From Paramoeba atlantica (Eukaryota > Protista > Discosea), in NCBI GenBank assembly GCA_977017575.1, contig CDRNVI010000020.1:1-64000 (forward strand): a stretch of 64,000 nt of DNA. Reading direction: 5' to 3'. A program made the position numbers and the translations under genes. This document shows positions 1 to 64,000 of the stretch, one piece after another. Within the stretch, counting starts at the first letter, position 1. Every line of letters starts with the position of its first letter. The notes under the pieces are model-generated. The model was not told the DNA's origin. It did not search any database and worked only from the letters and a program-made list of their open reading frames with translations.

Positions 1-2
1 GC

Positions 3-365
3 CTAAGCCGCTTTGGCAGGTAGAGACTTCCAGTTTTGTTGACAATTAGCGGTAATGGGATTGCCGTTATACAGTAAGATATTCAGTGTGCTGGCAGTTA
101 ATTCAATCGTCGTGCAATTATCTTGTGGCCACCACTGAAGTCGTCCTCTGGACAGTCGTTTATGACATAGCCAGAAACCTTGGCCATCGTAGGTCAGCAG
201 TTTGATGGCGTTACGACGACGATTGGTAAAGACAAATACCGTGCCATTAAAGGGGTCATTGTACATGTTAGCTTGGCAGACTCGACACAAACCTTCGATA
301 CCGGCTCTGAAGTCCACCGGTTCTTTGGCTAATAAAATGCGGTGTTGAGGCGTTATTTGCAACAT
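3..365 (-). CDS. tnpB: IS66 family accessory protein TnpB (Orf2)
   Basis: Typical IS66 Orf2 motifs: 'PVDFRAGIEGL', 'VFVFTNRRRNAIKLLTYDGQGFWLCHKRLSRGR'; lies directly downstream of the Orf1-like gene. The transposase TnpC would be outside the window. Confidence 0.92.
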   Translation of the reverse strand: MLQITPQHRILLAKEPVDFRAGIEGLCRVCQANMYNDPFNGTVFVFTNRRRNAIKLLTYDGQGFWLCHKRLSRGRLQWWPQDNCTTIELTASTLNILLYNGNPITANCQQNWKSLPAKAA

Positions 366-375
366 CCGTTTATCC

Positions 376-813
376 TCAGCACAGTGTTTTCAATAGTTGG
401 GCTGTTGATGTGACATCCGCTAGACGAATAGCCACATGCAGACCATGTGGGTAATGGATAGTCAACTCACACGCGGCCGTTTGTATTGCGATGTTGGTTT
501 GAGGTGCTTTGTTCTTAATTGGTTTGACGGTGACAAAGTGTGGTGTTGTTTTACTTGATACGGCTTTTTGCTCACGCCAGCGTTTTAGTTGAGAATGATT
601 TATTCTTAATGACTTCAGTTTTGAGAATGGTATGCCGTTATTAAAGGCGCGAACAGTTGCTTGGCGTAACGCTAGTGGCACAGGCGCATTGCTAGATTTG
701 TTAGCCCGCCATTGTTCAAACTGTTGTTGCAATTGATCGAATGATGACGAATTTGCAATCTGTTTTTTACTACGTAAAGTTGTGCTGTGCGTTTTTGATT
801 TCCTTGTTCCCAT
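376..813 (-). CDS. tnpA: IS66 family Orf1/TnpA-like helix-turn-helix protein
   Basis: Position upstream of tnpB; HTH-like 'PLALRQATV...INHSQLKRWR' and C-terminal 'FVTV...ELTIHYPHGLHVAI' pattern typical of IS66 Orf1. Confidence 0.75.
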   Translation of the reverse strand: MGTRKSKTHSTTLRSKKQIANSSSFDQLQQQFEQWRANKSSNAPVPLALRQATVRAFNNGIPFSKLKSLRINHSQLKRWREQKAVSSKTTPHFVTVKPIKNKAPQTNIAIQTAACELTIHYPHGLHVAIRLADVTSTAQLLKTLC

Positions 814-895
814 TAAAATGTCCTCTTGATACTGTTAGCAACTTCAGGCTAAACCATCAAAAAACACTATGCACGCACTTTTGCGGGAAGCATAC

Positions 896-1061
896 TGATG
901 AGCGCAAACTGGTATGGCGTCGTGCTGAACGTGTCTGTTGGAAAAAAATCATGCGTGAACTGGGATACAGTAATCGCATGACTGGTTTGCGTAAGTGGCA
1001 GTGGGCGTTGCGCAAGATTGCGGCACGATTGAATATACAAGCAACATCAAAGCTGCACTAA
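896..1061 (+). pseudogene. C-terminal remnant of a small phage-type HTH protein (DUF6362-like) cut by the IS66
   Basis: Reads DERKLVWRRAERVCWKKIMRELGYSNRMTGLRKWQWALRKIAARLN immediately beyond the IS end. Family assignment is by recall of the motif only. Confidence 0.4.
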
Positions 1062-1400
1062 TCATTTTAAATTAGCTTAGCATTTCATCTAATTACATAT
1101 TAGAGTTAAATACAAATTAACATAAACAACATCGAAGAAAATATAAATACTAATTTGTTCACATAAAGTAGACAAATTGAAAAACCTACTTCAGAAAATA
1201 ACTCGTATTTTGAAGGCTTGCTATGCATAAAAATAGAGTATAAGATGATTAGCCATGTTACGGTAATTTCGAAAATACAGGAAGTATATAAAGGCAATTT
1301 ATTAAAACTATTGCAATTTGTCTTCTTTATCTTCCCTTGTGCTTTAACCATGTACCAGTTTGACAGTTCTTGATTTGGCTTATTTAAGGGAGATAATATT

Positions 1401-2897
1401 ATGTTAGGGAAACAGGAAGAAGCTAATTATTCTGAAGTAGAAATAGAGGTTGATTGCTTTGTTTGTCCGATTTCATTTGAAGTGATGGTAGATCCTGTTA
1501 TCACGCCATACGGAAAAAGCTATGAAAGGAGTAGTATCGAAGTTTGGTTAGAAAACCATAATACAGATCCATATACTAATCAGCCCTTGACTAATCATCA
1601 ACTTGTGCCAAATATTGGATTAAGAGAAGCGATTGCAGTATGGAAAAAATTAGATGAAAAATGGCAAGAACATGCCAAACGGTATAAGACAATAGAGCAA
1701 GAAAAGCAGACACAGCAACAAGAAATATTAAAATTGAAAGAACAACAACAGCAACAGGAAACAAAAATATCGGAAATTGAAGCAAAACAAAAATTACAAG
1801 AAGAACAATTGGAACATGAAAAAGCACATAGTTCTATTGTTACAAAGAGAATACATGCACTTAGCCGCAAGAAAACAGAATCGCATAAAGAAGAGCCCTT
1901 GCTCGTTTGTTTTAGGTTTCATTTCCCTAAAGAATCTGTTGAAGTCGATGAGTTATTAAAAAAAGGAGAACAAGACTCACTAAGACTAGCAATCTCAATT
2001 TTAGATAAGCTTATCAAACGTGGTAGTGATAATTTGCATATTCTCTTAGCCACCCACGGATTTCTAAATGAAAAATTAGGTAGATTGACAGTTGAAATGT
2101 CATATTACGAAAAAGCCTATACAGAATATAAAAAACTTGAAAGAATGGCTATTGATAATAAAAGTTTTCTCTCTACAGTTTATGCAAGGCACGGTTGGTG
2201 CTTATATAGAATACAAGGTATGACCAAGAGTATACCACTTGCCGAAAGAGTTGAATTATTAAAAGAAGCGTCAACTTTATATGACCAAGCTATTTTACAT
2301 GCTGCAAATAATGTGCATGAGATTGTACATAAAGGCTCAATCCTAAAAGTCTTGTACGATCTTACCTCAAAGGAGACGGGGGAGATATATCATGATCAAG
2401 CTATTGCTCTGTTTAATTCACTGACTGATACTGATGAAGCCGATAAAGCTTATTTAGAATTAGGAAAAATATATTTTAAACGGTTAGAACATAAAAAAGG
2501 ATTTGAGCTAATTGAAAAAGCTGTAAAGTTAAATCCAATAGCCTATTATTATAATGAATTAGGTGGCCACTATAAGTCCTACGCATTCAAATTTGTGAAA
2601 GACAAAAGAACAAAAAATGAGTATTTTAGAAAAGCGATAGAATGTTATAAAGAATCTTTAGCGATCTACAGTCAAGATGAAGTTACGAATTGTAATTTAG
2701 GCTATTGTTTAACACAGTTGGGCCCACAATGTTGGGAAGAAGCAAAGCAATACTACGAAAATGCACTTGCAATTGATAGCCAACATCCACAAACGTTAAA
2801 AAATATGGAATGGCTTACTGAAAAGATGAGTGGTACAAATAGAGTAAATACATTTGACAAAAAAGGTAAAGGCTATGGCAGTTCGACTGGCATTTGA
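1401..2897 (+). CDS. U-box E3 ubiquitin ligase domain + coiled coil + TPR repeats; putative effector of an intracellular bacterium, C-terminus probably replaced at the junction
   Basis: U-box 'CPISFEVMVDPVITPYGKSYERSSIEVWL...DPYTNQPL...LVPNIGLREAI'; Q/E/K-rich coiled coil; TPRs ('AYLELGKIYF...AVKLNP', 'CNLGYCLTQLG...YYENALAIDSQHP'); SD-like AAGGGAG just upstream of the ATG; intronless, AT-rich. Confidence 0.85.
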   Translation: MLGKQEEANYSEVEIEVDCFVCPISFEVMVDPVITPYGKSYERSSIEVWLENHNTDPYTNQPLTNHQLVPNIGLREAIAVWKKLDEKWQEHAKRYKTIEQEKQTQQQEILKLKEQQQQQETKISEIEAKQKLQEEQLEHEKAHSSIVTKRIHALSRKKTESHKEEPLLVCFRFHFPKESVEVDELLKKGEQDSLRLAISILDKLIKRGSDNLHILLATHGFLNEKLGRLTVEMSYYEKAYTEYKKLERMAIDNKSFLSTVYARHGWCLYRIQGMTKSIPLAERVELLKEASTLYDQAILHAANNVHEIVHKGSILKVLYDLTSKETGEIYHDQAIALFNSLTDTDEADKAYLELGKIYFKRLEHKKGFELIEKAVKLNPIAYYYNELGGHYKSYAFKFVKDKRTKNEYFRKAIECYKESLAIYSQDEVTNCNLGYCLTQLGPQCWEEAKQYYENALAIDSQHPQTLKNMEWLTEKMSGTNRVNTFDKKGKGYGSSTGI

Positions 2898-3159
2898 AAA
2901 ACTGGGCCACCACTTTCAAAAGGGGACTTGTGTGGACCTCTTTATAGATAATACGTCGTGCGAAGCTGCCCTTAATCGTAAAGTTGCAAAGTCAGATAGC
3001 ATTGCGGGGGAGCTCAAACATATACTCAAAAAGAATCAGAATCTTGGCGTATGCATTATGGCTCGCTACATAAAATCTGCCGATAACCCCGCGGACCCGA
3101 TTAGCCGGTTATGAAAGTATTCAAATCAGAAATAATGTAGTACTCAAAAAAAAAAAAAA
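2866..3159 (+). pseudogene. 3' fragment of a DIRS/VIPER/TATE-type RNase H ORF followed by a short UTR and an A14 tail
   Basis: 'AMAVRLAF...VDLFIDNTS...YIKSADNPADPISRL' matches YR-retroelement RNase H motifs (compare 'LLIDNTS...NLADPWSR' at 17.4-17.6 kb); stop at 3114; A-run at 3146-3159. Confidence 0.75.
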
Positions 3160-3863
3160 CAGATGCGCTCAGTGACTTGGTCAAATAAGCAATAGCGGGG
3201 CTATACATGTAGGTGTTTCAGTAGGTGGCCGCCACCATTTGCTGAAAACACATGCGCTCGGGTGGTAGTATTACGTGCGAGCGGGCTGGTTCGCGGAGTT
3301 GGCGGACGGGATGCCCGTTCGTAAGTAAAGGAGTTTTTTGTGGATTTGTTTCAAATACTGTAAGTTTGATTGAAATGGCCAGGTACCTTAATTTCTTTTC
3401 ATGGATAGGTGGTGAGGATACTAAAGCAGTTGAATTCTTTGAATTGCTTTATGAAGAAAGATATTACATGATTTAGGAATTGGTTTCTGAATGTAGTCGG
3501 TTTTCTCGACTCTCCGACAGCACTCCCATCTTATGCCTTTTACTTTACGACCTGTGCCTCCGAAATGTGGTCGTTACGGGAGTTGATCGTGCCGACAGTG
3601 CTTACTCTCACGCCTTGCTCTTTCGAGTGAGGTTCCCCAACGTGAGGTAGGTAGGATCAGGTTTTTTTTTTTCTCGAAAGACCCGGTCCGAAACGTGCAA
3701 TGATTATAAGTTTACTTACTAATGCCTTCTTGAAATACAATCACAAGTGTCTCTTTCGAAGATTGAAGATGGGGTATTCCTAAGAGGAAATATCAATATT
3801 GTCCGATTCATGTTGAGCAAGCGCTTAGTCTCGAGCACAGAAGTACATGGAGGTTTAAGGCTA

Positions 3864-5234
3864 GGGGGGACCTTCGATGAGTACTCATCGTAAGTTGTAG
3901 ACTTTCGATGAGTCTCACGGAAAGTTGTAGACTTTCGATGAGTACTCATCGAAGGTGTTTTTGACTTTTTCACTTTTTCATATTTTACTAAATTTTTGCG
4001 AAGGGCGAACTGTGAGCGTAGTCCTGGGACATAATAATATTTTTTGGCGACCCGTGCGCTCCAGCGCGCGGGTCGCGCACTGAGAACCTGTGTCTACCCC
4101 TTCCGCAGGATTGTCCAGAGGCAAGGCCCAACTGTGAGCGTAGCCCACTTCTGGAGGCAAAAGCCCCCGTTTGCAAGCAAGGCCCAACTGTGAGCGTAGC
4201 CCACTTCTGGAGGCAAATGAATGAAAAAAGGCCTTGCGTGCTATAACGTAAATATTAAATACTAGTAGTACGAAGTGAAGGGGCTCAGACCCCCACACCC
4301 CGCAGCCGAGGCTGGGTGTTGGTGGGTGGGCCTCGAAACTCGTAGTACAGCTACAAAAAGGAAATAAAGTCTACTAAATATGTTGATGTTTGAAAGTCAT
4401 AAACTGAAGAATATGAGAAAGAAGAAACTTATAATACATGTGCCCCGAAGGGCCATATCATAAGTTCATATATTTATGTGCCCCGAAGGGCCAGGTTATT
4501 AAACGTAAATAGCCCTCGCCTAAATTTCATCTCGTAAACTATTAGAGCTACTCCTGATTCTTTTGCTTTGGAGCGTGTGAACACTCCCATGAAAGGTAAA
4601 GAAAGTAAATAATCAACAAGGTACAGAAACTGTATCTTTATCGTTAAAGATTATTGTACGTGTGCTTCTCTCTAGATTCGTGGGAAGCAATTTGCGAAGC
4701 CCAACTACCTTGATAACAAATTTTAGTACCCATTCGTGGGAAGCAATTGGCGATGCCCAACTACCTTGATAACAAATTTTAGTACCCATTTTGGCCGCGC
4801 GGGGGCCCCCGCGTGAGCGGGGGTGCGCGCGGCCGCGAAACGGCGAGGGCCCGCGTGAGCGGGCCTGAGCCGTACCCCGCCTAGGATTCCCCTGTGCGTC
4901 GTTAGTGGGAAGCAATTTGCGAAGCTCACTGAATTTCGTAGTTTTCGCTACGCAGGCGTTGTCAACTTATAGTGAAGTGTTATATAGTGAAGTGTAGGAT
5001 ACTGAACGCACGGAAAATGAAAATCAAAAAAAATTCTTGGGTATTCCACAAAAGTCCTTGACTTCCACCGTAAATTTCCGTTCGTTGAGTACTCAACGAA
5101 CGTACGCCCAACCCAAAATCTCTATTAGAGTCGCTCAAAAACGCTTCGATGAGTACTCATCGAAAGTTGTATACTTTCGATGAGACTCACGGAAAGTTGT
5201 AGACTTTCGATGAGTACTCATCGAAGGTCCCCCC
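3864..5234. mobile_element. Non-autonomous TIR element (MITE-like) with TA target duplication and nested retro-fragments
   Basis: Perfect 27-bp TIR GGGGGGACCTTCGATGAGTACTCATCG / CGATGAGTACTCATCGAAGGTCCCCCC, flanked by TA at 3862-3863 and 5235-5236; subterminal ~31-bp repeats of the palindrome TTCGATGAGTACTCATCGAA at both ends. Confidence 0.8.
4614..4652 (-). ncRNA. Spliced-leader (mini-exon)-like sequence, longest copy (39 nt)
   Basis: Minus strand AATCTTTAACGATAAAGATACAGTTTCTGTACCTTGTTG; CAGTTTCTGTAC occupies positions 21-32 as in trypanosomatid SL exons; followed by a 23-nt UTR and ATG (MGVFTRSKAKESG), not by a GT intron. The exact 5' boundary is uncertain. Confidence 0.8.
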
Positions 5235-5526
5235 TACCCGAGGTTTAATTATAATTATTATTAGTTTACGTGATGAAATTTAGACGAGTATATTATAAGA
5301 GTTTACGAAAAGAATTTTAGGAAGTGTGCAGTGGTTAACACCCCTCGTTTATACACCCCCCAATAAATACTGGTGGGCTGATTGCTTGTGGAAGGAGGAA
5401 AAACTAAGAAATTTACATACATTCATATCCCCCCCAATGGACCTACTTGGTTCGCATAAAAAAAAAAATTGGTTTCATTTTATTTATTCTTGTTCATTAT
5501 GTGTGAGAAAGAAGACGCTGATTTCT

Positions 5527-5718
5527 ATAAGTATACGTTTAGAAATTTAGGATGATTGATATAATGGCCCTTCGGGGCACATAATATTTATATTATGAGA
5601 TATGATTTGTTTGTTTTGTTTATATAAGTGTACGTTTAGAAATTTAGGATGATTGATATAATGGCCCTTCGGGGCACATAATATTTATATTATGAGATAT
5701 GATTTGTTTGTTTTGTTT
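5527..5718 (+). repeat. Tandem duplication (~97 bp x2) of a retroelement 3' UTR module with a cUUCGg hairpin
   Basis: Near-identical units, each containing GGCCCTTCGGGGCAC. Confidence 0.85.
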
Positions 5719-5801
5719 AGAGATTTCATTTATTTAGTTTGGTATAGTGACACTCCTTCTCTAACCTTTTTATTGCGCCCGCCCACCAACCCCCAACCAC
5801 T

Positions 5802-5998
5802 TCGCGGAGTTGGCGGACGGGATGCCCGTTCGTAAGTAAAGGAGTTTGTTGTGGATTTGTTTCAAATACTGTAAGTTTGATTGAAATGGCCAGGTACCTT
5901 AATTTCTTTTCATGGATAGGTGGTGAGGATACTAAAGCAGTTGAATTCTTTGAATTGCTTTATGAAGAAAGATATTACATGATTTAGGAATTGGTTTC
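5802..5998 (+). repeat. ~200-bp direct repeat of 3289-3488 (plus-strand 3' UTR module)
   Basis: TCGCGGAGTTGGCGGACGGGATGCCCGTTCG...GATTTAGGAATTGGTTTC occurs at both sites with few mismatches. Confidence 0.9.
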
Positions 5999-6058
5999 AT
6001 TTTATTTATTCTTGTTCATTATGTGTGAGAAAGAAGACGCTGATTTCGGGCTCTGGAA

Positions 6059-7775
6059 ATGCCTTCGGAGCGAACGGATCCGCGAGAATCAACGTGCTCA
6101 CCACCGCCACCGTCACCTGTGACACAGCAGACGGGGAAGTGGCGCATCTGCATCAAGAAATCGTTCGCTGTGGCAGCTGACGCCATACAAACCGCTTCAA
6201 ACGCAATGTCCGATACAGTTTTCAGCTCCGCAGATAACGTACAATCTGCAAATAACGTGCAACGCGGGGAACTCTACGACTCTCCTTCGGCGCAAAACGA
6301 AGACGTGCATGCACAAATTTTGACAGAACAGAAGCGGCTTCCATCACCACAACCGGTTGACATGCAGCCAATGCCCCCGGCCATGCAGGGCATCCTGCAA
6401 AGCTCTTCGTCGGACGTGATCCCCAACGTTGCTACAGGGGAAGCGATAGACGAAGGAACCACTTTCCACGAATGCATGTCTCCTTCGATATGCGTAGAAA
6501 ACTCTCGCACAGAAAACCCCCCCGAAGAAGCAGAACACCTTCCCGCCGAAAGAAGAAAGCACCCGAGGAGCGACCTCCGCCGCCACCGCCGCCACCCCCA
6601 CCAACACCCCCGCCTCCGCCCTCGCCCGCTCCACCACCATCTCCTCCACCTCCGCCTCCTCCTCCGCCGCCTCTTCAGTCGACGTCACCTTCGACTCCAC
6701 CGTCTCCTCCACCGCCCCAGCAGCCATCGCCGACACCACCGCCGACGCCATCGCCGACGAGAACGCCATCATTGCCGCCACCATTGCCAACGCCAAGAAC
6801 GCCAATGCCAACGCCACGGGCAACCCGAAACCAAGAGAGACAACAGTCTTCTGGAAACTCACCGTCTTCGCCTCCACTGCGTTCCTCCATACCGCCGCCT
6901 TCGTCGTCTCAATTGATGTCGCCGTCCACTCGACCATCACCACAACATACGAATAGTGAAGGAAAATCGAGTAGTACAATCAAAATCAAGAATGCAAATT
7001 TCACATTTGATTTCTTTAAGCGCCGTGGTAAACAGCTCAATTTGATGCAGAAAGAAGCGAGAAACGTCAATCCCATCATTCGTGAACCTGATGGTAGCAT
7101 AAACATTAAAACGAACAATGCTAAGTGCACTGCGTTCACGAACCAAAGCACGGAACTTACGTATGCTAATAGTTAGTTAGTTATTATCCAGCCATTTGTC
7201 TGCGAACAGATGTGGCTGCCTCACTTCACGCGTAGGTCGCGTTGCCGGTGCTCCACGCGAGGAGTAATCTTCTAGCACGAGAGCGGTTGGCTCAATCATA
7301 TAAGAAGACACCGGACTTTAGACAGACATTACCCTAGTTATTTGATGCCTTGTTTTATTGGCATTGGGCAAAACCATCTATAGGAAAGGTGTAATGCCCT
7401 AGTTCTTTAGCATCTTGCTATTTTGATGCCGGGTACCTCCTTTCGTAAGCTTTCTAGTTCGCTTACATATTGTACGCATCTATACCAATATCGTATGTAT
7501 CACTTGTTCCATATAAGTCCTGTATTTCATACGACGTACTTCCTGCCTATGATATCATAAATGGGAAACTTTAATTTAAGTTTCTGAAATCAACGGACCC
7601 TTTCTTCTGCCATAAACTTCGTAAAATAAGGTAAACAAAGAAATCAACAAGGTACACGTATGCTAATGCTGCCACCCCGTCGCCAAAGGATCCCATCACA
7701 ACCGATGACATTGTGCTACGCCCTCTGAATCCGTCGCATAAAGCTATGGAAAATTATCGTCGGATACAAGCTTAA
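6059..7775 (+). pseudogene. Proline-rich ORF of unknown function, interrupted by a SINE-like insert
   Basis: ORFs 6059-6916 and 6472-7176 are probably one frame shifted near the C-run at ~6515; excising 7171-7667 restores '...TELTYANAATPSPKDP...IQA*' ending at 7775. Confidence 0.45.
7171..7655 (-). mobile_element. 485-bp SL-tipped SINE-like retroposon with a 12-bp TSD
   Basis: TSD ACGTATGCTAAT at 7159-7170 and 7656-7667; 5' tip is the last 11-12 nt of the SL (GTACCTTGTTG); 3' tail (AACT)3; two bulged-hairpin motifs; no long ORF. Confidence 0.8.
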
Positions 7776-7946
7776 TAGTCCACGTTTGGAAATTTAGCCG
7801 CGGGCAGGGAGTTGTTTATGCCTGCTTGGCCCTTCGGGGCACATAATTTCTTCAAATTATGATTTGTTTCAAATAGTGTTGTAATTTCATTATTCATTCT
7901 TTATATTCTTGGTAGGCTATTTTTTCTACTTACGTTTCAAAAGTTT

Positions 7947-8948
7947 TTGTTTCTACTTACGTTTCAAAAGTTTCTCCCGACGCAGCCAGCTCCGCAGGTA
8001 CCCGCGAAACCCACTCATGTTCCCCCTACCCCAGGCCCAGCGAGACGGAAGATACGTCCATCTGGCAGAGCTTTGAGCCCGGCCCGTGAACCACCAAGCC
8101 CGCTCCCAAGTAATCTCCCGAGTCTCCCCACGAGCTCGTTTACCAGTCCCTACCCTATTCCGCTCGACGCTCCGGAGGCCCCAATTCGTCGCAAAGGGAC
8201 CCTCAACCCTGACCAGGTTGAGGCTTCTCGCTCGCCTCGTCGATACGATGCCCTCGACATTGACCACGCCGAGGTGCCCCAGCGTTCACGCCTTGATGCC
8301 CGAGGAATCATGGCCAGCCAGGACAAAGAAGAGTTTGTCATGAAAGTGATTGACCTTCTGCGCAAACGCTATGAGGTCACCGTCGAAGCTGTATGGTCTC
8401 TTCCCCGAGATGGCCTACGGCAGACGGCTATAGGGCGGGTGCATATGACGCATCCCAATGACCCTGAATCAACTGAGTTGTTCACAGAATGGGATGGGGA
8501 CGTGAATACAGCCTACCGTTTTCCCCATCCCGATATCAATTACCACTCCTTGGACCTTGCCCATGTTCGGGCGCAGATGCCGGGTGGGAAACCAGTTGAA
8601 TATTTGATTCCGGCGTTTGAACGCGTCCGTGTTACGGACCCGAAAAGCTTCTCCCCCTACGATCCAGTTACTTGGCAACCGTGGATCGACACGGATGATT
8701 TGTTCAAGCCACGTGAACTCATCCGTGAGCTGCGCGAAGCTCCGCAGCTTGGGGTACGCTTCAACCCTCCGCCGCAGCGTGAGCGCCTGTTCAAAATGTT
8801 GACTGAATGGGTTTACGCTGCGCGCAACACAGAGGGTTGGCTAGAGAAGCACAACCTCGCCCTGTATATCGAGCATCTGCTCCTCGATATATTCCTTGCA
8901 GAATGCGTATCTGGTCAACTGTGCTTTGGCCGACGTTTTTGTGATTGA
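7947..8948 (+). CDS. 5'-truncated gag/ORF1-like protein of a retroelement (homologous to 8791-9678)
   Basis: Shares a 'V.V.W...G.V...Y..P..(I/V).Y' beta-rich segment and an 'F.P.D..TW' motif with the convergent ORF. VIPER/TATE ORF1 identity is inferred, not demonstrated. Confidence 0.4.
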   Translation: MFLLTFQKFLPTQPAPQVPAKPTHVPPTPGPARRKIRPSGRALSPAREPPSPLPSNLPSLPTSSFTSPYPIPLDAPEAPIRRKGTLNPDQVEASRSPRRYDALDIDHAEVPQRSRLDARGIMASQDKEEFVMKVIDLLRKRYEVTVEAVWSLPRDGLRQTAIGRVHMTHPNDPESTELFTEWDGDVNTAYRFPHPDINYHSLDLAHVRAQMPGGKPVEYLIPAFERVRVTDPKSFSPYDPVTWQPWIDTDDLFKPRELIRELREAPQLGVRFNPPPQRERLFKMLTEWVYAARNTEGWLEKHNLALYIEHLLLDIFLAECVSGQLCFGRRFCD

Positions 8949-9678
8949 CGGCGTCGCTGTTCACGCCCCCTCTTTCTGCGCTATCGTCTATCCAAGCACA
9001 CAAGATATCCCAAAGGGCTTGTAGCTGTGGTGACATTCGAGAAGGGAGATCCAGCGCCGTTCGCAACCGCTGTTTCAATATTTCAATCCCTAGTGGCCCC
9101 CGGGTAATGTATGTGCTCCATGTTGTAACGTCCCGGGGGTTGAAACTGTCGTTCGTCTCTTCTGATGGTGCAGTTTCATCGTCCGATTCGGGCAATTTGC
9201 CTGGCATCTTTGGCTCACTTGCTGATATCACGATGCGCGTATAACACACGTTGCTATTAGGCAGAGGATAGTTACCCCATGGGTAGGAAACAATGATAGG
9301 ATTTTCCTCGTCTCCATTGTCCTCTACCGTACCTCGCCATGTTGTCGCTGTCTCTTTCCTACCTCCAACGGGGAACCAGGTTACTTCGACTTCTATGTCA
9401 TTCTGTTGCATGGTCGCCATAACCTCATTGACTTGACTCTCTACTTCCTCTGGGAGCATAACCCTTTGTGCGGCGTATTGCTTGTTGAGCTCTTCTGGCA
9501 CACTGCATCTCTTTTTCAAGGAGGTTGGAAGAGGACATAAGGTGTTCCCAGGTGCTTGTCCGTGTCGCGGTGCAGATGGATCCGTAATGTTTGTCTCTTT
9601 TCGTCTTTTCCGTTCACGCTCCTCCATCGCATCAACCTTCGAAGTGACTTTTTCAAGTGCACGCGTTAGCTTTTCCAC
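8791..9678 (-). CDS. gag/ORF1-like protein of a retroelement
   Basis: N-terminal coiled coil (MEKLTRALEKVTSKVDAMEERERKRRK), 'IEVEVTWF...WRGTV...IVSY...YPLPNSNVCYTRI', 'FNPRDVTTW'. Confidence 0.4.
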   Translation of the reverse strand: MEKLTRALEKVTSKVDAMEERERKRRKETNITDPSAPRHGQAPGNTLCPLPTSLKKRCSVPEELNKQYAAQRVMLPEEVESQVNEVMATMQQNDIEVEVTWFPVGGRKETATTWRGTVEDNGDEENPIIVSYPWGNYPLPNSNVCYTRIVISASEPKMPGKLPESDDETAPSEETNDSFNPRDVTTWSTYITRGPLGIEILKQRLRTALDLPSRMSPQLQALWDILCAWIDDSAERGGVNSDAVNHKNVGQSTVDQIRILQGIYRGADARYTGRGCASLANPLCCAQRKPIQSTF

Positions 9679-12177
9679 GACTGTATTGACCTGTTCGGTG
9701 AGGAAAACATCTGGAAGTGAGTGACTCGAAGTCCACTTTTATTCGTGCGAAATACAAATAAGAAAAGTCTGTCTAATTTTGCAAATAATATCATACCGTA
9801 GTTCACGAATAAGTCCTTCATGTTTTCCTTAATTCCTGACACTAGTACAAAGGCCCAATTACATTTCCAAGAGTTTTAGAGCATCCGAGGGGAGCGGGAA
9901 ACAAGTTTTTTCCTGCGGGTGTAACTCCTTCAGCTTGCTTAGCGTTTCTTCATTGCTTAATTCATTTTTCTTGAATTCACGGTCCAACACTTTAGCTGCC
10001 TTAGATGCACACCCTTCCAGGGCTAGTCTTGTGGCACGCTTGATGGCCCTTTTGTCGCTCACGTGTTCTTCTTTGTTTTCATTGGCGTTCTGTTGGGTGT
10101 CATTCTGTGTTTCGTCATCTTTCTTCGTCGTGGGTCGCCGGCGTCTAGCTCTTCCCGTCGCAACTCTAGCTGCTGCTAGCGATAATTTCATGGCGGATAA
10201 CAAACAGTGCCATATGCTAGTTCGTTGGGGAAAATCGCTTTCTATGTAGCCGTGTAGTATGTCTCGATAGGTTGCAACGACACACGGAATCATTTCTTGA
10301 GTGAAAGATCTCAGAGTAGGGATTGGCTCGTAGTCGATGTTCCCTGACGCATTGTTTGGGATTATTAGGTTTTCCTGAAACGCTATTTGTTGCGCTGTAC
10401 ACTCGCACTGTTGTTCGTTTGGAAGAGTTTCTGCACTGGAACTGATTTCCACGCTCGGAGCGTTTTGTTGCCATATGATTCGGTAAATGCGTATATTCTC
10501 TATCGGTGGCAGGCTGCCTCGAAATTCCTCTCCAACCATGTATCCGTGAATCCCGGTGTAGATCAAGTTCACTTTCCCTTGCGCTTTGCTGTTTCTTGTG
10601 ACCTTTCCGGCGGAGACATTTAGGTCTGTATTTCGGTCGAATGCCCAAACAACAGTGCATATTGCCCCAGCCTTAGCACATCGAGAGCTATTCCATATTT
10701 CGTGACTTGGGATCGGAAAATCTGTTGTAGGGTTGATAGTTTTTATTAGCTCTATTGTGTCGCAGCTCAAGACTGTGTCGTTGTTTTCACATCTGTTTGG
10801 TGAAGTTGATGCCTGTGGGTTGAATGTTTCAGGTACGGAATCGTCATGACACAAAATGTGTTCCTGATCGAATTCTTCGGAAACAGAGGATTCACAGTCA
10901 TGAAATTCGAAAGTTTGTGGGGAGGAATCAATCGTTTGTGTTGTTTTTGTTGGCGTTTCGATGTCTTCCATCCGTGGATCCGATTCGGTGGCACGGTTTG
11001 TTATGATATCGATATGTTATGATATCGTGGTTTGTCCAGTCTGGCGTCATTGGAGCTTCTCTTTCGCTGTCTGTCGGCGATTTCGTTGGTGTCGGTGAGT
11101 CCACTGTTACTTGATTTTGTTTTTCGTGTACTGAACGCGTCGCCTTCGGGACCACGTGCTTCGGGAAGTCTTCCGATGATTGAGTTTGCATTTCTTCAAT
11201 TGACAGCGCCCTTACTCGCTCCGGTAAGTCCATTTTTGCAGGACCTTTTTCTTTTACTATTGTATCGGTTGTCGAGATCTCTGTCGGAGGTTTCGTACCG
11301 CAAGTTTGTGATTCTTTGGCCATTCGTGTTGCGGCGATTTCCGGCGATCGACCGGGTGATCGAGAAAGCGCTTTCGCATAGGAAATCTCGTTGCCTCTTG
11401 TCGGAGTTTGCGCGACTAGAGGGTGAAAATGTTTAATAATAGGTGGGAGATCATTGTTGGTTTCATTTGGTCTAATGGAGCTGGCACTTGATGTCATGTT
11501 TTCCGCAAATTTCATTCTTCGTTTTGATAGCTTACTCATCGATAGAATTGGCGTTGGCGGGACTGGTTTTCTTCCCACACCTCCGAGAGAAGAATGTTCT
11601 TGGAATGAGTTGGGTGGTATGGACGTACGTGACGAAGTGGTGGGAGAGGAAGCTCGACGCTGATCGCGTGCAAACGGAAAACGCGATGGGAAGTGGGCTG
11701 CAAGTGTGTCATAAAAGGACGGTTTCTTGCGTCCGTTTTTCCCGACTTCATTCTCGGATGCAGTTTCGCTCGCATGTGTTCGATTGCTCGATGCTTCAGA
11801 AGAAGCTGGGTGAGTGGTGGTCGTGCTGGTGTTGGGGTCCTGATTGTCGCGTGAACTATTTTTTGGGAAATCTTTTGGAGTAATCTTTTTGGGGAGTGAA
11901 GAACACGGGTGCGAATTCGTCGTCGATGGCGCGTGTTCTGATGTGACTCGGTTCGTTTCCTTGGGATTGGGCAGTGATGATGCATGTTCTGATCGCGATA
12001 TGATTCGATTCGATTCTTGTATGGAAATCGGGGGCGGTATCGTAGTGCTTTTGAAGCTAGAGAGTAGCTGGATCCCAGCGCGTGCGTCAAATTGCATTGC
12101 ATTATTTGCGAAGTAGATTTTCCTACGTCGAACAAGGTCTTTGGTCGATGCTACCAGCGGATTTGTCTGTTGATGGG

Positions 12178-12592
12178 GCGGTGATGGGGCTTGAGCCGAT
12201 TCTTGTGCGGGATTTGGCGGCAGTGATGCGCGTTCTGGCCGCGGTGTTGTGACTTGATTGGATTCTGGTGCGGGATTTGGCGGCGGTGGTGCGCGTTCTG
12301 GCCGCGATGTTGTGACTTGATCGGATTCTTGCGTGGGATTTTGCGGCAGTGATGCGCGTTCTGGCCGCGGTGTTGTGACTTGATTGGATTCTTGTGCGGG
12401 ATTTGGCGGCGGTGGTGCGCGTTCTGGCCGCGGTGTTGTGATCTGAACGGATTCTTGCGGGGGATTTGGCGGCGGTGGTGTGTGTTCCGGCCGCGGCGTT
12501 GTGATCTGAACGGATTCTTGCGGGGGATTTGGCGGCGGTGGTGTGTGTTCTGGCCGCGGTGTTGTGACTTGATTGGATTCTTGCGTGGAATT
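12178..12592 (-). repeat. 63-bp coding tandem repeat (~6.5 copies, 21 aa NPxQESxQ(V/I)TTPRPExxPPPP)
   Basis: Visible in both the DNA and the translation of ORF 10928-12787. Confidence 0.92.
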
Positions 12593-12807
12593 TGTTGTCA
12601 AAGTTTTCCGATGCGTTTCTTTCGTGCTCGAATTGGCTGGCGAAGAGACTCCTGTTTTGAGAAAAACATTGGACTTCGACTTGCATGACCTTATGTGCTT
12701 CGGCGGGTCAGGCGGACGATCTGAAAGTCGAACTCCGAGCGCAGCAGCCACGCTTCGTGTGAGCATCGGCATGGAAAAGTAAGACAATTAAAAAAAAGGC
12801 AACAACT

Positions 12808-12845
12808 CAACAAGGTACAGAAACTGTATCTTTATCGTTAAAGAT
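12808..12845 (-). ncRNA. SL-like exon copy at the 5' end of a CRE element
   Basis: ATCTTTAACGATAAAGATACAGTTTCTGTACCTTGTTG, followed by a 35-nt UTR and ATG. Confidence 0.8.
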
Positions 12846-12852
12846 AAATATA

Positions 12853-14410
12853 CATGGGTGGGCACCTTCAGAGTGGAGGGGTCTAAAATTCGTAAAACTT
12901 GTTCAATTTTGGAAAGTAATAGCGCATTCGTGAGCTCTCAAATAGTCTGGTGTAATCGTAAAAATCACTCTGCGAAAGTATACGGGAATCAAAGAAAGCT
13001 AGAATGGTCCCAAACACGAATTGCAACTTTATTTTTTAAGCGAAAAAGTCCTTTTTTTCCAAAAAAAATCTCAGTACCCACAATTTCCCCCTTTTTTCTC
13101 AATAACGATTTGAAAGCGCTTGGAGACACTCTTTATGGTCTTCACGCAAGTACTTTTGAGATCGGTTTGAAGTGCCTCGTATGCACTCTCGATAGAAGAG
13201 AGGAGATCTGCGCGATTGCGTGGTCGCATGCGATCCTTGTGCTGATCCATGATATTCCACAAGTTTTCGATGGGGTTGAGATCCGGTGACTTTGCGGGCC
13301 AGGGGAGCGTTCGCACGTTTTGCTGCTGAAAAGTACGCCTTGCCAAGTTGTGCGCAGGGCAATTGTCCATAGCAACAACTGCACGGTGCCTGTGTAGGTA
13401 GTTCAAAAGACCATTACGCTTGGTCATGGCAGCTTCGAAAACAGCCCCGTTCACAGTAACTCTATTTCCCTGCTCATCTCTATTAGGAAAAATGTGCAGA
13501 TGAAATCCATGCTTTATGCTTACCCCCATCCACACCATTATACCATCGCCCCCTACCCACGCTTCCAGCTCACCTAGCTGCTCTTTTACAGGGTCGGACC
13601 GTCGGCAAAGGTAGGTGTTTTTGGTAGACTTCTTGCAGGTAAACTTTTTCTCATCACAACAAATAATATTATCAAGCTGGTGTTCGCTCCAGCCCGACAT
13701 GTCCTTACAGAATCGGACTCTAACGTCTTTATGCTGTTGGGTTAGTCGTGGTTTACGCTGAACTACGCGGAGGATAATATCGGGCTTCAAAGCTCGAGCC
13801 AAAGTGCGTCTGGAACACTGAAACCCTCTGGATAGAAGTTCGCGATGTAGAACGCACCATGATTCCACACCATAAGGAAGATCCCGTGTACCCTCATCTA
13901 CTATGCGGAGTGCTTCTCCGATAAACAGTGATGTCCTAACTGTAAAATTCAGACGTCTGGGAATGCTTTCGACATCACCAGTTTCGCTGTAACGAATGAC
14001 CCATCGCTTCACAGTGCTCTCCGCTACTTCAAAATGGCGTGCTGTAGCATTGTAGGACCCAGAACGAAAGTAATGGTCTACGAGAAGCATGCGATGCGAC
14101 GGCCTTACCTTCCCAGGTGGTGAATAAGCATCTCTCTGGAAGAGAAACCGTGATGTTCGCGATCGTACACGTTTCTGAGGCATTAACGGCGCAAAAAAAC
14201 TAAAAAAAGCCAAAAAAACTGAAAAATTGCATCTTCGGGGAAAAATAAATTCCTTGTTTTTCTGTCATTTATCTCGAATGTCTAAAAACGGGAAACGGAT
14301 GTTGCCATTACACCAGACTATTTGAGAGCTCTCGAATGCGCTATTACTTTCCAAAATTGGTCAAGTTTTACGAATTTTAGAACCCCCCTCTCTGAAGGCG
14401 CCCACCCCTG
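12853..14410 (-). mobile_element. Tc1/IS630-superfamily DNA transposon, apparently intact
   Basis: 104-bp imperfect TIRs (12853-12956, 14307-14410); TA on both flanks; uninterrupted transposase ORF. Confidence 0.93.
13071..14213 (-). CDS. Tc1-like DDE transposase (380 aa)
   Basis: HTH 'YNATARHFEVAESTVKRWV'; catalytic motifs 'CCDEKKF', 'MDNCPAH', 'WPAKSPDLNPIENLW'. Confidence 0.93.
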   Translation of the reverse strand: MAFFSFFAPLMPQKRVRSRTSRFLFQRDAYSPPGKVRPSHRMLLVDHYFRSGSYNATARHFEVAESTVKRWVIRYSETGDVESIPRRLNFTVRTSLFIGEALRIVDEGTRDLPYGVESWCVLHRELLSRGFQCSRRTLARALKPDIILRVVQRKPRLTQQHKDVRVRFCKDMSGWSEHQLDNIICCDEKKFTCKKSTKNTYLCRRSDPVKEQLGELEAWVGGDGIMVWMGVSIKHGFHLHIFPNRDEQGNRVTVNGAVFEAAMTKRNGLLNYLHRHRAVVAMDNCPAHNLARRTFQQQNVRTLPWPAKSPDLNPIENLWNIMDQHKDRMRPRNRADLLSSIESAYEALQTDLKSTCVKTIKSVSKRFQIVIEKKGGNCGY

Positions 14411-14429
14411 TATATATATATATATATAT

Positions 14430-16330
14430 ATTATCTTTTTATTTTATCTTTTCTGTTTGTTTTTCCCACTCTCCTTTTCATACACCCTGTATTAGCCCAG
14501 AACCGATCTGGACTAACACGCATAATCATCCTTCGTGTCCGGTAAGTAGCTGCGCAATTGTGACTGTAGGATGGCACCATCCAATTCTTGTTGAAGCAAG
14601 ACAAAATCATTTAGAATGGCCTTCGGTTCGCGATAAACCTTTCCTGCAAGAATTTGCAGGAGAGATTTCGTGTTGTTGTGAAGAGCTCCGCAAGATGAGA
14701 TAGGCAGGCATTGAAATTGGTCATTTTGTAGCATCGACGACTTCACATATTTTGTATGTTTCCTGGGTATTGCATCTTGCATAGCCTTTTGTGGTGACAT
14801 TTTTTCATACGATGGCGAAAGCTCATGCACTACTGTGAGATCATAGTACGTCGCTCCGGAAGCCCAATAAATAACAAGATCCGGGCCTGATCTGTTCAAA
14901 ACTGCTCCGCGACATAATTTTGAGTGCTCGATCTTGGTTTCTTCGCTTAACACTTGCGAACATGCAGAACACGTGTATGTCGTGAATTCTCTAGGCTCAC
15001 GTGCACATGGCAAACCTGCTTTGAGACATAACTCGTAAATGTACCTCGTGAGAGAGTTATGTTTGGTTGTAGCGTTAATCCCAGAACAACGCACGCATCC
15101 AGGTATGTGAGTCAACGCGATAGCTGCATTTAGTAAGGTCTTACAACCTGGGCACAGAAGAGAGTCAGGAAGCTTAGGGTGACGGATTCCGAGTCTCGGC
15201 ATAACCGATAGAGTAAATTGCGCTGGGGGGATGTATCTTTCGGTGGCGTGCAACCATTGGTAACTTCCCTTCCTTGACGTGGCCGAAATAACCCTCCCGA
15301 TTTTCGGGTCCTTACACAGTTCCTCCTTCACTTGCTTGTGTAACTTAAGTTCCACTGCCTCCTCTTCGTCCGGTATGACCTTCGAAAGCGACACCTCCAC
15401 GCGTCCCCCATCCTGAGCAGAATATAGTTTTCGGCGCTCTAAGGATGCGTGACAAGAAGATTCATATGAATTTTCCCGTAGTGCATAAGTTGACGACAGA
15501 CCAAAACCCCCCAGTTTCAGCGGTATTCTCGCCCATTTTATTTGCGAATCGGCTAAAATACCAAACCACGTCTTCAGGACTTTATCGACTTCCATGTCGA
15601 ACTCAGATGCAATTTTTTCCGTAGCTTGGGGTTTGTGAACTCTGATATGAAATCGATGACGCACGTTAACACTCTTGGATAAAATAAGGGAGGACAGATT
15701 GCTCGCCCCCATTTCATACTCCTCCCCCCCTATTTACTGCAAAAAATAGAAAAAAAAGGGGGGCATAAAGGGCATAAATTGCTTCTTTTTATTATTATTG
15801 TTATCAAAATCATAAATTTGTATAAAAAAAAGCAATAACACAACTGTTCGCCGAAGTGGTAAAAGGGACTCTCCGTAAAAAAAAAATTCTGTTTGCACTC
15901 CTTCCTTTCTAAGTGTCTGCGGAATGGTCTTCTTGTAGATTCCACCGAACCAGACGCATTTCTCGGTTGATAATTCTAAACGTTTCTCCGTCAATAGATC
16001 TCTCAGGCTTGTAAATGCGTTTGCAAGCATTTCTGGATTTTTAGAAGCGAGGGTAATATCATCAATGAATGCGTTGACCGTGACCTCTGGAAACTCATGC
16101 GCTATTCTTTCGAGTATGGGTTGTAGGTAGGCGCAAAAGTAGAGAGTAGCCAAAGGAGATCCTTGTCTTAACCCCGCAGTGCTGGGTATCGCCTCAACGA
16201 ACCTACCTTCAGATCCAAAGTACAACAGTTCCGAAGCTTGGGAATATTCAAAAAAGAAAAACCGCTGAAAAGGACGGAGTGTAGCAAAAGCAAACACGTG
16301 ACGAGCAATGTCCCTTCTGTCCGGTGAATT
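14430..16330 (-). mobile_element. CRE family A element, 3' half (RT C-terminus, Zn knuckle, RLE endonuclease)
   Basis: 'GLRQGSPLATLYF...FIDDITL' (15734-16297); 'CPGC...HIPGC...KHN...RSGPDLVIYW...YYDLTVVH' (14513-15712); frames broken in a homopolymer-rich tract. Confidence 0.9.
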
Positions 16331-16463
16331 GAATACTGAGAACGGGATTCCCCCCCACCGGAACCCTCGGCCAACCTGCCCAAAAACTTAAAGCGAAGTA
16401 AAATAACAACCTAACAAGGATATATAAGATAATAGTAAATACCCAGATATATACGGATGCTTC

Positions 16464-16523
<60 letters not shown>
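16464..16523 (+). repeat. (GTA)20 microsatellite at the 3' end of a CRE fragment (ORF tip 16633-16820, minus strand)
   Basis: Direct reading; follows a 3' UTR after '...AYTVVSQLREYIPEEKWIGGMKQ*'. Confidence 0.9.
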
Positions 16524-16815
16524 TAACTTGCACTGTATGCTCCAATACCAATTTTCAGAAGAGGAGATGAGATGAAATGATATTAATTAAAACATACGGC
16601 GGAAACGACTAGATGTGAGGAAAGGCTTTATGCTATTGTTTCATTCCTCCAATCCACTTTTCTTCAGGGATGTATTCCCGGAGCTGTGATACTACGGTGT
16701 ATGCCGATAGCTTTTCGAGTTCGAGCCGGAAAGCGTCACGCACATTCTCATATTTTTGGTTTGCACGCTGTGACAACGCTTTTAGAAGGTGTTTCGTGTC
16801 GTTGTGTAACACACC

Positions 16816-17325
16816 TAATTTTCCTCCGGGACATTTGACTGTTTTATGTAGTAAAATAACAAAAACTAAATATAATATGATATATTGACCTACAGCTATC
16901 ACAGACTTTATACCTTGAAATCGCATTGTACTCCTATAAAGGTTGCATCTGAATAAAATTATTACTTGTTAACTTACGAGTGGGAATTCGCCGGCACTTG
17001 GTGTGGGGAGGTGGGTGGGCCCACAAAATATCCCTTTAGCAATAAAACGAGTAAGAATCTAACAATAATGTAAAACGATATTCTATCAATATTCTCCTCC
17101 TTTTAATATTTCCACTACGTTAAATTATTATCGTATACTTTCATAATTTTCCTCCGGGACATTTGACTGTTTTATGTAGTAAAATAACAAAAACTAAATA
17201 TAATATGATATATTGACCTACAGCTATCACAGACTTTATACCTTGAAATCGCATTGTACTCCTATAAAGGTTGCATCTGAATAAAATTATTACTTGTTAA
17301 CTTACGAGTGGGAATTCGCCGGCAC
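16816..17325 (+). repeat. ~180-bp direct repeat (16816-16997 and 17145-17325)
   Basis: Identical run TAATTTTCCTCCGGGACATTTG...GGGAATTCGCCGGCAC at both sites. Confidence 0.9.
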
Positions 17326-17379
17326 CCACCCACTCGCAAGTCCGCAGTCGGTCGAATTCTGTTCAAAACCCTGTCGCCA

Positions 17380-18930
17380 AGTTCCGAAGCGGTTCCGGCT
17401 CCACGGATCGGCCAGATTACTATCCGTGTGCACATAAATCGGAAGAACCTATAGTTTCCATTCCTGCAAGCGCGGAAGTAGCTCTGCGAGCACCGCTGCC
17501 AAAGAGGGCGAATTCGACCATTCATTTCAGAGCGCTGCGACAACGCTAGTGTTATCTATCAATAGATGCACCGTGTCAACGGCGCTCCACTGCGCCCTGA
17601 ATGCGTGAAAAGCATTATAAACCGCTGTGGCTTCTGCCCGATTTATTTCTATAGGCTGCGGCCATGGGGCTCCAGTCCCTAAAATTTTACCAAAGGGAGT
17701 AAACAATACTGCACCCCAACCTGCTTGGGATGCGTCAGTGTACAACACTGCCTCAGTTCCTCCAGTATGATCTCGATATTCGTACCACTGGTTGGCTCTG
17801 ACTTCATTTAGCCACATGTGCAGGTCATTGTAAACACTGATTGGCAACGTAATTTCCGTAGTGTCATTCAATTTTCCTCTATTCAATTGCGACAACTTTC
17901 GTCGAACAAATTTAATTGCCCAGTAGTATCGTGGCATGTTGATCTTCAGTACTCCGGATCCATACACAAGTCTTGCTGTTAAGGTTTCGAGCTCGTGAAG
18001 AGGCATTGTATGCCGAAGAATGTGTGGCAATTTCCTTATGAACCGTGCTGTCAATCGGTATTTTTGCGTCTGATGATCAAAATCAATACCAACAAAAGTG
18101 TACTTCGTTCCTCTAATAGAATCAGATTGCTTGAAGGTGGCCCTAATTTTTGAAGCGCATTCTTCGATCCACTTCTCAAATTCTTGACATGCATAGGAAG
18201 AGCCACTAAATCGAAAACCATCAACGTATACGTCAAGGTCGCCCCCTGGACCGAACCGTAAGTTGCTGCTATGGCTAGTGCAATACGATGGGTCTCCCGC
18301 TAATACTGCCGTAATGGTTTGCTGAATTTCAGGTGCACACACATGCCCCATAGGCATCCGTTTAAGCTCATATACGCGATTCTGGAAAACAAAACGATAA
18401 AAGGGACGTGTGCTCTCTGGAAGTTCTACTTGATAGAACTTACAGCGCAAATCCCGCTTCACAGCTTCTTCATTTTTTAGGGCGCTTACATAATGAACGG
18501 GTTGTGTTATCGGCACATATGGTGTGTACTTCTCTCGTAATGATAAATTATGCTCAGTCGGCCGACAAATAAACCTTCTTCGTTTTCGTTCTTCACGATC
18601 CTCAACAGTAGAAAAGGGGACCACCGTGCCTTTGGTAGGGTTGTCCTCTAAGGTTGTCTCATCTACACGTGCTATGATGTCACATTCCAAAAGTTTGTAT
18701 ATGTCGTTCACTGAGAGTGTTGTCTGAGAGGCAGGGTTTATATGTTTCGGCTGTTCTACTTCAGGAGCTGTTAGCAATTGCCATACTTCATCAAAACGGG
18801 TGCGGGATGTTTCGTTCATTAATTTTCTGACTTGATCCAAGTCTATCGGAGGAACATACGTTGCATGGAGGGGATAAGTGTCTCGCTGCTGTAGGCTCGG
18901 TAATATAGTCCTTCGATGAATGCGGGTCAA
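17380..18930 (-). pseudogene. RT + RNase H ORF of a VIPER/TATE-like tyrosine-recombinase retrotransposon (two in-frame stops near the C-terminus)
   Basis: 'KRDLRCKFYQV...RMPMGHVCAP...VYVDGF'; RNase H 'LYTDASQAGWG...LLIDNTS'; reading through TGA (17527) and a TAG gives 'YVHTDSNLADPWSR'. Confidence 0.88.
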
Positions 18931-19001
18931 CGTACGTCTGTTTCCAGGTAGTGGAATGTCATTATGAGTAAACCAATCCCCCGTAGATAAATCATCATAA
19001 G

Positions 19002-19829
19002 TTAAAGACGCTGTGTCGCTTTTTGTGTTCCCAAAGCTAGCGCGGTCGCTTCGTTCGTACCCGCATACCGTATCAACGTTGCCAATTGGCGGTGATGTGA
19101 CACCCTCATGACCTCTTCCAAATTCAATCGTCCCTCTGCTACTTGATGCATAAGGCCTCGTATTGCTCCATGTTTCAATGAATGGGATGTGTAGTTCTGT
19201 CCCGCGTGGGTCCGTAGGAATTTCGTAACCTGCTGTGTTGTCAAAGAGCTAATGCGTTTCCCCGGGCTGATTTTGCTGATGTAATTGTATATTCGACTCG
19301 TGCTGCGACCCTCTATAACTACCAAATTGTCCGGACGGAAAGGATGCTCCTTTGTTGTCTTCGTATTTTGTCCCCAATTGATAACTATTCGGGTTGGTGT
19401 TAGTACAATAAAATTCTGGCGTTTGAGCTTGGAAACTTCGCCCACTCTGGATGCCGTTTTGTAAGCAATATGGCATACGGCTGCCATTTCCCGTGTCATG
19501 ATAGGCGTTAATCTGTCTGGCGGGAAACGGGTTATAGGTAAGGCCTGCCTGCGGGGAACCGTAGCACCCCTGCGGATTAATGTTTTGGCATACATATCGG
19601 CCTTCGTAGTGGGCTTCTGCAGGCGGCGTAGGATAGCGATCAGGTGCTTGAGGTAGACTAATTTGGTTTGCATTGTAGTATAAATCCGGACTATGTATAA
19701 TATTACCCCTTGGTCCGTAAGTGGCAAACGGCGCCGGATCATATCCTTGATTAATCGTGCCCGGATATCCCAAGTACTCTTGGCGTAAAGGCTGGAGTTG
19801 GAATCAATTTGGATTTTGCCTGTAACCAA
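19002..19829 (-). CDS. Tyrosine recombinase of the same YR retrotransposon
   Basis: 'AYKTASRVGEV' (R), 'KTTK' (K), 'SHSLKHGA' (HxxR/K), 'SHH...LIRY' (H, Y); the YR-then-RT/RH order matches VIPER/TATE. Confidence 0.88.
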   Translation of the reverse strand: MVTGKIQIDSNSSLYAKSTWDIRARLIKDMIRRRLPLTDQGVILYIVRIYTTMQTKLVYLKHLIAILRRLQKPTTKADMYAKTLIRRGATVPRRQALPITRFPPDRLTPIMTREMAAVCHIAYKTASRVGEVSKLKRQNFIVLTPTRIVINWGQNTKTTKEHPFRPDNLVVIEGRSTSRIYNYISKISPGKRISSLTTQQVTKFLRTHAGQNYTSHSLKHGAIRGLMHQVAEGRLNLEEVMRVSHHRQLATLIRYAGTNEATALALGTQKATQRL

Positions 19830-20590
19830 TCGTTACTGCCTTTCTCACTGCATGCTTTGAGGCGGGGTGCAATTTCTGCATCTCCTTCCGTCAGTTCTTT
19901 GTATACCTTTAGGTTGTGCATCTTCTCAGTTACTTCTTCATCGTTTGTAATTCTTTCTGCTGAGTAATTTTCTGCTTCACGTGTTAAACGAGCTGAATTA
20001 GAATTAGGGCGCTCAAGGGAAACACGCAAAGACGATTCATACGCAGCATTACGGATCTGAGATGACGAAGGTAACCCTAGCCCTCCTTTCTTCAGAGGAA
20101 GGCGACACCACGATACCACCTTATCACTTATATTTCCGAGCCATTTCTGCAGCACTCCCTCGACTTCGTTGTCGAAATTCAGACAGAGTTTCTCGGTGGC
20201 TTCCGGCGTGTGAACACGCATATGAAATCTGTGCCGAATGTTTACACATTTCGATAGCAAGAGCAGCGAAATGTTATTCATCCCCATCGTCTTTAACCTG
20301 CCAAAGATTGTTTCGTGATCCCCAAGCTTTTGTAACAACCTTTCGCTAATGATATCATCATTTCCTATGTAGGCCCCCAAAACTTTTAGAGCTGCGTTTT
20401 CAGTTCTAACACCTTCTTCCGCAAGCTCTACTGGGATCACCACGCCATGTAGTCCTCCATACCAAATACACTTATGTTTCGCCATGGTAACTCGCTTTTC
20501 CTTGAAGAGCTCGTTTAACAGCAGAAACGCCTCCGTCAGCGCTTTTTTATCCTCTGAAACCAAATTTATATCATCGACGAAATCCACGCC
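19830..20590 (-). pseudogene. CRE family A internal fragment (RT C-terminus/thumb)
   Basis: 'FVDDINL...LKVLGAYIG...RLPLKKGGLGL'. Confidence 0.85.
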
Positions 20591-21512
20591 GCGGGGCATA
20601 AAAAATAACATGTATCGAATAGTAAACAAAGAAACAACTAAAATGTATCTGATTGCTCACAAGCCCTATTTCCCAATCTCAAAACATAACATCAACATTA
20701 AACTGTAAATAATATGTTCTCACGACAATTTTAGGGCTGCAAACATACATGTCACTGTCACTCTGTTAACGGGGTTCCCCCCACCGGAACCCTCGACCAA
20801 ATGGCTGGGGGCTCGGTGGGCGGGCACAAAAACTTTTGAAACGTAAGTAGAAAAAATAGCCTACCAAGAATATAAAGAATGAATAATGAAATTACAACAC
20901 TATTTGAAACAAATCATAATTTGAAGAAATTATGAAATCCACGGCGAGGGCATCCGGACATTAACATAATCAAATCACGAATATGATAAAGTAAAGAAGT
21001 ATCTAATTGAAAACATAGTTTATGTTGAACGTCTACTTCTCGTTATGCTATGGTTCCTCTTATGATGCTAGTAGATTTCTCCTATTGCTGAATAACGCGC
21101 GCTGTATAAATATTCAAAAAGGGGCCCTGGTACCACACAATTAAACTCAGAATGTTGAAGAAAAGGGAATACTTTGTGAAGGGGCTTAGCCCCCCACGCT
21201 CCGCAGCCGTGGCTGGGGGTTGGTGGGTGGGCTTCGAAAACGTGTAAATAAACTTTGAAGAATAGCCTTCACACAACACAAAATCAACAAACAGAACAAT
21301 ATTTCTACCAGAAACAATACATACATATTATCAATAATTTCACTTGAAATGTAATCATATAAAAGCTTAAAATACAGCGCGTACAATGCCCGCCGGCCAC
21401 GTAAGTAAATAGCCCTCGCCTAAATTTCTTACCGTAAACTTTTAGTGCCCCGAAGGGCCAAGCAGGCATAAACAACTCCCTGCCCCGCGGCTAAATTTCC
21501 AAACGTGGACTA

Positions 21513-22488
21513 TTAGTATGCAAACACCTTAATTTGCGGGAATTGTGCAGCGATGGTTTCCAGGATAGGTTGCATGAACGTACAAAAATACAGCGTTGAT
21601 AACGGGGAACCCTGTCGCACTCCAGTTGAGCTGAGTATGGTATCAACGAGCTCTCCGTCTTTACCATAGTAGAGAAGCTCAGATGGCTCCGCGTACTCTG
21701 TGTGGAAAAATCTTCTAAAGGGGCTTAAAGTGCACATGCCAAAAACTGTTTTTGCCATGTCACCATGCGTAGGCGAGTTAAAGGCGTTGGCAAGATCGAT
21801 GGACAGAATTGATTTGCCTTCACCGTAGTGCTGTCGTAGACGGTGTATGACTTTCTCGCATCCGGATTCCACTGAAACTCCAAACTGTAGTGGCGAGAAC
21901 AATTTTTCGAGTGTGTGCTCATGTCTTGCAACCAAAATGATACCCGCTAGCTTGACAAAGACTTCCCCAACGCATATCGGTCTAACTCCGTTGTTTTGCT
22001 TTGGTAACGCCACTAGACGAACACGTTTGAGCCTATTCATGACTTGTTTCGACAGAAAACCATTAATTAGATCCGCAAACATATGGCACATTGACACGCA
22101 ACAAATTTCATCGTCCAGCAAAAGCCGAATAATTCCATCTGTGGTGCCAGTTGGGCCGGGGGCAGATCCTTTGGCTAATCGCCGTCCTGCAGCTCTCAAT
22201 TCTTCAGTCGATAGGATGGCAATTTCAGGAGAATCGGGCGGAAGATCGAAAGTATCCCAGTTTTGAGGATGTAGATCCCGCAACTTTTGGCATATTTCTT
22301 GATCATTTAGCGTGTGCTTTTGAACCTTTTGGTCCAAGACTTTTGCTGCCTTGGATACGCATCCTTCAATGACTAGCCGTGTGGCTTTTTTTATGGCTCG
22401 AGCATCTACTCTTTGTTCCTCTACTTCAGATGTTTGTGGAGTGTTGCTTTCTGGTGTAAGTCGCGTGCGTCTTTTCCGCGTCGACATT
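21513..22488 (-). pseudogene. CRE family A internal fragment (RT N-terminal half)
   Basis: 'KGSAPGPTG...LVALPKQNNGVRPICVGE...SIDLANAFNS...GVRQGSPLSTLYF...FAY'. Confidence 0.88.
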
Positions 22489-22935
22489 GGTGGATTGTCA
22501 ATGTCAGTGCAACAAATTGTCATACTCAGTGCAACAAAATAATAATAATTGTCATACTCAGCGCAACAAAAGGTTAATTTCTACATAGTACACTTCATAT
22601 ACTAATTTCTACATAATTGAGTTCATTCATGCCAAAGTACAGAAGATTATCTGAAAACAATCGCAAAGATATTCAAACGATGTTTGAAAGTGGCGCCACG
22701 AAGAGGGAAATTGCCCGATCGATTGATAAGTCCCCAAGTGCGGTATGTCGTGAGCTGGCACGCAACAGGAAAAGAGGTGGGCAATATCGTTCCAGACGTG
22801 CCCATCGTGTTGCCAAGAGACGACTGGTTAATAAAGGGACCAGACCACGTCTAATTCGAGCCAGTCTTGAAAAAAATGTAAAGACCCGTCTCCGAAAGCT
22901 TCACAGCCCGGAGCAGGTTGCTAATACACTTGTTG
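22489..22935 (+). mobile_element. IS30-family-like left end and N-terminal transposase fragment
   Basis: IR-like GGTGGATTGTCAATGTCAGTGCAACA at 22489-22514 plus two subterminal copies (22516-22537, 22548-22569); ORF 22617-: 'YRRLSENNRKDIQTMFESGATKREIARSIDKSPSAVCRELARN...HSPEQVA', typical of the IS30 HTH; cut off by a pyrimidine tract at ~22940. Confidence 0.7.
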
Positions 22936-22939
22936 TCGG

Positions 22940-25900
22940 CTCATTTATCCCTTTCCCACTTCCTCTTTACTCACTAACCCATTACCCGTTTTCCCCTTAC
23001 CTGCTTTTCCCCTTACTGTCCCCTTATCCACTTTCCCCTTTTCCCATGTTTCCATAAAATATCAGACTCTCGTAAACAATATAAAAACAAGCCCGCATGG
23101 CACTCATCCTAGTTATTTAGTACCTTGTTATATATGTATTTGGTACCGGATGGTGCCTCCATCAAAACAAAATCAGTCAATCGCAGAGGAGGAGAGAAGA
23201 GAGGAACGGATGTATCCTCCTTAAAGGAGGACTTTATCCTTAAAGTCTCAAAAAGGACGGATCCCCTTTTCCTTTTGTTATTGCTATTCCGTATCTTTGC
23301 TTTACGTATTCGAGTTTGGAAAAAAAACAAAAAGGGGTGAATTAAACAAACGTTTGGTATTCAGACAGGCGCTAGCTGGATCGGTAATATTAATATTCGT
23401 TGCATTAATCAGCTGCTACTTGTTTATTGTTGGAGTTCTCCCAGCCATTGAGTTGGTGTCATGTACTTTCTCAGTTGATTAGCTACTGTGTAGGCGTTCA
23501 TCTTTTCAATCTCTAGCTGAAACTCTTCCTTGACTTCATTGACATTTCTTTCTGACCGTTTCGCTAAGCATTCCAACAATCGCCTGGTATTTTGATGGAG
23601 TTGTCCGAACTCTGTAACCGCCAGGCAACTAAATTCCTGCGTTGAAATACCCTTTTCCACCACATACTTCGTGTTCTTTCTTTCCAGAGCATTCTGCATC
23701 AGTTGTTCAGGAGTTGATTTTATGTGGCTTGGTGCACATGTGTGTACTACCGTTAAGTCGTATAGCACCTCTCCGATGGTAAGCCACATGATCCCAAGGT
23801 CAGGTCCTGATCTTATGCGTCGCGCTTTACAGGGATGGTTCTCAACTGCTTCATCCGAGATGGAGGCCTTGCATTTCGTGCAGTAGAATGATGTATGAAC
23901 TCTTGGTTCGAGCACGTGCGGCAGACCGGCTTTCGCGCACAATTCCCCAAGGAACCGAATAAGATGTGTGTGCTTTCTTGTAGCATTAACTCCAGAGCAT
24001 TGTGTACATCCGGCTACGTGGTGCAGGGCGTTGCTTGCAGACAGTTCGGTTGAGCATCCAGGGCATGGAATGAGGTCTAGCATTTCGGGGGGCGTGCAAC
24101 CCAGGCGCATCATGACACTATATCTGAAGAGATAGGGGTTCACATAGTTGCTCGTGGAGTGCAGATGGTTGTGGGAATTTGTCGTGCGATCGAGTATATC
24201 ATTCAGTTTTTTGTTTCTTCGCAGTTCAGCGGCGATCATTTTTCTCCCCTGATTGCTTTCGTAGCCATCTTGCTCGCTGTTGATTTGTTTTCTGGCAGCA
24301 CTGAAATCTTCTTAGTGTGTTTCGATTTCTCCACCGGAGCGTTAAGGGATTTTCCTTGCTCTTCAATGGATCGACGAGACGCACTGTAGAAGTATTTGTG
24401 CTTCAAGCATGATGGTGTTAAGCCGAGTCCTCCGAGTTTTTCGGGCAATGAAGTTAGCCTTAATGAATCTCCTCTTGCCTGAAACCAATGGGAAACTATA
24501 TTGCCGATTTCTGTATCAAATTGTTGCGCCAGTTCCAAAGAGGCGTCGGGTTTATGCACTCGGATGTGGTAGTCTTGTCTGGGGTTAGTACACTTTTGCA
24601 GAATAGCGAGGGAGAGATTGCTGGGACCCATACGATAAAGTCGCCGAAACAGACATTTGTGTTTTTCTAGCTTGCGAACCAGGAGGTTGCTGACGATCTG
24701 ATCGTTTCCAATGTACGCGCCCAAGATTTTGATAGTCTCATGCGTTGCACTCATTCCCAGATCTTGCAGCGACTGCGGGGTTTGCTCTTGATTGTATGCT
24801 GAGTCGCTCGCTTTTTTGAACCATTCACATTTTGAGAAGTTGACCTTCAGGCCCAAATCGTTTGATGCTTCGCGTAGGTGGAGGAATGCGGCTTCGAGCG
24901 TAGCTGGATCGCGGGAGGAGAGTGTAATATCATCCATGTACGCTCTTACCTTGACTTCTGGGAAGAGCTCTTCTATGTCTTTCAGGGAATCCTGGATGAG
25001 GGCGCAGAAGTACAGTGATGAGAGCGCTGATCCTTGTCGTACTCCTGAGGTACTTTTTATCGTAGAATGTAGAGTGTCGTTCGCAAAGAAGCGAAGATCT
25101 GATGGAGACTCTAGGGCAAATAGTCGCATGAAGGGTTTGAAGATATTGCACTTCTTCAGGGCGTCGTAGATTGATTGTCGTGTAGGTGTGTTGTAGGCAT
25201 TCGCGTAATCAACTGCTAGGATGGTGTATCCCTCCTCATATTCTTTTGCTATGGTGTGAACTATTCCTTCGCATGCGTTTCTTTGCAGGACACGGCGTTG
25301 AACCGGATGGAAAAAGTCTTTAATCTTTTCTTCGTGTCTTTGGAGGAGAATCGTACCACACACTTTTAAGAGCGTTTCTCCTACTGCGATCGGGCGTACT
25401 CCGTTCATGGGTTTGTTCAGGGCCAAAAGTCGGCATCTTGTTAATCTCGTTCGGACTGTTTCGCATACCTCCCCGTTTATTACATCGCGTATCATGTGAG
25501 ATAGAGCTGTCGATGATTCTTCGTCACTGGCAAGGAGATGCAACATGCTTTCGCTTAAGCCTGTAGGTCCCGGGGCCGCTCCTGGTGCAAGTTTGCTTAT
25601 TGCCGATATAACCTCGTGTTTTTCGACCACGCCAATCTGAGGAAAGTCGGATGTTGTGGCTAAGGGGGGTGTTCCTTCTGGGTGTAGTTGTCTTAGCTTT
25701 TTGACTTTTTCGTCCATGCTTAGGGTTGAGTCTAGATATACGTTGTCAAGAATGCGTGTCGCTTTACTGATGTTGCTCGCTCGAGCATTTTTCAAGGCAT
25801 TTCGGATGGATCTGCGGTCTACCTCCATTTCTTCTTTTTCCCCTTGTGACATTGATTCCCATTCGACGTGTTGTAGTTTCTGCTTCCTTGGGGCGCTCTG

Positions 25901-27500
25901 TTTTCTTGTGACTGCTTGTTGCACCGTTGCTAGGGATTCGCGTGGCGCGTTCAAAAATTTGTGCCACATGGCTGTCTTCTCCGACGTCAACTGAAGTTTG
26001 GGGTAGTTTCGAATGATTGCCCGAAAGATTGCTATCACGTGTACTGCGAAACCTGGGTCGATGTGGGCGAGAGACGGCAGAGGGTCTAGATCGTTGCCCA
26101 TGTCTGTTTCCGGAACGTCAGGGATCTCGATTTCGTGCATTGCATTCATTGGAATTCTTGTTAACTCCGTTGCTCGTAGGTCGTGTATCTCAATCTTGTA
26201 GGAGGATGGGAGATGCAAATTCCGCTTGGACCCTCCCCGTTCGCTGGTGCATACTGGACCTTTGATGATGATGATGTATTGGGCCTTTTGACTCCGAAAA
26301 GTTATGGCCCCTCAACTCCCCAAACGGGCAGTCCGAATACGTCTTGCGACGTATCCGGAGAGCCAGCCATAGCAAGCTACGGCTGACCTCCGCTTGGAGA
26401 GGAGTTAGGTTACAGCTAGGGAGGTGGGGTGCGCTATACCCCTGCGCCTTAGGTAATGCAAATAAGGCGCCCCTTGACCAAAAAAAACCACTCTATCTTT
26501 TGAGGGTGGATAAAAAAAACACAAACACATTCCAAAGATTAGCCCGAATGGCACCCACCCTAGTTTCTTAGTACCTTGTTATATTCGGTACCGGGCGGTG
26601 CCACCCATTCTACGTTGCCAGAATGACATCCACCCTAATTATTTAGTGCCTCGTTTTACTGGCACCGGGTAGTGTCATCCATATTGTATTCATCGTATTC
26701 ACCCTAGTTCTTTAGCGTCTTGTTATGCGACGCCGGGTGAGTTAGCTCGGGAAGCTGGGATCGCTAAGTCCCATCATCCGACATAAGCCGGGTGCCCTGA
26801 CTTAGGATGCCCTGACATAAGCCGGATGCCCTGACTACTGGACCTTTACGCGTACATTTCCCCTTCTTGACCATCTTGCAATCACTTCGCCCGTCGACTG
26901 ATACAAGGTTTCTGTGTTCCTAAACTTCCAATTAACCATGCATTTCGTTCCCTTTCCCCAAGAGCGAATCGTACGGTGAATTTGGTCTGGTGCTTTTTGA
27001 AAATCCGTGTGCGTGTCGTTCTCGTCGGCTGACATATCTGCGTCTCCCCCGTGATCTTCGCTATCCGTTGCCATGTCGGACATGGTGCTTTCTATCGATG
27101 TGGTGCTGGCGTCCGAATTCTCAGATGAGTCAGATACGGTTTCCTTGCGTTGTGGGATTCTTCCAGTGCATTTTATCTGCTTTGATGGTGGTGGTTTAAG
27201 TTTTCTCTCGTGTTTGAACCCGAGTGTGGGCTAGATTTGATTCGAATAGCGTCTTGTGCCTGACTTGAATTGTGAGATGCTCTGGGTCGCAGCTGCATTC
27301 CGTTTGAAAGCTTCTTTATGACTGGAGGTTCCTGCGTTTTAGAGGCCGTCACACTGAAATACCTGTCCTCTTCGTCTCGATACTTATCGCATCCTTGATC
27401 CGGCGTTGTGTCTACACCTATCTCTTCCACGACGCGTGTTAGTTTCTCGTTCCACTCTTTCGATGTGTGTGCGGGTATGGCTGTTGTATAAAGCAAATCG
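22940..27500 (-). mobile_element. CRE family A element, near-complete but frameshifted and interrupted by a SINE-like insert
   Basis: Collinear ORFs 27173-27496, 26835-27083, 24236-26218 (RT 'GVRQGSALSSLYF...YMDDITL') and 23424-24239 (Zn knuckle, RLE 'RSGPDLGI...YDLTVVH'). Confidence 0.9.
26264..26835 (-). mobile_element. 572-bp SINE-like retroposon with a 12-bp TSD
   Basis: TSD TACTGGACCTTT at 26252-26263 and 26836-26847; excision restores 'RVKVQYAPANGEGPSG'; 3' tail (ATC)4; three bulged-hairpin motifs; stuttered GTCAGGGCA(T/C)CC at the 5' end. Confidence 0.85.
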
Positions 27501-27579
27501 TTGTATGTACTTGGCTTGTTGTTCGTGAGTTTTTCGTTAGCGGCAAATTGGTTCCATCATCCGAGTTCATGCCTTTTTT

Positions 27580-28579
27580 TTTTCCATGCAAAAAAAACAT
27601 CTCGGAGCCATTTCTCCCATGAAATCCTATAAGCTCTCACAGCAGGAAGTCACGTAGGATAATGAGAAATGAGAAATGTTCACCTTCCCCCCTTCTCTCA
27701 ATTTTCGAAGAGAAACTATCCCAAAAATGATATTACAATGTATATATTGTATTCTATTCTTTTGAATACTTTATATCCTTAATGTTATGTTATGTTATGT
27801 TATGTGTTCAGGTTAATACAAAAAAAACGTTTATAATAATACCAAAGATTTCTAATAGACCGAAACTAAAAACCTGTTCAGAGGCCCGGTTCCTGAGATG
27901 TCTCCTGCGTTAGATAATTTTTCAGCTGGGAAAATACCACTGATCCGTTCAACTCTTGAAGGTGCAACGAAAATTCGTTCAAAGTTTTCCCTCTTTCAAG
28001 CCCACAGCAGTCCGCTAGCGTGTGCAGAAGGGTCTTGAGCCCTTGATGCATGGCGCCGCCGGAGAGGACTGGGATGCATTTAAAACGTTCCTGCGGAATC
28101 ATCCCCGATGCGACGTACGTATTATGTTTCCGTGCGATCGCATCCCTCATTAGGGCCCCACTCCCTCGCCGCAAGTTCGACGGCGCCAATTCATGGATTA
28201 CAGTGAGGTCGTAGAAGACTTCACCGGACGCCCAATATACGACTATATCAGGTCCGGACCGGTGAAGACTAGCATTTCGGCAGATCTGTTGGTGCTCACG
28301 TTTGCGCCAATGCGGGAACGACTCCCCGCAAGTGGAGCATTTGTAGGTCGTAAATTGTCGTGGCTCCCGCTCGCATGGTACCCCAGCCTTCATGCACAGA
28401 TCGTAAATTCTACGCACCAGCGCATCATGTTTCGTCGTGGCATTGTTTCCAGAGCACTGAACACATCCCGCTATGTGCGAGAGGGCTGACGAAGACTCAA
28501 GAATGACTCGACACCCCGGGCATTGTAAGTTTCCTGGAAGCCGCGGGTGACTGAGACCAAGACGAGATATAAGTGCCAA
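27580..28579 (-). pseudogene. CRE family A 3' fragment (Zn knuckle + RLE + 3' UTR)
   Basis: 'CPGC...HIAGC...KHDAL...RSGPDIVVYW...FYDLTVIH'. Confidence 0.88.
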
Positions 28580-28580
28580 G

Positions 28581-29040
28581 GTTGTTGTTGTTGTTGTTTA
28601 ACCCGTTTGGCCATGACTGGCTATGGGTTCAGAGTACACCCTAGTTATTTAGTGCTCGTGTGAAACGGCACCGGGTATCACCGTACTCCGTGGGTGGTAC
28701 GCTGTCAGTCGCGCACAGACTTTCCCAGAGGGATGCCGCACTCGCAGATAGACGAGCAATACCTGTCAGGTTGCGTGGCCTGACTCGTCATCCGTGACTT
28801 CAATGCCCGATGGATTCGCATCCTAGGGCAAAGAAGTAGTGGATCAGTCGTTATATGCTGTTCCACCACCAGGGATGACTCACGCTAGGGTGTGTGGAGC
28901 TTGCGAGGCTCTCTCACCAGCGGAGCTCGACCACAATGGAGCTCGACCAGTGCCCTTCACATTTTAATATAATATATACATTTGTAATAGAACTCTGCCA
29001 CGTCTTACATTGGGGCGGCAGCGAAGGCCCTCCTCACATC
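28581..29040 (-). mobile_element. Short non-coding retro-unit with a bulged-hairpin motif and (AAC)6 tail
   Basis: (GTT)6 at 28581-28598; motif copy at 28638-28676; the 5' boundary is not defined. Confidence 0.5.
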
Positions 29041-29167
29041 GTCAACCGGAAGGGTCAGGAGCCCTTCACCCATCGGTGATCCGAACCAAATCGACGACCG
29101 GAATCAAATAAGTGTTCGGGTCTCCAAAAGCCGAATAGTCGAGAGTGAAATTCCCTGCGATACACAA

Positions 29168-29989
29168 GTGAAGACGAATTCGCAAAAGATGAACCACGAC
29201 GATGCATCTGAAGTCGCACCATCCAAAGTTAGAGCACGAGAAACAAAGGAACGCGGAGCGATGCCGAAAACTCCGAAAGCATCCGAGACGACAGAAACGA
29301 AAGCAAAAGAACAGGAAGTGGAAATGTTGCCAGACCCGAAAGATCCACGATTCGAAGGTTACAAATGGGTCGGGAATGGGTACGTACACGACGTTTATGC
29401 TTTTGACATCTTTTCGGACACACCCGACACAACGTCGGCTCCAGCGCATGCTTTTTTTCCGAACAGTGAACTGCAAAATTTGCCGGAAACACCACAAACG
29501 CCCAGCTCTGAACGTTGCTTCTTAGATTGTATCTCAACACCTCGGAACGCAAACAGTACTTTCTCAGACTCTAACTCAACGTCCGATCCACCTCGCGAGC
29601 CTCCAAGCCCTCCTCAATTTCCGCTCGAAAAATCAGACGACGAAAGATTGGTTGTCTTATCAGAGGAAACCGGAACATCAGAAAATCAAGAAACAAAATC
29701 CGACACCCCCGAGGTGAATGCATTACCCCGGCCACTCGCGCCCAACGTCGACGTCCGAGAAGCTGTGAGATTTGTTGAGCAAAGTTCACTCGTCGTGCGA
29801 CCCGCCGACACTTCAGAAAACAAGGATGCAGACAGCATAATTTTCGTCGAGCATGCAGCATCTCATGACATTTGCGAAGACTTGCTAAACAATATCAATT
29901 CGGATTGTTCCGAATTGTGCATTGTTTTTTACAATTCAAGTAATTTGAATTTGGATTGCCCGGTGTTTTTCAAGCTTGTTGAGAAGTAA
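29168..29989 (+). CDS. Low-complexity acidic/Pro-rich ORF of unknown function
   Basis: 273-aa open frame with no recognisable motif; possibly the N-terminal region of a retroelement. Confidence 0.3.
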   Translation: MKTNSQKMNHDDASEVAPSKVRARETKERGAMPKTPKASETTETKAKEQEVEMLPDPKDPRFEGYKWVGNGYVHDVYAFDIFSDTPDTTSAPAHAFFPNSELQNLPETPQTPSSERCFLDCISTPRNANSTFSDSNSTSDPPREPPSPPQFPLEKSDDERLVVLSEETGTSENQETKSDTPEVNALPRPLAPNVDVREAVRFVEQSSLVVRPADTSENKDADSIIFVEHAASHDICEDLLNNINSDCSELCIVFYNSSNLNLDCPVFFKLVEK

Positions 29990-30009
29990 TTCGCTGATTC
30001 TGGTTGATC

Positions 30010-31700
30010 CCCCTACATAGGCTCCTAGAACTTTGACGGCTTTTTCGGCTATCTGAACGCCTTCGTTGACTAGTTTCTCGGGTAGTTTGACGTTGTTTAA
30101 TCCATCAAACCAAACACATTTTTGCGGCGCAAGTCGGATCGATTTACTTTCCAGGAGCTCCTTGAGACGGACGTATGCAGAGGCGATGAGATCCACATCG
30201 TGTGAGGAGATGTTGATGTCATCGACATAAGCGTATATGTTAAGCGATGGGAATTCCTGCGCGATCGTCTCAAGAATCGGTTGAAGAAATGTACAGAAAT
30301 ACAACGTTGATAACGGCGACCCCTGACGCACTCCAGCCGAACTCTCGACTTTGGAGAATAATTCCCCGTTTTTGCCATAGAAGAGGAGCTCTGATGGTTC
30401 CCCATATTCAGCAACAAAAAGTCGCTGAAAGGGTCGAAGTGCGCTAAACGCGAAAATCGCTTTCGCAATGTCATCGCGTGAAGGGCTGTTAAAGGCGTTT
30501 TTCATGTCCAGAGAGAGAATGGCGTGTCCTTCCATGTACCGACGATTGAGCTCGTGCACGATAGTTTCACAGCCCGCTTGCCTCATAACCCCGTGTTGCA
30601 TCGGAAGAAACAGCTTCGCGAATTTGTGTTCATGTCGAAGTATTAGGACCAGCCCCGCCAACTTCAACAGAACCTCCCCCATCGCCACAGGCCTAACAGA
30701 TTTTGATGTCTTGGGAAGTGCCACGAGACGCGCTCTCCTCAATTTACGCATGACTTCTTTGGACAGCATCCCGTTGATAAGATCACAGATCATATGACAC
30801 AGACTGGAACAACAGATCTCATCATCCAATAACAACCGAACAATGGCTTCCGTTGTACCCGAAGGTCCGGGAGCCGATCCCTTTGCTAGTCTTTTCCCTG
30901 CATCACGTAGCTCTTGCGGTGGGAGGCACGCAATCTTCGGGGCGTCTGTCGGAAGCGCGAATGAAATAGGCAACGAGGGATGCAATTTTCGCAATTGGTC
31001 CAATTTTCCTTCGTCCGTCATCGTTGTAGTTGCAGTTTCCTGATCTAATACTCGCGTTCCCTTCTTCGTTGCTCCTTCCAAGAGCAGTCTCGTTGCTTTC
31101 TTTATAGCCCGCAAATCACTCGCCTTTTGCTCCGCTTCACTGTTCAGAGTTGTCGTCTCCTGAATTTCAACTGGACGGCGACGACGCTTCTTTCCAATGA
31201 TGTGGCGCACTGTGGCTAAAGAGTGTTTCATTGCCGACAGAGTTCTGTTTCAAATTTGATTCCGTTGCTCGTACGAGGAACTCGCGTAGTCCCTCATGAT
31301 ATCCCGATAGATCGCGACAACACAAGGTACAAACTCGGAACTAACGGACCGTAAGGTGGGCATTGGGTCGAGGTCCAAATCAGCTTCGGTGTGATCAAGA
31401 TCATGTCTGTCTTTGTCTTCTGTGGAATTCGTTTCCCCCGCGTTTCTCCTTCGCTCATCAAGCCAGCGTATCGAATGAATTCGCACGTTGGGATTCGGCG
31501 GAATAAACCCCTCAAATTTGGTTCCAGATTTGTGCCCTTCCACGCCTTCATACGATATGGCTATTCTACCGGCTCCCGCCCGTTCCTTGACTGATTTCAC
31601 CACACCCCTCGAGATATTTAATTGTGTGGAATCGCTAAAACACCACGCCACCAGGCAACCATCACCGCGCTTCGACATTTTTGATTGATCCCAAACGAGG
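30010..31700 (-). pseudogene. CRE family A fragment (N-terminal beta domain + RT)
   Basis: 'GDGCLVAWCF...RGVV...GFIPP' (31250-31711); RT 'GVRQGSPLSTLYF...YVDDINI' (29936-31231). Confidence 0.88.
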
Positions 31701-31736
31701 TCTGGTGCCATAGGGAAATGTCGAGCCGAATCTATC

Positions 31737-32440
31737 GGAATTGCTCATCATCCGATGGTAGAAAGGTAACAAAAATAAACTCTCAAAACTTAACAAGCAT
31801 ACACTTTCTATAAAGCTCACACTACTGTTCGAAACCAAGAATCCATATTCAAACACTATAATTAACTCATAAACAAGACGTCATGACTATAACCAAAGAA
31901 AACAAAGTAACCTTCCCATCACACAACTTCTCACCTCCCAGCTTGCGAACGGGTCACGCGGGGAGTGGTTTGGGGGTTGGTGGGTGGGGAAACTTTAATC
32001 GCGAATAAATCAAACAGACGCTAAATGAATCAAAATCTCAAATTCAATGTCAAATATATATCATCACTATATCATCTTTCGCCACTATATCATATTATAT
32101 TTCGGGGACAATAATTCGGAGGGAGATTTGTTTCGGGGGGAAAACCCCCGGTAGGGGGCATCCTGAATAATGACGTCCCATCTCCTTTGATCAATTCTTA
32201 TCGTAAACTTTAAGAATTGCTCATCATCCGATGGTAGAAAGGTAACAAAAATAAACTCTCAAAACTTAACAAGCATACACTTTCTATAAAGCTCACACTA
32301 CTGTTCGAAACCAAGAATCCATATTCAAACACTATAATTAACTCATAAACAAGACGTCATGACTATAACCAAAGAAAACAAAGTAACCTTCCCATCACAC
32401 AACTTCTCACCTCTCAGCTTGCGAACGGGTCACGCGGGGA
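31737..32440 (+). repeat. ~225-bp direct repeat (31737-31962 and 32215-32440)
   Basis: GAATTGCTCATCATCCGATGG...GGGTCACGCGGGGA is nearly identical at both sites. Confidence 0.9.
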
Positions 32441-32556
32441 CCACCCATTCGCACGTACTCCAATCACCCAATCGCTTGTATGGCAGATAAATCCGGTGCC
32501 TACTCCAGACGTGCCTCCCATTACAAATTTTTTTTTTTTTAATATATATATTTATA

Positions 32557-33907
32557 AACCCCGCGTCACCAATAAGTGACCCCCCCTTATTTTTAGCACA
32601 GGGGGTCGTGGGGGGGTTATCATACCACGTTGTCGTTCAAAATTTTGAGATATGTACGTTCCCGCTGTTTTTAGCCTTAAAATTCAGCTTTAAAATTCAG
32701 TAAAAAAAAATATAATTTTTTCAACTTTTTTTTCAAAAATGCCAAAATCACCATATCGACTCCCAAGAGGGAGGCTGACTTCTACTGGAAAGGTTCTTTT
32801 AAAGATGAGGCACGGACAAGGAGTACCAATAAAAGAGCTAGCCCGTGATTTCAACGTTTCTAGAAGGATAGTTAAAAAATATTTGAACGAAAAAAAAACT
32901 ACCCCAGTATACACTTTGAGTCCTGAGCGAAAAAAAATAATGAAAACTCGTAAAACGAAAATTGAGAAGATAATAACCCCTCTTGACCCCGCTGGAGTAC
33001 CGAGACTCAATTCATCAAGGCGCATAGCAGCCCAATTGAAGAAAAAGAATATACAAGTTTCAAAAAGAACTCCACAGAGAGACTTATCATCCCTGGATTA
33101 CAGTTATGCCGCTCGACCGCTATGCCAAGGGCTTACCGAACGACAAAAAGTAAAAAGAGTTCAACTTGAGTTGAATTACAATATGGATACTTCCCGTGTC
33201 ATCTTTACAGACGAAAAAACATTTGATACGAATGATGGCAGAAGAAAAATGTGGGTAAGGCGCGGTCAAAAAGCAGCCCCGCGTCAAAAAGTACGTCGGG
33301 CACCAAGATGCCAAGTTTGGGGTGCTGTAGGGGTGGGGTGGAGGTACTTGGTAATTCTACAAAATGACACATCTATTACAAGTGAGACGTACATAGAAAC
33401 ATTAAAAGAGGTAGATTTCCCCCCTAAAAAAATTTCCCCCCTATTTTTCAGCAAGATGGGGAAACGGCACACACTGCTCGTGCCTCAAAGGAGTACATTG
33501 AAAGCGCAATGAGTGAAGTTCTGAAAAATTGGCCCCCCAACTCACCAGATCTTTCCCCAATAGAAAACGTCTGGTCTATGGTCCAAGGGGCGGTGGACGA
33601 ACAGACCCCATCGGATAAGCCTTCACTCATCCGATGTGTACGCAAAGCGTGGTCTCGCTTGTCTCAAAATGTGATCGACAAAACGGTCTTAAGCTTTGAC
33701 TCACGCCTTAAGGAGTGTATAAGATTGAAAGGCGAAAAAGTGAAAAAATGGTAATTCCTCAATAAAATATACGTATTCGCTTCTTTTTGTTTCATTTCTT
33801 CACGCGCAAAGTCCTTGTGTTGAGATCTGCAAAATGCAACAAAAATCAGCTCAAACGGACACTTGTACGAAAAAAAAGTGGGGGGTCACTTTTCATGACG
33901 CGGGGTT
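32557..33907 (+). mobile_element. Second Tc1/IS630-superfamily transposon (transposase with one frameshift)
   Basis: TIR AACCCCGCGTCA...AAGTGACCCCCC at both ends with TA flanks; ORF 32739- 'IFTDEKTF', shifted near 33420-33445 into 'FQQDGETAH...WPPNSPDLSPIENVW' ending at 33754. Confidence 0.9.
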
Positions 33908-34099
33908 TATATAGAGATATAGATATAATATGAACTATATGCTAGAACTACTTCTTTTTTTTTTTTGCAAATAAAGAAAATTTTTCTCTCTCTTTCTCCT
34001 CTTTCTCACCTCTTGACATACTTTTCCCACCTTTCTCCCTACTTTCCTGCTTTCCCCTACCCAACTTTTCAACTTTTCAGGGGGCGTAAGGTCTAAAGA

Positions 34100-34640
34100 A
34101 AGGTAAGGTAAAGAACCGCCGGCGGTTCGTTGAATATTCAACGAGGTAGAGACGTACCCCGTTGCTGTAGCAAAATCGTCCTGCGTTAGACGGCGCGTTA
34201 ATTTTGGACCTAACGATACCTTTCCTAGGCCATGGTGATACGTGACACCATTAAACGTGTAGGTCTGCGATGGAGGGGCTCCGGCATCCTTAAAACGCGC
34301 ATTGACTTCCCTAGCCCGGTTGTCTACGAACCTGACGTATTGTTCAGCGATCACTTCGCTCCCCGCAAAACGGATACCATCTATATAAACTTCAGCATTA
34401 TCTGAAGAAAACGCGGCATCCGCGGTACAAAATTGCTTATCCCCTGCCAGCGTCGCTGTTAGTACATGCATAATTTCGGGTGCACACCGATGCCCCATAG
34501 GCATTGCATTCATTTCAAACAAATCGCCTTTCGCATCCTTAAATCGAAACTTCACTCTACATGTTAAAGGAATAACCACTTGCCAAAATCCACATGCTAA
34601 GTCGCGCTTCACCGCCGTTTTGTTCTTTTGATCTCCTTTG
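34100..34640 (-). pseudogene. RT fragment of a second VIPER/TATE-like element
   Basis: 'KRDLACGFWQV...MPMGHRCAPEIMH...VYIDGIRF' parallels the RT at 17.5-18.9 kb. Confidence 0.8.
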
Positions 34641-34641
34641 A

Positions 34642-37360
34642 TCAATTCTTATCGTAAACTTTAAAAGCAGAATTGCCTGTTAGCTCACTTGTCTTCTGGA
34701 ACCATTCACATTTGTTGAAGTTTATCTGAAGGTTGATATCCTGTGTGAGTTCTCTTAAGTGTAGAAAGGCTGCTTCAAGCGAAGTGGGATTTTTAGAGCT
34801 CATGGTGACGTCATCTTGATAGGCCCTGACATGAACTTCCGGGTACAGATTGGCAACTTCTAATAGCGGTCCTTGCAGCAAGACGCAGAAATACAGGGAG
34901 GAGAGCGCGGAACCTTGACGAACCCCGGACGAACTTTCTATGACTGTGTGAAGAGAATTGTTGGCGAAGAAGAGAAGTTCAGACGGTTTTCCGTATTCCA
35001 AGTAGAAGAGCCTCATAAAGTGCTTGAAGATCGGTTTCTGAATGAGCGCATTTGCTATTGCGGGGCGATGTGGAGTGTTGTAAGCGTTCTTAAAGTCCAC
35101 CGTTAGCATCGTGTAACCTTCTTCATACTCCTTCATAAGCTCGTGCACTATGGATTCACATGCATTCTGCTGTAGGATACCTCGCTGAAGTGGTTGAAAA
35201 AGAGGTTTCAATGTGCTCCCATGTCTTTCCAAGAGGATTGATCCGCATATTTTAAGAATTGTGTCGCCCATGGCTACGGGTCGGATGCCATTGTTCGGTT
35301 TAGCAAGAGCTATAACTCGACATCGGGTTAAGCGTTCCCGGACACTTTCTGTCACATCACCATTTATGATGTCTCGAAACATATGACAAAGTGCCAAACA
35401 CGTTTCTTCGTCGTCTATCAAAAGTCGCATCATACTCTCACTAAAACCTGTCGGCCCAGGTGAAGCTCCCTTCGACAGTTTCTCCGTGGCACGGCGCAGT
35501 TCGGAAGGCTCAACAATGGCAGTTCGCGGAAAATCGTCATCTAGGAACTGAGGTGGGGGACCTGTCGGGTGGAGCTCTTTCAGTTTCGACGCTTTCTCTT
35601 CTGGCTGTACTGAGGAACCGCGATACACGTTGTCTAGAATACGTGTAGCTTTGCCTAAATTCCCAGCTTTTGCAGTTTGCAATGCATTTCTGATGGAACG
35701 GCGGTCTACGTCCAACTCCAGACGTTGCTCCTCACTGAGGGTTTCTTCTTGCGGCAACAAATCTTTTCGCTTGAGCGTTCTTACGCTGCTTTGGCTTCTC
35801 TGGAGCTTTTGACGTACCGTCGCCAGTGAGTCACGTGGTGCATTTAGAAGCTTATGCCATATGGTTGTTTTCTCGGATTCCATTTGTGCCTTAGGATACT
35901 CGCGTACGATGGAGCGGAAAATTGCCACGACATGGACAGCGAAAGATGGATCAATCTGGGCCAACTGCGGAAGCGGATCCAGGTCCAGATTCTGGGCATT
36001 TTCAAAACATGTTTCTTCCACTTCATCTTTGGGCTGATAAGTTGACACAGAAACTTTGTTTTCTTTCAAGGCACGAAGCGACCAGATTCGAATTTTTTCT
36101 GACTGTGGAAGATAAAGTAATCCTGATGGTCCTTCATGGCCGTCTTCCGGTATATACGAGATTTGGATCTTCACTTTTCCTCGCCGTGACGTTCTCTTAA
36201 CAACTTCGCCAATGGAATGGAACTTTGTATCGTTGCGTCGAAAACTCCACTGAACCTCGCACGTCGAGCCTTTTCCCCATTCCGACATAATTTTATAGAC
36301 TCGATCAGGAGCTTTGGCGAACGTGCTCTGTTCATCTCTTTCGTCCAATGACATGATATCAGAATCCTGGATGCATTCCGCGTCGTCAATATCAATGCCA
36401 CCATCACTTTTCAGAGATATCAACTCGGAATCTGCCTCGGACAATGCATCTGGCTGGGAAACCTCAAAATCAGCTGGATCTCGACCTATCTGACCATACT
36501 TCATTCCTTTTAATTTGATAATGTTGGGATTGCGGCGTTCGACTGAAAGATTCTCATAGACTTTGTGGTCAGCCCAAGTCGAAGATAACGCGGGGTCCGT
36601 GTGAGTGATTACTCTGATTCTGGCTGTTTTCTTTGGCTTGACCTTGCTTATCCCTGATTGCGACTCACTAATCTTAACTCCTTGTGAATTTTCAGCGCCA
36701 CTTCTCGTAACGCGTTGGTTGCCAGAGCTCTCGCTGCATCCTGCATTTTTTAGGGCCTCACACTTAGCGGAAGGCTCTCCGTTGTAAGTGCTTTTAATTT
36801 TGACCTTTAACGATTTTTCACTTACTTTAGACTTACGTGGTCCTATTACATGGTCGGCCTTCTCGGTTAGACCTACTCCCTTGTTGCGTGCTTTCTTAAG
36901 GGACCGCAGAGGGGGAAGTCTTGTCATGGTGGTGCCGAAAAAAGTAGAAAGCGGCAAGGGTAGTGGTGTCGGAGACGGCAATGGTGGTGGTAACACCGGG
37001 TCCGATCGCGGTGTATTCGTTTGGGGGGACGACGGCTCCCGCAATGTGAGGGGCGGAGGTTGCGACGGCGAACGCGCTTCAGTCGGCGGAAGGGTCGTCG
37101 GCCCTCGAAATGCGAGCGGTGTAGGAGGCAACGAAGATCGCGGAGATGGCGGAGGCGTCGGCGCAGACGGCGGAGGTGAGGGTGCCCGAGGTGGCGATGT
37201 CGTCGATGGTGCGGGGGGTGGAGACCTCTTTGAGGGCGAAGCGGTCGGATGCGTCCCCACGACAGCGATGGTTGGAGGAGACTTTGGGGCAACAGGCGCT
37301 GTCTTTTTCCTGCGGCGAACGGGGGCGAGAGGCAAAATCACAGGAGCTGCTCCTGTTTCC
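34642..37360 (-). mobile_element. CRE family A element, 5' two-thirds (Pro-rich N-terminus, beta domain, RT), truncated at both ends
   Basis: 899-aa ORF with 'WGKGSTCEVQWSF', 'GVRQGSALSSLYF', 'YQDDVTM'; its 5' end abuts the poly(A) of the next element. Confidence 0.9.
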
Positions 37361-40300
37361 TTTTTTTTTTTTTTACAACTTTCAACTTCGAACTTTCCCT
37401 ACTTTCCTCGCCATTACGTGCGTAATGGCGGATACAAATCTTCTGCGGGCATGCGATTAACTTGCATGCGCGCCTGGGCCCTCATCAACGTGACGTTCAT
37501 TTCGGTCAGGAGCCGAAAGGAAGCTTTGAAGCGAGAGAGGGTTCCCAGGGATGCTGCAGAGCGACGTTCGGCCACCTGGCGCAAGATGCCCATGGCACTG
37601 TCGGACCAGGATCCGAAGGACTCCACCGCCATTGCGGTGAATTTGTGCCCCGCGGACTCCGCCTCCAGACGCTCCGAACTTTTGTGCTCGGAGGCGTACC
37701 TCTCGGCGAAACATCCTGCTTTTCCCACGTTAGCACCTCGGACCATGTCCGTATAATTGGTCTGCTGAACGTGTGTCACACAGAAGTCTAACACCAGAGA
37801 GGTCGCCAAGCCAAAGTTCGGCAGGAAAATGTCCGCGGGCCTGGTAAGGCCGCCACCCGGGCTGTAGTTCCCCAGGCTCTTTTCTCGCTGTGGGGCGAGG
37901 TGTGCCTTGCTGCACACGTCGCAGAAATGTTCTGCAAGCGCGTTGTGACGGGAAATTAACCCGTAACCGCTCTTGCAGACAAGGGAGTGACTCCCATCTG
38001 TTCCCAGGGGCTGAGGACATTTGTCCATGGGGCATGGCCGGGATTCGTGGTACACGTCAGCCCCCAACCACCAGCGGGCCAGTGCACGAAACTCCGTCGG
38101 CGTAAAGGCGTACCCCATCTCCTTCGACGGTAAGGCAAACAGCCAGTTTGATGCACCCTCTCCGGACTGCGAAATCCATCTTACTCGTTTGTGTGCGTCA
38201 GCGACGTTGTATGCGAGGTGAAATTCATGGGCCGCGATAGCTTTGGTGAGGTCATGTTGTCTGGGCGACTTGGGGCCAATAGAGGGAAGGTCGGGGTCCG
38301 AGGGCTGTAGGAGCTGGCCCGTGACGGAGTTGATGATGGGAGAACCCGCTAAGAAGTTAACGCGTGACGCAGCCTCGCAGAAGCCGTCTGCTTCTGCCGG
38401 GCCCCAGTGATCTTGTTGCGCGGCGAAGGCTACGGAGGTAACGTAAGCGGCGCATGCATGGAGGGAAGTTGAGTGTAACCCAAAACCTCCGTGTCGTTTT
38501 TTACGTTGAGCTTGAGCTCGACTACAAGGGTTTAGCGTGCATATGGCGTCTTCGAGAGCTTGGAGGACCGAGGCGTCGAGTCGCGAACAAAGCTCTGAAA
38601 GGAATAGTGGGGGTGTAGTACGAAGGGAGAAGACTAGCTGGTAGAAACCGGAACATTGCCGTATCAGGGATAGGGCGACTTGGGGGTCCGTGACTTTCTT
38701 TATAGCCCTCAGGGAGGCTTGTGCGGGTTCCAGCGCTTGCTTGGAGAGGAACTCATAACAATGCGGCTCTGACCCTACTGGGCTCCCAAGGATGTCAAAG
38801 TTGCCGTCGAGGTGGATCCTTGCACTGGGGATGTCCGGAAATAAAGTGGCGGAGCTCGCGGAGGAGGAGCTCAACACTATTTCGCATTTCGTTGAGTTTA
38901 GAAAGAGACCAAACTGTTTTCCTTCGTGCGCTATAACGTCGAGGGCACGCCGGATCAGCGAAGCTTTGCCGGCCAGTACTCCGTCGTCGAGGTACCAGAC
39001 GTGGAGGGGGAGTTCTTCAGGGAGCTCATTAATGACTGATGTCGCTAAGTATTGTATAACCAGAGAGAATAAAAGAGGTCCAAGGGGGTCCCCCTGTTGC
39101 ACCCCTTCAGCGGAAGGGATGGTCTGCGATCCGTATGTAAGATAGCTTTCGGTTTCATAGCACCATTCAACCCAATTGTACAGGTCAGGAAAGTGTTGGA
39201 GTGTCAATGAAAGAAAGGCAGTTCTGGATACGTTATTGAAGGCGTTGGATAAGTCTATCTTCGCTAGAGCAAAGTCGGGATCGTCGGCGTGTGCAGCCAT
39301 TGTTCGCCTACAGAGGTGTATGATTCTTTCCGAGCCCGCTGCGGTGGCTACTCCGAACTGTTGTCCCTGGAAAAGAGAGCGTGCTTTAGATTTTACCGCG
39401 GCACAGGCCCCTTTGCTGGCGAGGCGGCGGATCGTTTCCCCGACGGTTATGGGGCGAACGTCGTGTGCGCCTTTCTGGAGCGCGCACAGGCGGGCACCTG
39501 CGAAAAACTGTTGACAATCGGGATTTGCCTTCCCAGCTAGAAGAAGATTTACGAGTTCAGTGATGGCTGCTAAGGGTTTAGCTCTAGAGTCGGCATTCAC
39601 CAGAAGGGCCTCCCGGAGATGTTCTGGTCGAAGTCCCATGGCACCTCCCGACGAACCTCGGTGAAAAGCTTTAATCGCGGTCTCGACTTCTTTTTCTGAG
39701 AGCTGTAGGGGGGGCTATGTGATTTCTCTGGAGTGAAAGTTGGGGTGAAAGTAGGCGGCGGGAGACGACTGGGGTGCTTGTCCTGCAGCTTGGACAGTGT
39801 TTCGGGCGAATTTGGTGCTAAAGGTGATGCAGTTAGCGCAGTCATGGCTCTGGAAAATTCGCCTTGTCGTGCCAGGAGTTCCGCACGGACGGCTGACCGG
39901 GTCTCTTCGTCGATTCCTTCCCGGGTGCGCATCGAGCGCTTCTTTTGGAGGCCATTGACAGCATCTCTCCAGAGGGTGGAAAAATCACGAGCTTGCCAAA
40001 GTTGTAAACGCTGTTTGACGAAGTTAGTGTAGGATGTAAACCCTTTCCGCCCTCCTCGATAGGGAGCGGGGAGCACGCATTTTGGCAGCATTGCAAGTAG
40101 CGTCCAGGAAGTGGTTGTGTTGTCATTCACAACCTCGTACAGAGCCCCGGTGAGAACAACTGCCCATTGCTGGCGGCATCGAGCTGGGACATTTTTGGAG
40201 GTGTTGATGGGGATAGAGCATATTTCAGCGAGGGATGGCAGCACGGCCGGGGCTTCTATTTCCTGCGTCGGGATGGGAACCGCATTTTCGTCGGGGAAAC

Positions 40301-41295
40301 TGGAAGTGTCCGATGGTGTACCAGGGGGATGTATGGTAGGGCGGGAGTCGAGATCGATTACTCTGCACGTACCTGGGTGGGAGTCTTTTTTTCCCAAATC
40401 ATAGTTTCGTCCGCATGAGGTGCAAAGGAAGCGTCCCTGCAAGGTCCACCAATCTTCCGGGATAGTTTCACCGTGTTGAGTCGCTACGTGGTTGAAAAAG
40501 GCCTTCCAATGGCCGCTGTGAGAAGTCGTTTTCCAGGAACAGCCTTCGGCAGGACATTCCCGGGTTTCGTCTTGATGCCAGCTGGAAAAGGGGGTTGCTG
40601 AACGGTCGGTAGCTTGAAGGAGAAGTGATCGTTTAGCCGAGTACGAGGTGTTGGGTCCTGGGTTTTGTTCCACCCCGCCCCGAAAAAGTTCAGTTTTCAT
40701 GCACATTCGGCTCCATCCCGTTTCGGAGGAGAGCGAGGGGGAGGGAAAAAAAGAAATTTGATTGCGTAGCGCTTGGGGGAGCAAAGTGTTCTGTGTCTTC
40801 GGGGAAATTTTAAATCTGAACAAGTGTAGACAAGGGTTTCGAGGGCCCGGGTTCCACTCCACCCCCCCTCACATAAGACCGATATCTATCTGCGTTTTAC
40901 TCCATCCAGATTTGGCAATCAGGCCTTCGGCTGGGGCGTAACACCAAAGCGGCCTGTCCGGGGAAGGAATCTCTCTCCAGGCAGAGGCAAATTCCGTGTC
41001 GATCCCGATTTGGTTGCAAAGGGCGAAGGGATACCAGTCGGGGGGTGTGGTCTTGGGGATGACGATAAGAGTGCGTCCCGTGGGATGGCTAAAGACTGCG
41101 GTCCTGTGGCCAGGGATCGTGCTAGATTGGGAAGCGCATTGAAGCGCTGCGCTCACAGAGATACCGGCGGGAAGTTGTCCAATGGCACAGTCTAGGTCAA
41201 AGCTGTTTCCGGAGTGAGTTTCGTAGAGGGTCACGAGTTCGTTGCGCAGACCGGTGTTCAAAGCGACCCTGTCGCGGACGAATTGTAGGGAATGG
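37361..41295 (-). mobile_element. CRE family B element, essentially full length, with tandem 2A-like motifs
   Basis: ORFs 40869-41310 (in-frame TGA), 39597-40862 and 37414-39639 (shift near the G-run at ~39710); Zn fingers 'CPAEGC...HVATQH...CTSC'; RT 'GVQQGDPLGPLLF...WYLDDG'; RLE 'RPADIFLP...DFCVTH'; poly(A) at 37361-37374. Confidence 0.92.
40653..40868 (-). other. Two 2A-like (StopGo) peptides: GGVEWNPGP (40842-40868) and GGVEQNPGP (40653-40679)
   Basis: Both match the (D/G)(V/I)ExNPGP consensus and lie in the same frame, 63 codons apart. Confidence 0.7.
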
Positions 41296-42274
41296 CTTTT
41301 TTTTTGCGGCATTGCCTCTATATTTTTACCCAATACTTGAACCCTGTAGGTCCATCGGGGGGGTATATGATTTTAAAACAAGCAATTAAATTAGCAATTT
41401 CATATTTTGGAGCCCAAAACTAGCAATTCGATCTCCCGTAAGTATAAGACCAATAATAACAATTTCTTTTTTAGGCTCTTCGTTAAACGCGGTGGTTGCT
41501 TTCAACTTAGAAGTCACTCGTGCTGCGCGCTTCGCGTTGAAAACTACCTCCGCGTTTAACGAAGAGCCTAAAAAAGAAAATTTAGCCTGGAAAACGGAAA
41601 GATTATAGCCAAAAATAGCCGAATTTCGGGTACAAATGGGGTGATTTTCGCATATTTTTGCTCTCAGAGCACTAAATCCGACATTTGCGCGTGGGAAATC
41701 ACTCGCAGGCATGAATGAAAGCCTACCGAACGTATTGGGTAGAGAATGCGACTCCAACCATACCATTCTTTCGACACAAAAATGCCCCTTTAGGTCCGAA
41801 AAATACTTTTTCACCTTTTTTAGTCAAAAATGGGTCATTTTGGGGGGCGCACCACAGTTCGAAGAAGTGATACCTTGCGAAAACAACTGCGTAGAAAGCT
41901 AGTGTAGGTCCCAAACTATCAAAATACAATAGGGGAAACGATTTTGGAAAAATATTTTCTTTGTCATTTTTTTCGCCAAGTTAAAATTTTTTTCAAAAAA
42001 TTTTTTCCGAAAAAATCCGAACTTGGCGGACCCGTCCTGCGGATACGCGGGGGGGTCACCCCCGGGTAGGGGGGTGGAAAATGCGCGCCAAGACCCCGGC
42101 TACCCTTTCTGCGGTTTTTTTTCGAAAACTAATTTTTTCAAAAAAATTTGCTCGACCATGCCCCCCCCCCTGGACCCCCCCCTGGACCCCCCATTTTTTT
42201 CAAATTTTTTTTTCAGTTTTGGACCAATAATCGAGTGTAGAGCGGTAGTTTTACAACCACCGCAATAACAATAA

Positions 42275-42529
42275 AAACAAGCAATCCAGGCCCAATCCAT
42301 TCGCGCGTTCCGGACCGGGTCTTTCGACCTCTCCACGGCCTGACTTGTGAACCCTTCCCTTGCTATACGGGAGGGCGCAGGCGCGGGCCTGTGTCGACAG
42401 CGACACGGTCGCGAAACAGGATGCTGGTCGACGGGGAGGAGATTCACTACCCGTGTACTACCTCACTTGGGGTACCTAGCCCTGACGGACTAGGCGTGAG
42501 CATAGACTCTGTCGACGCGACCAGCATCC
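42275..42529 (-). ncRNA. Conserved ~255-nt structured RNA in CRE family B 3' UTRs (also 46579-46834, 52011-52264, 57826-58057, 59454-59709; partial 53098-53135)
   Basis: Near-identical copies behind divergent ORFs; 12-bp stem GGATGCTGGTCG/CGACCAGCATCC with G-U variants; tetraloop hairpins; one compensatory C-G to U-A change. Confidence 0.7.
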
Positions 42530-45500
42530 CGACCAGATGTTCATGGGCGCAAACGACCAGTTCGGAATGAATCCAGCCGGTCGTCATGTGTGACGAGTTG
42601 GCCAGTGGGATCTTCATCCGGGAGACGTCGGACCAACATCCGTGCCTGTGAACGCATGAGGGCTATGTTCATACCCCTTATGAGTTGTGCTGTGGCCTGT
42701 GCATGGCTCAAAGTCCCATTAGAGGTTGAAGCTCGGTGTTTCCCGACGCTTTTTATGATGGTCAGGGCACTTTTGGACCAGGATCCAAAGGATTCTACGA
42801 CCATCGCTTCAAAACGGTGACCAGCAGCGACAGCTTCTGCTCTCTCCGATATTTTATGTTCCGAGGCGTAGCGCTCGGCAAATGACCCCTTTACCCATGT
42901 AGCAGTTCGGACTAAGTCCGTATATTTGTTTTGCTGGACATGTGTAACTGCGAAGTCAAGGACGAGAGCTGTGCCAAGGTCATAGTTTGGCAAGTAAACG
43001 TCACCTGGTCGTGTCAAGCCGCCCCCCGGACCATGATTTCCTAGCGTCTTTTCCCTCTGAGGAGCCAGCTGCGCCTTACTACACTCTTGCGCAAACTGTA
43101 GACAAAGAGAGTTATGTCGTGCCATGATGCCATGTCCAGATTTGCACACTAGAGCGTGGTCCCCATCGAGTCCGATAGACATTTTACATTTTTCCATGGG
43201 ACATGGTTGGACGCTGGGTACAAGTTGTGCTCCGAGCCACCACCTTACCAGTGCGCGGAATTCAGCTGGTGTGAATGCAAAACCAAGGTCTTTGGATGGA
43301 GTGGAAAATGCCCAGTCCCCAGCTCCCTTGCCAGACTGTGAAATCCATCGAGTTCGGGTCTTAATGTCTGCGTTGTAGAATGCTTGCCCGAATTCGTGTT
43401 CTGAAATAATGTGGCTTAACTGTTTTTGCCGTGGTACTGTGCATTTCTCCGAGGCATAGGTTCCTTCCGGTAAATCCGCCTCGATGTCGTTACTCGTTTG
43501 GCGATTATCTTGTTGGCTGTTGGTGATAGATCCTGTGGTCCGGTCAAGTAACGTGATGCCTAGTGCGTTGTTGAAGTCATGAACTGCATCTTCGAAACCT
43601 TCTGCTTCTTGCGGTTCCCAGGAGTCTTGCTCGGCGCCGAATGTCACTGAAGAAATATAAGCCCCGGAGGCATGTAGCTCGGATGAACGAATGCCAAATC
43701 CCCCATGTTTCTTCAGTCGCTGTGCCTGACACCTGGAAACATCATCTAAAGGACAGAAAATCCATTCGAGAGTTTTCATTGTTGCTGAGTCAAGGCGAGT
43801 GCATAAGTCCATGAGTTTACGAAAAGGTGTTGTACGCAGTGCATACGTCATTTGGCAAAATCCGGCACATTGACGAAGTAGCGAAAGGGCAACTTGTGGG
43901 TCTTCTAGGCTTTGTATTGCCAGGAGAGTGTCTACAGCGGGGTCGATTGCATGTTCCTCTAGGTAGGTACGACAAAATTCGGAAGAACCTATGGGGCTCC
44001 CAAGAATAGAAAAATTGCCTTGTAAATTCTTTTGTTCGCGAGGGATTTGATAAAAAATGTCTGTCTGCATTGCTGAAGCAGGGTGGGTGATAATTTCGCA
44101 CTTCTCCGGGTTGAGAAACACTTAGGCCCCACGTCCGCTATCACGCGCAGAGCATTTTGTACTTCGTATGATGGACCTGCCAAGACTCCGTCGTCAAGGT
44201 ACCAGATGTGGAGCTGAAGTCCTCCGGACGAAGTTTTAATTTCTTCCGAAACTTGGAGAATGACGAGGGAAAAAAGTAGTGGCCCTAAGGGGTCGCCTTG
44301 TTGCGCGCCTTCCTCGGATGAAATTCGGATTTGGCCATAGGTCAGAGCACTTGTAGTACCGTAGCACCACTCCACCCAGCGTGAAAGCTCTGGAAAGTAA
44401 TGTCGTGTCAACGCAATGAAGGCGGCACGAGAAACATTGTTGAACGCGTTCTTCAGATCTACTTTACAGAGGACGAAATCGGAGTTCTCAGAATTTTCGT
44501 GCATTGCTTTTCGACAAAGGTGAATTAGACGCTCAGCTCCAGCAGGTGTGGCTACCCCAAATTGTGTTCCGGCGAAAAGTTCACGTGCCTTCGTTCGTAC
44601 TGCTAGACATGCTGCTTTGCTAGTCAAACGGCGTAATGTCTCCCCGGCAGCTATCGGTCGTACACCACTCTCCCCTTTTCTGAGTGCACACAGCCGCGCG
44701 CCAGCAAACGCTTCTTGCACGTCCAACGGGGCTTTGCCTTCGAGGAGATGATTCGTGAGAGCTGTTAGTGCAGAGAGCGGTGTGACGTCGAGATCTTCAT
44801 TGACGAGTAGTGCAGCTTGAAGGTGTTCTGCCCGCAGCCCCATAGTCCCGCTGGATGATCCTCGGTGAAAACCTTTTAGTGCGTGTCGTACATCCGTTTC
44901 TCCGAGTGTAAGCACCTCCGGGCCTAGGGGAGGCATATCTACGGGCGGCTCAGTGGTGTGACGGGTGGGGTGTTTAAGCAGGAGCTGGGAAAGAGTGTCG
45001 TCGTTATCTGGTGCGAGAGGATCCGCAGTAAGTGCTGCCAATCCCCGTGAAAATTCGCCTTGTCGAACTAAAAGCTCGGCGCGTAGGTTGGCCTTTCGCA
45101 TCTCTTCCTCAAGTGAATGCTCGTCAGGTTCTTTGCGAGGCGACCTTTTCTCTTGTTCAACAATTAGTTTTTTCCAGAGGCCGGAGACGTCTCCCTTCTC
45201 CCAGCGTTCGAGGCAGTTACTTACATGTGACGCGTAAGACATGTGCCCTTTGCGCCCGCCCCTTCTGGGTGCTGCTAGGGTGCACTTTGGGAGCATTGCG
45301 AGCTTAGCCCATCCTCCTACACCAGTGCTACCCAGGGCCTCCTTAAGGGTAGTCGTGAGGACACGTGCCCACTGTAGCCGACACCGGTGAGGAATATCCT
45401 TGCAAGTTGCGCGAGAGAGAGCACTAATCTCGGCCAATGTTGGAAGATATTCGATGGCGTCGTTTTCTTGTGTCGGGTTTACAGCTTGTGGGTTCACCTC

Positions 45501-46362
45501 CTCTTGGCAAGGGATGTGAGATGCGATTTTACAGCTCTTCGAGTGTGAGTGTTCTTTCCCTAAGTCGTAGTGGCGATTGCATGTGTGGCATCGGAAACGG
45601 CCTTCTTCTCTCCACCATGAATCCGGAACACTGTCTCCATGTTGCGAGGCAATGTGGTTGAAGTATGCTTGCCAACTTCCACCGTGTGATGGCGCGTCCC
45701 AATTGCAGCCGGGTGCTGGGCAGGCTCTTCGTTGTTGTGATGATTGGAAATAAGGTACAGCTTCATCGTGAGAGGGAGAGTGATTCGGTGGTTCGGCGGC
45801 GGCTGATTGTGTTTGAGTTGCGGATGGCTGTGTCAAACATGCTTCATCAAGATCCATTGCAGGTAGAACTTCCTTATCAGGTGCCGGTTTTCTACCCTTA
45901 GAGTTATGTTTCTCGGGGGCTCGTCGGCCAACTGGCGTTTTTCTGTATCCTTTCAGCTCCCCTCGGAGAACGATGGAGTCCTGTGACATACTATTCGTTT
46001 TTCTGGGTGTCTTTGGAAAACGGCGAACTGAGGAACTATCGGGAGGTTGTCGCTGAACGCTGGCGTGGTTTGACTCTTCACACTCCCCTAATTCGATTCC
46101 CATGTCGGGCGTCCCCCCCTCGACAACCAAAGTGGCACATGCTGCTTCCGTTCGTCTGGTCCATTCGGATGGAACGTGCGCAGGGATCTCGGTGGTGTAG
46201 GCAAGTTCGTTGTAGGTGCTGGGGCCGGATATTAAATGTTTGTTACCCTCGAATTGATCCCAGGAACCAAGTGTGTGCCTTTTTTCTTCTTCAAGGAAAG
46301 ACTTTTGGCTGGTCATGGAAGGAACCGCGTACCTGGAAAAAGATGAAATGAGGAAAATAATT

Positions 46363-46396
46363 CAACAAGGTACAGAAACTGTATCTTTATCGTTAA
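46363..46396 (-). ncRNA. SL-like exon copy (34 nt) directly after the poly(A) of the upstream element
   Basis: A11-G-TTAACGATAAAGATACAGTTTCTGTACCTTGTTG-UTR-ATG on the minus strand. Confidence 0.8.
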
Positions 46397-48010
46397 CTTT
46401 TTTTTTTTGAAACGCGGCATTGCCTCTATATTTTTACCCAATACTTGAACCCTGTAGGTCCATCGGGGGGGTATATGATTTTAAAACAAGCAATCAAATT
46501 AGCAATTTCATATTTTGGAGCCCAAAACTAGCAATTCGAACTCCCGTAAGTATAAGAAGAATAATAACAATAACAATAAAAACAAGCAATCCAGGCCCAA
46601 TCCATTCGCGCGTTCCGGACCGTGTCTTTCGACCTCTCCACGGCCTGACTTGTGAACCCTTCCCTTGCTATACGGGAGGGCGCAGGCGCGGGCCTGTGTC
46701 GACAGCGACACGGTCGCGAAACAGGATGCTGGCCGACGGGGAGGAGATTCACTGCCCGTGTACTACCTCACTTGGGGTACCTAGCCCTCGCGGGCTAGGC
46801 GTGAGTATAGACTCTGTCGACACGACCAACATCCGGACCAGAGGATGCAAGAGAGGATAGAAGCGGGTCCGTAGGTATAGGCCTATGTCGCTACCATTGG
46901 ATCCGTTGGATCTGGCACGCAGATACGCGAAACCATCATTCTGGCTTGTGATCTCATTAACGCAACGTTCAGCTCCGTAAGGAGTTCATTTCGTGCTTGG
47001 CTGCGAGACATGAGTTCTTTCGACGCGTTCGCTCGTTGCGTTCCGATGTCGCGGAGGAGCGCTAAGGCACTCTCACTCCAGGAGCCAAATGATTCCACAA
47101 CCATGGCTGTGAAAAGAAACCCGGCCTCGGTTGCTTCCTGTCGCTGTCTCGCTTTGGTCTGTGCGTAGTGCTCGGCAAAAGACCCTGGGGCCACCCAGCT
47201 AGCATTATGGACTGAGTCCAAATACTTTAGTTGCTGTGCGTGGGTGACCGCAAAATCTAGAACCATGCCTTGCGCTACAGTGCCCTTGGCTAAGGATGCA
47301 GTTGGTAGGAAGACGTCCGCTGGTCTTGTGAGAGCTCCTCCTGGCCCTCGATTTCCCAAACTCTTCTCTCTCTGTGGTTGAAGGAAAGCTTTGCTGCAAA
47401 AGGACGTAAATTGTTGAGCTACGGCATTATGTTGTGAGATTATACCGTGTCCATTCTTACAGAGCAAAGCGTGCTCTCCATTTTTAAGTAAGGGAAGGGT
47501 GCAGCCGTCAGCTGGGCAAGGTTGATCCTCCGGCAAGATATTCATCCCGAGCCACCAGCGTGTCAGAGTCCGAAACTCTGTGTGGGTAAAAGCTTAGCCT
47601 CTGCTCTTGGACGGTGTTACAAAAGCCCAGTTTCCGGCCCCCCTCCCTGATTGAGAAACCCATCGTGCCCTCGTCCTTGCGTCTGTTTTCATGTACGCAG
47701 CCTGGAATTCATTTTCCGATATTGCTTGGCTGAGATGCCTCTGTCGTGGTATAATGGTTTCCTGTTCGGTGGAGTCGGAGGGGAGAGTGTTGTTGAGAGA
47801 TGTGGTATATTTTCGTTTAGCTAGGCGGGACCGGGTGCCTCGTCCCTCATGCTGTTCAGCTAGAGAATTGGGTTTGGCAATGCGTCCAGTGATCGTGTCA
47901 ACTAGATCAGCTCCGACTTTGTCGTTTATGTCCCGGACGGAATCAGAGAATCCTTCTGCTTCGGTTGGTTCCCAGCCATCCATGTTAGCAGAAAAAGTGA
48001 TAGAGGAAAC

Positions 48011-48632
48011 GGTGAAACTGAACCAATATTCGCACTTTTCTCAATCTGGCAAAATTTTTACCTGAACGTTTTATCGCTCCTTTCTTTTATTCTGAATCAT
48101 GGTTCTGCACATTAATTTTATATAATCATTGTGTTTTTTGAATCCATTAGTACTTGTTTATTGCTCTTCTCACCTTTTAATGACATGCACTGGGTGCGGT
48201 GGGTTCTCGTGCCGTTCGAAACTTACGATCAGAAGAAGTTCTTCCTGGAGTGAGAATCAATGTCTGGACTGGATGAAAAACCACTCTCTAGTGGCGCAGA
48301 AAGTTATTTGCTACAAGAAAAATCACAGAGCTCCGCACACCATGGCATTAGTCGGGAATAAATGGGTCTGCACCAAGCATTGTAAAGGGAGGTACGGAGC
48401 TATGGGGCCGCTGTTGCCCAGCAAGAGCCAGCGAAGCGCTAAACAGACTCTCATGTACATCGTTTTGTACTGTAGGGGTGGGCGCCATGTGTCTTCAGTG
48501 GCGGAAACGGAGTTAAGAGTTAAACGGTGATTAAATTGCGTCAATGACTGGATTCCCTCATGGCCTCAGCGCATATAAGGGACGTGAAATTTTGAAAATT
48601 CATAAATTTGCGAATATTGGTTCAGTTTAACC
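48011..48632. mobile_element. 622-bp MITE with 24-bp TIRs and an 8-bp TSD (Merlin/IS1016-like ends)
   Basis: TIR GGT(G/T)AAACTGAACCAATATTCGCA; TSD GAGGAAAC at 48003-48010 and 48633-48640; no transposase. Confidence 0.85.
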
Positions 48633-51359
48633 GAGGAAACATATGCAGCTGACTGGTGGAGCAATGATGAGCGGAGTCCGAACCCCCCGTGGCGTTTCGG
48701 TCGTTGGATTTGGTCGCGAGCGGAAAGGTCCAGGTGGGAAATTGCATGTTCCACGGCGTTGAGCAAATATGAATCAAGCCGTTGGCATAATTCCTTGACG
48801 GCTTGTGGTGGGGTTGTGGTGGGGTTGTGCGTAGTGCATATACCATTTGACAAAATCCTGCACATTGCCGTATTAGCGCGAGGGCCACTTGCGGGTCTTC
48901 TAACACTGCGGTAGCTTCCAATGTATCCCGGGCTGGCTCAATCGCGTGTGTCTCTAGGAATTCCATACAGTGCTCCGCAGAGCCAATGGGGCTTCCAAGG
49001 GTGTCGAAGTTCCCATCGTAGCGGATTTTCTCGCTCGGGATATCGGGGAAGAAAACGGAGGTGTGGGCTGAAGCTGGAGGAGTAATAATCTCACACTTGG
49101 TGAGGTTTAGGAAAAGCCCGCACTTCGGCCCTATCTCATCGAGGATGTCTAGGGCCTTCCGGACTTCACTCGGTTCGCCTACAAGTATGCCGTCGTCGAG
49201 ATACCACAACTGTGTTCGTAAGTGAGAGCGGGACGCTATTTCCTTCGTTACCTCTGCTAGGGCCAAAGAGAAGAGAAGAGGGCCTAACGGATCTCCTTGT
49301 TGCACGCCTTCCGCCGAAGGAATGAAATCGTCACCGAACGTGAGACAGCTGTGGTTTCCGTAGCACCATTCGACCCATGGCGATATTTCAGGAAAATGTT
49401 CGCGTTTCAGGAAAATAAAAACCGGCCTACTTACGTTGTTGAAGGCGTTCCTGAGGTCCACTTTGCAAAAGGTGATGTTGTCGTTCTCCATGTTGTTCCG
49501 CATTAGCCGGCGGCAAAGGTGGATTACCCGTTCTGCTCCAGCAGCCGCTGCAACCCCATACTGTTTGCGTCCGAAAAAGGAACCTGCTTTTTGTTTAATT
49601 GAGAGACACACTGCCTTGCTTACGAGACGTCGAAGGGTTTCTCCTGCAGCTATAGGTCGCACGTCATCATTCCCCTTTTCGAGGGCGCAGAGCCGTGCAC
49701 CAGCAAAGAAGGGGTGTACTTCGTCTGGAGCTTTGCCAGCTAGCAGGTGATTCACAAAGGAAGTGAGTGTCATGAGAGGGTCCATGTTGTGGTCAACGTG
49801 CTCCTGAAGTGCTGTTTGGAGGTGTTCAGGTCTAAGCCCCATGGTTCCAGCAGAGGACCCACGGTGGAAACTATTGACTGCCTTTTTGACCTCAGATTCG
49901 TCGAGCTGCAAAACATCCACTTGCAAAGGAGGTAGGGGACTGGATATAGGGTTTGCGTGAGGACTGGGGTGCTTTTTTTGTAGCTTTTGCAGAGTTTCCT
50001 CATTGTACGGCGCAAGTGGCGCTGCAGTAAGGGCGGCCATGCCTCTCGAATATTCTCCCTGACGGACCAAAAGTTCTGATCGTACCTGAGATTTATCCTC
50101 CACATTCTCATTGCTCTGTTGCTTCGAACGTTTCCTTTCGTTGTCCCTAATCGCTTCGGACCATAAGGTTGCGTATTTTCCTTCAATCCAAAGCTCCATT
50201 CGCTTGAGAATATACGAGGAATATGACGTGTGAGCTTTGCGACCGCCGCGGTAAGGGGCTGGTAGAACGCATTTCGGGAGTATTGCCAGGAGCGTCCACG
50301 CCCTTACTGAATTTTCGTGCACCGCGGAGGAAAGGGCTGTAGTCAAAATTTTGGTCCACAAATATCGGCATCGATGCGGGACGTCCTTACAGGTGCTGAT
50401 TGAAGTCGTGCATATTTCGTCCAATGATGGTATATCGTTGGTGCCGTGAACGTCGTAAAAAGTTTCCCCTAGGGGTTCTGATGGGTGCGGGGAAGAAGCT
50501 GGCTGCACAGATTGTCCTTTGCATTGATTCTCGTGTGATGTCTTCTTGCTGGACGCATAATGCCGTCCACATTCGTTGCACAAGAAGCGTCCTTCGTTAT
50601 CCCACCAGATGCTGGGAATGCTCCCTCCGTGTCGATAAGCCACATGGCTATAATACGATTGCCATTGCCCTCCGTGGGCGTGTGCTTTCCAATTACAGTT
50701 TTCTGCGGGACACTCCCGTTGCCTAGGGCCTTCTTGAGAGCTCGGTATGTTCGTAGTGGTTTCGTCACCTGTCGGCGTTGGGGTTTCGAGGGTCGTTGTT
50801 TGTGATATAGTCTCCGGAAGGTCGCTATCGTATGGACTATGTGGGATACTATGGTCGATCGCTTCCATTGTTCTTGTGTTGGTTTTCTGTCGCGTCTCCT
50901 GAGATTTCCCAATGCCCCGAATTTGTCCTTTAGCACACGGAGATGTGGCCGGTGACTTGCGACGGGAAATTTTTTTCGAAACTGAAACATTAGTGGGTTG
51001 TGTTGTTCGTGAGCTGTGATTTGTGCTGATGAGAACGCGTGCGTGGGTCGTTTCCTCGTCGCCGTCATTTCTGTGTCCAGTGTCTGGTGTTTGCTGGTCA
51101 GTCGAAATTAAGGTGGCTTTCTGACACCAGTCTTCAGGGATGTTTTCCGGGATCGGTGTGGTGTATAGCAATTCGTTATATGAGGTGGGCTGTTTGATTA
51201 GTTGAGCATTCCCCGCAAATTGGTCCCAGGATCCTGGTTGGTGCGCTGCTTCTTCTTGCAGGAACGAATCTTCTTCCATTCGCGTTGACTCTTCAAAGTG
51301 GTGGTCTCCGGACATTAAGGTAGCCGTGTACCCGGGAAAAATATGAGATAAAATATAGT

Positions 51360-51396
51360 CAACAAGGTACAGAAACTGTATCTTTATCGTTAAAGA
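51360..51396 (-). ncRNA. SL-like exon copy (37 nt)
   Basis: TCTTTAACGATAAAGATACAGTTTCTGTACCTTGTTG, followed by a 44-nt UTR and the ATG of ORF 48622-51315. Confidence 0.8.
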
Positions 51397-51640
51397 GGTG
51401 GCGATGGCGTCGATGGTGCGGGGGGTGGAGACCTCTTTGAGGGCGAAGCGGTCGGATGCGTCCCCACGACAGCGATGGTTGGAGGAGACTTTGGGGCAAC
51501 AGGCGCTGTCTTTTTCCTGCGGCGAACGGGGGCGAGAGGCAAAATCACAGGAGCTGCTCCTGTTTCCTTTGCCTTGGAGCGGGTGACCACTCCCATGAAG
51601 AAATAAGAATAAGTAAAAGAAAGCAACAAGTGCCTGTTAG
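51397..51640 (-). pseudogene. 5' tip of the family A element seen at 34642-37360 (MGVVTRSKAKETGAAPVILPLAP...), fused directly to the next SL
   Basis: 51397-51570 is near-identical to 37190-37360; ATG at 51596. Confidence 0.85.
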
Positions 51641-51651
51641 CTTCTTTGGTG

Positions 51652-51784
51652 TTAAGATCACTTTTTGTATTAAGATCACTTTTTGTATTAAGATCACTTT
51701 TTGTATTAAGATCACTTTTTGTATTAAGATCACTTTTTGTATTAAGATCACTTTTTGTATTAAGATCACTTTTTGTATTAAGAT
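51652..51784 (+). repeat. 18-bp tandem repeat TTAAGATCACTTTTTGTA x7.4
   Basis: Perfect copies with no spacers, between a poly(A) tail and an element 5' tip. Confidence 0.95.
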
Positions 51785-52607
51785 TTTTTTTTAGGGGGGG
51801 AGAAGTATAAAACGCGGCATTGCCTCTATATTTTTACCCAGTAGACGAACCAAGTAGGTCCATTGGGGAGGGGAATATGATTTGTAAACAAGCAATCAAA
51901 TTAGCAATTCTTTTTCTTTCCACAGATGTACCTTTACTTTTTCTGAGCCCAAAACTAGCAATTTAATCACCCCTAAGTATATACTACAAACAAGAAACAG
52001 TAAAAATTGAAACAAGCAATCCAGGCCCAATCCATTCGCGCGTTCCGGACCGTGTCTTTCGACCTCTCCACGGCCTGACTTGTGAACCCTTCCCTTGCTA
52101 TACGGGAGGGCGCAGGCGCGGGCCTGTGTCGACAGCGACACGGTCGCGAAACAGGATGCTGGCCGACGGGGAGGAGATTCACTGCCCGTGTACTACCTCA
52201 CTTGGGGTACCTAGCCCTCGCGGGCTAGGCGTGAGTATAGACTCTGTCGACACGACCAACATCCGGACCAGAGGATGCAAGAGAGGATAGAAGCGGGTCC
52301 GTAGGTATAGGCCTATGTCGCTACCATTGGATCCGTTGGATCTGGCACGCAGATACGCGAAACCATCATTCTGGCTTGTGATCTCATTAACGCAACGTTC
52401 AGCTCCGTAAGGAGTTCATTTCGTGCTTGGCTGCGAGACATGAGTTCTTTCGACGCGTTCGCTCGTTGCGTTCCGATGTCGCGGAGGAGCGCTAAGGCAC
52501 TCTCACTCCAGGAGCCAAATGATTCCACAACCATGGCTGTGAAAAGAAACCCGGCCTCGGTTGCTTCCTGTCGCTGTCTCGCTTTGGTCTGTGCGTAGTG
52601 CTCGGCA
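51785..52607 (-). pseudogene. 5'-truncated duplicate of the 3' end of the 46.4-51.4 kb element
   Basis: 52220-52607 matches 46790-47168; same structured RNA, different distal UTR. Confidence 0.9.
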
Positions 52608-53219
52608 AAGAAAGGGAGGGTGATTCCTCCCTTTTTTTTTTTTTTTTTTATTCGATTTCACCTGCCTGCAGACCTGTCAGTAAGTTTGTTTTTTTTTTTT
52701 TACTCTAATGACTAGACAATTTTTGAGGGTACACTTTTTTTTTTGAATTTTTTTCTTGCTTTTTTAAGACCCATCCCCTCAGCTCGCAGCCAACCAACCC
52801 GAGCACACGTCACGTCGCGTAATTCATACCCGAGCACGTGTCAGTAACCCAATTACTCGCTACCGACTGACTCGTCCGCCCCCTTTTTTTTCTGATGATT
52901 CTATATAAATAAGTTTTTTTTTTTTTTTTTTTTTTTTCTTGTCTTGTTTTTTTTTTTTTTCTTACGAGTTGAAAACAAGCAATCAAATTAGCAATTCTTT
53001 TTGTTTCCACAGATGTACCTTTTGTTTTTTCTCAGCCCAAAACTAGCAATTTAATCTCCCCTAAGTATATACTACAAACAAGAAACAGTAAAAACTAAAA
53101 CAAGCAATACAGACCCAATCCATTCGCGCGTTCCGATTTTCTTGCTTTTAATTTTTTTTTTTTTTTTTTGCAATTAATAGGGGGGAAGAGTATGAGTTCT
53201 AACTTTCTATGAATGTACG

Positions 53220-56200
53220 GTATCAGTTTTTTTTTTTTTTTCAAATTTATCTCTATAAATCAATCTACAACAAATCACTCTATTTGACGAAACCAAACCA
53301 AAGAAAAGAAAAAGAAAAAAAAATTCATCACCCTCTAATTCAGGAGCAGAGGTGGATCCGGGTCATCTTCTGCCATCCGCGCCACCATCATACGAGCCTG
53401 AGCTCGCATTAAAGTGACATTCAAGTCACGGATGAGATTTGCCGTCGCCGTTCCCCTGTCCATCGTCCCTTGGGACGTAGCAGAGCGCCACGCTCCAACC
53501 TTCTTAAGCACAGCGAGGGCGCTGTCGGACCACGAGCCATAGGAGCCTACGACCATGGCCGCGAAGTCGTGCCCAGCAGTCTCGGCGTCCCGTCGCTGCA
53601 CCTGCTTATGGCTTGTGGCATAGCTCTCGGCGAATGATCCCGCCGTCACCCCGTTAGCGTTACGGACGAGGTCCGCGTATTTGGGTTGCTGAACGTGGGT
53701 AACGGCGAAATCAAACACCAGAGACTTGCCTAAGCCAATGCTGGGCAAAACGACATCACCAGGCCTCGTGGGCGCTCCAGCGGGACCGCGATTGCCAAGA
53801 CTTACCTCCCGTTGGGGGGCGAGGTGCGCCTTACTGCAGAAATCGACAAATTGACACGCCAGCGCGTTGTGGCGCGTCATGATGCCATGTCCACACTTAC
53901 AGGACACGGCATGGTCGCCTTTTGGTCCCAACGGTTGCCGACACCTCCCCATAGGACAGGGCCGCGTTCCGGGGTAAATGTCTGCTCCCAACCACCAGCG
54001 GGACAAGGCGCGAAACTCAGTAGGAGTGTAAGAGTATCCTCTCTCCTTGGAGGGAATAACGAATGCCCAACTCGCGGCCCCTCTCCCAGTTTGCGAAATC
54101 AAACGTGCGCGTGTGTTGCAGTCTGCTGCCTCATATGCTGAAGAAAATTCCCGGTCGCCTATCTCGCGACAAAGGTGTTTCTGTCGCGGGATAATCAGCT
54201 TTTCATTCATCCCGGCATCTAGGCTGTGATCATGGTGTGCATTGAGAGGGTTGGTTGATGCGTTATAATCTTTGTGGATTAGTGCCTCCTGTATTTTGCC
54301 GGTTGTCGAATCCACCAAAGTCTTTCCCGCCTGGCGGTTAACAGGCTCCACTGCCTCGGAAAACCATTTCGCCTCTGACGGTGCCCAGTCATCTTGAGAA
54401 CCCGCAAAGGCTGCTGAAGAGACATAAGCTGCAGATGAATGTATAACGGAGGATCTTAGGCCAAAACCACCGTGTCTCTTGTCGCGTTGGATTTGTGCTC
54501 GTGCCGGGGCGTCTAGAGGACAGAGTATAAGCTCCGTAGCGCGGAGCACGGCGTTATCAAGCCTCTGACAGAGGTCTACCATGTATTTTGGTGGCGTTGT
54601 GCGGAGGGAGTAGACTAATTGGCAAAAGCCAGAGCAGTGGCGAATTAGCGTGAGGGCTACCTGTGGGTCTTCTAGTATGCCTATCGCCTTTAGAGTTGCT
54701 TCCGCAGGTTCGATCGCAAACTCACGTAGGTATTCAATACAGAACTCTTCTGACCCTACTGGGCTACCCAAGATGCTAAAGTTTCCTTCGTGATTTTTCA
54801 TTCTGGCTGGGATGGTAGTGAATGAGTCCGTGCAACGCGAGGATACCGGATGAGATATTATCTCGCATTTACTCGCATTAAGATGGAGCCCCCACTGAGG
54901 TCCCGCACATGCTATAGCATCCAACGCCCTCCGTACGCTGTCGGATTTTCCGGCCAAAACACCGTCATCGAGATACCAAAGGTGCAAGAGGAGTCCGCTG
55001 GGCACTTCATTCTCGATCAGTTCAGTAATCTCTCGCAGAACCATGGAGAAAAGGAGGGGCCCTAAAGGGTCCCCCTGTTGAACTCCTTCGGTGGAGGCAA
55101 CTGTTTGAGAACCATATGTGAGTGCGCTATCGGTGGCGTAGCACCAATTTATCCAAGGAGTCAACTCGGGGAAGTGCTTTTCTGATAGGGATATGAACGC
55201 CGCCCTGGAAACCGTATTGAATGCGTTACGAAGGTCCACCTTGCATAAGACAAATTCTGGGTCATTCTTTGTGGACTCCACCACTTGGCGGCAGAGGTGG
55301 ATAACCCTTTCGGAGCCAGATGCCGTTGCCACACCATATTGACGTCCTTGGAAAAGTGTGCTAGCTTTGGACTTTACAACAGAGCAGGCAGCCTTGCTGA
55401 CCATGCGGCGCAACGTTTCCCCTGCTGCGATAGGTCTTACATCATTTTGCCCTTTCTGCAATGCACACAATCGAGCCCCTGCGTAACATTGTTGTGCTTC
55501 AACTGGAGCCTTACCGGCGAGTAGGTGATTGGCAAGCTTTGTGAGACTCTCGAGGGGATGAACATCCGTGTCAGTTCCAGCGAATAATGCCGCTTGTATG
55601 TGTTCCGCTCGTAGCGCCATGGTTCCACCTGAGGAGCCCCTGTTAAAGCTTTGGATCGCCTTTCGTACATCATCCTCATTGACAGTCAAGTAAATGATTT
55701 CGTTGGAGGACGGTGCGCTTTGGCGTAGTGGACCGAACAGCCGGCTCGGGTGCTTGGTGACTAGTTTGTTATATGTCTCCTCATTGTCGGGTGCCATTGG
55801 CGCCGAAGTGAGTGCAGCTATTCCTCGAGAAACTTCTCCTTGACGGACCAGTAGTTCGGAGCGAATCGCTTTCTTTTCCTCATCCAGTAGTGTACCTGCT
55901 CCGGATCCTTGCTTCCTCTTCTTCTGGTGTTCAAGTACAGCTTCTTTCCACAGGGCTGAATATTCGTGTGCTTCCCAGCGATCCAGACATTTCCGCACGT
56001 GGGAGGCGTACGAGCTATTTCCCTTTCGTCCTCTTCTATGCGGGGCTGGAAGGACACATTTCGGAAGCATCGCTAGTCGTGTCCATGCAGCGACGGTGTT
56101 CTCCCTCTCGGCTGTTGCGACGGTGGCTGTTAGGACCGTAGCCCACTGGCGTCGACATCGGAAAGGAACGTCTTTGGACGTGGTCATAGGTGTTGTACAG

Positions 56201-57516
56201 ACGGCTCTTAGGCTAGGGAAACATGGTGGGTCTATAGTGGGCGGTAAGCTAGATTCCTCTGGCGTCTCTGAAGGGTACGCGGGGTCAGGAAAATCTGTTG
56301 TTGGTGATGGCTGTGTGGGAGGTGGGTCCGCCCCGTAGCATTGAATTGAATGGGCTTCCTTCTTGGTCAACACAAAATGTTTGTTGCACACCGTGCAAAG
56401 AAATCTGCCTTCACGTGCCCATCACTCTAGCGGTATGCCTTCGGCGTGTCGGGAGGCCACATGATTATAAAAAGCTTGCCATTTGCCGCCGTGGGATTGT
56501 GCGGACCACGCACATCCGTCTGCCGGACAGTACCGACGTTCCGGGAGCGGCGGGTCCCCCGCAGAATGAAGAGGTGGCACGACAGCTTCCGTTGCAGGAC
56601 CAGCTAGAGTCACAGCGCGGTGAGGGTCGCATAGTACGGTCTCCTGAGTTGAGTCAGTCTCGTCGGTTGGGGATACAGGAATCGATAAATCAAAGCTAGG
56701 AGGATTGCTCAAGGTAACAGAGAACGAGGTGGGGGGAGCAGGTTGCGGTGAGACACAATTTCGTTTACGTGTGCAGAGGTTTAGCGTCACAGGGGGGTCA
56801 TGACCTGGTGCGGCAACGTCCTTGGAACGAAGTGAAAGCAGACCACGCGTTTTCAATATAATGCTCCCGACCAGGCATGCGACTGTCCAAGTCACCGTGC
56901 ATCCTAGGGCGAGGACGTTCCCTACAATAACACTAGTGTACTTTAGTATGAAGAAGACGATCGTCACCAGTACGTATGCAAACTGTATGTATGTGATGGG
57001 AACTGTCAATAGGCGCCTCCACTGCGCCGTGCGGGCTGGGGCGTGTGCACGCTTACAGCACTGGTGTCTGCACGTCGACTTTACCTTGCAGCTGTGGTGG
57101 CACGGTTTCGTGGACAGATTTTCCTGCGTCGCGTGTGGCCGCGTGAATTCCGTACCAGTGTTGAGACCGCGCTTGCAACAACTGTGTTTGCATGTCAGTT
57201 TGTTTTTACATATGTGTTTGCAAAGATTAGTGGAATCTTCGCGAGGGAGATCAGAAATTTTTACCGGTGAATCCGTCGGAGAAGTTTTTGCGTCGTGGGG
57301 GTTTGGAAGCAAGGAATCCTTCAGGGGGCGGTTCTTATGTCCGTGGCACAAAGGTAAGGGTGGAGTTTCAATGTGTTGGCCCGAGCGTATGGCTACGGAG
57401 CGAGTCAACGCGACCATTTGGAGAGGATTAGGAAATAAATCAACAAGGTACAACAAGGTACAGAAACAACAAGGTACAGAAACTGTATCTTTATCGTTAA
57501 AACTGTATCTTTATCG
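53220..57516 (-). mobile_element. CRE family B element, full length (one in-frame TGA at 56422), with a stuttered SL
   Basis: ATG at 57417 (MVALTRSV); ORFs 56422-57456 and 53335-56391 are in frame across TGA ('GIPLE*WAREGRF', where homologs have WW); RT 'GVQQGDPLGPLLF...WYLDDG'; RLE 'RPGDVVLP...DFAVTH'; short UTR and poly(A). Confidence 0.93.
57441..57516 (-). ncRNA. Stuttered SL-like block (four overlapping partial copies)
   Basis: Minus strand: A8, CGATAAAGATACAGTT, TTAACG...CCTTGTTG (34 nt), TTTCTGTACCTTGTTG, TACCTTGTTG, then UTR. Confidence 0.82.
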
Positions 57517-57589
57517 TTTTTTTTGGTATTTTTTTTTTGGGGGGGGGGAATAGTATTGAGTTTAACGTTTTTATCTACTTTTCGAACAC

Positions 57590-59270
57590 TTTCGCACACT
57601 TTTCACACTTCACCGTACTTACTCTCCCCACTTCACCGTACTTACTCCCCACTTTCCACACTTTCCCTTAACCCTCTCATCCATCCCCGTCCTTACCCCC
57701 CCCTTTTTTTTTTTAAATATAGAACTAACAAATCTGCTTTCCCATTTTACCCACTTGCCCTTACCAATCTTTCCAACTTTCCAGGGAGGGTAAGATCTCC
57801 CTCTGCTAGGGGGGGCTTTCACCTAACCATTCGCGCGTTCCGGACCGGGTCTTTCGACCTCTCCCAGCTTGCCTTGTGAACCCTTCTCTTGTTGTACGAG
57901 AGGGCGCAAGCAATGGGTCTGTGCCGACAGCGACACGGTCGCGAAACAGGATGCTGGCCGACGGGGAGGAGATTCACTACCCGTGTACTACCTCACTTGG
58001 GGTACCTAGCCCTGACGGACTAGGCGTGAGTAGACTCTGTCGACGCGACCAGCACCCTCAGCCTTCGAACATGCCGGGATCCGCGAGCCTTGGTTTAGGC
58101 TACTGCAAAATAAGTGCCGGTTGTGGATCTTCAGCCGGCATGCGTGAGACAAGCATTCTCGATTGAGAACGCATCAGGGTGAGGTTAAGCTCTTGAAGCA
58201 GCTGACGGGTAGCTGCTTCTTGAGATAGAGCCCCCTGGGAACATGAGGCGCGATGCTTCCCCACCCATCTAAGGATTGATAGGGCACTTGCACTCCAAGC
58301 ACCATATGATTCTACCACCATGGCAACAAATACATGTTTTGCTTGTTCCGCCTCCTCTCTCTCTTTCACCTTGTGAGAAGCGGCGTAGTGCTCCGCAAAT
58401 GATCCTGCCGCCACCCCGTTAGCGTTGCGGACTAAGTCCGTGTATTTAGGTTGCTGAACGTGGGTGACAGCAAAATCAAGCACCAGACCTTGAGCTTTCT
58501 CATAGCCCGGAATAAAGACATCGCCCGGCCTCGTGGGACAGACGCCAGGCCCTAGGTTCCCCAGGCTTACCTCACGTGAAGGTGATAAATTCGCCTTGGA
58601 GCACGTGTTGGTGAATTGTGTAATGAGCGCATTGTGGCGGGAGATCAGTCCATTCCCACTTTTGCAAGACACTGCATGGTTTCCTTCGAGGTCGAGAGGT
58701 TGTTGGCATGTGTTAATTGGGCACGTGCTCAACTCGTTGTAGACCTTGGCACCTAACCACCACCTGGAGAGGGCGCGGAATTCTGTGGGTGTGTAAGCGT
58801 GGCCAAGCTCTGTTGATGGGATGCAAAATGCCCAGCTGCTGGCCCCATCTCCAGTCTGAGAGGTGTATCTCGCGCGAGTGCTACTGTCCGCCGCTGCGTA
58901 CGCACATGAAAATTCGTGCGCCGAGATTGCGTCGCTCAAGGCACGTTGACGGGGGGTGCAAGAATTGTCCGTTTCTGTACTTTGACTAGATCCTTTCGGA
59001 AAAGGGGAGATGATCTCCTCTAATGCTCTTCCCGTGTCCGGATCAACTACGGGGCCTCCGCTCCGGCGATTGATGTCCAGGACTGCAGAAGAGAATCCTT
59101 CTGCATCTAACGGTAGCCAACGATCCGTCTCTGCAGCAAAAGCAACTGAAGACACGTACGCCGCTGAGCGGTGCGCAGATGCAGATCGGAGACCAAAACC
59201 TCCATACCGTTTCGGGCGTTGAACTTGTGAACGAGCTGAGGAGCTAAGCGGGCGTATGTTCCATTCATAC
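57590..59270 (-). pseudogene. CRE family B 3' fragment with a variant structured 3' RNA
   Basis: ORF 58100-59155: 'CPINTC...HAVSCKSGNGLISRHNAL...RPGDVFIP...DFAVTH'. Confidence 0.9.
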
Positions 59271-59284
59271 GCATGGAGGACTGC

Positions 59285-64000: not shown

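Follow-up and report, generated by a model that had tools for sequence, protein, structure and literature searches.

Spliced-leader sequences at the 5′ ends of R2-like LINEs: probable traces of trans-spliced element RNA

Why should a spliced-leader (SL) sequence stand at the 5′ tips of retroelements dispersed through genomic DNA? The question arises from a stretch of 64,000 nucleotides (contig CDRNVI010000020.1, positions 1 to 64,000), called the window below. In this window, the exact 32-base leader core occurs five times, always on the minus strand (4614-4645, 12808-12839, 46363-46394, 51360-51391 and 57467-57498), while the expected count in the shuffled window is zero. A sequence-only reading had already reported leader-like sequences at 4614, 12808, 46363 and 51360, and these are exact matches. 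The long copy which it placed at 57441 is actually a stacked relic, as the full copy lies at 57467; furthermore, position 57516, given as the end of the span, marks where one more partial leader piece begins, upstream of that copy. Additional occurrences of the terminal 12 leader bases are at 7645 (minus), where a partial copy had been correctly recognized, at 57441 and 57451 (both minus) and at 61373 (plus). Those at 57441 and 57451 are stacked partial repeats immediately downstream of the full copy.

The five full copies share the leader from base 3-5 on, and the DNA upstream is unrelated, save at 4614. An A and a pyrimidine-rich stretch, at first ascribed to every copy, directly follow the leader in four of the five; at 57467, leader relics of 16 and 10 bases intervene before the A. 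The first ATG is found 23, 35, 46, 44 and 23 bases after the leader end (the last one, where several are stacked), which matches the 23-46 nt initially given. As first noted, no window copy is followed by an SL intron. In addition, none has an SL promoter upstream, where the flanks are unrelated DNA or the poly(A) tails of other elements. Two stubs complete the picture. The one at 7645..7656 (minus) is a 12-base 5′-truncated leader with a pyrimidine-rich UTR and an ATG, but without an intact ORF thereafter, and the one at 61370..61384 (plus) comprises 15 leader bases followed by CTTG and a T15 run.

The window leaders head two groups (I and II) of LINEs. Pfam recognizes only RVT_1 in their ORFs, which also carry CCHC and RHN..E..RPxD..D motifs. 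The predicted fold, obtained for group I only, matches R2 over about 500 columns (E 4e-7), and both for the reverse transcriptase (RT) and for the C-terminal half with thumb, linker and endonuclease the best and only significant sequence or fold matches are R2 proteins (8gh6, 9nl3, 9dou). By this predicted architecture the carriers are R2-like LINEs with an RT and a C-terminal restriction-like endonuclease, lacking an AP endonuclease. Like CRE elements, they end in poly(A) and are flanked by target duplications that differ in size, in the window and at a further locus (C41, see below). The original assignment to both CRE families is right only in part. The carriers are two LINE groups with a restriction-like endonuclease, and their membership of the CRE clade is at most putative; the fixed insertion inside the SL gene exon which defines CRE is absent, the window copies being located in other elements. 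Likewise, the 28S rDNA insertion typical of R2 is replaced by flanks of other repeats. Protein searches and the Atlas, consulted for a clade name, returned nothing but RT clusters without a name, of which some came from sponges and other animals, and no named CRE or SLACS protein came up in the protein searches.

The clearest arrangement is a block of three group I LINEs nested in a group II LINE, all on the minus strand. Element D (46398..51395, ORF broken) starts with the leader from base 3 (51360-51395; ATG 51315) and ends in a poly(A)11 (46398-46408) which adjoins the leader of element C. The latter (41297..46397, ORF frameshifted) has the leader from base 5 (46363-46396) with one extra G before it, an ATG at 46316 and a poly(A)9 (41297-41305). 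The third member, X (37361..41296), is 5′-truncated, without a leader, and ends in a poly(A)14 (37361-37374). Head to tail, the three form a block of 14,031 bases between direct repeats of 176 bases (51395..51570 and 37188..37363, 99.4% identical), inside the group II element A2. The 5′ end of A2 (51571..51630) consists of a 7-base leader stub (CTTGTTG, 51624-51630), a UTR and an ATG at 51596; the element resumes at 37187 and its remainder (33955..37187) includes the RT ORF (34642-37341) and a poly(A)12 (33955-33966). With the block removed, the joined halves of A2 give 916 codons with no internal stop. The leader of D is therefore part of the inserted DNA and lies inside the target duplication. 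No clear empty site was found in the DNA sequencing runs.

The other carriers are also on the minus strand. The body of element E, a group I LINE (53152..57440), comprises a 5′ UTR, ORF1 (ATG 57417 to 56422), ORF2 encoding the RT and the restriction-like endonuclease (53335-56391), a 3′ UTR and a poly(A)18 (53152-53169). Its head (57441..57516) is a composite: a partial piece with leader bases 9-25 (57500-57516), the full leader from base 5 (57467-57502), the 16-base relic (57451-57466) and the 10-base relic (57441-57450). The 16-base relic begins after CAG, an AG inside the leader. Element B, a group II LINE (9880..12843), starts with the leader from base 3 (12808-12843; ATG 12772), contains 63-base repeats in its N-terminal ORF and is cut off near 9880 by a fragment of a recombinase-type element. 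In A1 (4545..4971), 280 bases of a group II 3′ UTR (4652-4971) precede the leader (4614-4651, bases 1-2 reading AT), after which ~70 bases from the start of a group II element (ATG 4590) remain before other insertions. The same 3′ UTR piece recurs ahead of the leader in other copies.

Where, then, is the leader genuinely encoded? The true SL RNA gene, which the sequence-only reading suggested looking for, exists in 33 bona fide, intact copies outside the window under one common promoter. Its unit contains the exon AACTTTAACG...TTG, an intron starting with GTATGAGAAGC and a linked 5S gene. Judged by these genes, the host is kinetoplastid-type. An Rfam search matched only the 5S and no SL RNA family, and a search for the leader in papers gave no match. 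A metagenome scan yielded one contig with the SL gene repeat of a relative which has the same exon; a 54% relative was attributed to the same species because it has the same leader, and a relative of 41% identity on a metagenome contig showed no leader-like 5′ end. In the irregular SL arrays C74 and C11, no LINE adjoins the SL genes.

About 550 leader copies are dispersed across the 45.7 Mb genome. Nearly all are exact, nearly all full-length element copies bear one, and about half directly follow a poly(A) tract. In a sample of 21 copies, the first ORF after the leader is of group I, of group II, of another repeat or of unknown type; a recognizable host gene was found behind none of these 21, a small sample.

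The junctions of these copies retain the features of a copied RNA end. The copies end at leader base 1-5 and show a recurrent A-to-T at base 2 which is absent from the SL genes. Among 69 independent junctions, 39 start at base 3; of these, 31 are preceded by T and 22 by AT, where the SL genes read AA. In run X5, guessed to be RNA, the sole contig reaching the 5′ end of the leader also reads AT. The X5 contigs have the leader at their ends and continue into four different sequences, and within window positions 1-6000 the run covers the leader only, leaving a host U-box gene uncovered. The leader is shown to derive from RNA and not from SL genes.

Further marks concern the passage from one copy to the next. 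Extra partial leader pieces lie upstream in 12 of 80 copies, the joints between poly(A) and leader contain 0-9 filler bases, and 5′-truncated copies also stand directly behind poly(A); these three features are marks of template jumps. An upstream element targeting the leader was rejected as the cause of the poly(A)/leader adjacency, as copies with a truncated leader or UTR follow poly(A) as well. The joint between leader and UTR, exact and without filler within every family, is for this reason not a jump joint. At the other end, the poly(A) sites of group I vary across ~100 bases, as expected of processed mRNAs.

How could the element RNA have acquired its leader? The likeliest source, we infer, is trans-splicing. 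It is only for a recombinase-type relative that this source is demonstrated, on the sequence of its joints. The unspliced acceptor region of that element (9761..9780, minus) reads TTAG, then ACAG, then ACTTTTC, and copies elsewhere have the leader joined directly after one or other of the two AGs. The recombinase-type element thus has a form like the one whose search was suggested at the outset, with an AG acceptor where the leader would otherwise stand; among ~100 LINE copies sampled, no form with a polypyrimidine-AG acceptor at that place was found. Accordingly, the original claim of a trans-spliced leader stands for its RNA-borne nature (stops at base 1-5, A-to-T at base 2) and lacks a LINE copy with an AG acceptor. 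Re-splicing at a downstream polypyrimidine-AG was rejected: in two families checked, no copy has the leader joined at the strong downstream AG just before the ATG.

We consider it probable that the leader copies preserve, as fossils in DNA, the 5′ ends of element RNA, and that the leader came from trans-splicing of read-through transcripts. The two groups of R2-like LINEs would be transcribed, their RNA carrying the capped spliced leader of the host and a poly(A) tail. Their own RT would copy this RNA at the nicked target, usually reach leader base 1-3 and misread base 2. It would then either join the target or jump to the 3′ end of another RNA, and such jumps could produce head-to-tail chains within one target duplication; about half of the leaders would lie behind poly(A) because the RT jumps between RNAs. 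Most dispersed copies would then be dead ends, and a few source copies with a true acceptor would feed each family by ordinary trans-splicing of read-through transcripts. Several observations speak against trans-splicing, besides the missing AG acceptor in LINE copies. A leader copied into DNA ends in TTG and so offers no acceptor for renewed splicing at that joint, yet the leader/UTR joint is constant across diverged subfamilies. Read-through RNA should use the strong pre-ATG AG whose joint is absent in the two families, and the relics of 10 and 7 bases are not preceded by an AG. Two SL gene variants (2 genes each) occur in SL genes only and never on elements, which says little either way because those genes may be silent. 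In addition, there is the one promoter-exon-LINE fusion described next.

SLACS and CRE are transcribed from the SL gene which they interrupt. Similarly, a few master copies exactly behind an SL gene exon might make leader-plus-element RNA without trans-splicing; dispersed copies would be their off-target progeny, and pairing of a cDNA, through its leader end, with an SL exon would create new masters. We regard this explanation as improbable on balance, while it has a concrete locus in its favor. At C41:280811, 963 bases of SL-unit upstream sequence, the promoter and a complete exon (AAC...) continue without interruption into a group I LINE; this LINE is young, and over its first 80 bases it does not differ from dispersed copies. 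Such masters would also explain why the joint is fixed, why AG acceptors are missing and why no downstream-AG forms occur. The RNA of a C41-type locus would not donate its leader, because the joint reads TTG/AA without GT. On the other hand, of the 34 promoters in the assembly just one is fused to a LINE, and a later insertion has split this C41 copy. Downstream of the fused element there is neither an intron nor other SL-unit DNA, and dozens of families, some very young, lack a master in the assembly. C41 does not consist of two SL units, as the match further downstream is a separate 380-base repeat with its own target duplication. The locus also holds a leader-headed group II insert between CCAAGGA repeats, a second case of target duplication. 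The fusion itself may have arisen incidentally, through homology-guided joining or recombination, or may be a retrocopy of read-through RNA.

A related and rather doubtful proposal is that the LINEs use the leader as a portable 5′ module and that the A-to-T at base 2, present in hundreds of copies, records as a DNA fossil an RNA modification near the cap. A new cDNA could then pair through its leader end with an SL gene exon, so that the element comes to lie behind an SL promoter, as at C41, and leader-headed RNA would be made without trans-splicing. If true, these LINEs would stand, as a living intermediate, midway from free-roaming R2-like LINEs to the SL-gene-bound CRE and SLACS.

There is only a slim chance that the DNA-encoded leader, together with the conserved UTR start (AATTATTT...), is an internal start signal with transcription from leader base 1, in the manner of Pr77 in the trypanosomatid elements L1Tc and ingi. 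AATTA follows the leader in 32 of 80 copies, in families whose proteins are only ~50% identical, and the leaders are almost all exact despite a divergence of 10-25% between subfamilies in the adjoining UTRs. Pr77 is further reported to bind SL-gene promoter factors (PMC8190864). However, the copies lack the known SL promoter, which is situated upstream of the exon, and group II and recombinase-type elements lack AATTA.

It is scarcely probable that the leader was captured during reverse transcription, with the RT jumping from the 5′ end of an unspliced element RNA to the 3′ end of a free leader exon or onto SL RNA, as in U6/L1 chimeras. Template jumping is indeed very frequent here, the stacked pieces in E and in three other copies (L008, L022, L086) restart exactly at the last leader base, and a retrocopy of the SL intron alone (L051) shows that by-products of trans-splicing get copied. 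Nevertheless, jump joints carry filler and the leader/UTR joint does not, the leader is on nearly all full-length copies, and both recombinase-type joints lie directly after AG.

Although CRE1/2, SLACS and CZAR, the kinetoplastid LINEs known to have a restriction-like endonuclease, reside in SL genes (PMC12278014), there is practically no chance that site-specific CRE-type insertions into SL genes left these copies behind as remnants. For the window copies this is refuted by their flanks, as every copy lacks the promoter and the intron, the exon is whole rather than split at base 11/12, and the leader is inside a target duplication within another element, in line with the original view of the leader as part of the mobilized sequence.

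LINEs must rebuild a usable 5′ end in each generation. Some are known to do so with an internal promoter or a ribozyme, others by residing in a host gene which has its own promoter. The elements described here, two LINE groups and one or more of the recombinase type, begin in several hundred copies with the spliced leader of the host. In a cell where every mRNA needs the leader for cap and translation, this shows that the templates of transposition are processed, translatable mRNAs, and the leader is a built-in tag of RNA origin on each full-length insertion. The copies also record the behavior of the RT in vivo, namely template jumps, near-cap stops and a fixed misreading of base 2. Lastly, C41 is a concrete locus which ties these elements to the SL-gene-resident lifestyle of CRE and SLACS. 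In the literature searched, no report of leader-headed mobile elements in kinetoplastids was found.

The closest parallel is the recycling of host genes in dinoflagellates. Their SL-relict retrogenes (PMC6050394, PMC5585692, PMC12014239) likewise have a DNA-encoded leader at retro-copied 5′ ends outside SL genes, and the leader likewise tags RNA origin. Dinoflagellate relics start after the leader-internal AG, as does the 16-base relic of E but not most relics here; the 10- and 7-base relics found in 5-6 other copies are not preceded by AG. Moreover, most copies here have one complete leader and no relic, and the tagged units are mobile elements instead of host genes.

The CRE clade (CRE1, CRE2, SLACS, CZAR; PMC12278014) shares with the elements described here a kinetoplastid-type host, an RT with a C-terminal restriction-like endonuclease, a poly(A) tail, internal repeats, variable and sometimes large target duplications and a link to the spliced leader. 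CRE elements, however, occupy one fixed site in the SL gene exon, whereas those studied here are found in other repeats and have the whole exon as their own 5′ end. R2 gives the same match over RT and thumb-linker-endonuclease, but the rDNA target is absent here. The R2 RT is known for end-to-end template jumping, which the head-to-tail chimeras fit. The 5′ end of R2 is set by co-transcription with rRNA and a ribozyme; here it is set by the host leader.

L1Tc and ingi likewise have a short conserved 5′ module, Pr77, across kinetoplastid retroelement families; Pr77 is an element-owned promoter and ribozyme giving unspliced RNA (PMC1874656, PMC8190864), in contrast to the host leader found here. 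Their endonuclease is of the AP type, that of our elements restriction-like. In mammalian U6/L1 chimeric retrocopies, several RNAs are copied in one event, head to tail, within one target duplication. In the present genome, it is mostly mRNAs of other elements that are linked, the poly(A) of one to the leader of the next, and such joints are far more frequent, involving about half of the leader copies.

The exact 32-base core of the leader occurs five times in the window, always on the minus strand (4614, 12808, 46363, 51360 and 57467), and never in shuffled sequence. The terminal 12 bases of the leader also appear at 7645, 57441 and 57451 (all minus) and at 61373 (plus), and a 7-base leader stub heads another element at 51624-51630. 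Flank alignment defines a single common block, from leader base 3-5 through ...CCTTGTTG, with unrelated DNA on both sides. The first ATG follows 23-46 bases after the leader. These results bear out a sequence-only reading which had placed copies at 4614, 12808, 46363 and 51360, a partial copy at 7645 and an ATG at this distance. Its site at 57441 does contain leader sequence, but the full copy lies at 57467; two partial repeats are stacked behind that copy, and 57441 is one of them.

Between 9 and 61 kb the window consists of nested retroelements whose reverse transcriptase (RT) ORFs all lie on the minus strand. All-against-all comparison separates them into group I (E, D, C, X and F) and group II (A1, A2, B and several truncated copies), ~25% identical to each other in RT. 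For all three RTs tested, the best solved relatives are R2 proteins. The C-terminal half of E ORF2 contains conserved CCHC and RHN..E..RPxD..D motifs, and its structural model (pLDDT 73) significantly matches R2 structures only, over ~500 aligned columns. Taken together, RT matches, motifs and predicted fold point to R2-like LINEs with a restriction-like endonuclease. Tc1/mariner-like DDE_3 transposase ORFs are found amid the retroelements (13071-14213, minus; 32739-33512, plus), and an 18-base tandem repeat of ~8 units (51650-51783, minus) separates a group I poly(A) from the A2 5′ stub. First ORFs of unrelated element types, namely group I ORF1, group II and the recombinase type, start with a M-x-x-(x)-T-R-S-[KR]-A-K-like sequence 23-50 bases past the leader, in the window at 57417, 51596, 4590 and 61885 (plus) and at the sampled loci L005, L011, L018, L099, L104, L113, L127 and L128; the resemblance may reflect a common 5′ module or a common signal. 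Among the leader-headed families, the most abundant one (L007, L089, L102 and others; 647 first-look candidates, many 99% identical) has a short, proline-rich sole ORF (MGGHPPQ...) and is a candidate non-autonomous partner for group I.

The leader is itself part of the insertion. A 176-base stretch (51395-51570) is repeated at 37188-37363 with 99.4% identity: the left copy runs from behind the A2 start codon up to the leader of D, and the right copy lies behind the poly(A)14 of X and extends into the A2 frame. When 51596-51395 is joined to 37187-34642, 916 codons with zero internal stops are restored. D (from its leader to poly(A)11), C (from its leader to poly(A)9) and the 5′-truncated X (ending in poly(A)14) thus make up, in this order, a single 14,031-base block between target-site duplications. 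The inserted sequence begins with the leader of D, as expected from the earlier claim that the leader is part of what was mobilised. A group I LINE on contig C41 is interrupted, between CCAAGGA repeats, by a group II insert that starts with leader bases 19-38. Three further direct-repeat pairs in the window (180-230 bases, 99.5-100% identity) may be more long target duplications: 3290-3487/5801-5998, flanking 2.3 kb; 16816-16997/17144-17325, flanking 146 bases; and 31738-31964/32214-32440, flanking 249 bases. The joint between the D poly(A) and the C leader (46398) recurs with one extra G at L075 (C63:390094), which means that the D-C dimer was duplicated or else copied in one piece.

Across the 45.7-Mb genome (248 contigs, the window being C20:1-64000) there are 554 core matches at no more than one mismatch, and only 39 copies of the intron start GTATGAGAAGCTTCG... 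The true SL RNA genes, whose search the sequence-only reading had proposed, are 33 of these 39: they share at least 100 identical upstream bases and a 38-base exon (AACTTTAACG...TTG), and sit in tandem units which each also carry a 5S rRNA gene. A metagenome contig of a relative has the same exon behind a different promoter. Taken together, these results identify a functional spliced leader of the kinetoplastid type and show that the window copies are not SL genes. The remaining intron-start copies are retrocopies of unspliced SL RNA, beginning at base 3-4 and carrying an A-rich tail. At L051 (C25:199053) the SL intron alone, from its first G to an A-rich tail, lies directly behind a group I poly(A); retrocopies of whole unspliced SL RNA are present as well (L043, L056-L058). 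By-products of trans-splicing were thus also reverse transcribed. A dispersed family (L031-L034, L037-L040; L148:3585, minus) contains the 3′ part of the leader, starting anywhere from base 8 to 23 behind variable upstream DNA, then GTACATTTT and a conserved hairpin (CCGGAAACGGGC...) where the real intron would be. The family resembles a short element that is SL-RNA-derived or leader-inserting. Of 163 leader+GT matches, ~120 remain once the 39 real introns are set aside, and most of these probably belong to this family (8 of 11 examined do).

Marks of an RNA template were sought in 80 non-redundant leader copies, representing 69 independent junctions. The leader starts at base 3 in 39 of the 69; the preceding base is T in 31 of these 39, and AT precedes in 22, against AA in 33/33 SL genes. 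We interpret this A-to-T change at base 2 as probable misreading of a modified cap-adjacent base by the reverse transcriptase. In X5, a run guessed to be RNA, the single contig reaching the leader 5′ end reads AT and has no mismatch to 4614-4651. Extra partial 5′ leader pieces lie upstream in 12/80 copies. The leader/UTR joint is exact in every family, poly(A)/leader joints have 0-9 filler bases, and group I is polyadenylated at many positions over ~100 bases at its 3′ end. We consider it very probable that the leader belonged to the copied RNA. Within positions 1-6000 of the window, X5 covers only the leader; four X5 contigs contain it and continue into four different sequences, with the leader at the contig end in three. 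If X5 is indeed RNA, this pattern agrees with a leader carried by many RNAs. The sole clear host gene in the window, encoding a U-box/TPR protein (1401-2897, plus, opposite to the element nest), has no X5 coverage.

How the RNA acquired its leader is best seen in the recombinase-type element. The leader is joined after TTAG at L128 and after the next AG (ACAG) at L001, and the unspliced TTAG-ACAG-ACTTTTC stands in the window at 9761-9780. Two joints, each right behind an AG, are what trans-splicing would predict, and in this element only is the answer visible. Acceptor-bearing copies, which the sequence-only reading had suggested looking for, were therefore found for this element but not for the LINEs: among the LINE copies examined, none has an AG acceptor in place of the leader, and none has the leader joined at a strong polypyrimidine-AG just before the ATG. 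Close copies of C all carry the leader, and in the most abundant family 38/41 scored copies start within leader bases 1-6, two more being plain 5′ truncations. Because the DNA-encoded leader ends in TTG, re-splicing at the same joint is impossible; with neither acceptor precursors nor downstream-AG joints, the dispersed LINE copies look like dead ends. Of the earlier proposal, a leader on the copied RNA thus holds well, but the AG-joint evidence for trans-splicing comes from the recombinase-type element and not from the LINEs, for which we regard trans-splicing as the somewhat favored route.

Alternatively, source LINE copies could be transcribed from an SL promoter, which we judge rather unlikely but which is kept alive by one fusion. 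A search of the assembly for SL promoter and exon followed by A returned a single match (C41:280831), the only one without an intron among 34 promoter-exon copies. Here, 963 bases 98.5-99.6% identical to the SL unit upstream region precede a complete exon, directly followed by AATTATTTTCTTTATTTC..., a young group I LINE. A poly(A)26 lies upstream of the 963 bases, and the LINE ends in poly(A) with no SL-unit DNA beyond. The fusion may have arisen as a by-product when a cDNA paired through its leader end with an SL exon, or as a retrocopy of read-through RNA; it may also act as a source copy under the SL promoter. Near the fusion (C41:293294-293672), and in both orientations within the C3 SL locus (L041:174-552 and 845-1224), lies a 380-base repeat that has a target duplication of its own (CGCGCTGGGAA.CC) and a run of A at one end.

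Directly behind a poly(A) run lie 26/80 copies, rising to ~40/80 when short fillers or partial leader pieces are tolerated. Targeting by the leader was rejected as the cause, since copies truncated within the leader (L143) and within the UTR (L144) also lie behind poly(A). The adjacency is therefore a property of the retrocopy 5′ joint and arises from template jumping or from entry into A runs. Leader-headed units also form tandem arrays, spaced 2.28 kb, 3.4-3.8 kb or 5.09 kb apart, at L139 (C22:137-156 kb), C21:0-12 kb, C75:70-110 kb and C1:9.7-25 kb. Junctions were read only in the 2.28-kb array on C22. Two consecutive units there share an identical poly(A)-filler-leader junction, which means that a junction between dimer halves has been amplified at the DNA level.

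Kinetoplastid mobile elements that begin with the leader did not turn up in our literature search. Dinoflagellates are known to have leader-tagged retrocopies (PMC6050394, PMC5585692, PMC12014239), and trypanosomatids to have SL-linked LINEs (PMC12278014). The carriers had been assigned to both CRE families. Two carrier groups, R2-like and with a predicted restriction-like endonuclease, are indeed present, but the protein search matches included no named CRE or SLACS relative. The 63-base repeats within the N-terminal ORF of B (12178-12594, minus) resemble internal repeats described for CRE elements. CRE elements insert at a fixed site in the SL exon (PMC12278014), whereas the LINEs described here depart from this target rule.

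What the first reader, a model, noticed from the sequence alone, without database searches (positions are those of the whole stretch)
7159..7667. A 485-bp SL-tipped SINE-like element with a clean 12-bp target-site duplication
Seen: ACGTATGCTAAT flanks the insert on both sides, and removing it restores the interrupted plus-strand frame. The insert starts exactly at the TSD edge with the last 11-12 nt of the SL, carries two bulged-hairpin motifs, and ends in (AACT)3. The target is not SL sequence, so this is the most direct evidence that the SL travels with the RNA. Inference: a non-autonomous retroposon processed by trans-splicing and mobilised by a CRE protein in trans. The SL match is short, so it depends on its position for significance.
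Basis: partly seen in the sequence, partly recalled or inferred. Interest (0 to 1): 0.8.

Follow-up and report, generated by a model that had tools for sequence, protein, structure and literature searches.

The report
One-off chimeric retrocopy with spliced-leader tip
A young 485-bp insertion that splits an open reading frame in a kinetoplastid-type protist is a single-copy patchwork of three RNAs (spliced-leader tail, end of a recombinase retroelement, 3' end of a LINE), most likely stitched by a LINE reverse transcriptase, not a SINE family.

Summary
A perfect 12-bp target-site duplication flanks a 485-bp insert on the minus strand. The insert starts with the last 11-12 nt of the spliced leader (SL) and ends in (AACT)3. 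Removing it extends the + strand ORF by 35 codons.

The insert has three pieces:
- an SL tail;
- the last 62 nt of the terminal 'B' repeat of a Ngaro/PAT-like tyrosine-recombinase (YR) retroelement, 100% identical to 12 genomic copies;
- the last 7 ORF nt, stop codon and 3' UTR of a LINE, 100% identical to a copy on contig C40.

Both internal joints are unique in the 45.7-Mb assembly, so this is not a SINE family. The partner LINE looks APE/L1-like, not CRE. All 12 exact source B copies have TG, not AG, before the SL joint, and 3 nt (TTG) are shared there. Canonical trans-splicing at this point is therefore not supported; reverse-transcriptase template switching fits better.

Four other independent derivatives of the same 3' UTR also carry short SL tails, each with a different middle piece. 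Three of them have their own duplications.

The closest known kind is the LINE-made bi- and tripartite chimeric retrogene. This scan has already noted SL-headed retroelements elsewhere in this genome.

The parts
7159..7170 (.). Target-site duplication, left copy (ACGTATGCTAAT)
   Evidence: Exact 12-nt direct repeat, (D9). It directly abuts the (AACT)3 end of the insert.
7656..7667 (.). Target-site duplication, right copy. The T at 7656 could also be SL nt -12.
7645..7655 (-). SL tail, the last 11 nt of the spliced leader (GTACCTTGTTG). Its last 3 nt (TTG, 7645-7647) are shared with the next piece.
   Evidence: the same block heads other elements in the window; 1258 genomic hits against 31 for the control; published euglenozoan SLs.
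7586..7647 (-). Last 62 nt (positions 165-226) of the 226-nt terminal 'B' repeat of a Ngaro/PAT-like YR retroelement with a B-A-B end structure
   Evidence: 100% identity to B copies. B always ends ..CCGTTGATTTC and is followed by varied flanks; 12 exact copies, all with ATTG upstream.
7171..7585 (-). 3' end of an APE-type LINE: last 7 nt of the ORF (7579-7585), TAA stop (7576-7578), 3' UTR, and (AACT)3 tail (7171-7182)
   Evidence: 99-100% identical to the 3' ends of LINE copies on C40, C1, C3 and C30, where an RT-bearing ORF runs into it.
7186..7319 (-). Conserved structured 3'-terminal module (three stem-loops), the likely handle recognised by the LINE RT
   Evidence: About 80% identical in LINE families with other tails, (CA)n, (AACAAT)n and (ATCT)n. 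Consensus fold has 38 pairs, 3 with compensatory changes.
7331..7434 (-).
   Evidence: Weak matches at 69-72% in other loci.
6361..7176 (+). Interrupted host ORF (proline-rich). Without the insert it continues through 7668-7775.
   Evidence: No homologues found, so its status as a gene is unverified.

Best explanation
This is a dead-on-arrival, one-off chimeric retrocopy made by target-primed reverse transcription. An APE-type LINE enzyme nicked the host ORF. It primed on the (AACT)n tail of a LINE RNA and copied its structured 3' UTR up to 7 nt before the stop codon. The cDNA then continued on the last 62 nt of the B terminal repeat of a YR-retroelement RNA. Finally, through a 3-nt TTG overlap, it continued on spliced-leader sequence, either a free SL exon, SL RNA or the head of an mRNA, for 11-12 nt. 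The 5' end was then joined to the target, leaving a 12-bp duplication. Shown: the three-part anatomy, the duplication, the uniqueness of the joints, the identity of the sources, and the lack of an AG at the SL joint. Inferred: that the joints are template switches, their order, and which SL-bearing RNA was used.
For: Duplication and boundaries. Three sources at 100% identity. Both internal joints occur once in the genome. All 12 exact B copies have ATTG, not AG, before the joint, with TTG shared with the SL end. B holds no SL relic: (p about 0.24). Four more independent derivatives of the same 3' UTR carry short SL tails, and each has a different middle piece and LINE breakpoint: C4 (duplication ACATCCCGATGGA, SL 13 nt, 24-nt piece, LINE from nt 157); C2/C13/C12 (duplication ACCATGTTTC, about 100-nt piece, from nt 186); C27 (108-nt piece, from nt 79); C1/C3 (16-bp duplication, two stacked SL suffixes joined inside the ORF at ..AAATG|CAATAT, no AG). 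Stacks of partial SL tails, also at window 57441-57485, cannot come from one splicing event. The 3' module is conserved and structured. The partner's RT is closest to L1 ORF2p and its relatives have an APE-like N-terminus. Tripartite LINE chimeras flanked by direct repeats are documented (PMC2104539).
Against: No RNA data, so no template or switch was observed directly. The B piece stops exactly at the retroelement's terminus. An RNA 3' end there would explain this, but so would a DNA-level junction (rival 2). In the C4 sister copy the SL joint does fall just after an AG in 4 of 5 source contexts, so some SL tails here may come from truly trans-spliced RNAs. No intact full-length copy of the exact partner LINE was found, so the enzyme source is inferred from relatives at 43% identity. 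I did not locate the SL RNA gene itself.
Confidence: 0.6

Rival explanations
1. Read-out transcript from an unassembled donor locus. A YR retroelement sits directly upstream of a LINE 3' fragment that starts 7 nt before the stop codon. An RNA starting inside the terminal B repeat, 62 nt from its end, runs into the LINE 3' UTR. The LINE enzyme retroposes it in trans through the 3' module. Only the SL tail is added by a jump at the RNA's 5' end.
For: The 62-nt piece ends exactly at the integration boundary of the YR element, where every genomic copy meets a different flank. A TATTTATA motif lies 15-22 nt upstream of the start of the 62-nt piece. This model needs one template switch fewer.
Against: No such donor junction exists in the assembly. 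No other retrocopy starts at that B position. The four sister chimeras each have another middle piece and breakpoint, which would need a separate lucky donor locus each time.
Confidence: 0.25
2. This is a SINE-like non-autonomous retroposon family whose RNA is trans-spliced with the SL and mobilised in trans by a CRE (restriction-like endonuclease) retrotransposon.
For: The SL tail lies inside the duplication. The 3' end is shared with a LINE and the insert is non-coding. CRE-like elements headed by the SL are abundant in the same window.
Against: The composite is single-copy. There is no AG acceptor at the joint in any of the 12 exact source copies. There is no pol III-type head. The 3' part belongs to an L1-like/APE-type LINE only 19% identical to the window's CRE-like RT.
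Confidence: 0.07
3. Not a retroposition: a DNA-level rearrangement or an assembly artefact that happens to be flanked by a 12-bp repeat.
For: Chance 12-mer pairs within 1 kb are expected a few times per 64 kb (my estimate). No empty-site allele could be found.
Against: The repeat abuts both independently defined element ends exactly. All three pieces lie in the same orientation, with the LINE tail at the 3' end. Removal restores the frame. Sister copies show the same architecture with their own duplications.
Confidence: 0.03

Closest known systems
LINE-made chimeric retrogenes (U6-L1 type in mammals; bipartite and tripartite WEIRD/Mg-SINE/MGL chimeras in Magnaporthe grisea, PMC2104539)
   Same: Copies of different transcripts are fused head to tail in one orientation, with the LINE 3' end as the 3' piece. 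A short direct repeat flanks the whole (14 bp in the fungal tripartite case, 12 bp here). These chimeras are explained by one or two RT template switches during target-primed reverse transcription. A small nuclear RNA is a favoured 5' partner.
   Different: The 5'-most piece here is only the last 11-12 nt of the SL exon, not a whole snRNA. The middle piece is the terminal repeat of a tyrosine-recombinase retroelement. The host is a kinetoplastid-type protist, and my searches found no report of such chimeras there.
Dinoflagellate retrogenes tagged with relict DinoSL (PMC6050394, PMC5585692)
   Same: A DNA-encoded remnant of the spliced leader at the 5' end marks a sequence that passed through RNA.
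   Different: In dinoflagellates the SL is taken to come from trans-splicing of the mRNA. Here the joint lacks an acceptor AG in the source and shares microhomology with the SL end. The template is also not an mRNA of a cellular gene.
CRE/SLACS/CZAR elements of trypanosomatids (PMC12278014)
   Same: Retroelements of kinetoplastids that are physically associated with SL sequence.
   Different: Those elements insert site-specifically into SL RNA genes and use a restriction-like endonuclease. This insert sits in a non-SL target, carries the SL's 3' tail inside its duplication, and uses the 3' end of an L1-like LINE.
SINEs with a LINE-derived 3' tail (stringent LINE/SINE pairs)
   Same: A non-coding insert that shares the structured 3' end and microsatellite tail with a LINE and is flanked by a duplication.
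   Different: No multi-copy family, no pol III promoter head, and a unique patchwork body.

Membership tests
SINE / non-autonomous retroposon family | Many copies sharing the same full-length structure at different sites | tested here: not met
   The full 485-bp composite and both of its internal joints occur once in the 45.7-Mb assembly.
SINE / non-autonomous retroposon family | Head derived from a pol III gene (tRNA, 7SL, 5S) | tested here: not met
   ARAGORN found nothing. Rfam found nothing at gathering score or at E<=1.
SINE / non-autonomous retroposon family | 3' end shared with a partner LINE, flanked by a target-site duplication | tested here: met
LINE-mediated chimeric retrocopy (template-switch chimera) | Pieces of different transcripts fused directly in one orientation, with the LINE 3' end as the 3' piece | tested here: met
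   The SL tail, the YR B-repeat end and the LINE 3' end each match separate sources at 100% identity.
LINE-mediated chimeric retrocopy (template-switch chimera) | One target-site duplication flanks the whole chimera | tested here: met
   12-bp perfect repeat at both ends.
LINE-mediated chimeric retrocopy (template-switch chimera) | Each chimera is an independent event (unique joints, varied breakpoints) | tested here: met
   Five derivatives of the same 3' UTR break at LINE nt 71, 79, 157, 186 and inside the ORF, each with a different 5' piece.
LINE-mediated chimeric retrocopy (template-switch chimera) | The RT actually switches templates | not testable with these tools
   This needs biochemistry or RNA and cDNA data.
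SL-tagged retrocopy of a trans-spliced RNA (DinoSL-retrogene type) | SL remnant at the 5' end, inside the duplication | tested here: met
   11-12 nt of SL directly next to the duplication.
SL-tagged retrocopy of a trans-spliced RNA (DinoSL-retrogene type) | The SL joint coincides with an AG splice acceptor in the source sequence | tested here: not met
   All 12 exact source copies read ..AAATATTG before ATTTC. The sister copy on C1/C3 joins at ..AAATG. Only the C4 sister falls after an AG.
CRE clade (SLACS/CZAR/CRE1/2) partner | Restriction-like endonuclease type RT protein | tested here: not met
   The partner's RT scores best against L1 ORF2p (E 4e-27, against 2e-17 for R2). Relatives carry a weak N-terminal Exo_endo_phos match (E 0.009, nearly full profile length). 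Identity to the window's CRE-like RT is 19%.
CRE clade (SLACS/CZAR/CRE1/2) partner | Site-specific insertion into SL RNA genes | tested here: not met
   The target is a unique ORF with no SL sequence.

The most novel reading that the evidence does not exclude
In this protist, many SL tips on retroelement copies may not be written by trans-splicing at all. The reverse transcriptase may jump onto the 3' end of the free SL exon (the first-step splicing intermediate) or onto other SL-bearing RNA, or the SL exon may prime second-strand synthesis. An SL relic in DNA would then not prove that the template was trans-spliced. It would also make the SL the kinetoplastid counterpart of U6 in L1 chimeras.
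Probability: 0.3. Interest if true: 0.75.

Novelty: new variant of a known kind. Interest (0 to 1): 0.45.

Why it matters
SL remnants in DNA are used, for example in dinoflagellates, as proof that a sequence was copied from a trans-spliced mRNA. This case is cleanly bounded by a 12-bp duplication, and its SL tail sits at a joint that has no splice acceptor in any source copy. In four sister events of the same LINE, short SL tails cap unrelated pieces. That points to a LINE reverse transcriptase that readily switches templates and often ends on SL sequence. If so, it bears on the open question of how SL-headed retroelements in this genome renew their leader. It also cautions against reading every SL relic as a splicing record. 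The insert itself is an ordinary dead retrocopy that broke one unverified ORF.

Tried and rejected
- Empty-site evidence, all blank. The immediate flanks are unique in the genome. An exact 28-nt empty-site pattern found nothing in metagenome contigs. The ORF's C-terminal part has no protein homologues.
- Donor locus, blank. I searched for a YR element inserted into the LINE at nt 70/71, on the left-hand side and the right-hand side.
- SL relic inside the B repeat, rejected. This would have made the 62 nt a spliced 5' UTR, but the local alignment score is no better than shuffles.
- The true SL RNA gene, not found. SL+GT occurs 163 times, but these are dispersed copies of another SL-headed family. 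SL+GTB gave 23 dispersed hits, and the one I read is again a retroelement head. The SL identity therefore rests on its core matching published euglenozoan SLs and on its genome-wide behaviour.
- Preferred SL stop at 11-12 nt, not supported as a general rule.
The 5' end of that element was not examined.
I reran it from references.

Full report
**Observation**

The window is contig C20:1-64000 of a 45.7-Mb assembly. The 12-mer ACGTATGCTAAT occurs at 7159-7170 and 7656-7667 and brackets a 485-bp insert, 7171-7655.

Read on the minus strand, the insert begins GTACCTTGTTG and ends in (AACT)3. The 11-mer is the end of a block..GATACAGTTTCTGTACCTTGTTG, that heads five other retroelements in the window. 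Each of those continues with a different sequence after TTG. The block's core is the conserved core of published 39-nt euglenozoan spliced leaders, which likewise have 11 nt after TTTCT and end in TTG. Genome-wide the 11-mer occurs 1258 times against 31 for the reversed control. Its presence exactly at the insert's edge is therefore not chance.

Removing the insert and one repeat copy lets the + strand ORF 6361-7176 continue for 35 codons.

**Anatomy**

A search of the whole assembly shows that the insert is composite. Positions below are in element orientation.

- Nt 1-11 are the SL tail.
- Nt 9-70 are 100% identical to the last 62 nt of a 226-nt repeat 'B'. B closes a retroelement with an RNase H-bearing ORF and a B-A-B end of about 443-bp period. 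This is the split-direct-repeat layout I recall for Ngaro/PAT-like tyrosine-recombinase elements; I did not test for the recombinase itself. B always ends ..CCGTTGATTTC, and a different flank follows in every copy.
- Nt 71-485 are the last 7 nt of an ORF, its TAA stop, a 3' UTR and the (AACT)n tail of a LINE. They are 100% identical to the copy on C40 and 99% to those on C1, C3 and C30, where an RT-bearing ORF runs straight into this sequence.

**Is it a family?**

No. The joint between the 62-nt piece and the LINE, and the joint between the SL and the 62-nt piece, each occur once in the assembly. There is no tRNA, 7SL or 5S-like head. The insert is a one-off.

**Which enzyme?**

- The RT of the parent LINE scores best against human L1 ORF2p (E 4e-27) and less well against R2 (2e-17).
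- Its closest full-length relatives are 43% identical and have ORFs of up to about 1190 aa.
- In the 1057-aa relative I scanned, the N-terminus gives a weak Exo_endo_phos match of nearly full profile length, followed by RVT_1. That relative also matches L1 ORF2p best, and its C-terminal tail aligns with the parent's last 154 aa.
- The parent's RT is only 19% identical to the CRE-like RT in the same window.

The partner is therefore an APE-type LINE with a microsatellite tail, not a CRE element. Only 5'-truncated copies of the exact family were found.

The last ~135 nt before the tail (nt 337-470 of the element) are about 80% conserved in LINE families that end in (CA)n, (AACAAT)n or (ATCT)n. 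They fold into three stem-loops with three compensatory pairs. I infer that this is the handle the enzyme recognises.

**Was the SL put on by trans-splicing?**

For this copy the evidence says no. All 12 exact genomic B copies read ..AAATATTG before ATTTCTTTG, and none has an AG. The SL end and the B sequence share TTG at the joint. B contains no degenerate SL relic upstream.

**Sister events**

The same 3' UTR occurs in four further independent derivatives. All have a short SL tail at the 5' end.

- C4 is triplicated with its 4.9-kb host repeat. It has the duplication ACATCCCGATGGA, 13 nt of SL, a 24-nt piece and the LINE from nt 157.
- C2/C13/C12 has the duplication ACCATGTTTC, whose last 5 nt overlap the SL. 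It carries a one-mismatch SL tail, a T-run leader of about 100 nt like the one at window 61374, and the LINE from nt 186. A 4.4-kb insertion later split it.
- C27 has 11-12 nt of SL, a 108-nt piece partly derived from another dispersed repeat, and the LINE from nt 79.
- C1/C3 has a 16-bp duplication and two stacked SL suffixes joined inside the ORF at ..AAATG|CAATAT, with no AG and TG shared.

Only the C4 joint falls after an AG in its source contexts, in 4 of 5. Stacked partial SL tails also occur at window 57441-57485. One splicing event cannot make such stacks.

**Mechanism**

The best fit is target-primed reverse transcription by the LINE enzyme with template switching. The cDNA starts on the LINE RNA tail and leaves that RNA at a variable point. 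It continues on another RNA and ends on SL sequence. The 5' end is then joined to the target, often with 1-5 nt of overlap.

This is the architecture of known LINE-made chimeric retrogenes. One example is a tripartite chimera flanked by a 14-bp repeat in Magnaporthe grisea (PMC2104539).

One alternative cannot be excluded. A single read-out transcript might start inside the terminal B repeat of a YR element lying next to a LINE 3' fragment. That would explain why the 62-nt piece stops exactly at the element's terminus. However, no such donor locus is in the assembly, and each sister chimera would need its own donor.

Which SL-bearing molecule served as the last template is open. It could be a free SL exon, SL RNA or an mRNA head.

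**Limits**

- There are no RNA data.
- The SL RNA gene itself was not located.
- No empty-site allele was found.
- The YR element's 5' end was not examined.
- The host ORF has no homologues, so it may not be a real gene.

**Novelty**

SL relics on retrocopies are known from dinoflagellates (PMC6050394), and template-switch chimeras from mammals and fungi. My literature searches found no report of SL-tipped LINE chimeras in kinetoplastids. That is a limited search, not proof of absence. This scan has already noted SL-headed retroelements and possible template jumps on other pieces of this genome. This finding is one more instance. It is useful because it is cleanly bounded and its SL joint can be tested against 12 source copies.

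Noticed in passing
window 57441-57485 (minus strand): Three nested partial SL tails stand in tandem at the head of a CRE-like element, spaced 10 and 16 nt apart. The same kind of stack recurs elsewhere in the genome as 10-nt-spaced pairs in the hit list.
   Followed up: partly
window 5478-6047: A 48-nt sequence at 5478-5525 recurs at 6000-6047, 522 bp later. It also occurs in more than 25 other loci, several of them as pairs 522 bp apart. It looks like the terminal repeat of a second YR-type retroelement ending just upstream of the interrupted ORF.
   Followed up: no
window 6048-6535: The 5' part of the interrupted ORF region is 97-98% identical to loci on C54 and C43. The proline-rich stretch 6536-6794 matches many loci at 66-77%. 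The 'gene' may belong to a repeated proline-rich family or be partly repeat-derived.
   Followed up: no
L060-L063 (C2:38803, C3:18104, C3:71391, C3:184361): The SL followed directly by GT occurs 163 times, dispersed over the genome. The copies I read belong to one SL-headed family (SL + GTACATTTTGC..) whose SL heads are truncated to different lengths. They are not a tandem SL gene array.
   Followed up: partly
L032 2875-7324 (C2), also L031 (C13) and L036 (C12): A 4.4-kb element has inserted into the 3' UTR of a sister chimera, with a 9-bp overlap of nt 326-334 (a probable duplication). The whole locus is present on three contigs.
   Followed up: no
L067-L071; L064 1501-1524: A 24-nt motif (GAACGTTATCTAACAATACAGAAT) lies just after ..CTAG in four unrelated contexts. 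Different sequences or A-runs follow it. In L067 it sits about 40 nt downstream of the stop codon of what looks by eye like a YR-element pol ORF. It may be a short trans-spliced or terminal RNA module.
   Followed up: partly
window 7586-7594 and 7640-7648: The 62-nt B piece is bounded by the same 8-mer (TTGATTTC) at both ends. The internal copy is where the SL joins and the terminal copy is the element's end. This may be a recombination or strand-transfer site of the YR element. Separately, three of the five SL-tipped derivatives of this LINE start at the T that corresponds to SL nt 28. From memory, and unchecked here, that position is pseudouridylated in trypanosomes.
   Followed up: no
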